Of a stretch of DNA of 64,000 bases, positions 1 through 64,000 are shown in pieces. Source of the stretch: Podospora anserina. Lineage: Eukaryota. Position 1 is the first letter of the stretch, and every line of letters starts with the position of its first letter. The stretch spans positions 2,976,001-3,040,000 of the forward strand of contig CM030337.1 in the NCBI GenBank assembly GCA_017654855.1. Direction: 5' to 3'. The notes beneath the pieces are model-generated. The model saw only the letters and a list, made by a program, of their open reading frames with translations. It was not told the origin of the DNA and did no database searches. A program made the translations under genes and the position numbers.

Positions 1-911
1 GGCCTCTGCGAGATGGTGCTGCCCTCGTCGAGAATCCGCTGGAGGCACTCGAATACGTTGCGGAAGATGGCTGCCAGGCGCGAATAGCACGAGAGGAAGA
101 GCAGGGCCGTCGCCGGATCATGGGCCGGCGCCGACTGGCGGAGGATACTAAGCAGCTGGAGCGCTATTCGCAGCGTTTCCTCCAAGTTCAAGTAATCGCT
201 CTGGCGGCCGTCATACGCCTGGGCTTCTGGCAACTCCCGCAGTGCGTGGATGGACTCTGCCGTTGCTTCCTGCTGGTTCACCAGAAGAATGTTGAGGCGG
301 GCGAGCTCGTGGACCCGAGCATCCAGGCCGGTTGTCCGGCTTTGTCGGTGCCCAAGTGCTTGTTCGCTATCGTTCATTGTGCGGTCCATTTGGCTCGCCT
401 GGCTCCCCTCAGCTTCACTCACCGAGGCATTCTGGAGCCCACCAAGCTGAGGCTTGCCGCCCAATGCCGTCGGCACCTCTGTGAGATGGAAGAAATCTTG
501 GTACAATAGCGGATTGATAGGGGAGGAAATGTCAGATCCGCTCAGCCGTGGCCACGAGTCCATGGCCTGGAGCATACGTGAGTCGAGCGTATCGAGAGTG
601 CCAAGACTGGACGAGTCCAATGCCTCGATATTATCAGGCGGTGTTGTTGAGCTGGTAGTGCCGCCCATGCTTAGATCCATGACCGGCAGAGTGGAGCCCG
701 TCCCTTGGGTTGGATAAACGGCATTGTTTAGATTCGCCGTCGTACTCGCAACCTGCTGGCTCCGCCGCGAGGGACGAGGGGAGCATTCGGCCTGGGCCCG
801 GATGCACCGGTTGCATGCTCTCTGGTTGGGAGCCCTCCTGCAGCGCAATTTGGAGCTGTGACACCGGTGGCAGGCAGGCCACCTGGTATGACCATCGCTG
901 TCGTCGTCCAT
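1..911 (-). CDS. Zn(II)2Cys6 transcription factor (3' end runs off the window)
   Basis: Manual translation from ATG at 911: MDDDSDGHTRWPACHRCHSSKLRCRRAPNQRACNRCIRAQAEC (six-Cys binuclear cluster). Downstream DPATALLFLSCYSRL near 120-70. Missing from the ORF track because the frame runs off the window. Confidence 0.85.
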   Translation of the reverse strand, partial: MDDDSDGHTRWPACHRCHSSKLRCRRAPNQRACNRCIRAQAECSPRPSRRSQQVASTTANLNNAVYPTQGTGSTLPVMDLSMGGTTSSTTPPDNIEALDSSSLGTLDTLDSRMLQAMDSWPRLSGSDISSPINPLLYQDFFHLTEVPTALGGKPQLGGLQNASVSEAEGSQASQMDRTMNDSEQALGHRQSRTTGLDARVHELARLNILLVNQQEATAESIHALRELPEAQAYDGRQSDYLNLEETLRIALQLLSILRQSAPAHDPATALLFLSCYSRLAAIFRNVFECLQRILDEGSTISQR

Positions 912-1508
912 GGCCCATGTGTTATTGCTGAAGCTCGGGATATTATTTGCTTGCTCGTAACAACGAATCGGGCCGGAGGTGAATATTGGAAAGGATTTCC
1001 GGTAATGTCGCCAATAAGGGCGGATCTCACACGGTTACTAGCATCTTATTAACCATGGGCCCCAGGGCCCGGTCTGTCAGCTTGGGGCATTCTTATATGG
1101 GTCGGAGATAGGCCGGCGTAGCCACAGGCTACGGCCCCAAAGCTCGCTTCTACGCCCTACAAGGTCGTTGCATGACCTTCACCGGCACCAACTGTCGAAT
1201 TCTATTGGAAGAGAGTGGGTTTGCGAAGGCGCAGCCCAGAGCCAACTACCAATTGGAAGGTCCAGCCTATCTAAGCCTATCGTACGGTCCAGTGGCTGCA
1301 GTTGCTGCTCTCGCTACACAGCCAACGTACATATCAATGCTGTGCCATGTTACCTTGCATGCTTACTTTAAGTCAGCGAGCGGAATCTCTGCGTGCAAGA
1401 TTCTCCTTTGGGGTTTGAAAGCTGATCGATGTGGAACCCGCACCTTTTCGCGTATCCTTTATCACTCATCACACCAATATTCTTTTACTTTGCCACTTGT
1501 ACACCGTT

Positions 1509-1760
1509 ATGGATCCTCAAACCACCTTTGCTCTGGATGCTTGCAGGACGGTACCTTCCGTGGCCCGTGGGATTTGATAACCCTTTCAAGTGAAGGCGGC
1601 AACTCCGAGGTGAAGGAAACTATGGAACTGGCACCGGAAACTCAGATGCAGACACATCCATCAATGGCGCCAACCCTTATAGGAATGAAAAGAAGATTGG
1701 CGAGGCTATCAAGCAGATCGGCGTCCGCATGGATAAGAGCTTTGTCAAATGACCCTTGTA
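1509..1760 (+). pseudogene. Degraded aldo-keto reductase N-terminal remnant
   Basis: MDPQTTFALDACRTVPSVARG...EVKETMELA...ANPYRNEKKIGEAIKQIGV, spread over several frames with stops. Resembles the AKR pattern IPxVGxG...YxNExxIGEAIK. Confidence 0.4.
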
Positions 1761-2136
1761 CAGGTACCGACGGGCAAGGGTTTGCGGTGGCCTAGTTGAT
1801 TGAGACTTGAGAGGCTGGTCCAATTAGTATACTTTACGCTGGTGTTCAGGGGTAATAGGGGTGCGGGACCTTGGCTGTGTGTGGCCTCGTGGATTTATTG
1901 TTACCTGTAGCGGAAGAAATATTGGAGCAAGAGCACGCCGCTCCTGTTACGTCTTTGCCAATCACAATTCGAAAGCCACGGGGCTACATGTTATCTTGAT
2001 CTAAATAGGCAGTTCAGGCAGGAATTAAGAGGGATCAGTGATTACCTATCCCTACAATCCCTCTCCTTCTCGTCTCAGCTCCACCATATCCCAATACACT
2101 CTCCTTTGCTGGGTATAACCCTTACCTTGGTCCCCT

Positions 2137-3300
2137 TCAGCCCTCAACCAGCTTCGCCAACTCAGTAGCAGCTACATATCTCCCCGGTCTCTCCTGGGCC
2201 AACCTCTTTCTCCTTTTGCCTCCACCTCGTGCTCTCCTCGCCCTGCTCCACGACACAAAGAATGGGCCCGGCTCTGCCAGCAATTGTCCATTCCGGCGCC
2301 GTGCCTCGTGTCGCGTAGATACCCAACCCCAAATCTCGACAAGCTGCGCAAAGTTATGGTGGTCTTCCCAGATGGGGATCACAATGTGGAGGTGGAAAAC
2401 CCTTCAGTCTTAGAATGAATTGATTGCTCTGATGAACAAAAGAAAGCTTTCAAGAGCACTGAAAGCCACGTATTTATACATGAATAGTCCCATTCCTTCC
2501 ACCCAAGCCACGGCAAGCCCTCCTGAGCTTCCGTTTATCCATCCGATGTTCCACTGAATACTGAAGCTATTTCCAAGTCTATGACGCGGCTGAATCCTTC
2601 CATTGCTTGGCGTTGCACTAGGTACAAGGCTTGCAGTGCCCGCTCCACTTTTCCTGCTCCACACACAACTTAATTACGCCACTCTGACGCTAATCAGTTC
2701 AAGCAGAGTCAGCAGAGAGAAAAGAACAGGGGATACCAGGCAATACATAGGCAACAGCTTCATTGTAGCTGCTCGACCCGCTATAGTGCACCGACGGGAC
2801 GACCTCGTCGAGCTGCAGTAGCGGCAGCATATCGACGCTCAGCCAGTCCATGATCTGCACCCGGCTCTAGCGCAGATGCCCAGGCAAGACTGAGAGAAGG
2901 CGTCGCCGATGACGTCGGGGTTTCTGGCCATCTTCTATAGAACTTGGACGGTAGAATTGGCGAGGACGCGTTGGATTGCCTCGCCCGTTCTAGGGTATAC
3001 TTAAACAATCTACCTACCTAGGTTAACAACGACGGTAGGCGCCCTTTGCACCTATGCCACTAGTTCGGCATCCTGCTCTTCTGCTAGCGCCGTCTCGAGG
3101 ACGATGGCACCTGCGCAAGTGACGTTGTCGGAGACGAACTCGACTAGTATAGTAGCGCCGGATAGGGTTTAGGTGATAAATAGGATTCCCTCAGGGAAGC
3201 TTAAGGGGTAGGAACCAACACCTCGTTCCCGGAGGTACTAGACAGCGGCCTTGGTTTAGCGGTTAGCAAGGAGGTTGTAAAGCAGCCGCGGGGGTTACCA
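2137..3300 (-). pseudogene. UDP-glycosyltransferase (GT1) pseudogene fragment, RIP-like decay
   Basis: Minus-strand pieces NVTCAGAIVLETALAEEQDAELVA*VQRAPTVVVNLG, LFKYTLERA, VQVL*KMARNPD, IMDWLSVDMLPLL..VHYSGSSSYNEAVA..GIP and HIVIPIWEDHHNFAQLVE..PGRYVAATELAKL match the UGT C-terminal sugar-donor box (HHGGxSSxxEA..GVP..P.W.D). Many TAG/TAA stops. Confidence 0.7.
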
Positions 3301-3319
3301 TAGTGGGAATCTGAGCCGT

Positions 3320-3756
3320 CAAGTAGTGTCAACCTTGTTCAACAGTGTCAACGATGTCAACAGTGTCAACAGGCCAGGCCCACTTATAGCCACTAAAGCC
3401 ATAGGGGGCACCTGCTGCACGGCCCCTATATGGTTCCTTCTTCCTACCCCAGGCTCGTTCAATTAGCTACTGGCTTAGTGGCCAGTAGCCGACCCTTCCA
3501 TCCACCCAGTAAGTCTTTCACTATTTAACAGGCCTGTATTCAATCCCCGTTACGTTCCACTAACTTTGTTCTTTTCTAGCGCTCCCTTCCAGTGCTCACC
3601 TACTAGCTCACCCACTAGCTTACCCACTAGCCTACCTACTAGCCCAATTGACAGTGGCTAGCTTAGTGGCCGGTTCAGTAGCCTGGCCGCTGTAGCTTTT
3701 TGAAGAATATAGGCCCTAGGGTGTTGACACTATTTGCAGCGTTGACACTGTTGACT
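3320..3756. mobile_element. MITE-like / foldback element with imperfect inverted repeats
   Basis: Left tcaacagtgtcaacgatgtcaacagtgtcaaca (~3339-3371) versus reverse complement of ~3720-3755 (gtcaacagtgtcaacgctgcaaatagtgtcaacacc). Inner similarity of 3371-3400 to 3655-3690. No ORF, TpA-rich. No TSD identified. Confidence 0.55.
3595..3645. repeat. Tandem repeat of ~12 bp, about 4 copies (acc[c/t]actagc[c/t][c/t])
   Basis: ctcacctactagctcacccactagcttacccactagcctacctactagccc. Confidence 0.75.
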
Positions 3757-4723
3757 TAATTGCCACAATTTGGTGGGCAGGCACAATCCTACCATACTGA
3801 AGTCAACGATCGCTTCTCGGTAGCCATCAGTTGCGAGAAGCCGCTAAGATAGCGGCAAAGAGTTGTGTGGGAGGTGAGGAGCGGCCAGTCGTCGAGTTTG
3901 CCCGCTTGTACGCGATCAGGACGTTTGCGCTGTCCAGGGAGACCACAGCAAGAATGAGAAGAAGAGTTTGGAAAAGGAGAAAAGGAAGAACACTTGAACG
4001 GAAATGAGATTTGATCAGTTCATTGCATGTCGGCAGTGGGGTCGAATCCTCGGGCATCTTTCCAGTTCCATGGCATGCGGCATTGACCGAGGACCCTTGC
4101 CTGCCCTTTCCTATTCTAAAAGACGGAGTCTCAACAGAACTGAGGCGTCTGCAGACGCCTGGTCACCTGGGCGAATGGATAGGATGGATCCCTGTGAGAT
4201 TCCTACTTCCGGCCGACACTGGTTGTTAGATGCCCTGGCAGGGAAGGTGTACCATCAGCAGCATGAGGTGGCTACCGATGGATGGGTGGATAGCCTTGAT
4301 CTGGGCCTGTGTCTGTGATCCGACGTTAGATAGCTAGTTCACTGGACAAACAGGAGAATGCAGATAACAGTTCATGATGGCTATCAACTTTGTAAACTCG
4401 AAAGGAACCGCTAATTAATGGCGTAGTGTACGTAGCCAGTACTTTGATGTGTTAGGGCTCTTCGTTCTTTGGTTGGTTGTACTCATCCTGATCACCGGTC
4501 AAAGAGTACGAACCTGAACCAAATTTCGACTTCTTCCATGATTACAGCTGGCGAATCGATTGCAAATCATTCATTACTCTTTGTTATCGAGATATGTACA
4601 GACGCTGAAAGTAACAACTTCTTCTACAATTTCTCTCTCCTGCATCATTTTGAGAATCCGATGCCCGAATCCTCCCACAACCGCATGCCACTCTAGTCAT
4701 GTATGCGATGGACTCGCGCCACG

Positions 4724-6089
4724 CTACAAAAACAGCGCGCAAACCCACAGGACGAAAGCAGACGGCGCGATGAACCAGCACATTGAGATGGATACGAAAA
4801 GGTGATGGCCGGAATGACACTGTCCTGTTAGATTAAGAGCAGCTCCAACATCTCCAGAGAGTGTTTGCTCGTTTGTGCCACAATCGCGGTAGTGAGCCAT
4901 GTACAGGTGCTGATTAGTTTGGTCAAACACGACTAGTGAAATATGTAAGTCTAGGCTCGACATTCCATAACATTAGGAGAGTGTAAACTAACCATACGCC
5001 GAGCGCAGAAACGAATCTCCAAGGACCGCTCGATCATACGATCCCTTTCTCGGCAAGACGCCGAGCGCACGATACCCCGGCTCCAGCTGCGAGATGAACT
5101 CCGAATATGGGACTCGGATCGTCAGATCTCCAAACGTGAAGTCAACAGTGCCGGGTTGCTCAACCATCGAGCAGGGAACTTCGAGGCTTCCATCTTCTGA
5201 AAGCGTTGCATTAAAGTCATCTTCCAAGCTGTTGAATAGATGCTGGGGAAGGTAGCTCCATGTTGAACCAGTGTCAAGAAGAGCGGGCATCGTTGAATAC
5301 TCGTAAGTAGAGACAAGTCTGCCTGGTGTGGTTACTCCGACTGACTTCATTTGTACCCAGCATCGCCACGGGCCCTCCTTGCTGCCTTCGATTTGAGGTG
5401 GCATGTTGTCAAATTTGTGCAACTTGCCGCTGAACTTTTTTGTGTCAAGTCCACCGAAGATGATGGCGCCACCGGACTCTGAACATTGACCTCCTAGGGC
5501 TATGCTGAATGCTTTCGACTGCGTTATCCCCTGTGCGTGGAGCTTATCGATTGACGATAACTTCAGTGCTAGGAAGGATATGAACTGACTGCTGCCAGGG
5601 ACTAGGATATTATCAACCGCATAGCCGATTTCCGCGCCCCCCTTTCCGTACCCGCTGTGTTGCGTCACGTTCTTGTTGACACAGGTGGAGGACAAGCCTG
5701 GAATATATCTTCCAGAAGCATTGCACGTTTCCTCCTGGCTCTCAGTGGCTGCTGTCGCGCAAGTCGGGTCAACCCAAAGCTCGAAGGACCCCGTGTCGAG
5801 GACGACCTCAACAGGTTGTGGCGGAGTACCAATCTGGACTGATATCGGGTGTGTTAGTTGATGGGTACATGAATGGCATTGCGGAATACCTACGTGTAAG
5901 CAAATATGTTAAAGTCGAGACATTACCTAAGGCCACAATGTTGTCTCTTTTCCCGAGATTCAGGGGATGACTCCGTTTGTGCATAACAGGGAAAGACAAC
6001 AACCCCTTTTTGGTTTCTTGTGTGGACAGAGTTAGCGCTACCCCAAGAAGGGCGAAGGCTAGCTGGAGACCTGCCAGTGCTAGCATCAT
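4724..6089 (-). CDS. Secreted/GPI-type aspartic protease (yapsin-like, A1 family), possibly damaged
   Basis: Signal peptide MMLALAGLQLAFALL, KR site, IGTPPQPVEVVLDTGSFELWV and ALLDTGSTWSYLP (two DTG motifs), VLGDSFLRSAY|VVFD. Hydrophobic C-terminus. Introns at ~5841-5893 and ~4934-4992. Confidence 0.8.
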
Positions 6090-7050
6090 CACCGTTGTCG
6101 ACGACGACTGACACGAGGTGTCTGCAATCGAGAGACGATGCCTCAGATTGGACATGATGTGCGAAATACTACAACAGCATTCTTCAGCCCGGTCTCGGAG
6201 GTCGGGACAACAGAACGAAATCTAAAAACAAAGACATAAAGAGATTGACAGCTGTGGATGTGGTCTGGAACAACGCCAAGGCTTCTCCCGTCGGTGTGGT
6301 ACAACAATGAGTCTCGTATCAAAGACATTTCTGAAGCGGATGGCTTTCCAGAATAGGCAACAATAATCATGGTACACGACAGGCTGCCCGAGAGCTGCAT
6401 GATATTATATCTGTGACTGAAGTTCAGGGGAGCCAATGTCTTGCAATCAAAGCTTTTTCCTTCAACGACGCTTCAGTCACCAGGGTTCTTTGTGGCACTG
6501 TGGCTGGCACTGTTAGAAATCATACTGTTGTCCAACCTTTGTTGCGATGCCCGACGTAGGGGTTGTAAACACCGAGATCTGTTTTTCTCGGCTGCCCGGC
6601 CAGTTTGGCTTCTGGCTTGTCTGTATTTTCGACAAGTGTTCGCGTCTGGTCTACTTCTTCTAACTACCTAGGTAACATGCCAACATCAATAGCTCAACAA
6701 CATTATCAACAGGCCCAGTAACCTCGTGAAGCATCAAAACGTTCCTGAAATTTAACCAGGACCATATCTTCAGCTGCCAAGGTCGTCACTTCCCCAAGTT
6801 GTCAAAGCTTGGAGCCGGCTCGTCGATCCCCCGCATCAGCTTTGACTGACCCCGACAATGAACCGAGGCTCGTCCCGCTGATTCCCCTGTTACCCCAGAT
6901 TTTGTGGCTGCAAGATGCAATCCAACTGGGAATAGTGTCGATTTGGCACCTGCCCCGCTTCTCGGATATATTGACGTCTCGGACGTAGATGCTCTCTCCC
7001 TCTTGAACAGATCAATCTGTACAGCTTCCCACCATCAATCAAACATCACA

Positions 7051-8894
7051 ATGGGTAGCATCGTCGAGAAAACCAGGGATGGAACCGTCTACAAAGCTGC
7101 CACTAACGCGGTGCACCCTGAGCTTGACCTCTTGACGTTTCTCTTTGGTTTGCCCACCCGCCTTGATACGACCTACACAGGCTAACAGTGATACAGATTC
7201 ACCCCACACCCTGGCCGAGAAAACTTCCATCCTCCACGCCGACGCAGCAGATCCAGACAACAACCAGATAACTAAATCTCAGCTACGCACCCTCGTCAAG
7301 TCAACAGCCTCCATCTTTCGAAACGAGTACGGCATCGGTGCCAACGGCCCCAACAAAGATGTCGTCCTCGCCATCTCCACGGGACACTACCTCCTCCCCT
7401 CTCTGTTCTATTCCACCATCGCCGCCGGCGGCGTCTTCTCCGCCTCCAACCCCGGCTCAACCCCCAAGGAACTCGCCGCCCAGGTCAGCCAAGTAGGCGT
7501 CAAAGTCATCCTCTGCAACGCCGACACCGAAGCCACCGCCGTAGCCGCTGCTAAACTCACCGGTCTTGACTCCCGCAACGTGGTGGTTTACTCCTCCCTC
7601 CCCGGCGGCTCTCTCGTCTTGACCCCAACCAACTCTTCCACCCCCCTCACCTCATCTGGCTCCCTCTCCTGGGCTAAAATCACCTCCCGTCATGTCCTCG
7701 ACAGCTCAATAATTTGCCTCCTTTTTTCTTCAGGCACCACCGGCCCCCCGAAAGCGTGTAAACTATCCCACACCAACATGGTCGCCGAGGCAGCACTGGT
7801 CCTCTCCCCCAACCGAGATTTTTACACCCGCTTGAACTTGCCGCTGGTGTACCGAACAGTTGCCCACCTCCCTGCCGCGCACATTGCGGGAATTCAAGGC
7901 TATTTCGTCAACCCTTTCTACCTAGGGGGAACGGTGTACTGGATGAGGGGATTTGATTTCCCCTTGTTTTTGACTTACATGAAGAAGTATCAAGTCACGC
8001 ACTTCTTTTCTGTCCCCCCGGTTTTCTTGCTGATTGCAAAGTCGCCGATGGTGACAGATCAGCTTGCCACGGTGGAGCAGGCTGTTTCTGGGGCGGCGCC
8101 GATGGGGAGGGAGCTGCAAATCGCGGCGAAGAAAAAGTTGGGAGGGGGCAGGTTGGGGAAGGGGAGGTTGGTGCAGACTTGGGGTTTGTCGGAGACGACG
8201 GGGAGTGTTACTGTTTTGAATATGGGGAGCGAGTTTGAGGATGACGAGAGTGGGAGTGTTTCTGCTTTGGTTGCGGGGATAGAGGCGAGGATTGTGGATG
8301 ATGAGGGGCGGGATGTGGAGGTGGGAAAGGAGGGGGAGATTTGGGTTAGGGGGCCGATGATTACGAAGGGGTATTGGGAGAATGAGGAGGCCAATAGGGA
8401 GGGGTTTGCGGATGGGGGGGTGGGGAGGGAGAGGTGGTTTAGGACGGGGGATGTGGCTGTTTATAGGGGAGGTTTGTTCTATGTGGTGGATAGGAAGAAG
8501 GTTTGTTTCACTGAAGATCATGGAAGATTAAGTGGGATGGAGTGCTGACAAGCGATAGGAACTCATCAAATACAAGGGCAATCAAGTCGCGCCTGCGGAG
8601 CTGGAGGCGCTGCTGATCAGCCACCCCAAGATTTTGGACGCGGCCGTGATTGGGGTGGATGATGAGAAGGAGGGGACCGAGGTGCCGAGGGCATATGTGG
8701 TTGTGGGGGATCAAAAGGGGATTACGGGGCAGGAGATACAGGAGTGGGTTGCGAAGCAGGTTTCTAGTCATAAGAAGTTGAGGGGAGGGGTTGTGTTTTT
8801 GGCGGCTGTTCCCAAGAGTCCGTCAGGGAAGATTTTGAGGAAGGATTTGAGAGCGTTGGCGAAGAAGCAGCAACACGGAGGGAGTAAGTTGTAG
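7051..8894 (+). CDS. AMP-dependent acyl-CoA ligase (4-coumarate-CoA ligase-like), peroxisomal
   Basis: FSSGTTGPPK, WGLSETT, FRTGD, ELIKYKGNQVAPAELE, PKSPSGKILRK and a C-terminal SKL (PTS1). Two introns (~7148-7197, ~8501-8558). Confidence 0.93.
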
Positions 8895-9676
8895 ATGATT
8901 AGCCTCGCGAACTCTACCATGTCGTGAATGAATAATAGCGATTACTGTGCGTACTTGGGGTAGAGCCCTGAAAGATAGGTGATGGACCTTTAACGATACG
9001 CTACAGAAGCGTGTGTGGATAGCAGGGAGGCTTTGACAGAACCTTTAACAGAACCTTGCACTTCTTCTTCGGAGTGTTTCCAAATGGCGTCGTTTGAGGA
9101 CAGAGGAAAGAGCTGGATTTGGAAAACTGTGCTAGTGCTTTTACCTGGAGAATGTTATGGTGTCTAGAATGGAGATTTGAGGGTGGTGAATGCCCCTCAT
9201 ATACACCGCGTTGGAGACTTCCTTACTTTCCAAGGCTCCATTTTCCAGTGGGTGAATGACATCGAAGCTGGAATATGACTGCCATGCTACATGGCGAAAT
9301 GTCATCCTTGAGGTTTGATGGTGTTGAGACATGGGAAATATCAGCTGCTTGGTCACAGCACTTGGAGCAGACAGGACGGCAAGGGGGAGCGTGCACACCT
9401 GGCAGAAAAACCTGCCATTTGAAACGGCCTGTGAATGGGATGTCTCGGTGCCTCCCGAGGTGTATCAGTGCATAGCCCGCGTCGCTCTTGCGCTGTTATT
9501 TAGCATCCAACCTTTTCCCGACAAATCCATAGTCATGTCCCTCATGAGCAGCTGCGACACCCGCTAAAACCGAAACTTTTCCGCCCTTTCCAAAGGTCAT
9601 ATTATCCCTGACATCTGTGTGGAAGCAGTCAATGGTAACTTATGTTGACTGTTGACGGCCAAGCACCAACACCAAC

Positions 9677-10732
9677 CTACAGATCCCCCGGCACTTCAAC
9701 CGAGTGCAGTTTCTTTAACCCGGGCGGGAACGAGGCGTGCTGGAAAGCATCCTGATAGATCGACATAGTAGTTCCACGTGTCGAGCTCCTCCATCGAAAA
9801 CTCTTGCGCTTCCGAGATAGAAGCGAACTCGAGCACCGCCCCACCTGGGAGAACCAGTCTTCTTCAAGAATCATTGTTCCACACCAGTCACCTCGAGCGT
9901 CTAGAACACCAGAACGATGCAGGCCGTGACTGAGCTTGGACTGAAAGGTCGATGTTGACATGTTGCGCCGGGAGAGTTGGAAGTGGGCTGTATACGTCCA
10001 CAAGTGCAAACACAGCGGCACGGGACTTCGAGTCTGGACGGTGGGCCTGTCGGTGTCTTTTTTAAGTGGTGGGTGGGATCTGCCGTCCGGTGAACATTGG
10101 ACTGTCCCCCTCAGTACCCGGAGTGCCTAGTGGCAGAACGGGAAAGGTCGGAAAGGTATTGTCAGGGGTGGAGATGACGAGTAGTCGTGTCAGCGGGCGG
10201 TTCGACGAGGCAAGCTGACCTAGAGTACCGAGAGTTCTACCGTCCAACACCCATCGCAGTTGACAGGGCACTAGGGCTTCCCCTCCTTCCCATCCTCCAA
10301 CAAAGCCATCGAGACCAATGCGGTGGCCACCACGGTAGGTGGCATCAAATATGAGACGACATAGAGAGCAGTCGTTGCGCCGACGATATATCTCGTCGAG
10401 CTACCCGAGGTCCTGTTGACCTAGGTGGCCGGGTCAAAGTCGTGTCCGAGGATGCCGGGCAACAGCGGGTCATCATCGGATGGGTTGGGTCGGAATTTGG
10501 AGGCGGTAATGTTGAGATCTCGGCATTGGCGACAGAGGTGTCCAGTTTGGGATGAGCTGCTGCTGGCTTCGGCAGGTTCCTCGTCCATGGTGTCCTGCTC
10601 CTGGCTGACTTCTTCGCTGTTGCGTTCACTGGCGTATGTGTGCTCGGTGATTATGTCTGGCGCTTGTTTACTCTTGCCCCCGTGCGGGGAGCGAAATGGA
10701 GATGTGAGAGCTTTGCCTAATCTTCGTGACAT
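9677..10732 (-). pseudogene. HET-family gene relic; N- and C-terminal regions kept, HET core missing
   Basis: N-terminal LCRQCRDL...LDEIYRRRNDCSLCRLIF and C-terminal LHLWTYTAHF...LDARGDWCGTMILEEDW..EFASISEAQEFSMEELDTWNYY resemble the flanks of fungal HET-domain proteins. Internal stops and frameshifts. Confidence 0.55.
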
Positions 10733-11097
10733 CACGATACCGGTATTTGTGTAGGTATTATCGGTGGAGTCAAATCGATGATGATTTCAATGAAGGAATC
10801 GTACGGTGGTTTCCTCTTGCAAATTGGGCGATGGGAACAGGCAACTGCTCACCGAGGCTTCAACCCGACCAACTGACCAACAATAACCTTGGGTCCTCAA
10901 CAACCGACCAAGGCGTTTTCATGCGCCCCGCTGTGCACTCGTTCAACTGACCCAAAATGCAGATTGTTGGGTGCAAGTTTGAGAGTTCTGTTCTGGGATC
11001 GCCGAGATATACGAGGTGGAAATGTTCATCATCATATTCTCTTGACGGGGCTTTCCATGCCTTCACTAATCTCTGAAGTCAGACCCCCAGAACCCTC

Positions 11098-11952
11098 CTA
11101 TGTAGAACCATCGACGATAACAAACTCAACCCCCTCCTCCGCCCCAGGAACAACCAAAGCAGGCATCTTCTTGTCCGTCTCCCTTTCAATCGACCTCGCC
11201 GCCTCAAAGCACGGCAGCAAGACCGTCGTCCCAGCCTGCTTGTGCTCCTCCAGATCCCCCCAGTCCCACCAGTCGACATAGGCGCCCTTGTAACAAAACC
11301 TGAATCTGTCGGCCGGGACTGCGTCATCTGGTAGCAAGCTCCAGTATTCCTGCTGAAGTGTCTTCTCCCAGGTCCAGGTTTCGCCGGGGCGGAGGCTGAT
11401 GAAGGAGTTTGTGAAGTGGTTGCCTTTGGAGACGGGGACCTCTTTGTCGGGGTCATCGTAGATGGCAAAGGTGCAGATTGTGCCGTCGTCCATTTCGGTG
11501 AACTCCCATGGGTTATCGTGGTTGTTGTTGTTGTTGATTGGGCGGTGGCGGTAGAGCCAGAACCCTTCGCGCTGTGGCTCGGTTTGGTGCCAGGCTATTA
11601 ATGTCCAGGGGCGGAAGGTGATGGGGCGGGTGGTTGGGGTTGTGGTTTTGTCCGGGTTGAGGAGGAGGCCGGTGTAGGTGATTTTTAGTGTGATGGCGAA
11701 CTTGGTTTTGAGGGGAGTGGTTTGGGGTGCGGAGAGTTGGACGGAGAGGAGGGGGGTTCCTGGGCTGACAAGAGAGAGGGTTAGTGATGTGGTCTTGTTG
11801 AGGGTTGTTGGGAAAAGGTGAGTTTACTTGAGGTCTGCGATGGTGAGTGGGCTGTTTGATTGATGGGTGGGGGTTTCGGAGAAGATTTCAGGTGAGGGGA
11901 GGTCAAGGAGATTGTCTTCCTCCGCGCTGCTCAATTCCTGAGGGCTGGCCAT
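11098..11952 (-). CDS. Conserved hypothetical fungal protein (2 exons)
   Basis: ATG at 11952 and intron ~11766-11827 (gtaaac...ctaac..cag) give a continuous frame PLLSVQLSAP..RPITFRPW..FISLRPGETW..VDWWDWG..P.LVVP. Confidence 0.7.
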
Positions 11953-13819
11953 TTCGTTGGAATAAATATCAGTCGTGTGCCGCGCTGTCTGGCAGGAGTG
12001 TCAGTCATCTGCTGTCGGGTCCAGGGGCATTGAACCTCAGCGGTTTGCTGTTCACCTGGGTCTTTCACTTCCAAACAGTGGGATTTGATCCCATCTTAAA
12101 CGTTTTCTTAGGACCTGTCATACCGTTATCTCACCCCTCTTTTGCCCCCCGTAACCCCATAAGGCAGCGCCGGCCGCATGCACCTGTCCCATTGCATAGT
12201 GCATGACCTCATGTGGGCCTCGCACTAGCCAAGACCGAAGACTCATACGGCGTGCAAGACTGACAGCCAGGTCAGGGCCAGCGATTGGCACCTCAGACCA
12301 GTCCGATTTGCATCCAAACTTCGCATTTGGACCATGTTTGACAATGACCCGATCGGCGGTGTCTTCTCACTCGGTCGGGATTACCACAAAGAGGGGCAGC
12401 AGTTGTGTTATCACCGATTGCAACTAATCAACTGAGTGATCACAGTGGCAGGTTAGTGTTTACGTTTGTAGGTTTGGATCATGCTTCACTGGGGCCATTC
12501 GTGTTTTCAAGGTAAGGTGTGACCATTTTCTATATAGGAACAAAGGCTAAACGCACTCAGGAGGTCTTTTGAGGCCCTTCGGGAGGCTGCATGTCTCTTA
12601 TGTATCACTACGACCCCTGCCTTCATCCTCTACGTTCTTTAGATTCCATGCAACCATATCCTTTAATAGCTATTTTGCGGTTCTCTTTCCAGGCACCTAA
12701 TACTCGTCCTCGTACTTGACACTCATGTCACAGCAACACAGCCTCAAGCCACGAACTAATCATCAGCTAGCAAAGGTACATATGAGGTTGCGGAACAGGA
12801 TGATAATGACCAACCAACACTAACCAGAATGATAGCTCTCTAGAAGCTAGGTAAAAACTATTTAGAACGCAAAGACAACGGCAGTCCAGAAGCAATTTAC
12901 GAAAGATATGCCCTGAGATGTACCAGAAGGCTCAACAGGCGAGCCAGACGGTCCCTGACCTATTACTGCGAGGTTCACGGCTTTGCACTGAGGAAGACAA
13001 ACTTGCTTTACTACCCAAGAACAAGTGAGTCTAGCAAATCGAAAAAGCATTCTGTTGGTGGCATCAGGACAACCATTCTAACAGCACTGGCACAGTCGAA
13101 CACTGGAAATACTCTCCACCCGAAAAAAGAAACGAAAAAAAGAAGAAGGATCCAGAGTCCAACTCGTCACCTACCTCGACCACATCATACCCGCTGCCAA
13201 AAATCTCGACCCTTTTGGGTCGCACGATGACCGAGAAGACTACGCGACGTCGTTCTTCACCTGATCCAGAGAGTCGAAGGAGTGGTAGCCACCGTCAAGA
13301 ATTCAATGGACGTTACAGATGATCAGTGCCTGGATCCTGATGGGGAGTTGTGGCGGAGTATTCCCTGGCGATACGGATCTCGAACTTTCGACAGGGATGG
13401 ATGGGGCACAAAGATAGGGGATAGATATTGCATTTGGGAATATCCGTTGTATGTGGACAAGCCGTGGAGAAATAAGCATGGGAAATGGGCTTATCCCTTC
13501 CTCACGAATAGGATGTCGCAGAGGGATGATGAGGACGTGCCGTGGTTGGGGAAATATCAGTATCTGTTCATTCCGGTGTGGAAACCTTCTTGGATGAGGA
13601 GGAGAAATACCTGGTGATGGCGGGGTAGCTACCTACCCCTCTTTTGAGATTTGTTAAAAAAGATGAAGAAGAGAAAGCGTCAGTGGAATTACTACTATTA
13701 ATTATTGTCATTTGTTCTATAGTAAATCAAAAAGCCAAAGGAGTCTCAACTTGACGACAGGCCAGCCAGTCCGTTTAAAGGGGTCAGACCCAGACAAGTA
13801 GCGTGTGCCGCCAGGGCAA

Positions 13820-16407
13820 CTACAGCTGTCCATTGATTTCCAATTTCTCCAGAATAGCATCGCGGTACGCAAACATGCCCACGGTCCTGGGGTGGAAAGT
13901 CTTGATCTGCCTGGTAGGCGCGTACCAAGACACATCCTGGATGTTGGCTCCATCCTTGCCAGAAATGAAATCGTTTGCGCCGTTCACTCTTTTGGCCTCC
14001 TCTCCCTCCGGCTCCTCCCTTACCAACTCCGCCACGTAGCACAGGTATGACTCGTACGGATCGCGACCCTCACTAGCGGTAGAGTTGCACGTCTCCTCAC
14101 TGGGCAGCTTGATCTCGCCACTTTCAATGAGCATCTGCGTTTCATCCTTTTCCACCTCTCCACCATCAACCCCGGCGGCGTTGTTGGGCTCGATATCCTT
14201 CCAGCCACTCAAAAAGAACCAAGTATCGGCGCGGTTAGAATCAGGATCCTTGACGCCCGGCTCGCACCAGCGATGTCCCCCCTCTATCCAGCGTTGGTCG
14301 ACGTCGACATAATGGACTTGGCCACCTTCCGTGTTGGCGTCGTTCACGGCGAACTGGATGACCTCGTTAAGCTGCCTGACGAGATCGTCGAGCTCCTTTC
14401 TCAAACTCTTGGTCAGGTAGACGATTCGATTGGCGGGCCAGTCGGAGGGAGGTCTGTTTTCACCAAACCAGTAGTGGAAGCTCGCGCCGTCGCAGTCGTC
14501 TGTCTCCTCGTTGAAAAAGGTCGGGTAGCCTGCCACGTAGAGCTGTGTGTCCTTGCGCTTGGTCCGCCCGAGAGCGCGCAGGTAGGCATCCTTCAGCCGG
14601 GCGCGCAGGCCGTTGGGTGAACTGTCATCCATGTGTGCGCGGGCCTTCTTTTCCGCTTCCTCGCAGTTTTTGCGGTTTGTACTCCCCCAGTGAGCTGTGT
14701 TGGGCGTGATGACGCAGTACCAGACGAGGTCAGAGAAACCCAAGTCGTTGCCACCGATGGTGAGCGTGATGACGTTGGTTTCGTCGGCTTTCTTTTGATC
14801 CCACTCTTCGATCTTCTTGTACAGGCCTTCGGTTGTGTCTCCGGAGCAGGAGCGGCGGTCGTACACTATTTCCTTGTTGTCAAAGAACTTGTTGAGGAGA
14901 TCACCGTAGTTGTTGGATCCGACCCGGCACTTGTCGGTCGAGGTTGTTCCGGTGCCCATGCCTGAGGCGTAGGAGTCGCCAAAGTGAGCGAAGCCAATGA
15001 CGCCGGTAGCGTCGATTTCCTCTGGACTGCCGTCCCAGACGATGGCGTCGGTGACAAAGGGGCATGATTCATCCCTGGACCGGAGTGGATGACGAGGTTG
15101 ATTCAGCCCAGAGTCTGCAGGTGTGTTATGCTGATATGTGTCGGCGTTCAGACGTGGTCTTTGGCGGGGATGTCTTCTAGTCGCGGGCTTTGGAGGAACA
15201 CCGATTGTACCGCCTTTACCAGGAACACCCGCCGTGTTACCTGGTTGACCACCGCTGCTCCCTGCATTATTGGTAGGATGTGGGATTTCTCGGTTGCACT
15301 CCTTTGAGAAGAACACCCCGGCCGCAACATGGGAGTAGGTGTCTGCATTCTGAGCGCTCATATCGCCATTGCAGAACCCTTCGCCACCGGCATTGTTCCC
15401 GCAGATTGGAGTGGTAAAGCTGCCATCCTTTTTCTTTTTCAGCCCACCATACGGTGCGCATGCGCGGTCGAATAACCCAAGAGGAAGGCTGGTACACCCA
15501 GTGTAACCGTAGGCAACATCCACAGCCCTGTTTAGGAGACAGTTAGTATTCATAACGGTGCAAACACTAACGCGCATATAGCTAACTTACGGGTCGTTAT
15601 CACGCATCGCGTATCTTGTATGGGAGGCCTCGTGGACAATGATAGAAGATCTTGTTCGTTGGGCTTGCCGAAGATCCTTCAGGGAGTCGCAGTTGTTGTC
15701 CAGCGCGGGCTGTGTCTCACCAATGTCATTGGTGTCAAAGAACTTGTCGCAAAATGTCATCATCTTCTCCTTGTCGTTCATGGCTGCCCACCAATTCTTC
15801 TTCGGTGCGCAGGCCGGGCTGTTGTTATCGCAGTTGACTTTGAAGGTGTAGCTTGAAGAGGTTCCTGAAAGCACTGCAGTTGTATGATGTCAGATCATTG
15901 AGCACATGGAGAATAAGAGGCTAGGAACCAGGGTTGACTTACAGTCTGCTATGCGGCGATAGGTTTCACGTATATCGTCTTCGAAGCCCTCTTTTTCCCT
16001 GAGTCCTTTGGCGAAGAAGTGATCGTAATAGTTTCCCTCGGTAAGAAACTCTTGGGCGCGGAGGGCCATGTTCACGGCATGTTGCATTTCATCCATGATG
16101 TCTTTTTTCTTCTTGTCATCACAGGTGTCGCCCTCAAAGTGTACAATAGCAGCCTGTAGGGGGAGGGTCCAGTTAGATATTTGTCACATAGTCGATGGTG
16201 ATAACCTCATGAAAGTAGCTGAAATCTGAAATCTGTATGATCACCTACCTTCATGTCCGGGGTGATTCCGTCGGTAGGGCCTTTGGGATCCTTCAGATCG
16301 TCTGGGATTCCTTCGACAGGTCCCGTGGGTTTTCCAGCATTGTTTTCTTGCGCAAGACAGCCTGCTGCCACCAGGGCAGCTAAAGCCAACTTGAAGGCAA
16401 CCTTCAT
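13820..16407 (-). CDS. Secreted M35/deuterolysin-like metalloprotease fused to an SGNH (GDSL) hydrolase
   Basis: Signal peptide MKVAFKLALAALVAAGCLA; MTFCDKFF..IVHEASHT (HExxH) and NADTYSHVA; then FGDSYASG, SCSG, TIGGND and FHP. Several introns between 15530 and 16250. Confidence 0.8.
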
Positions 16408-17503
16408 GGTGCCGAGTATCTGGTGCGGAATAATGATGTGTGTGTTGGATTCGAGAGTGAGAACGAAGCAGGGCATGATGTCCAAGAAGTTCCATGTTGC
16501 CGATGTCTTTATACAACTCAAGTCTGTCAGACCATTGTGACAATTGTTCAAAGCTCTATCTCCATCCAGTCACAAACATTATTCGCATTGACGGCAATTG
16601 CAAATCCCATCTTCAATTCGAATATCAAACTACGGTCTTCATACCTCAGCCTTCATCAAAGCCGAAGAGGAGCGAGATATGGGATGCAAGGCCCAGCTGA
16701 GCTTGGCCACATGTATCCGAGACGCCACATCTGTTGGGGTCCGAGGCAGGACATTCGAGGCTATCCTTGATGTGAATGAAGTCTTTCAAATCGTGAGCCA
16801 TACAATGAAGACAAGCCCGATACATTGATCCGTGCAAATAGTACCTGGGTAGGTAAGCCACCGGTATTTGCTCTGTCCTTCTTCCGTGTATGGTGAGTAA
16901 ACTCTGGACTAAAGACATATCGGCAAATATTTTATTGGGTGGATCATAAATCTGAGCTCTTGTTACCTTACTTAGTCCGAAGTTGGATGCGATGTCATGT
17001 GCTACAGGCCCAGATTCACCCCGCGCCACCTTCAGCTCTCTACCTCAGGCCCGTCAAAACAGTTGGGTTTCAGAACCTTAGCAAACAACGAATTCAGATG
17101 GTGAATAGCCGTTGCCACCCACAGAATTGGTAGCATAAGTAAGTTGGACCATCCTCGGTTTGCTTGTGAGTGCCCGGTTTTAGTGTTGATCGCACCATTC
17201 CCTTTTCACCCTCACATCTGCTCAGAGGAGACACCGTCCGAGCTCCTTTCCTACAGACCTGCGTATGCGCCAAACTTCACACAGCACCACCGCGAGCTTA
17301 GCAAAAAAGCCTTTCCGTTCTTTTTCTTTTTTCAAAACCCCTTAACAAAACATCATAAAAAGCCCTCGTCCTCTCATTACCGACCCCTTAATTTGATACG
17401 GCTCTTGTTTAGCTCCAAATAAGTACCTAGACATCAAAGAAGAGAAACGAGCGAAGCCACAGAATCCTCGCTATTTTGGTGGTCTCTGCCTTCTCCACCA
17501 GCC

Positions 17504-18550
17504 ATGGAAGTCCCAGACTGGCTTCGAGGGTAAGTCAACCTTACCAGCATCTATCGACACCCCTCACTCCCATGACATACTACAGTCCCCACATATTCTG
17601 ACCTTGAAGCCTTTGGGCGAGAAAAACAGCCTCTTTCTCATCCTAACACTTCTATCTTTCGAGCCACAAATCGCCCGCATTTATTATCGCCGCGATAGTA
17701 CAGGCATCTCCCTCTACTACGTCCTCTTCAACCTCATCATCGCCACCGAGTTCTTCACAATCTCCTTCTTCCACCTAGTCAACAACCGCTGCGAGGGATC
17801 TGACTCGTTCGTACACGATCCCCCCAACCTAGGTGATCTCCTCAACCTCGCTCACTTCACGGCTGTGTGGATTGCCTGGATCATAATGTTAGTCCCTCTT
17901 CGGTGGGAACGACCGAGAGAACAAAGTTGACACTTCCACACAGACTACTTCTAACGATCATTTACTCCCCAACCACCAGAGACACATCGAAAATCATGTT
18001 AATATACATCACCTTCCTCACCATCTCCCTCATCCCCCTCTTCCTCGACGCCGTCTTCGCCGATACCACCGACCCCTACCACAAATGGGCTCTGGGTTTC
18101 TTCTCAGCGATACACATGATGTTCATCAACCCCGGTGTCTTCTTCCTTTGCTTCTTCGCCATAGGGGCCCAAGCCCACGAGATCATCCGCCACAGACATG
18201 AAGACAGTGCGCTGAGCTTGCTCGGGCTGGCGGTGCAGGCTGTCTTGTTTGCTGTGCTTTCGGTGACTTGGTCGGGGCGGCTGGTGTTTCAGTGGGACAA
18301 GATCCCGGATGGGAATTTGTTGAACTGGAGGGTGTTTGTCTTTTGGTTTCAGGTTGTTGGGTTTGTCGTGTATGATTATGCTGTTTTTGCGATTGGGCAG
18401 GGGGTGTTGCTTGCGCTGGCGCTGAGGCATCTGGATGTGGCGTTGACGGGGGGGAGTCTGTGGCGGGTGATCTTCTTGGAGACAGATAGGGAGGGGTATG
18501 AGGATGGGGTTGTTGGTGAGGAGGAGGAGAGGAGGCCGTTGTTGGGTTGA
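17504..18550 (+). CDS. PQ-loop-like multi-pass membrane protein
   Basis: LSFEPQIARIYYRRDSTGISLYYVLFNLI, multiple hydrophobic segments and a C-terminal EERRPLL dileucine motif. Introns at ~17530-17630 and ~17888-17943. Confidence 0.75.
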
Positions 18551-18926
18551 AGAGTAAGGTAGTGTCATCGTGATGACGAGTGGTTACTGAGGGCATGTTA
18601 TAGGCCTGGTTACCTACCTGACTTGCGGGCAAGGACCTCATTTAGACACACTAATTAAACTTGAATACTAGTTGATCTGTTCAGAAAGCTTTGTTCACAT
18701 TCAGGGTAATGATAGCAAACAAAGGGTGTTGAGTAGGGGTCGTGAAAGTGCGATTACCAAGGCAGATGAAAGAATGAAGACTCAGGCTCACTCCAGCAAA
18801 ACCATGATTAACGACCTGCCAAGCATATGTATTTAAATACCCTAGACTACCTACCTATCTAAGACCCGATCAACCTTGGTTGCAGCCATCCAACTGCCTA
18901 TCTTTGAGGCCATTTCATGTTTCCAT

Positions 18927-20296
18927 CTAAACCTTCATGACCTTGATGACGCGCATATCGTGCAGGCCGATATTGAACGAAGCACTCGTCCCTTTCCCAG
19001 TCTGGCCAGTATACATCTCCCTCCACTCATACGATCCAGAGCCACCCAAGCCAGGGACATCCTTAAAGTTGACGCTGTAGGTTCCCGCCGAAGTGCCAGC
19101 ACAAAGCCCAACAACCACACCATCCGACAGCGGCCCAGCCCAATACGGGTAGATTTTGCCATTTACTGGTGCTGGCGCACCGGGAGGTCGAAAGGTTGTT
19201 GCCGCCTTGCCGAGAGAGTCCTGGTTGATGTCAATCAAGCCCTTGTTCCGGATGATGTCCAGGGTGGAGTTGGAAATCTTTTCGAGATCCAAGCCCAGTA
19301 CGAGAGGAGACTTGGTGATGGCCCAGAGACCAAAGTGCAATTTCTCCTGGTTTGTGTTGAGCTTGGAGGATCCAAGGTAGAGCATGTCGAGGTCGTTGAA
19401 GCCGCCTGGAGCACTGTACTGGTAGATCCCGGCGGCTGCATTGCCGATGCGCTCGACACTGGCCCAGTCGCCCCAGTTGTCTACGCTCATTCTGCTATCT
19501 GTTAGCCTTGGTAAGGGGTGTTGATGGTGGGCGATTACGACGTACCTCCATGAGTGACCGTAGCTAGCACCCCAAGTCCAGACTTCGTCACGGCCCCAGT
19601 TGCAGAGGTTGAAATGCAGCTTTTTGGTGTTCTGAACTCCGAGGATGGCGTCTCTCATGGGCGCGTACCAAGTCTTGGTGCTGCCGGCCGGGCTGGTACA
19701 AGTTTGAGGGCGAGGATTTTGACGGCAGGGTGTGTAGCAGTTGTCGTACTTCCAGAAGTCGACTCCCCAACTCACCAACTGGTCAACATCACCCCTTTCG
19801 TGGCCCTCGTTTCCTGGGTATCCAGCGCACGTCTTGTCGCCAGCGCAGCCGTACAGGCCGAACTTGAGTCCCATGCTGTGGATCCTGTCGGTGACGGCTT
19901 TGATGCCGTTGGGCCATTTGGCTGGGTCGGGTACGAGCCTTCCAGAGCTGTCACGGCTCTTGGTGGACCAGCAGTCGTCGATGTTGATGTCTAGGATGGA
20001 TGAGCGCGTTTTTCAGCAAACACTGGGCTCAGAAGAACTCACATTCATACCCAAGGTCCTTGAGTCCAAGAGAAATGAACTTGTCTGCCGTTGCGAGGGC
20101 ATACCTGGCTGAGGCTGCGTTGCATTGGGCGACATTCTACCAACAAAGTCAGCACCCGGTAAGCATACAGGAAGGGCCTTGTCGGTACCCAGCTGCTCCA
20201 ACCCATATGAGGTTTCAACCCAACTCCATTATCCAATGCCACCGTCAGCCGGGTATTGGCGAGTGCGGGTAGTAGTGCAACCTTCCAGGACTTCAT
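18927..20296 (-). CDS. Alpha-galactosidase, GH27
   Basis: Signal peptide, LDNGVGLKPHMGWSSW, NIDDCW, GLKFGLYG, VDFWKYDNC, SWRMSVD, FNDLDML. Several introns. Confidence 0.92.
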
Positions 20297-21083
20297 CGTG
20301 GCGACCGCAATGCTGAATATCGATGTTGATGCTGTGAAGACATGGGATGAAAGCACTTTGACGGGCACAGCTCTTATAAAGCCTAGGTATGTTTGGGAAC
20401 TTCCTGAGCAGCATTGTCTGATAGATGGGTTTGAGATACTCCGGTACCTGCACCTTACGTCACTCTGTCGCTGGGCCCTCCGCTTCGTTTCTACTTGCCT
20501 TCAGGTTATAGCCGATTGGGGCGCTAAACCACGTCGCCACAAAGCCCTATGATCGTTGCAGGAGAAATTCGTAGACTGTGACCATGATGTTCACCTCAAG
20601 TATGTCCGGCGCTTGCAGCCAGATTCGGAAGGTTCTGCGTAGATGTTTTCCTGCACCTAGGGACTTGCTCCATGGGCACGCTGTCGTATGGGTTAGGGTT
20701 ACCGTCGTGCTTTCCTTGCAGAAATGCCCTCGAAGAGTTTTTCCGAGACCAATCCAGAGCCACCACCTTGTCTGAGCCTGCTTCCCACGAAATGCGGTCC
20801 TCACGCCCCCCACAAACATCGCCAATTCACCAGAACAATGCCTGCGGTACACAGCCCGCGGCAACTTCCACCGTGGCGTCTGGACATGCATCTATCTACC
20901 TCAGTTCTCACCATGATTGGTGACTTGCAGTTACTGCCCTGCCTCAACCCCGCTTGACTTGCATGCATTGCCCGATGTCTATGCGCTGTTCCTTCGCCTT
21001 GACAGAAACATTAACACCGACAACTATCAAGTTTCGCTGAAACCCTCAGGATTTCTCTCTTCATCCAGGACGATTACAGCAAA

Positions 21084-24000
21084 ATGGAGCCTCTCGAGAT
21101 CGTTGGGGCGGTGGCGGCCGTCGGCCAGCTCTTGGAGCTATGCATCAAGGCCGGAAAAACTTCGACCCAGCTCGTACAGTCATTCATCAACGCCCCAACC
21201 GAGCTCAGAAACTTGAGCGCGAAGCTTGCCTCGTTACAGATGATCATTCAACAGTTTCAGGCTCTCGGCCAGGATTTGTTAATGACGGGCGTGGAAGATA
21301 TTCTTCCAGCTACCCACAAGGACATGCTCCTTAGCTCCCTCCTGGCAAGTGAGAGGGCATTGAAGAACCTCACGACACTTCACAACACTGCTGGGCAGTC
21401 CTCGACACCAAAACCTGGCTGCAACTTCAGTCGGAGGCTGCTGTGGTCGCTAATCGATAAGAAAAGGTCAACGGTGGTTATCGAGGAGCTAAGGAAGGCA
21501 GAGATGGTCTTGGATACAGTCATACTAATTCTTAATACGTAAGTCGATCCCTCTTGACTTCCTGACCATTGTCTTACGTAGATATCGTATCACAGCCGGC
21601 TCAACTCCCATATCTGGACATCGTTCTCCGCGATGCAACTCGCGCAGCAGGCATTCCGAGCAGACTTTTTGCAGTCAGCTCGTGACGTCAAAACCATCGT
21701 CGAGGCTCAACACTACACGATATCTGAATTCAAAGCAAATGCTGACCATACGCTGTTGTCCATATTGCAGTCACAGACTGAAAATGATACCAAGGTTCAG
21801 GTAACGCTACTTTTTATTAAAAGTCAGTTGATCACTATTCGCACAGGCTTACATACAAGCTTTAGGGCCTGGTCAGCTCCCACGAGCAATTGAGCGACGA
21901 CTTATCAAAACTGCGAGAGAATATTGCAAACCAAGAACCAGCGTCGGCGCAGGCCATGCCCCGCCCAATATCAGACATTCCCCAGCAGCGAGCCGATAGC
22001 GCAATACGGAAAACGCGGGACATTTCTTCTCTCCCTCGACAACATGCTCCACAGCCAGCAACAGAGAGGGTTTTTTCAAAGGTTGAACAGTTGATGACCG
22101 AGAACGACTGGAAGAAGCATTTTGCCCGATACCATTGGTTCACTGGACCGGATGATCAGTTGTTTGGGATTACCGTCACAAAACCTTGCGTTGGTGGGAT
22201 GGTCGTCGCACTTCTATCAAAGAAAAATGAGCGGAGGGCCCACGCAAAATTCAGGGCCAGACTCAAGATACTTGGTCAACGGATATTTCAGTTCGAGATA
22301 AAGGCAAGGCAGTTTGCCAGGACTTGGATGAGTTTGCCCGGCATGAATTGTGCTATCACAATTATCAACATCCGACCAACCAGTGCTCCTATATTCCAGG
22401 CCTGCTATGAATGGGACATGGTTACAGTCAAGCACTTGCTGGAAAGCGGAGAAGCCAGCGTTAATGATGTCGATCATGAAACCCGGAGAGGTTTACTCGA
22501 GGTCCGTTTACAGGACACAGTCCGGGGGGGCAGTACTTCCACAAAAGTGATTCTGAGTCACTCTGCTGATGTTGAACTGTAGCATCTTTTTAGGACCACT
22601 GAAAGTGATCAAGACAAGTCGCTTCATTCGCCTTTTACCAAGTTCCGAGGTGGTGCATTGCTTCGGTATCTTCTTGACAGAGGCTGCGATCCTAATGTCT
22701 TCAATGGCAGTACGGGCTTGTAAGTAAAGTTGACCATTCCATAACCGATTCCGTCGTTGGGTGTATTCTAGCAGGCCTCGCTGACAGTTTAAAGACCGGC
22801 AGTTCTCGTTGCCTTTGGGCTCGGGTTCTCGCGTTCGGTCTCGTCATTGCTTTTTCATGGTGCAGATTTAGAATCTTTCCAATCCAGACCCGCCGATTTG
22901 ATAGACGCTGTGGCGCATCGAAGGTACAAATGGCAACTCAAGCTACTGCACTCCGTGGGCTTCTCAGATTGGAATCCTACACGCCAATCATCGATGTCGT
23001 TACTACATGCCGCTGCTTACTACAACGATATTCCAATGCTTCTTTTTGGCATGGGGGCCATTGGAATAGATCCGAATACTGGAGATAACTACATGACGCC
23101 GCTTCATGAGGCTGCTATGGGCAACAATGTTCTAGCCGGCTCAATGCTGCGCGAAGCTTGTGCAGATATCAACTCTGGGCATGGCGTTTGGGGTGGCACA
23201 CCTTTACAACGCTGTATGGATTTCAAAGCTTACGAAATGGGCCACTGGCTTCTTCAGTGTGGCGCAAATACCAACATATCTGACTCTTTGTCAAACGATG
23301 TATGGACTGGGTTTTGGGAAAGGATAATGACAAGGGTAGTAGGTCGGAACCATGACGTTTGCTTTGACTTTCTTAGAGAAGAGGCGATGCTCACCCACCT
23401 TCTTCTCCATGACTCAGACCCGCACCAGCTATTTAGGACTGTTTGGATTCAGCATTTCCATCATGGCATTGGATTCTTTAGAGCATGGTATGATTACTGT
23501 GGGCATATCCAGACCCCTGAGGTAGCAAGAGCCTGCAGCTACAGGATTCGAGGCCTCTTGTTCTACCCTTCGGGATCAGACGAGAACGGCAGTGCCCTGT
23601 GCGGCTTTCCGAAGGAAGTCATTATACAATACGAAGACGCAGAGCACACGAGAAGACCTGCAAGAACTAGTTTGTGGTGTAGCAGGGGACACATTTACCT
23701 AGCTGAAAGAGACACGCCAAATGATGTTGGTTCTGATAGGGACAGCGATTCAGATAATTCACTGGAATCTTCTGATGACGATACGGATTCAGGCAGCGAA
23801 GATGGTGACTGTGATTGTCGAAAACAGCACCGGAGTTACAATGACAGGGACAGCGGTTCAAGTCTCTGTAACTGTGATGTTGACGGGGGAGACAATCAGA
23901 ATGTCCGACCAGGGATCACACTCTTTTACGATACGATATCCACACCGGAAGGTCAACTACGCATGTCTCGATTCCCGTTCGTTTGCCTACTCACGAACGC

Positions 24001-24262
24001 CTTGTGTATGGCCGGCTACCGAGCGGAAATGGATGAGGACGGGGATATTTGGTACGAAGATGAAGATGGCGATAGCTATCACGATGCTCGGGAGTTTCAA
24101 CCCCACGAAGATGAGGATGACGGGCTTGCTCGTAACTGCCCGATGTGTCAAAACCCAGATAAGTACGGCTTGGGGCACATTTTCGAGGAAGCGGAGAGAG
24201 GGAGGAATCTTCTTTTGGAGTATAGGGCGAGAGCGAAGACGCAGAAAAGGACGTACTTCTGA
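21084..24262 (+). CDS. Ankyrin-repeat protein with an N-terminal fungal STAND-N/HeLo-like domain
   Basis: MEPLEIVGAVAAVGQLLEL..NAPTEL..L..L (SesA/HeLo-like). Ankyrin motifs IFQAC..VKHLLESGEASVND, LLHAAA and TPLHEAA..ADIN..TPL. Acidic C-terminus. Four plausible introns keep the frame open. Confidence 0.75.
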
Positions 24263-24426
24263 CGGAGGATCAGCTCGAGGATGGTGTTTTTACATGGTGC
24301 AAGGGGTCAAACAGTTGCATACCGGGGCTTCTTCTCTATCACTTTTATAGCACCGATTTCACTTCCAGCCCGCCTCCATGGAAATAACACCATGTTTCCC
24401 GAGACACCACACCATCTGGCAGTCAC

Positions 24427-25342
24427 TCACAGCCCAAAGAACTTCATATCCTCCTCCCCATGCACCGGCACCCCATGCCCAACCCCCTCCGCCCAAATCC
24501 CCGTCAACTTCTCCCCAAACACCTGCGTGGTATACCTTCTCTCAGGCACATCCCTCTTCTCCTCCAGGGGCGTCCCAGGGTACCCAAAAACGGTCGTCCA
24601 CTGCGCAATGGAATAGTTGTAATTCGCCGGCGCAATAACATCATCCGCACTCCCATGGTAAACCTGCATCCTTGGCCTCGTCCCGTTATAACCCGGATAA
24701 GCATCCAACACCCACCTCGCCCACTCTTCAGGTGTCAAGTTCATCCTCCCCCCTGAGCAGTTCCCGTTCCAGCCGGCAACGGAGTCAGTGAAGAAGCAGC
24801 CGGCTGCTACACCGGAGTAGTTAATAACCGCGCTGAACAAATCAGGATACGCAGCAGCGAGGATACTCTGGTCATAATTAGCACCACATTCTCAGCTCAG
24901 CTCAGGTATAGGGGTAACCTACAGCCATCATCCCACCCGATGACTCCCCAATAACAAACACCCGTCCCTTATCCCCGTTATATCTCTCCACCGCCCACCT
25001 CGCCATATTGGCAATCGCATGACTATCACTCCCGCCATCCCTCTTCAGCGTAGCCCTAGAGCTCACATCCCAGCAGCCGCCCTCGTTTGGTGATTCAGGG
25101 TAGACAACCACGAACTTTTTCTCGTCGGCGAGGCGTTTGTACGGGCTGCCGTTGTAATAGCCTTGGGCGGTGCCGGTGCAGTAGTGCACGCCGAGGAGAA
25201 TAGCTGGGTTAGGGGGGAGGTTTGGGGGGGCGTAAACAAACATTTTGGCGCGGCTGGGGATAGGGGGGCCGAAGGTGGGGACGGGTTGGAGTTGGGCGGC
25301 GCTGAGGGGGAGGAGGGAGAGGAGGACGTGGGGGGGTCTCAT
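24427..25342 (-). CDS. Secreted acetylxylan/feruloyl esterase, CE1 (PHB-depolymerase-like)
   Basis: Signal peptide, VHYCTGTA, CWDVSS, GESSGGMM (GxSxG), HGSADDVI, GVGH. One intron ~24870-24919. Confidence 0.9.
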
Positions 25343-25616
25343 TTTGGGTGGATAGGGGTGAGGGTTTGGGAGGTGGGTGGTGAGGTTTGAGGTTGGGAGG
25401 GCTGTAAACGCTACCGATGAAGTGTTGTGAAATACTCGAGAGGTACTATTCGCATGTCAGATGTGGTGTCAAGTTCGAGGCGACGGTAACCTTTATTAAT
25501 CTCACGAATTCCCATTGATGCAAAAAAGAATCCGTCTAGCTCCATGCCCTTCATTCTTGGCGATTGGCGCGCTTGGAAAAACAAGATATTTACCCAACAA
25601 GCGCGCGTACTACCAG

Positions 25617-28600
25617 TTACCCGGTCACGGAAGAACCTCCGCCAATGCTACGTCCATTGTTGATCGACAACTCCGTCCCCCCTCCCCGCCCCATCTTTGC
25701 CGTCACAACTAGAACCTTTGCAGTGTCCTCCCCAGGATCCAGCTCGATCAAAAACTGGCTGTGCGTGATCACGATGATCCAACCCACCATCCGAGTCTGC
25801 GACATGACGCCGCACCACCTGACGACCGCTGCCTGGCCTGCCTTGTCTAGGTTGTCAAAGACTTCATCAACAAGCAGATAGTGTGCCCGATGCGCACTTC
25901 TAGCCCTGGCCAACTGCAACAATGCAAAGAAGAGTGCCAGATCGACGCGTTTACGCTCGCCACTGGAGCGCTTGGCGTAGGCGAGAGAGGATGGGAGGGC
26001 GAGTTTTTGGTCAAGAATGGACCCCGGGGAGGATGCGCTGTCGCCCGACTCAGCAGAGTCACATAACGAGCCGAGCATACCTGTTGCCAGGTGCGCGTGG
26101 CGTGTGTCATCGTACAGCACGGTAAGGACCTGCGCGAGCAGAGTGTTGAGCTCCGAGAGCAGCGCGATGAGGATATGCTCCCGAAAATTGGCCCTGATTT
26201 TCGCTGTGGGTTTTGATGAGGAGGGGGACGATGAGAGCCGGGCTGTACGCTTGGTCAAGGCGGCAGACCAAAAGGCGAATAGCTCGCGCTTGGTGGCAAG
26301 CTCCTGGAGCTTGTTTGTCAGGGCCTCATGCTCCGAGCGTAAGGAATCTAAGGATGAGGCCTCTGCTTCGGCCAGATGCTTGTAGGTAGAAGCATTACGG
26401 TGGTGTATCGTCAGCTGTTGTCTCAAGGCATCGCACGCCTCCTGGGCTTGAACAACACCCGTCAGCAGTTCACCCATGTTCCTGGCATGGTTGGCAGCGA
26501 TATTTTTCTCATGCTTCAGACTGCGTAACCGCAACCTTTTCTCATTGATAGCTTGAAGAAGACTTTTGAGAGCTGCCTCTTGATCATGGTTCTGTGTAGT
26601 TGTTTTCTCAGCGTCGTGGATTGGTGCACTCTGCGCGTCTTGATTGAGTGAACCTCTTGGAGCGATATTGTGATTAGTTGGCCTTCGGAGTAGGCTCATG
26701 ACTGTAACGATAGCTGTGGATAGCCAAGAGACAACAGAAGTCCTCATTCCATGAAAAGAGTTGGGTAGGCCACTGGGCTGGCCCGCAGCGAGGGCTTTCA
26801 GTTTCTCATCAAGCATTTCCAACCACAAGGCGAGCCATTCCATTCGACGGGAATATACGCATTCTTGAGCATCTTTTGCTTCCTGGCTTTGCTTGTATTT
26901 CAAGACCCTTTCATGTTGCACCTGGACCTCGTCCTTCATCCTGGCATAAGACTCGTTTAGCTGCTGCAAAGCCTCCTCCTCCATGCGAATTTGGGTCTGC
27001 AATCCAGACATATGAGCATGAAAGCCCACATTGAGCTCCAGGGCCAGATCCTTTTTCTCTAACCCCAAGATTTGGCGGCTGGAATCTGCAATACTTTGTG
27101 AGGTTTCATATCTGAATCGGGTTTGGTGTTCCTTCAAAAGTCGTTCCTTGGCTGCATGGTCTTGTACGGCCCTCTCCAAAGCTGAAGCTTCCTTTCTTGC
27201 TTCCGCTTCAAGTCGTGTATGCGTGCGAGTGAGGTCTTGAAGCCGTCTTTCGGTGTACTCCACCGTCCGAGTCACACCTTCGAGTCCTTTCTCGGCCTCC
27301 TTGATGTCGGTACCGATATCTCGCAGCAGCAGTTTCAGCACCTCCTCACACTGATCCAAAGTAAACAGCCCAAGTGCCGTCTCTATCACGTTCCACCGCT
27401 GCGTTGGCGTGGAGGACAAGAAGCTCGCTGCGCTCTCTTCGCTCAGCACAACAGTTCTGATGTATGTTTCGTAGTTAGTTCCGAGCAGTTCGTTGATTGC
27501 TGATTGTGTCGTGCGCATATCTGGGTGCTCAAACTGCGGAAGGGGGTTTCCATGTGAGGAGATGACAACACGGTTGCCCTGGACTTTGTGTTTGCGATAC
27601 CGAGTGATGGCATATCCGTTGTTAAACTCCAGCTTGACACAGCAGTCTTTACCGACGTTATCATTCACGACATCGTTGACCCCGAGCCCGCCACGAATAC
27701 ATCGACCGAATTGACACCAAACCATAGCTTCCATTATTGTACTTTTCCCTGAACCATTATCGCCGATCAGAAAGGTCAATCCCGGTGTGAGATCTTGTTG
27801 GAAGTCGATATGAATTGTGTCCTTTTACGCCAAGAAAGTTTGTAATCGTGAGGCTGCGAGGTTCCGCAACAAAGACGTTGGCAGATCGTACTGCTGGGTT
27901 GGGGGGCGTAATATTTGAGGAGATGGCTTGACACGACTTTTCTAGGAACTCTTTATAATCAAGCTTGGCCTCGCCATACTGGTCAGCCATCCCATAAGAG
28001 GTTTGAATCATTTGTTGGCCAACCTGGACCAAATCGTCTTGCCGCATGAGAAGCGGTTCCCCTAAATCCACAGACTTGACATACTCGTGAACTTCGGCTA
28101 TGAGGTCAAGAGCAATCTTCCTGGACTCAGGCTCAGTTTCAGGGATAGACTCTGAAACTCTCCCGGTGGTTGAGGCTTCATGAGCCTCATCCTGAGTGGG
28201 CTGTTCTAAAGGTTGTGCAGTAACATCGCTCGCTGGGACAGATGACCCCAGACCACCAGACGCCGGGCCGCTTGCGTGCAAGCTAAAGTGCGTAGGTATC
28301 CAATTTCGTACGCCGCGCACCCCTAGCGAGAGAAGCTTGTCTCGAGCGGTGGCGTACTTGAAAGGGGTGAGCTTGCCGAGGATCATGACATGCCTGTCCT
28401 TTACGGAACGTTCATCCACCTGGTCGTTGAGAATCTCCTCAAGGGCAACTGCTGTATAGCCTACGGCATGCGGGTTGGTGAGAAGTTTGTGCTCGAGCGT
28501 CTCCGGATCAAGCAGAACAACACCTCGCTCTTGATCGTAAAGGTCGGCCCAGTTCAGCTGCAAGGGCGAGCCGAGATATGTAATGCTCCCCCGAAGATCT

Positions 28601-29034
28601 GTCTTGTCACCGCTACTGGATTTCTGCTGGGTAATGGTCTGGTGGCTGTGAAAGTGGCCCGTAAATGTTCGAGCCAGAGAGGCAAACTGATCATGGCCAG
28701 TAAGGCCGCGGTAGGTGATCGAATTCGTCGCACGGGCGTCTTGCTGGTCGGCATTGACCACATACCGCTGAGTGATGGCTTTGTTGACTGCCAGATGGGC
28801 AAAGGCAACTGTTTCTTTCGCATCCTTAGGGCTGAGGGCAGCGACAGCCTTTGTCAGTTCGCTCTGCTCCTCGCGAAACGGCAACAACAACACGTGTCGA
28901 CCGTCCCATCTGGCGGGTGATGGCACTATGTACCGATAGGTACGGCGCCAGGCGTGTGATGTTGAGGGCATCAAGGGCTGTGGTCTCGTAATCGCGTCGA
29001 TAGGCCAGATCGTGGTTGCCAAGCACGATGTGTA
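25617..29034 (-). pseudogene. 3' part of an SbcD/Mre11-SbcC/Rad50 nuclease-ATPase fusion gene (frameshifted)
   Basis: GNHD, FAHL, FTGHFHSHQ and YLGSPLQLNWAD (metallophosphoesterase motifs III-V). Then ITNFLG, Walker A GDNGSGKST, long coiled coil, signature SSGERKR, Walker B LLVDEVFDNLD, ITHS. Frameshifts near 28920 and 27825. No introns. Confidence 0.88.
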
Positions 29035-29900
29035 ATGTTATGTCGAGGGAAATCTTTTGCCATTCCGGACTCGCTCAGGGGGTGTCGCAATAGCAAGAGG
29101 CACCCCACCCTCTTTGCTGTTCATGTTATTTACAGTTACACGCTGGTCGAAAATGGAAATCAGAAATAAAATCGGCGGCCAAAAGATACTTGGGGCTTCA
29201 GATCATGCAAATCGCGTCACGGGCTGAGCCCTGTGGTGGCCTCGGCAACCCGCGGCCGTGGTGGAACTACCGGGTAGCGCGTGGTCATACCGACAACCCC
29301 TAATGAAGCTATTCCCACTTCGCGGGTAGCGCGTGCGCTCCCAAACCCATCTAGGAGCCTCCAGAAGCGAAATCTGTCAAGACCCTTATCAAGCATTCCG
29401 ACTAGTGCGCAAATGAAGCCCGGCCCGATTTTTGGTGAGCGGCCGGTGATGGGGTTATTTGGGTCGTGATCGAGACCTGATGCTGGACCAGGTCTATGGA
29501 TGCTCATATGACGCAGCAATATGGAACCTACTAGGATCGGTGCCAATGTGTCGATACTACATATTACAACCGTCAACGGAGTTCATGGCTTAGCTAGCCC
29601 GCTAGATATGACGTGTGGCTACAACGCGCAAAGCTTGGTAGGGTCAATGGAACGTCGGTTAAGCACAAATCGGGCAACTGACTGGGGACGCATTGTCGAC
29701 TTGCTCCACACTAGAGGTGAATACGAGTGCCCAGTCCACCGATCATCATCGTTATCGCTTTGCACCTAGGTATTTGCACCGGTAGTTAAATGCTGCGGTT
29801 CTTCCTGCTTTATTTCTCTAGTAGTTTCACTTTCACTTGGACTGAACAACTTTCAAACCCCATATTCAATTCACGGCACTCCAGCCCGGTAATTGCCAAA

Positions 29901-30394
29901 ATGAAGCTCTCACTTCTTGCACTGGCCAGTGCTGCCTCCGCGGCCGTCATCACCACGCGCGATGTTGTTTTCGAAGCCCGCAACTTCACCGCCAGCTGCG
30001 TCCCTCACAGCGCCATGTGCTTGTAAGCATTCCGCCCCCCTCCCTATCCAACACGTTAATATTAACACGAGACAGCTACTCTCTAAATGCCTTCATGCCT
30101 GGAACCATGGACACCCTAGGCTATGACTGCACCGCCTCCGGTGTGGGCGGCCCGGGAATCCTCCCCGAGATTCAAGGCGGCACCTGCCCTCCCTCATCGC
30201 GTACTTTCGACGTCGTCCGAAACGAGACCGGCATGACCGTCATCGTCAGCGTTCAAGTATCTCTTCTTAGCTACACCAGGGGCGCGCATTTCATTCCCAA
30301 CGAGCAGATCCAGGTCATGAAGGGCGTTACTCCGACTGGGGATTACACGGCCTATGTTGGACCCAAGGACTTTCCGCTGGAGAGGATATGGTAG
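29901..30394 (+). CDS. Small secreted protein, Alt a 1/Hrip1 elicitor-like
   Basis: MKLSLLALASAASAA signal; FEARNFTASCVPHSAMC|YSL; C-terminal YVGPKDF. Intron ~30023-30075. Confidence 0.75.
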
Positions 30395-30633
30395 TAGTGC
30401 AGGGATGATGGACGTTCAATGCGGGGCATAGGCTTGCAGGATGTTCGTGTTCACTCATTTCTCGGAACGCATCAGAGGTTTTCTAAACCGCACTGCGGTT
30501 ATGTCTATTCCAATTCTAGCAGCATTAAGCCTCATAGCTACACCAAGTCAAAAGCATTACCCAACGCCATGCTGTTCCCCAACACCGTCCAATGCAAAGC
30601 CCCAACTCCTAGCTAAAGCACCAACAGCACCAC

Positions 30634-31041
30634 TTAAGCCTGCGTGGTAGCGCAATCACCACCTCCCAACCCACCACTGCAGAGACGGGTGCAGCCGATG
30701 CCGAGATCAGCGGTCTTGATGCACTCGTCGTTCTTGACGCGGGTGATGAGATCGCCCTTGCAGTTGGGACCCTCGCTGTCCTGGTAGGCGAACCAGACAT
30801 CGGAGAAGGAGTCGGTCCTGATGGACTTGATGTCGGAGGGGATGGGGGCATCACCGGTGGAGAAACCGTTGAAGACCTTCTTGTCGACTTCAGTACCGCT
30901 GTGAGAGATTTGTTAGGGGGGTTTCACCTGGTGATGGGGGTTAGGAACTTACCAGTTCTCATCGCTGAACATCTTGGTGGCAGCGCCGAAAGCAGTGCTG
31001 GCGCAGCCGGCAATGAGGAGGATGGTGGTGGCGGCACGCAT
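30634..31041 (-). CDS. Small secreted cysteine-rich protein (effector-like)
   Basis: MRAATTILLIAGCASTAFG signal. Intron ~30899-30952 (gtaagt..ctaac..cag) joins to GTEVDKKVF...NCKG..ECIK..GCTRLCSGGLGGGDCATTQA*. Six Cys in the mature part. Absent from the ORF track. Confidence 0.8.
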
Positions 31042-31875
31042 TTTGGATGGTTGATTAGAAGAGTTGGTAAAAGTGGTTTGTTGATGTGTTGTGAGTTTGC
31101 TGTGTTGTGTTGTGATTGTGTTGCTGTTGTTGTTGTTCTGATCTTCCGACTTTACGAAGAGGAACGGATCATTTTATGTCTTCCTGACGATAGTACAGTC
31201 CCATGTTCAGATCTGTGTTATCTTCATTCGGAACGGTTGACCGATTACAAGCCGTAGTATCTGGCTATAGCCATGGCTCTCCCAGGTCTCTGGACAGCTT
31301 CTGGGAGGCTAAGTGTTTCTCGGTTTCCTCAGGTCATGACCTGTGAACCCTGTGGCTGTAGCGCATTGTGCAGTTAAGAATCAGCAATGAAAGCGTCAAA
31401 ACAACCTCGAACTTGCATCATCTGTTCCGTCGGCCGTATAGGTCCAGGCTTGCCTGCTCGGCTAACCTGTCTGGTGCCAGCGGTAGACCTGAGGCCTGTA
31501 ACAGGTATGAGAGGATGCCTCTGGCGGCCATGATGATGTTTCACAGCCTATATTTGGAATTGTCCAATGCCAGACGATCTCGGACTTGATATCTCGCACT
31601 CAGAGTCGTCTGAAGCCATGAAGCAACCTGATTTGCCGCGGCCCGCAACGAATCCGACGACGCGGCCGAATTCGCGGCCGCCCATGCGGCCTTTGTCGAT
31701 CGTATATTGTAAATCGATTGAGAACATTATCAGCAACTCCTAGTGTTATCAGATGGGGATCGTTGAATGGTAGCCACCTAGTCAAACTCTCGACAAACCC
31801 CGTCTTCGACACCCAGATGTGTGGCCCGTGCGCACCCTCCCTTGCCAAGCCCCTGAGCTCTTGAGCTCTTGGGCT

Positions 31876-32242
31876 CAAGGCACCCATCAACGCAATTCAA
31901 TTCAATCCGGGGCCAAGATTGGATTGAATTGAGCACTGGAATACTTTGATTGAATTGAACTTGAATTGCGTTGAATACGATTGATCACGGTCTTGGCACC
32001 CTGGTAAGGCCCTCCCAGTGCTGCCCAGGACCCTGCCCGAGGGCCTCAGGGTTAGGGCTATATATAGCTTGTGACTAATAGCGTGGACTCACTACTACGG
32101 AAAGTGGATATATTAAGGCGCAGTTAATTCTAATTAACGCAATTCAATCTTTCAAAAATGACCTGTTGACCACTATTTTGGCCGGGTTGAATTGGGTTGA
32201 ATTGTGATTGCATTAACTAGAATTGCGTTGGTCGGCGCCTTG
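31876..32242. mobile_element. Non-autonomous hAT-type MITE (367 bp)
   Basis: TIRs CAAGGCACCCATCAACGCAATT and reverse complement CAAGGCGCCGACCAACGCAATT. Perfect 8-bp TSD CTTGGGCT at 31868-31875 and 32243-32250. Subterminal ttgaa/ttcaa repeats. Confidence 0.88.
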
Positions 32243-32612
32243 CTTGGGCTCGACAAAGTCGACACGGGTACTTAGTGCTCGATAAAAGTAATGATGGGTG
32301 GGATCGAAGTCGAATACGTTTTGACTCTTTCGCTAAACTTCTATGCCAGGAATTCCACCGGGGTTTCCAGTTCTATCAAGTACGTGGAATCCCCTTCCGC
32401 CACCATGAGCTTCGCTCGTACTATGTATATGTAGTACAGTGGTATCACCAGAGTGCTGGCACAGTTGCAGGCACCAGTCAGATCTGTTCTGAGATTGAGA
32501 CAGGCACACAGCTTGCGTTTCCGGTGTCGATGATGTGGACTTCTCAGGCTGCCTAAGATTCCCAAACCCCGCACGACTTCTCGTTCATTCTGTCAACGCC
32601 GTCGTCGACACA

Positions 32613-35310
32613 ATGGCTACCCCAGACGGGGACTTTGACGGCAATGGCTTTGCCAACAATCTCTTCACTGATCTGGCACCACTTCTTACATTGTTTGGAG
32701 AGCAAGTCACCAAGCAATTTCTCTCCATGAGTATTGGTTGGGCCGACAGCGTGATCCTGGCTATGGGTCCACTTGGTATTTTAACCATCATTGTCGGCGC
32801 TATCCAGGTCGCTGGTGATCAAGTACCGATTTTGCACGCGTTAATTGGAAGGTTGTATACCTAACCCGCCTGGCCGCCAAATGAGTTTCCGTGTCTTTTC
32901 TTTTAGTGGTTTGATAGGAGCGTTGCTAATTGCCGAGGTCTGATAGAGCTAGAGAAGACAGGGCCAGTGCCGAGGTAGAGCTCCTGTCGTCGACGTCCAC
33001 CGAAGTGTGCGAACTCTGGACGGGCAGTCGCATTGTGCGCATCCGTGGTCAACCTAAAATGTCCCTAACCTTTTTGAGGACAGACACAGGCGAAATATTT
33101 CCTATCACCAGTGAAGAGGACGACGAGATGTTCCAGAACCCGGATGATATTGGCTTTTATTCGCCACCTCTAGAGCCACCGCCGAATCTCAGCCTCAACG
33201 TCAGTAGTCCCCCTGTTTCACGAATACAGATCTAGAAGTGGGCTGCTGTGGGAACTGCACTCCAGACAGCATCTGTGGTTCTCAGCGGTCTCGCTACATA
33301 CAAATGGAATTGGTCACAGGATACGAATCGCTCCTCAGATTATGGCTATCCGTGTTACTTGGCAGGGACCATGATGTTGACTGTCGGGGTCGTGTTGTGT
33401 GGACATCTGGTGGACTCAGTCAGCGAAGAACAAAGCTGGCTTTGTCCACCAGAAATGCGACGAAACGTCCGCATCTTTCGACTGCAGTTCGAGGCTACTG
33501 TAAATGATCAGCATTTTGGGACTTATGCCATATTCAATCCCGAGGATAATCCTGACCTCCGTTCACCGTCCTACACAGGAACAAACGACTCAGCCAAGTA
33601 AGACTCAAGAGACTTTAAAACCCGGGCAGTTCTTGGCACGTCAGGACTGATGATATCGAGTTAGGGCCTTATTGATTATAGGGGTCTCTCTGGTCACCGT
33701 GGGCTTTGTGGTTCAGTTTGTGGGTCTAAGGGGGTTGCATTGGTCGGCCGCAATCATCCAACTTGCCGTAACATTACTTATGACTACTGTCAGAGCATAT
33801 ATCAGAAAAGACGTTGCCAAGGGACTTTCCTCCATTCACTTCGAACGGTTAGATGACTGCTGGACTTTCTTGATCTTAGGTGTCACCAGTCAGAGCGAGT
33901 CTGATGAACTCAATGACAGCCAGGTGCAACAGCTGTATGGTGAGCAATGGGGTGTAATTGCCGGCCTTGTCAACAAGGAGGATAGAAACTCTCAAACTCC
34001 ATCCTACCTCGTCAACCCTCGATACTATGGCCCCCTTCTCCGCAGTATAAATAATCCGCTCAGAGATAACAACACAATTTCGCCGGTTGCATATCAGCTT
34101 TCCAGCACTATTTTTAGGGCGGTCAAATACGATAATACAACGAGCCGCGGCACGATTGTTGATTTCCTATTAAATCTTTGGATGGGAGCTCCAGCCTTGC
34201 GAGCACCTGATACTCAACACAGGACATTTGCTGAAGGTTTGACAAAGGCTTTTTGGCTAATTATCGACTTGCTAAACATCGGGAGTCAACTGCCATTGAG
34301 CAATGTTAGATGGAAGTCAAAGTCCCCCTTGCACAACTTCTTGTTTGGTGCTCAAATTCAACTGTGGTGGATGTTTGACTGTCAATTGAACAGTCGCCCT
34401 CCCGTATCTAATGAAGATCACCAGTGCCACCCATCAAGGATTATATTTCCTTGGCGAAGGAGGCGAGGTTGGTACGGAGAGAGCGTAGGTATCGGAGATG
34501 TGTTTGAAGCCCTCTTGGTAGTTTCCACCTACGTCAGATGGGACATCCATCGTACGACAACAGACAAGCGCGTTATAAGCAGCTCTACAAGATACAGAAC
34601 TGCTAGAAACGCCAGTAGCCTGCCCGATTGGCTTGATCAGGCAACGTTTCAGGCATATCCAAACACCGACATAAACTGTACATCTGATGGCTACGCCAGG
34701 GAACCATCATGTTGGGGAATGTTTTTATCATCGTATGCGAGGTAAGCGCAACTGGCTGTTTGCAAAAGTATATGGTTTCGTACATCTGACTTTCATTACG
34801 ATATACAGCGATATTTCACAGTTACAAGACGACGACCTTCCAGAGGAAAGATCGGAAATTGAACGACGGCCGCTCCCCGGTATTCCCGCTGATGAGGTCA
34901 TGACCCTGGTCAAGATCCGGCGCGATTCTTTAGTGCATGCGTATGCTATGGAGCTGTTCTCCCTCTTCATCCTTGCCCTAGCGGGTCATATCAGGGAAGT
35001 CAAAGGGACAACAACCAGACTGATGCTCCATGGACAAACCACAGCAAGCAATCAAAATGGTGGAAACGGCCGGAGTGAGCCAGGGAAAGCCAATACGACA
35101 ACACCCAGACGGTTCGAGAATTCGTTATTTGAAGCATTAGCCAAAATCGCTGTGGACACCGGAATTTGCCCGACTCAAGAAGACGCCAGGCTGCTTGTCA
35201 TTCCCGCGTTTGCTTGGTATGGATTGCTTCCCGAGCCTGAAGACCCTTCCGCGATGAAGACCGATGGACAGTCAGTGGAAGATTTGCCGAACCCGCGGAC
35301 CGACGTATAG
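32613..35310 (+). pseudogene. Membrane protein of the family usually N-terminal to fungal ankyrin repeats; contains an in-frame stop
   Basis: FANNLFTDLAPLLTLFGEQVTKQFLS..GPLGILTIIV..IGR|ARE..AEVELLSSTSTEVCELW, and GFVVQFVGLRGLHWS. TAG at 33233-33235 (IQI*KWAAVG). Confidence 0.7.
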
Positions 35311-35650
35311 GAACAGGACAGCTGTGAGGGGGAAAGGGGATCGACCATGCGGTCGAATATGGAGCTCAACATGGAACCTATCCGGCAGGAAGGCCCGAAG
35401 CAGAATATTGGTGCGGCAGATCAAGTTGAAGAGGGCGACTCAGGGCAGAGGTCGGATGAAACCTCACCTACGTGAGTGAACCGGTCCGCCCTACGCAACA
35501 TACGAAAAATCGGAGCTAGAGGGGTTGGACATGAGTTGGATTTCGTCAGACTGTTGAGACCGGGCAAAGTAAACCACGAACTAAGATATGCCTAGCTATG
35601 AGTGCCTACTCCCAGGCTCGTTCAAACATGTTACCTACAACACTCGTGAC

Positions 35651-37968
35651 TTAAACATCCTCCAACTCCCAACTCTGCCAATCTTTCCACCACCACTTAC
35701 TCCCCTCGTCGACCCGCGGCCAGAGGTACCTAAAATGCAACGGCAATCCACCCTTCTCCTCGACCTTCAGCGGTTCGTTCTCCAAATATTCCTGCAAGAT
35801 TCTTTGCCGTCTTGACATCCCCCCCCTGATCTCCTTCACCTTCACAATGCCAGAACCATCACCGCTGCGTCCACCACCACCAAGACACCTGTCAACAACC
35901 CACTGCTTCTGAAGTGCGTGCATCAATGACGCCATCTCATCGTCTTCCCGGCCTACCGGATCCTCCCGGTAAGGCCAAGAATCATCACTGAAATGGCGCT
36001 GCTCTTTGACCTTACGGACAGTACGCACACTCAAATTGCAACCCCTAGTGCGCACTATCATTCTTTGCAGTTTTGGAGAGGAAGCCGCCACGCCATCAAA
36101 GATCTGCCTTGCCAACTTTCCATCAATCGCCGAGTTGACCATCACGTCCAGAATGTTTTGGTTGAAGGTGAAGCCTGGGTCTCCCTGCTTCAAGACCACC
36201 GAATCTTCAGACCATTCCCAGCGATGCTGATTCATCGTTCGCATGGTCGGAAGCAACTCCAGTAGATTAAAGTCGTGCCTCAAAATCGCGTCCTCTGTTG
36301 ATTGCACCTTTGACTGCTCCTTCTGCTTCTTGCGTGGTTCGATAAAGACTACGCTGTGGTAAACTTCATTGTCGCCATCAAACACTTGGAGTCCCACGTC
36401 GAGCGTGAGGGACAGTCGTTCGAGATTATGGAACTCAGTCCCGATGGCCTTGTACAATGGGACCTCGTGCCTGTCGCCTTTGGAGCGCCTGACTGGGATA
36501 GACAGCTTCTGGACGGATGGAAAGATAGCCCCGAGCGCGGCTAGTTCCTCTATGATTTCAATGGATCCCCCGAGGACATATAGACCTTCCTCGCCCTCCA
36601 GGCTAGGCTCAACATAGTCCTCATCCCATTCGACAAAGCGGAGGCTGTTGACAGTGTTGAGAGGGCAGGTCCCAGTTTAAAGGTTTGTTAGGGAAGTAGG
36701 ACGAAACAAGCATCCCGCAATGGTCAAATTCTCCAACTTAGCGAACAGTGTCGGGAAGTCTCCTAGACCTTCTAAAGACTCGCGCACAACAAGCCCGCCG
36801 ATAGCAAGTGTCGTTAAATAGGAGAATAGCCCCTTGCTCTTCACACAGCTGAATTCAGCCAGTGTAGTGTCGCGTGTCAGGGTCAAACTCTTCAGAGCGC
36901 CGAGGTCTAGAGGTAGCTTCATACTCATGACGTCAGGAATGAAGCAGTGGTCTAGCTCAAGGTGGTCGATGACTGGTGGCTTTGTCGTTGGCTTTCCGTT
37001 GTATAGTTGCTGTGGCAAAGGAGAGTTCGGGTCAGAATTCCAGTCTGGGGCACCGGGACAGGAGCGAATAAGGGGGGCGCGAAGGCGAATCTCTCTGATG
37101 TTGTGGGTGAATGTGAAATTCCTCAGCATTAGACAAAGCACTTCGTACTGGCGGCTGTGTGCCTCTCTCAATGCATTGGGATTCCCCAAAGAATTCACTT
37201 CAACTGTATCGTTGAGCTAACTGAGTGAAGGCATGGCGAGGTAATCAGAGCGTACTCGTGAGAGTCCAGTATCCTAGGGTTCCTGTCCAGCATCCGTAGC
37301 TTGAACGTGTGTAAATGGAGACGAACCGTGTGACTCTTTTCGTGAAGGGCTCGTAGCAAGCAAGGTGCAAACTGCATTGGGCATTGGTAAACCAAATCAC
37401 CGAGTCCTGATAGCTTAGAGATCAAATCAGCCAAAGGGTTGCCACGCCCAGTCTGCGTCGTAAATCACTCTCGCGAGATCTGTGCCGTAGTAATTCCATA
37501 GTTCTTCATCAGTGCCAGCGATCTCACCGCCAAAATCTGAATAATCCGGGATTCCGTGAAGCCTTGTATCATTCACCTCCCAATCCGCGGAGGAAAGGGC
37601 GATGGGTGCCAGGGACAATAGTCATCTTGTCTGTCGCCAGTGCTTTCTCCAGAGCTCAGTCGTTGAAAAAAGCCCTGATCTCTGCCCCCCAAGAAACTGT
37701 CAACAGGTCCGACAATGGCCACAGAGCGGACATGACGAAAAGCATCCCTGGCCTGAAGAAGACGGGTGCACTTCTTCACATGATTTGCCAACTCGCGCTG
37801 CGAGGTAACCTTGAATCTGAGGTGCCGAAACAGAACTGATTGCGCAGCTTGGTAGCAGTACTCACTACACAAGACAAATGAGAATACGGCTGATGGGTCG
37901 TCTTCGTGAAACATGTCGCAGACCTGAAACAACACCTCGCGAGGCAATGTGGAGAGCAAGGGGGACAT
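35651..37968 (-). pseudogene. F-box-like/LRR-like family, paralogue 1 (frameshifted)
   Basis: MSPLLSTLPREVLFQVC..RLHGIPDYSDF..CPMQFAPCLL..SPCL..RRSKGDRHEV.LY..NSAIDGKLARQIF..WKDWQSWEL. Split across five ORFs by frameshifts and stops. Confidence 0.8.
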
Positions 37969-38543
37969 CTCAGCTTGCGCGAGCGCTCACCAAGACATGT
38001 AAACGTGCTGGGGAACGGATTAGATTGCGAAATTTGAGCCGGTTGAGTTTTCCCAACAGAAAGGCTGAAGAAACTAAGTTGAACCGGTTCCCTCCATCAC
38101 CTGCGGTCCAAAAGTCGTTGAGCTGTTCTCGGGTCGGTCGCGATGTCGTCGAAAGTGGAGCTTGGGCACCGACGCACGGACAATGCATAAAATAATACAA
38201 TGCACAAATGCACAAATATTGAACTGTCAACAAAATTAGCGTGCTTCGAATTTCCGAGTTGTTGATCAAGTCGCGACAAAGACAATCAAGGTCAATTGTT
38301 TTGCAGTCAATCGGATTCATTCATAAAATTGGCACCAATTCCAAGATTCAGGTTAGTGGGTATCATCTCATGGGTAATTCGGGAGGGGGCGACAACAGTG
38401 GTTTATCTGATACCCCTTGTGGGCAAATTCAGCCCTCTACCAACCCCAAATATCTAACTAGAAGCAGCTATAAGTAATATTAGCATGAATACCACTCACC
38501 AATAAATATTCGAGCCTAATCTTTAGTTGCACTGCAAGAAAGC

Positions 38544-40889
38544 TTATGTATGCCATTGCTCACTGACAGTCTCCAAATCCCAACTCTCCCAGTCCTCCCA
38601 CCACCCTCTCCCACCCTCCTTCCTACCAGGCCACAACTCCCTGAAATGAACCATCAATGAATTTTCCTCAGAAACCCTAACGTCCTCCCACCACCCTTTC
38701 CGCTCGTTTAAATGTTTTCCCCTTTTACAGGACTTTCTACGACTCAGCTCCTCGAGCTCTGCCATGTAAAGAGCCAATTGATCTGTAATAGGAACGCTCT
38801 GTGGATCCACCGGTTCCCTTTTTAAACCCTCAGCCCGCGCCCCAATCTCTTTGACCCTAACCTTCTCCCCACTATCATCACAAAGTAGAGTATCAAGTAA
38901 CCACTCTCTCGTTAGTCCGGTCAATAACGGTCTAATATAACCATCTGGGTCGCACCGGCCATACCCGGTCCCAGTTCCAGCGACATAGCCATTGGACTCT
39001 GGCTCGGGGTTATATGCGGATCGGAATCGGATCAAGGCCTTACTACGGACCATCATGGTGTCCAGCCGGGAAGAGGTGTGGCAGCTGGAAGATATCGCAT
39101 CAAAGATTTGACGGGCCAGCTTAGCGTCGACGGCCGAGTTGATAAAAAGGTCCAGGATCTCGCCGTTCAGAAACGGTGAGCAGCCATAAATAATGAAGGG
39201 CTGTTTGGGGAATGGTAGATGGCTGTAACTCTCGCGTGATTGTACTATCGGATCCCAGCTACCTAGTGGATCCCGGTAGACACCTGGTGCTCCTGAAAGG
39301 TGAGTTCGAGCGGGTGCAGCCGGATTAAGAATTTCAGATGGTAGCCTCTCCGCACTGGGCAAGAGTGCTTCGAGGGTCAGCGCCAGTCGCTTGAGCTTTG
39401 GGAAGCTCCTGCCAAGGGTCTGGTATAAACGGACCTCATGCTGGTCGCCCTTCGACCGTCGGATGGGCAGAGATAGCGTTTCAACCCCGGAGTACACATA
39501 TCCAAGAAACATGATCTCCAGTTCAGTCTGAACCGAGCTTGACATCCCGCCATACTCCTCTCCACATCCAAGGTCAAGACTTCGGACTGTCTGATAAGGG
39601 GTTATTTCCCCACACCAGTCCGAAAAGGAAGCCACAGACCAATCCCATCCCCGCACGCGCAGGCTCTCGAGATTTCGGAACCCTCTTACAAATTGTTTGA
39701 CCCTGTCGTATTCCTTCCACGAAGCCGTGAATATGAACTGTATGGACAGGTCGCGCAGTAGGGGAAGGCTCTGAGCCGAAAGCGCATCAATGACCGAATT
39801 GTGACTCATCTTTAACAGATGAAGAGCTCGCAGCATACTGAGATCAAGACTCGGATCCATTGCAAGAATCTGACTCACATATGCGCAATCCAAGTTCAAG
39901 GTTTTCAGACGAAGGGTGTTTTTCTTGGCTGCATTTCTCATAATGGCGAGAAGAATATTGTCAGAACGGGTGCCTTGGACGTGAGTATAGTTGCGCATCA
40001 CCCCAACCTCGTGTAGGTTGGGTGCAATTGGCCACCTATCCACCATTTCACCAAAGGCATGCAAGTTCTTTTGTTCCTCGCGATCCCGTGAATCCCCGCT
40101 TCTACTTGAAATCCACCGATACCAACTGGCAACAGTATCCACAAACCAAAGACTGTCAAGGCAAGGCGATTTAAGCAGGGCCATCTCATGGGGATCAGGG
40201 TCCGTCCAGGCGGTAATGGTGTCGTTCATCATGCGCAGTTTAAAGGCGCGAAGGTGAAGTCGAGGTGTGATCTGCGGCATCTTATCATGGAGAGCCTGGA
40301 GGAGACAGGGTGGAAATTGAACCGGGCACTTGTAGACGACCTCCCGCAGGCCGGGTAGTCGGTCGAATAACTGGGCCATGGGTTCCCATTCCTCGTCCAT
40401 ATCATAGGCTTCCCTCACGTCTGTGGAGTCGAATCCATTCGCACTGGCACGCTCGTGAAACTCGGAGTAATCGGGAATTCCATGCAATCTTGCGTTGTTG
40501 ATGTCCCACTGCAAGGAAGGCGCACGCCCGGCGTTCCAATGGTGGAAATGGAACATGTCGTTGTCCTTGTCCCTTTCAGTCAGGTCTGATCGATAATACC
40601 CATCCCTCATGTAAAACTCCTCATCGTAGGAGCCAACAATAACAACGGAGCGGACGTGCTGGAAAGCGTGATTCCGTTCAAGAACTCCCGTGCATTTCGC
40701 TACGTGTTTCTCCAGACGGTTTGGTGTTGTAATGTTGAACGTGATCTTTTGAAATAGCGACACTGACGCGATTGTGTGGTATTGCTTGTTGGCCAGTGCA
40801 AAGGAGACCAAGCTGGGTCTGTGATCCTCATGTAGAAGCTCGCAAATTTGAAGTACGACTTCGGTCGAGAGTCTGTGTATGCTAGCCAT
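38544..40889 (-). CDS. F-box-like/LRR-like family, paralogue 2 (intact, ~781 aa, intronless)
   Basis: Long open ORF. N-terminal LSTEVVLQICELL..SLVSFALANK; shares all family motifs; ends WWEDWESWDL. Confidence 0.82.
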   Translation of the reverse strand: MASIHRLSTEVVLQICELLHEDHRPSLVSFALANKQYHTIASVSLFQKITFNITTPNRLEKHVAKCTGVLERNHAFQHVRSVVIVGSYDEEFYMRDGYYRSDLTERDKDNDMFHFHHWNAGRAPSLQWDINNARLHGIPDYSEFHERASANGFDSTDVREAYDMDEEWEPMAQLFDRLPGLREVVYKCPVQFPPCLLQALHDKMPQITPRLHLRAFKLRMMNDTITAWTDPDPHEMALLKSPCLDSLWFVDTVASWYRWISSRSGDSRDREEQKNLHAFGEMVDRWPIAPNLHEVGVMRNYTHVQGTRSDNILLAIMRNAAKKNTLRLKTLNLDCAYVSQILAMDPSLDLSMLRALHLLKMSHNSVIDALSAQSLPLLRDLSIQFIFTASWKEYDRVKQFVRGFRNLESLRVRGWDWSVASFSDWCGEITPYQTVRSLDLGCGEEYGGMSSSVQTELEIMFLGYVYSGVETLSLPIRRSKGDQHEVRLYQTLGRSFPKLKRLALTLEALLPSAERLPSEILNPAAPARTHLSGAPGVYRDPLGSWDPIVQSRESYSHLPFPKQPFIIYGCSPFLNGEILDLFINSAVDAKLARQIFDAISSSCHTSSRLDTMMVRSKALIRFRSAYNPEPESNGYVAGTGTGYGRCDPDGYIRPLLTGLTREWLLDTLLCDDSGEKVRVKEIGARAEGLKREPVDPQSVPITDQLALYMAELEELSRRKSCKRGKHLNERKGWWEDVRVSEENSLMVHFRELWPGRKEGGRGWWEDWESWDLETVSEQWHT

Positions 40890-41042
40890 GGATGGCAAAA
40901 GGCGTAGGTGATTGTACCTAACAGATGAAGTCCGGGGACAACCAGAGCGGGGTGGTAGGTTACTTTATACGAGATAGGCATCAGCGGGGCGGACCCCTAA
41001 TTGCAAGCGCCTGGAGGCGCGGCAAGCGCGCGAGGAAGCGCT

Positions 41043-42308
41043 TCATGTGGGACACTGAAGGGTCTGGGTTTTCCCAGACCCACACCGGTTTTGCTCTTGG
41101 GGCTGGATTTTTCTTACTGTTTTCTTTTTAACCAACAACCAACAACGAAAGCTTAGGGTCTTCAGGGCTGGGAGGTGCAAAGATAATAATTTGTCGAGAG
41201 CACAGGGGGCCACAGGTGCCGTAAGCTCAAGCGTTTGAAGACCGCTCAGATCTACAAGCTGAGCCCAGCGCTGGATATGAAAGCCCATGATTCTGTGAGG
41301 GTCGATACGGCAGCTCAGCTCCAAGTGTTGGATGGCGACTTGCTGCTTCCTGGCGCCCCTTGGTCCTATATCTTCTGGAAGCCAGCCGGAGCGATAGGGG
41401 CAGGGTTGAAGGTATGTTGAGGGTATATGGTCAACATGGATATAATCCGAGCGGATCTCGCGTAAATTAGGTGCGAGGCCCTCTGTCGTGAGAATTTGGT
41501 CAAGTGCATCTAGCTGACGTCCTATCAAGGCGGTGTTGCTCTCCTGCTCCGGCGAAAGCCTGCCGTCGTAGTCTTCCAGCCAGATCGCATGAAGGCAAGG
41601 TGATGTGATAAGCGCCAGCTCGTGATAGTCGCGAGTGATCCCGTCAGCCGTGGACAAGTCGTGTTGATGCAGCATTTGCAGCCTGAAGGTGTGTAAATGT
41701 AACCGGAAGATATGGCTATGTCTCTTGCTATGGAGGGTTTGGAGTAAGCAGGGTGGAAACTGAACCGGGCACTTATAGATGACGTCGATCAGTGCTGGCA
41801 GTACCAGGATCAAGTCAGCCAGTGGCGCCCATTTGGCGTCCTCGTTGTACACGGCACAGGCCGTTCTCTTGTGCGCAAAGGCACCACAAGCAAAGTCAGT
41901 GTGGTCAGGTATTCCATGGAGCCTGCGGTGGTGAATACCCCAGTCGACAGAAAGTGCAGGGCCAAAGCGCCAACTACCGAGCCTGGAGAGCTCTACGTCC
42001 CCCTGGCTATCGTCGTTGTCGACATGTAATTTGAAGGTTTCATGGGAGCCCACTAACACAAGACGACGAACGTGTTGAAAGGTGTGGTGTCGCTGAAGAA
42101 GCGAGGTGCATTTTTGGATATCGACTCGAAGATTAGACAGAGTGGTGATGTTGAAGGTAAGTGTGCGGACCAAGACAAGACTGGCGATTGAGTAGCAGGC
42201 CTTGTTAGCCAAGGCAAAACATTGCAGGCTGGCCTCGTGGGTATCCCCGAGAAGCTGACAGATATCCAGCAGGAGTTCGAGTGGGAGCTCCGTCAGATTC
42301 AGGGCCAT
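41043..42308 (-). pseudogene. F-box-like/LRR-like family, paralogue 3 (3'-truncated)
   Basis: MALNLTELPLELLLDICQLL..RLHGIPDHTDF..CPVQFPPCLL..SPCL. Homology stops at ~41140, so the C-terminal half is missing. Confidence 0.75.
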
Positions 42309-42675
42309 CTTTGCGAGGTTTGACGTCGCTTGAGTAGGTAGGTAGACGACACGTTGAGATAAAGCTGGGGAGCACCGATACTTGATATTTGTAGGTAGCT
42401 AGTCAATCAGATAGGGAAGGTGTCCCAGCTGCATTCCGCTGGTCAGGTGGCATCCAACGGAATGCTCAAGGTGTGCCCCCGTCCAAAGTTCCATCCGCCG
42501 AACCCTGCAGAAGGTGGTGTCAGAATAGTCAAGGGTCGCCCATCCTGAAAACGTAGTACTCAATAAAGAGACGCCAGTAGCGCCCGACACTTGTCCCGTC
42601 ATGTCTGCAAAATTGAAGTTTACTCTTAGTCTGGCCATTCATTTTGAATTTGATGGTACAAATAGAAGGAAAGCC

Positions 42676-43612
42676 CTACTGAAACAAGATTGAGCCTCGA
42701 GCACTGGCTATCGCTCGGTCTTTGTCTGGGCCGCTGAACTCGTAATGTGGAACGTAGTTGGCGTCAAGGGTATACACTGCTCCGTAATTGAGCGGAACGT
42801 AGGCCACCACCTCAACCCTGACGTAAGCACCGAGTGTTTGCACAATGGTGTCCCTCAGCTCAATGATCCTGTCTTTGTACATCCACTGGCCTTCCCCCCA
42901 GTCATTGCCACTCCAGTCGTATTTAAATGGCGTGTAGATAAAAGCGCGAGTGTTGTCAGTTGGCTGGTTGTACAGCTCATGTATCACCGGGGGTCCGTAA
43001 CCAGAGTGTTTCCGCCCGTTAATCCAGTAAAGCACATTTGCTCTGGTATCACTCGTTAGTAGTGGGTCCCCAGCAACTCCCCGTCTTCAAAAACACGGAC
43101 TAGGATACCTACTCAAACAATCCATGATCCTTGATCCCTATCGCTGTCGTCTGCCTAAAAGGAGCCATCCACACAGCCTTGTTACTTACAATGCCCGCGA
43201 CAGTACAGCCATGTACCAGATTAGTTCCTATTTGGAAGGCCTTGCCCTCGACATCGGACATCAATCTCTGCTTAGCAACCGTTTGCTCCGGACCCTGCTC
43301 GGCAATAAGCATGTGGTAATCGTTGGGATCGACAAACTGCTGGTCACCGCCGATTCGGCTGTAGCCCAGATTTGAAGTCATGTATCTGTCAAGGTCCTGC
43401 ACTGTCCAAAGCAAATGGTCCTGGTGGAAAACCCGCTTGCGAAGACTGGTTGTCGTATTCTCTTCAGTATGGGCGTCGATCGGTGGGGAGCGTAGGTCGC
43501 GGCGGTCGAGACCACATGAACCTGCACCGCAAGTTGCCCACGTGCAGAGATATAAGCAATCAAGGCCCATCGGGGTCCCTTCTTCCATGACGCTGGCATC
43601 CTGACGGGCCAA
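42676..43612 (-). pseudogene. Cys-His (CNF1/CheD-like motif) domain gene remnant, copy A
   Basis: Cys-rich stretch, LRKR site, FQIGTNLVHGCTVAGIVSNKAVWMAPF, TRAFIYTP and ARGSILFQ. Clearly paralogous to 49300-50600. No start or signal peptide seen. Confidence 0.6.
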
Positions 43613-44781
43613 GGTAAGTGTCTTGCTGTGGTTGGTGACATGTCCATTGTCTTCCTGTCTGTGCCAATTGGTTTTAGCAACTCTTCAAGATGACAGGGCG
43701 TGGGACTGATTGACGAGTGCTCACAATGCTGGCTGATTGATGTCTCTAAGACGCGGATGAACGAGAGCCCAAGAGATTGAACTGAGCTGGAGCAGCAACG
43801 CTATAGCATTCGTCTTCCAGCGCCGGAGAGGGGTAGGCAGGGTGGCCATCGTGACGCTCAGAGAGACAGAGACTGGCAGATGTTGCGGTTGAGAGGGAGG
43901 GGGTGTGATGCCGGTGTCAAAACAAGAAGGTATAGCTACCTTGAAGTAGGATGAATATCTTGAGAGGGTTCGAATCTCCTCCGGTTGGAACCCGAACATC
44001 CCAACAGCGAATGCACAGATTGGACCCAGCCTTCCCGGTTTCTCGCCGGAACCATGTCCAAGTCTCTATCTTAAGCCGTGAGTGCCCACGCTTCATGAGC
44101 CAGAGTGACCGTGACGAAAGTTCCATCGCCGAAATGACTCCATCCTATCGAACTTCACCGCCACCAACATGCAAGTGAACCGGACATCGTGACAGACAGC
44201 CTACTATCACCATGCAATGGCGGAGCAAAGACGAAGTCTGGACCACCACGGCTCGCCGGTGACAGTGGACTCAATGCAATTGTGAAATAGTAGTCACGGC
44301 GAACTCTCGGTGATGTTGGTTCCTCAAATGGCAGGTATAGCAAGACCATACCTTTTGCACGGTGCACATTGTCAACACCAAGGACAGGGTTATGGGTATA
44401 CCTGCGTCGAGACCTAGCCCCACAAGAGTACGAATTGACAAAATGCACGGTACCGGAAGTATGTCCCTGGCTTGAACGAGGCCACTTTCAAGCGTCAAAA
44501 CGCGGACGCCTCGGCTTCGTATTTCTCGATGGAACGTGGCAAGGTAACAATCGCATGATGGGTCGATGGCGAGAAAACTGTCCATCACCAACAATGATGG
44601 AACGCTGGATCCTTTGCACCGCCCAGGCACCACCGTCGACTCCACCGGCATCGCTCCATGACCTCCGACATCAACACATGTGTCTGTCAAGACATTCTCT
44701 TAAGAAGCCTGACGATGACAAGTAACCGACAGCCTCAATCTCCTCATCATCGCCCACCTGACATTGAGAGGCACCGACACC

Positions 44782-47700
44782 ATGCGCATACCGTCTCTCA
44801 TGTTGCCATTGGCACTGACGGTGCTTGCCAAAGCAGTTTTTGCTCATTTCATGGTGAGTATCGCTTGGCCCAATGCCGTTCATGATCTGGAACTGACGCA
44901 TCACCATCAAGGTCTCCAATGCCGACAACTACACCGTACAGGACTGGGAATACGACATCCAGCTGGCTAAAGATGCCCACATCGACGCCTTTGCCTTGAA
45001 CATGGCGTACAACGAAGGCACAGACTCCGTGTCCATTGCGAGGGCATTTGATGCAGCAGAGAACAAGGACTTCAAACTCTTCTTTTGATTTGACTACGCC
45101 GGAAGGGTTCCTTGGCCTCGAGTGGCGGTCATGAGTACCCTTCAGGCCTACAAAGAATGGTCAGCCCACTACCGCTACAACGGTCAGCCATTTGCCTCAA
45201 CATTCGAAGGTCCTGAACGGGCTAAAGACTGGATTGATATCAAGGAGGTGACCGGGTGCTTCTTTGTCCCCGACTGGTCCTCTGTGGGCGCCAAAGCAGC
45301 CATGTCGCTCGCCGGAGGCGTAGCTGACGGCCTTTTCAGCTGGGCTGCTTGGCCTTGGGGTCCCCAAAACATGGACACGTATGTGGATGCCTCCTATTTG
45401 CAGTACCTCAACGGCAAGCCCTATATGATGCCCGTTTCGCCTTGGTTTTATACCAATCTCCCCCAGTGGAAGAAGAACTGGATGTGGCGCGGAGACAATC
45501 TCTGGTTTGACCGATGGCAAGAGGTTATGTATGTCCAGCCAGAATGGGTACAAATCATCAGTTGGAATGACTACGGTAAGTCGCTCTCATTGTCAGGCAG
45601 AACCTGGCCAGTAACCCTGGTTGAAGACGGTAGAAAGGGGCTAACACGACTTTCGACAGGTGAATCGCATTATATTGCACCAATTCGCAAGAACGCGCTG
45701 GCCGCCATGAGAAGCGTTCCTTTTGACTATGTGAGCAACATGCCCCACGATGGATGGCGGGCATTTCTGCCACATGTCAGCGACATGTATAGGTACAACA
45801 TCACGTTATTCGACAAGGAGGGGGTTACATTTTGGTACCGGCCTCATCCTCGGGCGGCATGTGGTATGTTCTGATTCATCTACGTCCGATTCTGTATACA
45901 CATTCATGACGACCTTTTGCTAACACCCGCGATAGGGAGTGGAGGAACCACTGGAAACACCGCGTCGCAACTGGAGCTTGAATTCCCTGCCGCTGAGGTG
46001 GCCGCGGACGCTGTTTTCTACACGGCACAGCTGGCCTCCAAAGGCGCAACTGTCACCGTCAGCATCGGAGGTGTGTCGAGTGTTGAAACTTAAAGCGACA
46101 TACCAGACGGCGAATCTGATCTTTACCACGGAAACGCCAGTTTCAACGGCCGCACTGGTCCCGTTCAAATCACGCTTTCCGGGAAGGTAAGACACTTGCC
46201 AGCGGTTCGGGCACGCCTATCTCGTCCTCTTGCAGCCAGCCTCGTCAATTGGAACGCTTGGGTTGGCAACGCCATGTCGTCCGAGACCACCATCGCCATC
46301 CCCTGGCTGCAGAAGGATAAGGTCTGTATCCGCGGAACAGGTGCCAATGACTTTGCGGAGCTGTGCGCATTCTCCTGTTCTTACGGCTACTGTCCCATCG
46401 GGGCATGTGTGTGCCTCGCCATGGGTACTGAAAGAAAAAAAACCCCTATACGGGCGTCGTCGCATTCCCGGTCGCCGGTAGGAGTGCCGACTACGCAGGT
46501 CTCTGTTCATTCAATTGCAATCTAGGCAAGATTGGAGACAAGGGTTGCCCATCAAACATTTGTGGTACTTCAGAAGCGCCACTGGCCATCCCGACTGTGT
46601 CTCCTTTTCTACCATTTACTTGCACGGGGGGTCGAGGATCAGCAGGCTGGGAGGGTCTCTGTTCCTACGCGTGCAACTTTGGCTTCTGTCCTACCAATAT
46701 CTGTACCTGTACCCAGACTGGCGCCCTGAACGTGCCTTCCCCCAAGATCAGGGACACAGTAGGCAGTTCCCTACACCCCAACGTCAACGACTGGAGTCTC
46801 TGTGACTTTGCCTGTCCCAGGGGCTACTGTCCCGAAGGGTCATGCAACCAAAGGCCAGCGTCAGGAGGGGGACCGGCAGCACCGATTGCACCCGACATCT
46901 AGACCAACCCAGATCCCACCCCCTTGGTTGGTTGCTCGCCTCCTTGCAACCTAATACTGCCACCATACACGCTCCGCACGCCCACCACCATCACTTGCCA
47001 GCCGCTCACCACCACTTTCGTGGGCAGGTGGGCCTCCAATTCGGCGCCCGTCACGATGGTCACCACCATCACCTTCCCAGCCATCACTACGACAAGAATT
47101 CCTGTTTTCAACATCAACATCACTCAGGCCGCCGTGGACAAAGTCGTGTTCACTGTCACGCCCTCGATATTCTGCATTGAGCCCATCACAGTTGGTCCAC
47201 CGCCAGGGATAACAGTGCCAACCTGGAGCTCGTCCTTGATTACCTACTCAATTACATCGACCCCGACGCCATCAACAATTCCCTGGCCGCCCATAACTAC
47301 CACCCACAAGACCAAAGTTAGCTTCACAAGCACCAGCTCGGTGATGCCAACATGCCAAAGCGGCTGCGGCGATGAGTGTACACGCAACTGCAATGACTGT
47401 GGCGTTGGCGAATGTTCCTGCATGGATTGTTGCAAGAATTGCGGTCGTGACAATCATGACGGTGGTGGTAGCATCGGTGGCGGCGAACTTGGATGCATCG
47501 GTTGGAAATGTGCCCCCAATAGCGTACCTCCGCCCGGGCCGCCGCCTCCGCGGGAGGCAACGGCGGCGGCGAAGGCGGAGGCGGTGACGACAACCCGTCT
47601 TGCACCTCCCGAAGCGCCGTTGTCCATACAACAGTCCACTGCAGACTCTATTCGACCTCCACCAAGCTCACCATGGAGACCGCCTGCACATCCACCGAAT

Positions 47701-48493
47701 CCTCTACTACCTCTGGCTGCATGAAGCCCGCAAGAATGACAACATACACATCTTCCAACTGCCCCCGAAGGGCAGCTTATACGCCGCCGTGGTCTGATTA
47801 CACAGGGGCGCTGCCGACTCCCGGTGGGCCTGGATGGAATGTGTACACGTGGGTTACGGGGAAGACCTCGACCAAACCGACGGCTCCTACCCCTACCTCC
47901 AACCCAAATACCAAGCCCCTGACGAGAGGTCCAATCAACTGCTTCAAGGAAAGTGACTTTCCAGGCCACGCAGATCTTCAGCCCGGTGATCAGGATCGGT
48001 TCTCGGTTGACTTTAGTAGTCTACGGAACGGGATGGGTGACGATGACACCATCGGGCCCGGGGATGCCCCGATTACGCTTCGCAAAACGGGATAGCAAAG
48101 GGGTGAACTATGACTTTCGTGTTGAGTGGGTGGCCGGGTGTGTTACTACTGTGAAGAGGCAGAGCTTTGGTTTCCCGCTGGGGATGTCGCAGAGTTTGAT
48201 CACTGCTTATTTGTTGGTGAGAGAGAATTATACCAAGTGTGAGTGAATAATCATCTTTGCATTGCTGAGTCTCAATACACTAACAATTGTGGTTCTTGTG
48301 CTCAGGTAACAACGGTGGTGCGGGCGGTACATGTCAAGCAGGGTGTCTGTTGTATACCTTTGCGGGTGCAAGAGGTGGATCGCCAGGTTTCCGACTGGCA
48401 GCCGAGCCGTTAGCAAGTGTGGCTGGCAATCAGAGCCACTACGTGGTAGGAGAGAATGGCGGGATTGTGATTGATGATCCGAATAAATCTTGA
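44782..48493 (+). pseudogene. GH71 alpha-1,3-glucanase (mutanase) multidomain gene, pseudogenised
   Basis: Signal peptide, KAVFAHFM|VSN..HIDAFALN, STFEG, PDWSS, ISWNDYG|ESHY. Cys repeats LCxFxCxYGYCP, linker CSPPCNLILPP..PTTI, C-terminal CNNGGAGG..QAGCLLYTF. Stops at ~45086, ~46092 and ~46900 plus frameshifts. Confidence 0.88.
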
Positions 48494-49299
48494 TCGGGAT
48501 GGGCTCAATGCTAAATGAGGAGGACACGTTTGTTTGGAAAAGCGCTTTCTTCATGCCAGTGTAGATGAGTCACGCCAGGAAAGTTTGGTTGATTTGTTGT
48601 ATTGGTAACTTCATAGACCTGTAAAGTATAACTTATCTGTCCACTGCTCTTAACCTTGCTGTAGCGGCGATCCATCCAGGGTACTCCCATGCCGGGCCTG
48701 CGACAGACGCCTTTGACACAACGCAGCACTTAAAGAGATGTTGACAGTGACCACGGCTGCAGCTATAAACGATAGGCGATGGTGTGCGACATATATCTAT
48801 TAATGAGGGCAGCTCTATATACTATGGGAATCGAGAAGAATATGATCTTGCCACAGTACCTACCTTAGTACACTCAACCAGAGTCGACGCTGGCGCGATA
48901 TATCTGTTGATTTGCCACCAAGACAAGGTTGACGTCAATGGAGCATCCAACTCTCTTTTCCAGTGCCAGCTGGAAGCTGAGTGCTTGTGGGAAGTGTTGC
49001 TCAGCAGTGGGCAGTCAGGTTGCTCCGAGGGCACAGTTTGTGGGATAGATAGGTTCTCTTTTGCTCTGTTGGAGTTTTCCTGGTTCTGATCAATATCATC
49101 ACGTTTCTCAGTTCTGTTATGAGTCCGACTACTGCGCTGGTTCTGCTCCACCTTCGAGGGGCTGCTGTCAGCAGCATCGTCTTATCAGGCTCTCTCCACT
49201 GCCCAAACGCCAAAGTTCAGGGTGGAGCAACTTAAGATGTGAATTGAAGGCACTTTGACTTTGGTGAAACAAACTCACCTTGACCAGGCAGCAGAATGT

Positions 49300-50600
49300 G
49301 TCGAATCTCACCGTGTATCTACTTTAAGGCCGCCAGAATGAATGCGACTTGACCGGCGTCTTCTTGACTATCCGCCCTAACTGTCGTCCACTGTACTCGA
49401 AAGCCGCATGTCGTGGAAATTTTTATCCCTTCAAATACGTTTGCCCCGTAACGACATGTACAATATGCAGCTGGACACCGACTTGACTGTTGGTAACGAC
49501 ATGTCGTTCAGCCTTCAAGTTCCTCGCTATTACAGCACTCAGAGCTTTTCTCACGAAAGCCGCCTCTTCTGGAATTACCAGAATTGGCCCTCGTGGTCCC
49601 AGCAACAGTTGGGTAGATACCTTTCACACAACGTTAATTACGACCACAGCTACGCCGATCAACGGTTCCCAGCCAGTCGTGTGCACCGACTGATAAACGA
49701 CACACATCTGGACGAGAGAACGGTGGCAAAGCAGTCGAGGATGGGAAAAGGAATCGGATCGTTCCAAATAGGCACCAATCACATTCACGGCTGCACCGTT
49801 ATTACCATCATCAGCAACAGAGCTGTTTGGATGGCTCATTTTTGGGAGGCGGACTTGGGGGAAGAGGACTGGGAGATTTTATTCCAAAACATGCCCTTCT
49901 TCATTGAAGAGTTTCGGCAAGTATTTTTCTTCGTTCCATTTACCACCTCTTTGTTCCCCTGTTTCTCATATCGCCGGCCGCTCAACGACACTCCAGGTGT
50001 GGGCATCGAACGCCGCTAACTCTCTGCGTTAGACACAAAATTCTCTGGCCCATCACTGGCGGTGGTCCAGTCGGCCCCGACGTCGAGGTTCTCGACCCCA
50101 ACCTCTTCAACAGGCCTGACGACCAAACCCGGGTCTTCATTTACACCCCAATAAACCTGCGCTGGAATCCCGATACGAAGCCAACTCGAAACGACTTGCA
50201 GTTCAAGTACAGAATTGAAGAAGTTACGAACGCAATCCTGACAAGGATTCCAGGCGCCCAGGCAACGATTTGCGGCTACATCTTCTTGGTGTATGAAATG
50301 ACGTACAATTACTAACCCACACTGTTTCCCACAGGGGAGGTGAGACATGAGTTCCAAGCCCACGGTCCAGACGCAGCCATGGCTGGAGAAACTGCCCGGG
50401 GATCCATCATGTTTCAGTAAGTCCAAACTATATCTACCCAGATCCTCCCCTTGGGCCTTCGAGAGAGCTAACAATTCGACTTTTCCTCCTACGCAGATAT
50501 GATGGCACACATACTGGGCGAAATTGGCGTTTATTCATCGAGCACCGGATGTATAGAAAGGGAGATTCTCAGGGACTCAACCACTACGAGTGTGAGATGG
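49300..50600 (+). pseudogene. Cys-His (CNF1/CheD-like motif) domain gene remnant, copy B
   Basis: FQIGTNHIHGCTVITIISNRAVWMAHFWE; TRVFIYTP; ARGSIMFQ|YDG..WRLFIE. In-frame TAA near 50315. 5' part fragmented. Confidence 0.65.
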
Positions 50601-50930
50601 CAGCCATCAATGGAGGTGCGCTCTGGATACCGGTTGAGGATGTCAACTCAAATCGAAGAAGCATGCCAAAGTTCCAGGGGCCAGACCTCAGCATACCTGC
50701 TTCTTCGGTCCCACAACCAGGTACCTGAACCTCATGCCGCTTCTATTCATACCGGCAACCTCCTCGGGGCAATCTCACCGGTCCCATCGCTGGCTTTTGA
50801 GATACGGCTCTGGCACAATTCTGCACAGAAAAAGAAATTGCCGACAACAATCGCGCACCCACACACAGTGACGATCGCAGGCTATCTTCAGTCAGGACTT
50901 CGTCATACATTACCCCCTGGAATCAAAATC

Positions 50931-51643
50931 TCAACTCACGATCGTTGTAAACTCCGCCAGGGAAGCATCAAAAACCGACGTCAACAAATGTATCGTGTAC
51001 CCAACCAAGAATAAAACCCAAGAATAGCTCATGAGCATAGTCGGGCACTGCCAAAACCAGACCATCCTGCGACTGATCCCCCGATGGAACATCTTATCCC
51101 CTGGCCCTGGCGGGGCAGGAGGTTGCAGGAATAAACAGAGGCATATCGCCAGGTCGGCATCGCTGAGCTCGTCACTCGAGTTCTCGGGAAGACGACGAAG
51201 AAGCCGTTGGTGCGCCGAGCTGATCAGTGCAAAGAAGGAGAGGAATAAACTCCAGTTCCAGAGCATCTTGGCCACCCAGATTGTTCTTTCTGTCGAGGGC
51301 CAGGAGAAGACGCCTATGACTGCTGCTCCGGAGAGCGTTGCCTAGGGAGACCATGTCAGCGCCGTACGATTCCATGGCTTTTGGGTGTGAGGCACTGACT
51401 GCTCCTTGTACAAATCTCAACTCCTCTGATTTAGTCTTACGGAAACGAACCAGTGCTGCGATGACTCCATCCTTGTGCTCGCGAAGGGTTTTGGTTGCGC
51501 TGGATGCAATGCATTGGCTGGACGGTGTGATAGCGCAAAACTCCGGAATAGCTGAAGGCAAAGATCCGGAAGAAGATGCTTCTGGGGACTGCGTTACAGT
51601 TATCTGGTGGACCTGAGTCCCGGGTGTTAGGTGATCTATCCAT
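50931..51643 (-). pseudogene. Small multi-pass membrane protein, probable frameshift
   Basis: KSEELRFVQGA|ATLSGAAVIGVFSW..WQCPTMLMSYSWVLFLVG. The frame changes near 51490. The 3' end is uncertain (gtgagt donor at ~50938). Confidence 0.5.
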
Positions 51644-52322
51644 GTTGATACAACTAGAGTCTAGTGTAAAAAGTAGCTTCAAAAGGCCAATGATGGGAAA
51701 TTGTGCTGTGCTGGTGCCTTTTTGATAACTGGCAAGGCTTTAGTATACTATTATCGATTTCGGGCTTGTATGTTACCACTCCCCGATACGTTTCGGATTT
51801 AGCTACATGTATCTTGACTCCGAGATAGAATGACCTTGAGCCGCTTGGGGGCCGGTGGCGGATATCTACACGCCGTAAAGCACGCGCGTACACTGTAACA
51901 GCAGGGCTGTCTCGACGTATAAGGAGCCAAAGGGCATCGCCACCACTTGAGCCTCGCCCTCACCTGCACGTTGTGATTGGCAATCCTGAATTCTGCCAAG
52001 TCCTAGGAAGGAATTACATCCGCGATCAACATTATCTGGTGGATGCGTAGCTGTACTACCTATGAATCATATCCAGTCATCAGATCGGGCCACACGTCTG
52101 GGCACTTACTAGGGTTGGCCTGTTCGGTTTCAAGATATGGGCATGATGTCGTCTCGCATCCTGAAAAAGTCCCAAAGCAGCGCAGCCTTGTCTCTGCGAA
52201 GAGCATAAAAACAATCCACAATCTCGGGGGTTTCCTGACAGTCAATCCACCATACCATCACCACCACTACCCATCGACACAGTTGCAAACCATTGAACTA
52301 GCGATATCCGCCCTACATCACC

Positions 52323-53181
52323 ATGACAGAGGAACAGCGAGATGTCTATCTTTACAGGCGGCCCATTACTAGCCTTGCCAAAGTCCCCGTGCTCAACAAA
52401 TGGGCCTATGCCTCCATCAACCACTGGGCAGTCTGCGTTGGCGAAACATGCTACGAGGTTGCCCGCATCCACGACCACCATCCAACGGGGAAATCTCACG
52501 ACATACGCGTCCTTACCAAGGCAGAATGGATTCAGTATGCCCAACAACAAAAGCTTGCCTACCAATATGCGAATTACGGGAAATGCAATGCCAAATGGAA
52601 GGATGACGACATCAAGGAATGCGGTAAGTACAGATCCACCTACCTACCTATAGCCTTTTGCCATGACTTGTGCATGCTCAGGCTGCTGACCAATTTCCCT
52701 CACCTTCATAGCGGACGACATATGGGAACGAATCTTCGACGGAACCTATGAAAACTTCGAATCGAACTGCCAAGAATTCGCCCATTTGCTTATGCGGTGC
52801 ATTGTCGACGATCTGCGTGAAGACACAATCCCAAGACGGTGGCAGGAATACAATCCGGATGGTCTCGTACCGGCAACACTGATGGGGGGAGGGCCTGGTA
52901 TCACAATAGGCGCAATGGGCGCGGCCAATGGGACGGCAGTGGCTGCGACAACAGGTGCAAGTGTAATAACCATGACGGATCTCGTTGCCACGTTGGGCAT
53001 CCTGACGGGAATCTCGGGAGTGGTTGCCTTTTGGTCATATATATACAAGAAGCACAAACGATACAAAAAGAGCACGGCGGTGGTGAGGGAGTGGCACTCT
53101 GCAACGAAGACCACAACCAGGAAAGGATGGCGTCGGGTCTTTTCCAGGAGCTCGTGGCGTCGCATGTGGGATGAACTCTGA
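52323..53181 (+). CDS. PPPDE/LRAT-like permuted papain-fold protein with a C-terminal TM helix
   Basis: NHWAVCVGETCYEV, then after intron ~52624-52711 YENFESNCQEFA (His...NC order). Hydrophobic LGILTGISGVVAFWSYIY followed by a basic tail. Confidence 0.72.
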
Positions 53182-53555
53182 TTAGCGGTAACTTTTGCTG
53201 GAAAGTAACTATCTCCCTCCTCATTGTATGTCTAGGTAGAGAGCTCAACAATCAAGTCTCATAACCACATCGTTCAGCAACTTTAAAGGTGTGCAAAAGG
53301 ATTGGAAAGTTATGAACGATCGAAGGCGGTCCCTGGAGCTATCTGGTAAAGTTTGGCCAAGGTGGGTTACTGCTGTTTTAGGTTAAGGTTCACGCACAAA
53401 GCTAAGTTTTCTCGTTGAACTCCCTGATCCCAACACTTCTTTTCGCTGTCAGGCACTATTTCACTGCTCGCCATTTGATGTTTCCTGCACCGGTACGGCT
53501 ACATCCCGAAAAACATCTCTCCGACTCGACAGTCACGAACTCTTTACCCTTCAGC

Positions 53556-55776
53556 ATGGCCCTGAAAAAGCTCCCCCTGGAGTTGCAGACACGTATTTGG
53601 GAACTGTTGGAGGATCATCGTGATAGTCTGGTATCGCTCTCCTTGGCGAACCGGCATTTTCGGGCGGTTGCCAATACGTGCCTGCTGAACCGTTTGACCT
53701 TCAATGCCACAACTGATGGTCTTGAGGAATTGGTCGAAGGTTGCTCCCGGTTCCTCCGCCAGAATGACGGCTTCCGTCACGTCCGAATTCTCGTTGTCCT
53801 TGGCTCAACCGTCGAGAGCGAGAACCTCACCGCCAATGGATCACAAAGGGTATATTTTGGGCGAGGCCCCTTTGATGAAGTCAAGCAAGACAGATTCTAT
53901 AGGTTTCCTTATTACTGGCTGACGTTGAACAACCCACCGACGCCGCCCGCCCGGCATGGCATACCGCCTCATGCCTGGCAGAGTGCTGACCGGTGGGACA
54001 AGAATTGGCAGCCATTGGCCAACTTCATCAGCTTGTTACCAGGACTCACTGACCTCATATACAAAGCGATGGAGTAGTTTCCACCATGCCTGTTGCGCGC
54101 CATCGAAAGCAAGAGCACGATATCACGCCGTGTGACACGGCTTCACCATTGCACTTTTCGGCTGCGGATGCTGGAAGCTGCCGCGGCAGCCGAGCATCGT
54201 TCACGTGGCCTGCGCACTACCTATTCTTACGAAGATGTCCCAACTCCCACAGTACCCGTTGCCGATCCTCACGAATTGAATATCATCCGATCTCCCTGTC
54301 TCTATAGCCTGTGTTTGGCTAACGACAAATCCAAGATCGGCCCCGGGCCAAATGGGGGGTATAGCAGGGTTAATGGCATGTACCCGGAGATAATGAAACA
54401 AATTTTGCAGACCGAAGGACTTGCCCCGAATCTAGGCGAGATCATCTTGTATCCACACATCTATTCGGCGGTAATGGCATCACCCAGAAGTGGAGTTAAG
54501 CTGGCAAGGACACTCGGCAATGCTTTTCGACGTCCGCATCCTCTGGCTATAAAATGGCTCACGTTTCTGGATCTCACCGACTCCATCCCAGCTCAAATCT
54601 GTCAACTACTGGATCTCAGAGCTTTGGAGACTCTCAAACTTACCTGGCCTCAGGGTGAACAGGGGGTGGTATTCTCCGAAACCGTACGTTTCCCTTCCCT
54701 GACCACGCTCTTGGTGGACTTGTCTTTATGCATAGGAACTGCATTCCCAAGAGGGAGTGCTCAGGTCAAACACTTCATCAGCGCTCATCCACAGCTCAAG
54801 CATTTACATGTTGGCAGATGGGATTGGTCATTCGCGTCGTTTGTAGGAGAGGACCACCATGGAATGAATGGTGTTTCCAAAAATGGAGACCTTGTGCTTT
54901 CAAAACGAGCGACGTCCTGATTTGTGTCACGTCTGGAGCTCACTGAGTTCCGCCCGTGAAATCGAAGGCCTGGGTGCCCTGTACCCCAACGTCAAGCGCC
55001 TGGCCCTTCCTGTGCACGGGTCAAGGGGCAACAGAGCCGAAGTTGCGTTGTATCAAACCATTGGGCACAGCTTCCCCAAGCTTCGGCATCTTTCGCTCCA
55101 CCTGGATGCGTCATCGAGGCCGGTGCACATGATTGTTCCGCCGCAGTTAATCCCACTTGCAAAAGTCCCAGAATTCCAGTGTTGTAGTGCACGTGGGTGC
55201 TCGGAAGGGGAAGCCATTCGCCCTTTTGAGGAACGAGCCCCTCACGATGCGCTTGGAATGGCCTATAGGGGACTGACGAACGGAGATATCATGGATTTCA
55301 TGGTGAACTGCGCGCTTGATAGCAAACTCGCTAAGCAGATCTTTTTGGCAGTGTCATCTGCGTCACTGGAAACCATGGTTGTGCGGAGTGGGGGGCTGAT
55401 CACTACTTCTAGACACGCGGATGGAATTGTGTCTACTGGGCTCGGAACAGGAAGGGCTCTGGGGTGGGGTTCCATGCAGTTTGGGATGGAACATTACATT
55501 GCGGGTCTGCAGCGCCACTGGGTGGTCGAGAAGTAGTTTTCTGATTGGAAGAAGGAGAAGTTGGGGATCAAAGAGATAAGGATACTGGACGATCGGAAGC
55601 TGCATCTAGATTCGGATTATTGGCATGGAGTTACTGCCGGAGTGGGTGAGGGGGTTGAAAACGCTTTGTTGAGATGCTTCAGGAAGCTGTGGTCTCCAAA
55701 GGAGGGGAGCCGAGGATTGTGGGAAGAGTGGGAGAGTAGGGATTTACGTGGATTCGAGGGAGTAGAGACTACATAG
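53556..55776 (+). pseudogene. F-box-like/LRR-like family, paralogue 4 (stops and frameshift)
   Basis: MALKKLPLELQTRIWELL..SLANRHF..WQPLANFISLLPGL..ME*FPPCLL..SPCL..SRGNRAEVALYQTIG..NCALDSKLAKQIF..WEEWESRDL. TAG at 54075 and 55534; frameshift ~54870. Confidence 0.8.
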
Positions 55777-55813
55777 GAAGCCATCTGTTAAAGCGTCCTA
55801 ACTTGGTATTTAC

Positions 55814-56118
55814 CTACTCAACCTTCACAACCACCTTCCCAAAGTGCGACCCACTCGCCAGATACTTCATCGCCTCAACCGCCTCCTCAAACCCAAACGA
55901 ACGATCCACCACCGGCCTGATGTGATGCTTCTCGTAGAACCGACACATCTCCTCGAACCTATCCCTCGGACCGTTGATAATCTCCTTCAACGTCACCGTC
56001 CGCCGCAGGGCCAAAGATTCAAATTCGGCCTTGCCTCGCCAGCTTCATCCTCCCGCCCAGAGACATACCCAATGCACGAGATCAACCCCCCAAACCCCAT
56101 GCAGTCAAGAGACTTGTA
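55814..56118 (-). pseudogene. C-terminal fragment of a zinc-binding alcohol dehydrogenase/MDR
   Basis: YKSLDCMGFGGLISCIGYVSG..LALRRTVTLKEIINGPRDRFEEM..IRPVVDRSFGFEEAVEAMKYLASGSHFGKVVVKV. One frameshift near 56015. The 5' part is absent, cut at the TGTA junction. Confidence 0.82.
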
Positions 56119-56359
56119 CTCGTGGCACGACGTCGCTGAGATGGCTGATGAAACGGTAACAGGCAGAAAACACATGTGTGGGCTGCATCGTCCGGCTGAT
56201 CAAGAGGTCACCGCATATCACCACCCGCGAGACATGATTTCGCTCTGCCTCCGCAACGATCCATCGCCCCGTTTGCCGTACTCTGTCCAGGTCTTGATGC
56301 TTGAAGTGGAGGTCGCTAAGTAAAAGCCATCGCCGCGTGCGAACCGAGGTTATACGCAT
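56115..56359 (-). pseudogene. 5' part of the SbcD/Mre11-SbcC/Rad50 fusion gene
   Basis: MRITSVRTRRWLLLSDLHF..VVICGDLL (phosphoesterase motifs I DxH and II GD), ending at VVPRV. These are the motifs missing from the 25617-29034 piece. Confidence 0.85.
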
Positions 56360-56756
56360 GACTACTGAACATGGAATGGTTAGAGTTTTTGATGGATGTA
56401 ATCAACGGGCTATCATGAAGTTCAGCGTGCTGTTCGAGCTGTGCTGATATCTTGGCCGGTTCGTTGTCCGGTGCAAACGCAAGTCTGTCACCCCGCATTG
56501 TGCCCCTGTGTTGTTGGTAGAAAATGGCCCATTGAAGCCTCAGACGTATCGTTTACTTGCAGGAATGGAAGAGGTTGAAACGAAACTCTTAATCTTTACA
56601 ACACAACAGAAACGAAAGCAAGATGGGGAGTTTGTCGGACTTTTGTTGATATAAGGTGGTACGTACTAAACAGGTACCAAGATATCCCCGCCACAGCAAA
56701 AGCCAGCGCTATGACCCCAAAGGTTCAACTCACCATCTGCGCTACCCCCTGCCTAC

Positions 56757-58019
56757 CTATTGAGCCTTCTTTCCCTCCCTTCCCCTCAACACCCTCTCAT
56801 CCCTCTCCCACATCAAAACCGTCGCCAACGCCACCGGTCCCCCAGCCAGCAACCATCCCACCATTTTCCCGATCCCAACACAACCACCCTTACCCACAGA
56901 AGCCATGCAGTTATACCCAGCCCAAACCACCATCGCCAAACTAGGACACCCAATATCATAATGCAAAAAATGCTTCGTCAACCCCGGCAACCAGCTCAAA
57001 TCAGCCTTATTCTCCCCTCCCAGCGCAGCCACCTTGGCCAGATCCACCGCAGGCGGGTTCCAAACACCATATGGGACAAACACATTGCTGAAGGTCGTCT
57101 GGGTGATCATGTCCCTCAGCCAAGCCGGTCCGAACGGCATTGAAGATGGTGTCAGACACACCAAAAGGATAGGGAGATGGACCACAACTGAAGTGAAGAT
57201 GACGAAGCGGTAGTGGTTGGCGAGTGACTTCCCTACCCCATACTGTGTCGTTGTCGTGTTGTACTTGCGAGGGAAGCAAACAAAGTTCATGCCGCGGTGA
57301 ATAAGAAATTGCAAAACGGGGAAAACCTGCCACAGAGCCGTGGTGTCGTAGTGTGATTTTCCTGGGATGATCGATGGCGTAGGCAATGACATGATCACGG
57401 CTGGGACAATATATGCCAATGTCATACTCAACGGCAAGTGTCGAACTTCCCCTTCTGGAACAGAAATATCATCCGTCGCTGGGGACGTGGTAAATAAATG
57501 CAAAATCAGATATGACGGAACAGTCAAAGCATAGGTGAAACTCTGGATGATATTCCCAAAGGTGTTTGTCCTATTCATTTGCCCCGTCAGTATCATTTTC
57601 TGTGTCATGAAGAAACTTGGAAAATGGTTGACTCACCAGCTTACAACCCTCCCTCTATTCGCCCTCCGATGCGCCTCAACACTCACCAGCGCCCATCCAG
57701 AGAAAAACATCCCCATTGTCCAGACATAAGCGAGGTCAACATCCCAGTTTCTTTCTCCGTTGACCAATCCGCTGAAGAAGCCGATAAGGATGCCCATGCG
57801 TGTATCTAGCGCTTTGTTGCCAGTATAACGCGGGTCAAAGGATTCCGGTCCACCAGGCACGTAAGGTACACCGTCCAAGTTGCCAGAGGTAGCGGTCAGA
57901 ATGGAGAAATATCCCGTTTGGAAGCCATTGACCATTGTGCCGCAGATGCCCAGGGTCAACAAGGGAAGGATGAGCAAAAGCGGGGGTATTTTGGAGGGGT
58001 TGTGGTTGTTGTTGGCCAT
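56757..58019 (-). CDS. CtvD/AurD-like membrane protein (secondary-metabolite hydrolase/cyclase-like)
   Basis: YTGNKALDTRMGILIGFF, VPSYLILH, LPLSMTLAYIVPAVIMSLPTP, ALWQVFP, FLHYD, GPVALATVLMWERD. Multiple TM segments. Intron near 57580-57636. Confidence 0.6.
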
Positions 58020-58205
58020 GTTGGGTGCTGATTGACTAGTTTGGTCGAAAATAAAAAGTGGTCAAAGAGCGGAATGTAGGAAGCAAAGGGATGAGGGAAG
58101 ACAAGTTTAAAACAACAAGAAATTGATGAGAAAATCGGAGTGTGAATGTGCGGCACAGCACCAAAGTCGTTCCTGCAGGCCACCCTGGCTACCTCTTGGC
58201 AAAGC

Positions 58206-60568
58206 TCAATTTCGAAGGATTCTTGACAAAACAATCCAAGCCGGAGCACTCTTCAATTTTGCCCATAACGAAAAACGTGTGTTCAAGATCCACTGCTCAT
58301 CTTGCCTCTTTCCGTACATCATCATCGGCCTTAACAAGTTCTGGGCTTGTAGGAATTGCGCTAGAGTCCATCCATACAAATGAACCCAAGGAGAAATTTC
58401 ATTGCAAACCTCGGCTTCCTCCTCTGTCTTTGACAGTGACTCGATGAATGCAGCGGGACTGATAACTCCCCCGCGATTGAAAAGCACTTTCCAGCCTTGA
58501 GTTGTAGACCCTGTCTCCGCTGGCAGAACTGTCAAAGCTTCCCGTAATGAAATGGCTAGGGTCTTCAGCCTCCAGTCAAATACTGGTGCATAATCAGGGC
58601 CGTACATATCTTGCACTACTGTTGGAAGCTTTATTCGCAATAGATCAAGGCACTCGGGCTTTGATCAATGAAGTTTTTCAGTAGAACTGCAAAGCAGGGG
58701 TGGTCTTTCACCGACTTGTTGACATCGGCGCCCAACAGAATCAGCTCGTAAGAATGCCGAGCAGCTATTGCCATCGGTGCTGTCGAACAGGCGCAAGACT
58801 CGGCCAGCTCAAGAATCGCAAAACGGCATTACCCAGTAGGTCAAAGAGCAAAGTGTGGGGAGGTTTTGGCTTGAACTTCCCGACTGACTGAACAACAAGA
58901 GCGTTGTGATGTCTTGCGATGTTCATCTTGGAAGTTCAGATCATCTTTATTCCCTAGATTCAAGCATGCGGGGTCGTAACCGGGTCTAAACATACGGTCT
59001 AGGACTTCAAAAATTTGCGTATTTTTGCTGAAGCTTGGAGGCATGTTGCTGAGAATTGACTTTACCATCTGATCGTTGCCCATTTTCAACAGCCAACCAG
59101 ATTGCGGAGGGAGGGATGACTCCAGCAGTGGTCGGAATAGCACCCCCAAAATATCCGTCGCTCAAAGACAACAGTGCCTGGCGTTGCGAAATGGTTCCAC
59201 GATTTTCCATGCATGAATGGGGATCACTGTTACCAGTGATATCAGGAATAACAAGCAAGGTCTCTAGCTCGTGGAGGGAAAATCGTTCGGGAGCAAGGTC
59301 GATCGGCATCGGATGAGGAGTCACACGAGCTCGACGCGCAGAAAACACTTCCAGGAGCTTATCCACAGCTCGGTTCGTCGTATGTGCCACAAAGCCAACA
59401 TCTTGGGGTTTCGAGAGCCATCTCTCCCTCTCTGTACTCGAGTCTTCCCGGACATAATCTTCTCCTTCATCACCAGAACCCAAATAATGGGGCCGGAACT
59501 GCCAATATTGTGCCGTCCAATTCTCGTAGTGAAGCAACTTCTGCAGGATCTCACTTGCGTCGTAATACTCGAGGGGGTCACTCAAAGCATCGACTAAAGC
59601 GCAGGCGGCTAACCAGTTGCCATGAATCAAGGCGGTCCATACGTCGGGGATAAAGTCGTGTGGGCCGCGTGGTAAATCCCCCCCGTGGGCGGCACGATGG
59701 CTTTCTATCAGACCAGCAATGGTAATCACTGCGTTGTAGTCGCCACACTGGCCCAGAAACGACGCAACTGAGAATGCGACATAATCTCTTCTATCGAGGT
59801 CGTAGGAAGAGATTACTTCCCCATCACAGTCCACCTCTCCCCGCTTGCGCAACTGAGCAAACAGGTATGTGACAAGGGCCACGTTACCATGGGCGATAGC
59901 GGAACACAGTGCACCCAAGGTCATGTGGTTGGGTGTTTGAAGAATTTCAGGGAACGGTGCGTTCGCTCGGCGCAATAGGAAGGCAGTGCTTGTATGCTCA
60001 CCGCAAATGGCGCGGCCGAGGGGATTCATTCGGTCATAGGGAACATCATCTCGGTCCCCGCCGATACAAGACTCAAAGGTGATCAACAAAGTTCGCCAGG
60101 CACGGGCAATACCAATGCATAGGCGTTGATCTTGTTGTGCCCAGCCCAGTGTCTGCACCCGCATCGAGAAGGAGGGAAACGATTTCGTCGTATCCGCGGG
60201 AGCACGCAAGCTCCAAGGGCCGTGTCAAGGCACGCTCTCTTGGTGGATGCAGGCTTCCCGATTGACAAGATGTTGTTGGATCTCAGGGGAGGGGGCATGG
60301 CGGAGAGCAGCTCTGAGAACGTCGACGTTGTTATTTTGGACGGCCCATCACATCGCGGAGACGCTGCCACAGCAATAAAAGAGGATTGGTTGAAAATGGC
60401 GTGACAGCGGCGGTCCAGGATGGCCACTGTGGCTACATTGGAGATGTAGTCGATGCCAGTGAGGCATTTTGGATGTGTGCAATTCTTCCTTGGTGCATCC
60501 CTGACACCATCGATATGCCCACGGATCATCAATAAGATCTCTGGCGGTAGGGCTTTGAGGCCAACCAT
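58206..60568 (-). pseudogene. Frameshifted hypothetical gene (F-box-like start, ankyrin-like helices)
   Basis: MVGLKALPPEILLMIRGHI; PLGRAI, ALCSAIAHGNVALVTYL, SAIWLAVENG. Pieces lie in different frames (60083-60865, 59007-60209, 58841-59149, 58206-58640). Confidence 0.45.
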
Positions 60569-61192
60569 GTTGTTGCTGTGCTGTTGGAGTCGGACGTGAA
60601 CAGGAATGCAGGACGTACATACTGCAGTGCGGCCCGGCAAACGTGACAAATCCAGGAGAAGCCTTACGCAAGCATGCAGTGCGACCCTTTGCCCCTGTGC
60701 CTCTTTCGTTTCCAACCTCTCGGGTCGAGTGCCTGGGGGTGTTGGAGGACGTGGTTTCTGACTTGCTGTGCCGCGTGTTTGCCACTTTTCATGTCGGTGA
60801 TAGTGGAGCTGTTGTTGGTACCTAGCTATTGGATTGTTTGTTAACACCGAGATCCAATATATCACAGTGTTTCGTTTCCGTGGAATGTTGATATGTGGTA
60901 ATATCAGCAGGTGTGAGTGCTGCCTGATACCATCGGTAAGATGGAATACACCCCAAGATGTGCTGAGATGAAGAATGGACTTTGGGAGGGTTGATCACAC
61001 CGAACCTTGTTCTGCTGGGGTCTGAGAGCGGCGTTGGATGTGAGGCATGTGAGGCACGGGACGGTCAAGTCGTTTATTGGACGCAGAAGAAAGCTAGCTG
61101 ATATTGTGGTTGATCTTGTATGATGATTATCTGGAATTTTCAAGGAGAATGACGAAGACCCGTCAATAGGAATTTCTCAGGATGTTGCATAT

Positions 61193-61957
61193 TCACTTAT
61201 CTGCCAAATAGGGGTTTTCCTTCCTCGTTATCAAGGGACTCGCCCGACGGTTTGCATCATGGTGTTGACTAGGTAGGTACGCAGACCATGAGCTTCGCAT
61301 CCCCAGCCAAAGTTCATAACAGGACTGTGCTATGCTCATGAATGGCGGTCTTTTCTGATTCAGTGCCCGGCATGGACTAATGTGTGCCAAACCAACCACT
61401 TCGAAAGCTCTGGCCTCCAAAGGCCCGGCGGTCCCGAGCCAGATAATCACGCGGTTGGCCATACTGTAAATTCTGGGCATTAAGGGGATCTGCCCCTGCT
61501 TCTCCGTATCGTTGCTTTGGTTGATACAGATAACGTCAATCCACAGGACCCTGACATTCTCAGGATCACGAAGACGCAACAAAGCCTCGTGGAGGTTGTG
61601 TGTCACCAGCAGCTCCAGGCCATCAATGTATATACTCCTGGAAAAGCCGCCAGTGACCCAGGAGTAAGACAAGGCTTCATATAGATGCATTGCTCGCGTC
61701 ACTGGTAGCAAAGGATACTCGACAAGTCTGGCTTCGATCCGACCGTCATGTTCCCGACTGGGTATGAGATGGAGCAGAAGAATATTCCCCGCCTTTGTCA
61801 AAGACGCATAAGGATATTCTTGTTCAAGGCGTCCATGAACAGGCGCGTCTGCTCGATCCCTATAGTGTGTGATCGTTCCATGCTGAGTCAGTTGACTGTC
61901 TTTCGGGGCCGGGTCATTTCGGGTAGCTTCCTCTTGGGGTCCAAGCTGCCGTGACAT
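61193..61957 (-). pseudogene. HET-domain (heterokaryon incompatibility-like) gene, 3'-truncated
   Basis: YEALSYSW..VTHNLHEALLRLRD..RVLWIDVICINQ..EKQGQIPLMPRIYSMANRVIIWLG. The usual WFxRxWxxQE end of the domain is not present. Confidence 0.8.
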
Positions 61958-62417
61958 GTTAGGACCTCGGACAGCAATTTGCGGTTTTTGATGCCTCAGT
62001 TTCGTAGGTACCCGCCCTGTTGCTCTTGATGAAGAAGAATTTGAAGGCAGATGACGCTTGTTCCATATCGTAAGGCATCGTTTGGGAGCCAATGTGGGGC
62101 TACACACATTACACACGTGTCCAATGATCAAAAAGAGTCCGCTAGCGCGACTACATCTTAGGTAGTTTCTCCAAAGTCCATTATAATTTACTGCAAGGGA
62201 ATAAGAGAGTAATCTGTAATCCAGAGACGTATGCATTTATTCTTCTCTAAGCTCTACCATAAGGGATACCTGTCCTGAGAAGACTCCGTGAAGCCGCAGG
62301 TCTGTCAATATTCCCAGCACAATGCGCTAATATCGACTTCCAGATAACACCCCCAACCATCTTTCCCTCCAACCCCCCTCCACCATAGCCTCATAGGCTC
62401 ATAGCGGCAAGAAACCA

Positions 62418-62714
62418 TCAACGCTTGGCGTTGGCGAAGAGGCCAATGGGGAATTTGGCAAGCCGCTGACCGCGCTCAGGCTTGGGTGGGGGAGCAACAA
62501 TCTTTCGGACGCCGCGCTTGCTTGGGCGAGGCGGTCTTTTCATTCCTCCGGCAGGCGGCGGAGCGGCTTTGGCGGGTGGTGGGGCTGCCTGTCGTACGGG
62601 CAGAGCATTGCTTGGAGCCGGTGCAGGGCGACCGGCCTGGACTTTATTTGTAGGAGCAGGTGCCTTGGCTGGTGCCTTGGCTGGTGCTGCTGTCTTTGTG
62701 GGGAGGAGAGGCAT
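62418..62714 (-). CDS. Small Pro/Ala/Lys-rich protein
   Basis: MPLLPTKTAAPAKAPAKAPAP..., ACC-ATG context, repeated PAKA motif. Confidence 0.5.
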   Translation of the reverse strand: MPLLPTKTAAPAKAPAKAPAPTNKVQAGRPAPAPSNALPVRQAAPPPAKAAPPPAGGMKRPPRPSKRGVRKIVAPPPKPERGQRLAKFPIGLFANAKR

Positions 62715-63273
62715 GGTGCAGGTGGTAATAAGAGTTAAAGCGGTGTGAAGGGTCTCGATAGTGTCGACGAAGGACTGGGGCTTTGTGCTGAAGCAGGAGA
62801 TGTGGATATATGTCGTCGGGGCTTTGTTAACGAGGTGTGAGGATGTTGCCCTCTGTTTGAAGGGCACCGTGACGGCGGTCTTATAGGTGAACCAAATCCT
62901 ATTTTTGGACGGCTCTGGGTAGGTAGCTTGTCATCCAAAGTTGAAATGAACTGGAGTACTATAATCCGAGGTCCAAAGGTGCTGGGCCTCACGGCACTGG
63001 GCAACTTGAGACAAGACTAATTTGTAACGACTGCAAAAATATAACATAGGTGAGATTCCTCTGTCCTAGCGCTGTTTGTGCCCCTAGCTAGCGGCGTGGG
63101 TGTAACAAAGCCCCATGTGCGGCTCAGCTACGGTAGGTGGGGCAAGTTGAAGACCAACAGACCTGCCATCGCACTGCAGCCTTCTTATTGCCCGTTGCCC
63201 CACGTTCCCTTGCTTCATCGGCCCTTTACTTGCCAGATTAATCTGACCTGAACACTTGCAAACACCACCCACC

Positions 63274-64000
63274 ATGCCTTCACCTCCCGGAACTAAAGTC
63301 CCTGTGACGTGGCAACCGCCGGCGGACCCGGACAAGCCTGCCTGTCCGTACCGCAGAAACTTCACGGTGGACATCAAGAGCCATACTCCTCCCCCACCTT
63401 TTGGTGGCCGAGACTACGGTCGTGGTGAAACACGGACAGCAGTGGCCGACCAGACTCTGCGGTCTATTAAGCATACCGAACTTGTCATGAGGAACCCACC
63501 CCTGGGAACAGCCAATCCGCCAGCGCAGAAGACTGCGACACTGACCATCAATGGCGAGCTCGCCGTCGCCGATGGCCGGGGTGCACAGTTAGCCATTTGC
63601 ACCGTCACGCCAAAGATCGCTGGCCAGCGCGCCTTCCAGGCCGTGGCAAAAATTTACGACGCGCTGTATTACTCATTCCGCAACAAGGACATACCATCTG
63701 TACCTGTCGATGTTACCTTCGATGCGGACAAGGACTACAGCCGTGAGGCCGCAGCCTACGAGCACCTGAACAAGGAAAGAGAAGCGGGCGCACTGGCCCC
63801 AAGATACTTTGGCTCTTGGACCTTCAACGTGACCATCCGAATTGGCGGCACCACTCAGCAACGTCCAGTTCGTATGATTCTCATCGAGAACGTCCCTGGA
63901 CCTAGCATCAGCCAGCTTTGTCTTCCCAACAGCGGAGTCGCTCTTGACCGGGCATCTCGCCTGGAGATCCTGGGGAGGGTGCTAGATGGCAATGCGAGAT
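63274..64000 (+). CDS. Fungal atypical protein-kinase-like protein (runs off the window)
   Basis: Open from ATG at 63274: GRGAQLAIC..AVAKIYDALYY..ADKDYSREAAAYEHL..PRYFGSWTF..VRMILIENVPG. Not in the ORF track. Confidence 0.75.
   Translation, partial: MPSPPGTKVPVTWQPPADPDKPACPYRRNFTVDIKSHTPPPPFGGRDYGRGETRTAVADQTLRSIKHTELVMRNPPLGTANPPAQKTATLTINGELAVADGRGAQLAICTVTPKIAGQRAFQAVAKIYDALYYSFRNKDIPSVPVDVTFDADKDYSREAAAYEHLNKEREAGALAPRYFGSWTFNVTIRIGGTTQQRPVRMILIENVPGPSISQLCLPNSGVALDRASRLEILGRVLDGNAR

Follow-up and report, generated by a model that had tools for sequence, protein, structure and literature searches.

Among Pezizomycotina, large cargo-laden insertions are described as Starships, examples being Enterprise in Podospora and Hephaestus in Paecilomyces. 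Their hallmark is a captain, a DUF3435 tyrosine recombinase encoded by the first gene at one end; degraded Starships lacking DUF3435 are also described, for which the criterion given is at least three matches to the conserved DUF3723, ferric reductase, patatin-like phosphatase and NLR genes (PMC9156397). According to the description of Hephaestus, the flanking repeats are homology between element and target and not duplications, excision is footprint-free and the captain acts in trans on a mini-element (10.1101/2022.08.04.502770). In the P. anserina species complex itself, a chromosome-5 region of 6-40 kb with 4-bp direct repeats is read as TE-like by the authors who describe it (PMC10936905). 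The target motifs described are RGGTAG for Enterprise and TTAC(N7)A for Hephaestus. Terminal inverted repeats are often present in Starships and are absent in Enterprise. The other system of relevance is the microhomology-guided capture of DNA at a double-strand break, by end joining or by template switching of the MMBIR type, in which donor and target share a few bp, the breakpoint is arbitrary within a donor gene, and a single event takes place with no element-encoded enzyme.

The locus described here lies on chromosome 6 of Podospora anserina, where the window (the whole 64-kb stretch of DNA that was analysed) matches the gene models Pa_6_7410 to Pa_6_7490. A minus-strand gene, in which an SbcD-like nuclease is fused to an SbcC-like ATPase, is split there by 27,084 bp, with the following parts, junctions and lesions:

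25620..29034, minus strand: 3' part of the interrupted gene, about amino acids 82-1175 (tblastn with P0006 and P0248)
27823..27831, minus strand: second frameshift in the interrupted gene, beyond which comes a stop; NFLGVKNTIHIDF in the intact allele
28908..28912, minus strand: first frameshift in the interrupted gene; intact AITRQKWDGRH, in the window AITRQ and then frame-shifted (R)WDGRH
29031..29034, unstranded: left repeat copy, TGTA (TACA on the gene strand)
29035..56114, unstranded: inserted block, 27,084 bp counting one repeat copy
56115..56119, unstranded: right repeat copy, TGTA, plus C (GTACA on the gene strand)
56117..56359, minus strand: 5' fragment of the interrupted SbcD/SbcC-like gene, 81 codons, MRITS...SDVVPRV, containing the metallophosphoesterase motifs DLH and GD
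56895..58019, minus strand: neighbouring gene Pa_6_7490, a 398-aa membrane-type protein, outside the insertion and anchoring the locus

As in bacterial-type SbcCD and in Mre11-Rad50, a metallophosphoesterase with DxH and GD...GNHD motifs precedes an ATPase of the AAA_23/SMC_N type that contains a coiled coil and an SbcC Walker B motif; unlike in those systems, nuclease and ATPase are here on one polypeptide, and its role in fungi, of a DNA-repair type, is predicted from sequence. Pfam assigned AAA_23, SMC_N and SbcC_Walker_B to the window ORF 25617-27824, and Metallophos and the AAA_23/SMC_N ATPase to one protein of about 1,150 aa in P. pseudocomata (P0248). By this architecture the interrupted gene belongs to the SbcD-SbcC fusion proteins of Sordariomycetes, among which the fusion gene has a patchy occurrence; it is broken by the block and by two frameshifts. 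With the full-length protein of Triangularia setosa (P0006), tblastn placed amino acids 1-83 at 56359-56111 and 81-131 at 29035-28883, and the window fragments were matched end to end with 62-82% identity. The 3' part is now a pseudogene spread over three reading frames: at the first frameshift the tblastn HSP passes from frame -1 to frame -2 at 28910/28911, and the second frameshift is younger than the insertion, since one Logan ORF (P0339) does not have it.

The two fragments join in frame through a single TACA (CGA GTA CAC ATC, read as ...PRVHIV) with zero bases lost. The minus strand below 29032 reads HIVLGNHDLAYRRDY, and excision of the block with one TGTA copy rebuilds ...VVPRVHIVLGNHD, identical to the reading in relatives; SDVVPRVHIVLGNHD is exact in the full-length proteins of T. 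setosa (P0006), Fusarium solani (P0007) and P. pseudocomata (P0248). The sequence-only reading had noticed a phosphoesterase split about 27 kb apart on the same strand, TGTA at both junctions and an excision without loss of a base; all these points are borne out, by tblastn and in-frame rejoining, by the repeats at 29031-29034 and 56115-56118, and by the exact match of the rebuilt gene to full-length relatives. Its call for confirmation of the junctions is answered on the right, where 56118/56119 is bridged in all three contig sets, from three studies, by contigs of 58,238 bp, 6,161 bp and 10,279 bp, which rules out mis-assembly at this junction. The left junction is supported by the identical gene order in annotated P. 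anserina S mat+, P. comata, P. pseudoanserina and P. pseudopauciseta.

An empty site with the contiguous gene, as had been predicted, was found in P. pseudocomata, whose gene (P0248) is whole, free of frameshifts and 94-98% identical to the window fragments; its Pfam Metallophos match spans the insertion junction. Derived I and F are common to all five carriers (the window, P. anserina S mat+, P. pseudoanserina, P. pseudopauciseta and P. comata), T and L are retained in P. pseudocomata and four outgroup genera, and the later lesions in the interrupted gene differ between lineages. Two derived substitutions common to the carriers, followed by separate decay, therefore indicate one old insertion sorted among the species; the empty site of P. 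pseudocomata is ancestral and not the product of a recent clean excision, because it lacks both substitutions. The insertion killed the gene in most of the sister species, and one sister species keeps it whole. The distribution of the insertion is in conflict with the species tree.

The block carries the following genes and gene remnants:

32221..35310, plus strand: region of gene model Pa_6_7440, 643 aa (cluster look-up), with no Pfam domain
35651..37216, minus strand: fragmented F-box-like paralogue (ORF translations), C-terminus ...WWWKDWQSWELEDV
38544..40889, minus strand: intact F-box-like ORF of 781 aa, part of model Pa_6_7450
41043..42308, minus strand: truncated F-box-like paralogue of 421 aa, merged into model Pa_6_7450
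44897..47724, plus strand: GH71 (alpha-1,3-glucanase family) gene, Pa_6_7460 (Pfam PF03659, cluster look-up); 3' limit approximate
53478..55776, plus strand: F-box-like pseudogene in at least three reading frames (ORFs)
55814..56118, minus strand: fragment of a zinc-type alcohol dehydrogenase (ADH), last 101 codons, Y301 to the end (Pfam PF13602, tblastn with P0127)

In P. pseudoanserina, a piece of the F-box-like pseudogene is annotated immediately next to 607480. The nearest relative of the 781-aa ORF beyond P. anserina is QC761_0076600, on chromosome 5 of P. bellae-mahoneyi (93% at the amino acid level). Only GH71 and ADH_zinc_N_2 were recovered as Pfam families in the block, plus one sub-threshold chance match. 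Neither DUF3435 nor a transposase, integrase or reverse transcriptase was detected by Pfam in the 61 block ORFs of at least 100 aa, in 150 of the 154 ORFs of 60-99 aa or in 34 ORFs of the flanks, and DUF3435 is missing from the annotated models P0290, P0300 and P0313 as well; accessory genes with no captain or transposase are thus what the block holds, as had been read from the letters. DUF3723, ferric reductase, patatin-like and NLR genes were likewise not found in the block by Pfam. A repeat search gave no terminal inverted repeats, the only words shared within the terminal 300 nt being chance 8-mers that lie over 60 nt away from the ends, and no tRNA or 5S target was found. GC content (0.52), TpA/ApT (0.65) and dinucleotide indices equal those of the flanks, and by comparison of these indices the block bears no RIP signature. 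The right 12 kb (44001-56118) is single-copy: no second copy of at least 95% identity exists in three genomes.

The right end of the block falls within the ADH. A full-length zinc-type alcohol dehydrogenase / enoyl reductase has about 360-400 aa. When the intact 401-aa ADH (P0127) was used in tblastn, only amino acids 301-394 were matched, starting exactly at 56118, so that the proposed mid-gene start, cut at TACA, holds; the 5' part is absent from the whole 64 kb. The fragment carries ADH_zinc_N_2 (PF13602, E = 2.9e-15) and one frameshift near 56014-56032. The cut falls at Tyr-Lys, and TAC-A belongs to a native codon pair conserved across four genera, GTLYKSLDC being found in four intact ADHs from these. 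GTACA at 56115..56119 is therefore both ADH sequence (CTG TAC AAG, Leu-Tyr-Lys) and target sequence (CGA GTA CAC); were TACA purely target-derived, a match to the native ADH bases at four of four positions would occur by chance about once in 256. A diverged paralogue contig aligns up to 56119 and goes on with ILETGGAGTL, the upstream ADH, in three of three genomes; over 305 nt it shows 29 differences and one gap against the ADH fragment. Piecewise collinearity links the right 12 kb to these diverged contigs, which run past the block end. Since the homology of the diverged paralogue continues beyond the block, the right end is an arbitrary breakpoint, and since the right TACA consists of native ADH codons and the paralogue runs on, the flanking repeat is homology between donor and target (GTACA).

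These data suggest that a chromosomal segment was probably captured once by homology-guided break repair, the second of the two alternatives in the sequence-only reading and the one favoured by the Tyr-Lys codons of the ADH at the right TACA and by the paralogue homology past the end. According to this reading, 27 kb of single-copy, ordinary accessory chromosomal DNA would have been inserted once into the SbcD-SbcC-type coding sequence on chromosome 6, in the population from which the species complex of Podospora anserina descends. The segment, which encodes nothing able to move it, would be homologous to the region next to the resident ADH gene Pa_5_120 but diverged from it, and the incoming ADH end (...CTG TAC AAG...) would have been joined to the target (...CGA GTA CAC...) at the shared GTACA, so that the apparent 4-bp target-site duplication would be donor-target homology used by the repair. 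A 4-nt staggered break may have annealed the fragment to one overhang, the other being filled in; alternatively, a replicative template switch may have left and returned at the same microhomology. The source may have been either a paralogous segment of the same genome, since lost, or the DNA of an unsampled relative. It counts against this reading that no donor locus was found: the ADH fragment matches the resident ADH at only about 90% identity, nothing closer appeared among 236 protein matches, and the protein search gave nothing nearer to the F-box-like gene than the 93% protein of P. bellae-mahoneyi. The locus shares with microhomology-guided capture the few bp of donor-target homology, the arbitrary breakpoint within a donor gene and the single event with no element-encoded enzyme; unlike such captures, it is unusually clean for 27 kb, every target base being kept and each junction showing an identical set of four bases. 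Junction bases native to both donor and target were found at the right junction only. Against break repair, an exact short repeat without target loss is also an outcome of tyrosine recombinases, and the species-tree conflict, together with a cargo homologue on another chromosome of a sister species, would also suit a mobile element.

A foreign origin of the block is possible, if unlikely: its DNA would come from some unsampled member of the Sordariales, a relative about 10-15% diverged, would have arrived through hybridisation or horizontal transfer and would have been inserted by end joining. This proposal concerns origin only and is compatible with the break-repair mechanism. Young as the insertion is, the block shares 75-90% identity with the resident paralogue, a range close to the divergence given for Cercophora samala and Podospora (86%, PMC10936905). 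Moreover, the ADH fragment, compared by eye, lacks all three substitutions specific to the resident Podospora ADH, and an intact second ADH is annotated in no species of the complex. Composition, however, is identical to that of the flanks, and the cargo gene P0003 has its nearest relative within the complex (93%), the next, in C. samala, reaching only 49%; no candidate donor emerged among 5.8 billion protein clusters, nor did one scan of metagenome contigs for exact 26-nt matches give any.

Rather more doubtful is that the captain-less cargo block owes its transfer to a Starship-type tyrosine recombinase that is encoded elsewhere and acted in trans. A captain would recombine two pseudo-sites with a TACA core, one within the ADH and one at the left border of the donor, and the resulting circle would integrate at TACA in the nuclease gene, leaving one core copy per junction. 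The exact 4-bp repeat with all target bases kept would agree with this, as would the 27-kb size, the accessory cargo, the patchy presence among species and the 93% homologue of one cargo gene on P. bellae-mahoneyi chromosome 5. In Hephaestus, too, the repeats are described as element-target homology and the captain as acting in trans on a mini-element (10.1101/2022.08.04.502770). The flanking repeat alone cannot separate a Starship from break repair, because Starship repeats are also element-target homology. Also in favour of movement in trans, a second large insertion flanked by 4-bp repeats is reported from the same complex, similar in order of size and in its conflict with the species tree, but unlike the present one it lies on another chromosome (chromosome 5), in another set of species, and holds transposable elements, being TE-mediated according to its authors (PMC10936905). 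In its exactly rebuilt target, its cargo, its insert-target repeat and its patchiness among close species the locus indeed resembles Enterprise and Hephaestus; unlike in Starships, captain, DUF3723, ferric reductase (FRE), patatin-like (PLP) and NLR genes and inverted repeats are missing, and one terminus is plain host ADH coding sequence cut mid-gene, in which homology to a non-element paralogue runs on and no dedicated recognition sequence is visible. Nor does the repeat, TACA, recall either element: the rebuilt target on the gene strand, CCACGAG-TACA-CATCGTGC, contains GTAC and neither TTAC nor RGGTAG, so that the supposed likeness to TTAC-type targets fails, GAG-TACA-CAT fitting neither TTAC(N7)A nor RGGTAG. 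The single-copy state of the right 12 kb in three genomes, where element-specific ends would come with further copies, and the ancestral empty site of P. pseudocomata, without the two substitutions of the carriers, also argue against movement in trans.

A once-autonomous Starship, made derelict by internal deletion of its captain and conserved genes, is very unlikely. Of this first alternative in the sequence-only reading the flanking repeat stood, and size and accessory content fit; the captain, conserved cargo, inverted repeats, extra copies of the right 12 kb and target did not. Degraded Starships without DUF3435 are described, but at least three conserved genes are demanded of them (PMC9156397) and none was found here; the original junctions are preserved on either side, and still a host-type gene is found cut short at one of the ends, and the block, with the GC and TpA/ApT values of its flanks, holds no repeat-rich or RIP-mutated relics. 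An assembly artefact, or an origin of the two fragments from separate paralogues, for which no evidence was found, can practically be dismissed, given the bridging of the right junction by three of three independent contig sets, the agreement of four annotated genomes in gene order, and fragments that abut to the base and have a contiguous orthologue 94-98% identical.

More generally, it is conceivable, though we consider it improbable, that Starship-type tyrosine recombinases work in trans on pseudo-sites which are present by chance and have a core of 4-5 bp, here TACA within an ordinary ADH gene, and so excise arbitrary chromosomal segments and insert them again. If this were true, it would be a fungal counterpart of specialised transduction, and captain-less blocks with 4-bp repeats, including the present block and the published chromosome-5 insertion, would be its products.

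The 27,084-bp block interrupts a minus-strand gene for a fusion of an SbcD-like metallophosphoesterase and an SbcC-like ATPase. The window comes from a fungus, and Podospora anserina chromosome 6 matches its gene products at 99-100% (804 of 805 residues are identical for Pa_6_7450, and the alcohol dehydrogenase (ADH) part of Pa_6_7480 matches at 100%).

Parts of the interrupted gene and repeats at the junctions
56359-56117, minus strand: 5' fragment of the gene, 81 residues, with the metallophosphoesterase DLH and GD motifs
from 29032 downward, minus strand: continuation of the gene, reading HIVLGNHD...
29031-34: TGTA, left junction
56115-18: TGTA, right junction

When the two parts are joined via a single TACA they read CGA GTA CAC ATC with the frame kept, so that the TGTA copies at both junctions and the exact rebuild proposed by the sequence-only reading hold. 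Of 8,000 candidates scored in a search with the downstream 735-aa ORF, 248 were relatives. Most of these are roughly 1,150 aa long and fuse Metallophos to an AAA_23/SMC_N (SbcC/Rad50-like) ATPase, and four carry an unbroken ...SDV(V/I)P(R/Q)VHI(V/L)LGNHD... motif. The full-length relative from Triangularia setosa, compared with the window by tblastn, places aa 1-83 on 56359-56111 and the rest on 29035-25635 in three frames. This mapping in separated pieces indicates that the gene is split by 27,084 bp, and the same-strand phosphoesterase parts noticed 27 kb apart are indeed one gene. Over its approximately 1,150 codons it contains just two frameshifts, near 28910 and near 27823-27829, and no stop. 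SbcD-SbcC fusions of this size occur widely but patchily across Sordariomycetes (Fusarium, Trichoderma, Chaetomium and Triangularia among others), and the closest named relative outside the Podospora complex has just 62% identity.

An empty site with a contiguous gene is found in P. pseudocomata. Its QC762_0098430 (1,573 aa) is a merged model, composed of the Pa_6_7490 orthologue and an intact, contiguous nuclease/ATPase gene; it reads ...SDVVPRVHIVLGNHD..., AITRQKWDGRH and NFLGVKNTIHIDF, is frameshift-free, and its Pfam Metallophos match extends across the junction position. Its identity with the four gene pieces of the window is 94-98%, which contradicts an origin of the two fragments from separate paralogues lacking any contiguous allele. 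A giant intron spanning the block was rejected, since no boundary position inside the repeat yields GT...AG; the same reasoning excludes that the P. pseudocomata model conceals a block removed by splicing.

A search of sequencing runs with 51119-61118 as query listed 24 runs, 18 of which, from five studies, contain 0.88-1.00 of its words. None of the listed runs contains about half of the words, the sign of an empty site, so no empty site was seen among them. The right junction, 56118/56119, is crossed by a contig in all three contig runs examined, each from a different study (58,238 bp in X13; 6,161 bp with 0 differences in X7; 10,279 bp in X9), which confirms it in independent assemblies; only 3 reads aligned from the raw ChIP-read run, X20. 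Support for the left junction rests on gene order in independently assembled and annotated genomes. The P. anserina S mat+ genome has, under consecutive accession numbers, Pa_6_7410, 7440, 7450, 7460, 7480 and 7490 in that order, Pa_6_7410 starting 63 nt from the junction; matching accession runs are present in P. comata, P. pseudoanserina and P. pseudopauciseta.

The only Pfam families found in the block are GH71 (Pa_6_7460) and the ADH C-terminus. The remaining content, which has no Pfam family, includes four or five members of a family named F-box-like in the sources (one intact 781-aa ORF, the others frameshifted or truncated), two paralogues at 43.1 and 49.4 kb and a small secreted-type ORF. 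The F-box-like family (35651-42308 and 53478-55776) shows a conserved ...WWEDWESWDL... tail, and most of its members are decayed. Pfam analysis covered 61 block ORFs of at least 100 aa, 150 of the 154 ORFs between 60 and 99 aa and 34 ORFs from the flanks. It revealed neither a DUF3435, transposase, integrase or reverse-transcriptase domain nor any DUF3723, ferric-reductase, patatin or NACHT domain; the absence of a captain or transposase from the block, as first read, is borne out across the three ORF sets. Neither terminal inverted repeats nor long direct repeats of the block were found, no tRNA or Rfam match was obtained, and GC content and RIP indices equal those of the flanks.

The right end lies inside a gene. 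A 401-aa intact ADH used in tblastn matched with aa 301-394 only, starting exactly at 56118, and its 5' part is absent from the whole window. The intact ADHs of Podospora (the cluster of Pa_5_120, the resident gene), Cercophora, Neurospora and Triangularia have ...ETGGAGTLYKSLDC... in common. Moreover, each of the three genomes examined contains a second, diverged contig, 16.5 kb long in X13 and 16.6 kb in X7 (the X9 listing gives just a 4,051-bp record and the loose end at 56119). Over the 305 nt of 55815-56119 this contig departs from the window at 29 positions and by 1 gap; past 56119 it has 30 letters whose reverse complement encodes ILETGGAGTL, in frame with (L)YKSLDC. Conservation among ADHs, together with this continuation, indicates that TAC-A and the preceding G are the ADH's own Leu-Tyr-Lys codons, in line with the cut of the ADH at TACA that was first noticed. 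The same GTACA bases are the target's CGA-GTA-CAC, and a pure target-site duplication would require a chance cut in the ADH immediately ahead of four native bases that happen to match, with odds near 1 in 256. Together with an 8.7-kb contig, the diverged contigs align in pieces with the block from 44.1 kb onward, up to its end, at 75-90% identity; indels are present, one F-box-like gene is inverted, and the contigs run on beyond the block. This counterpart of 44001-56119 (X7, X9 and X13) is rearranged, lies elsewhere in the genomes and bears the intact resident ADH of Pa_5_120 type; additional stretches of 3.4 kb (with GH71) and 2.4 kb are found in the block. Since homology continues beyond the block, its right end is an arbitrary breakpoint in a chromosomal segment, and not the terminus of an element.

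The best-supported explanation is that a DNA segment was captured once, guided by homology, at a break. In one form, a 4-nt staggered break would be joined by pairing of one overhang with the TACA of the incoming fragment, the other overhang being filled in; in the other, a replicative template switch would leave the target at TGTA and return at TGTAC. The two forms differ in the donor left border and donor fate that they predict. A minority chance is left to recombination of the block by a Starship captain acting in trans, which would make it a captain-less, recombinase-driven insertion. Published experiments on Hephaestus show its flanking repeats to be element-target homology, its excision to be footprint-free and its captain to be active in trans (10.1101/2022.08.04.502770), so that the repeat alone cannot decide between the two readings. 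However, no element-specific end is visible in the block, its right 12 kb are single-copy, the target is unlike RGGTAG, reported for Enterprise (10.1101/2020.03.25.007153), or TTAC(N7)A, and all other Starship criteria, as far as described in PMC9156397, failed. Thus, of the two origins offered at first, capture by microhomology stands as the best supported, while a derelict Starship fails every feature examined except the flanking repeat. Helitron, LTR and TIR-transposon readings were rejected, as LTRs, inverted repeats, matching termini and an enzyme are all lacking, and so was RIP after duplication, the indices being normal.

The ADH fragment has about 90% DNA identity with the resident ADH; at the protein level it differs by 10 of 101 residues from the resident ADH and by 11 of 101 from that of Cercophora samala, and, compared by eye, three substitutions that mark the resident lineage are absent from it. 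C. samala and Podospora have been reported to share 86% identity, while species within the complex differ by less than 2% (PMC10936905); the divergence of the fragment is close to the C. samala-Podospora depth. Given this deep divergence and the limited decay of the interrupted gene, the segment is old relative to its insertion. A collection of 5.8 billion clusters contained no closer ADH or F-box-like protein, except P. bellae-mahoneyi QC761_0076600, which is intact (778 aa) and 93% identical at the aminoacid level to the 781-aa F-box-like ORF of the block; its contig carries the Pa_5_120 orthologue, placing it on chromosome 5 and not 6. The left end of the block, scanned as an exact 26-nt word against metagenome contigs, gave no match. 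The segment may be an old in-genome paralogue that was moved and then lost at its source, or may derive from DNA of an unsampled relative.

In four species, P. anserina S mat+, P. pseudoanserina, P. pseudopauciseta and P. comata, the Pa_6_7480 model has the 5' fragment followed by ADH-derived sequence, which places the right junction in all four. All five carrier sequences share the derived residues I and F in LLISRTMQPTHVF, whereas T and L stand at those sites in P. pseudocomata and in four outgroup genera. Other changes are not shared by all carriers: two carrier species have D to A within the catalytic DLH motif, P. comata and S mat+ have other substitutions of their own, and P. pseudopauciseta has a different C-terminal frameshift. 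An ORF from the Logan collection reads GVKDTIHIDF through the second frameshift of the window (27823-27831) and breaks later, at ...KGLEVWLGRW, so secondary lesions are strain- or lineage-specific. As judged from these sequences, the pattern points to one insertion followed by independent decay in the carriers. The published tree groups P. pseudocomata with P. pseudoanserina and P. pseudopauciseta in one clade, and the same paper reports extensive lineage sorting or introgression in the complex (PMC10936905). The distribution of the block conflicts with this tree, and ancestral polymorphism is the simplest account; because the P. pseudocomata allele lacks the two substitutions common to all carriers, its empty site is not the result of a recent clean excision.

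Pa_6_7480 (148 aa; 55814-56359, minus strand) is a chimera of 76 nuclease N-terminal and 72 ADH C-terminal residues, linked by a predicted intron over the right junction, and three sister species have comparable models. Pa_6_7480 could reflect either an error of annotation or a genuine fusion transcript. Pa_6_7410 (1,421 aa; 24427-28971, minus strand) merges the pseudogene remainder with a CE1 esterase. The insertion also accounts for three public gene models that are merged or chimeric. No papers naming Pa_6_7410, 7440, 7450, 7460, 7480 or 7490 were found, and a chromosome-6 insertion is absent from the main text of PMC10936905, whose supplements may list one. The nearest precedent is a chromosome-5 region with 4-bp flanking repeats, reported in that paper and read there as TE-like. 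The flanks include a HET-domain gene (61193-62236, minus strand) and an ankyrin-repeat gene (22793-24262, plus strand), and inverted repeats rich in GTTGACA/TGTCAAC units lie at 3339-3766, their 43-nt arms being 81% complementary and separated by 330 nt. Overall, the window has the look of an accessory-type region.

The locus can be filed as a very clean new instance of large insertion by break repair. It provides an unusually clean natural record that gene-bearing DNA of tens of kb can enter a fungal gene without a transposase: both junctions are base-exact, and the donor origin of the repeat at one of them is legible from a codon pair. It also calls for caution, as accessory cargo and a short flanking repeat are insufficient for calling a Starship; Podospora being genetically tractable, the recombinase-in-trans model is directly testable. 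Within the complex, the block is a shared-derived structural marker that contradicts the species tree and suggests lineage sorting or introgression at the locus. Finally, it shows a bacterial-type SbcCD fusion gene that is dead in at least four species and alive in one, the intact ancestral allele being still present in a sister species.
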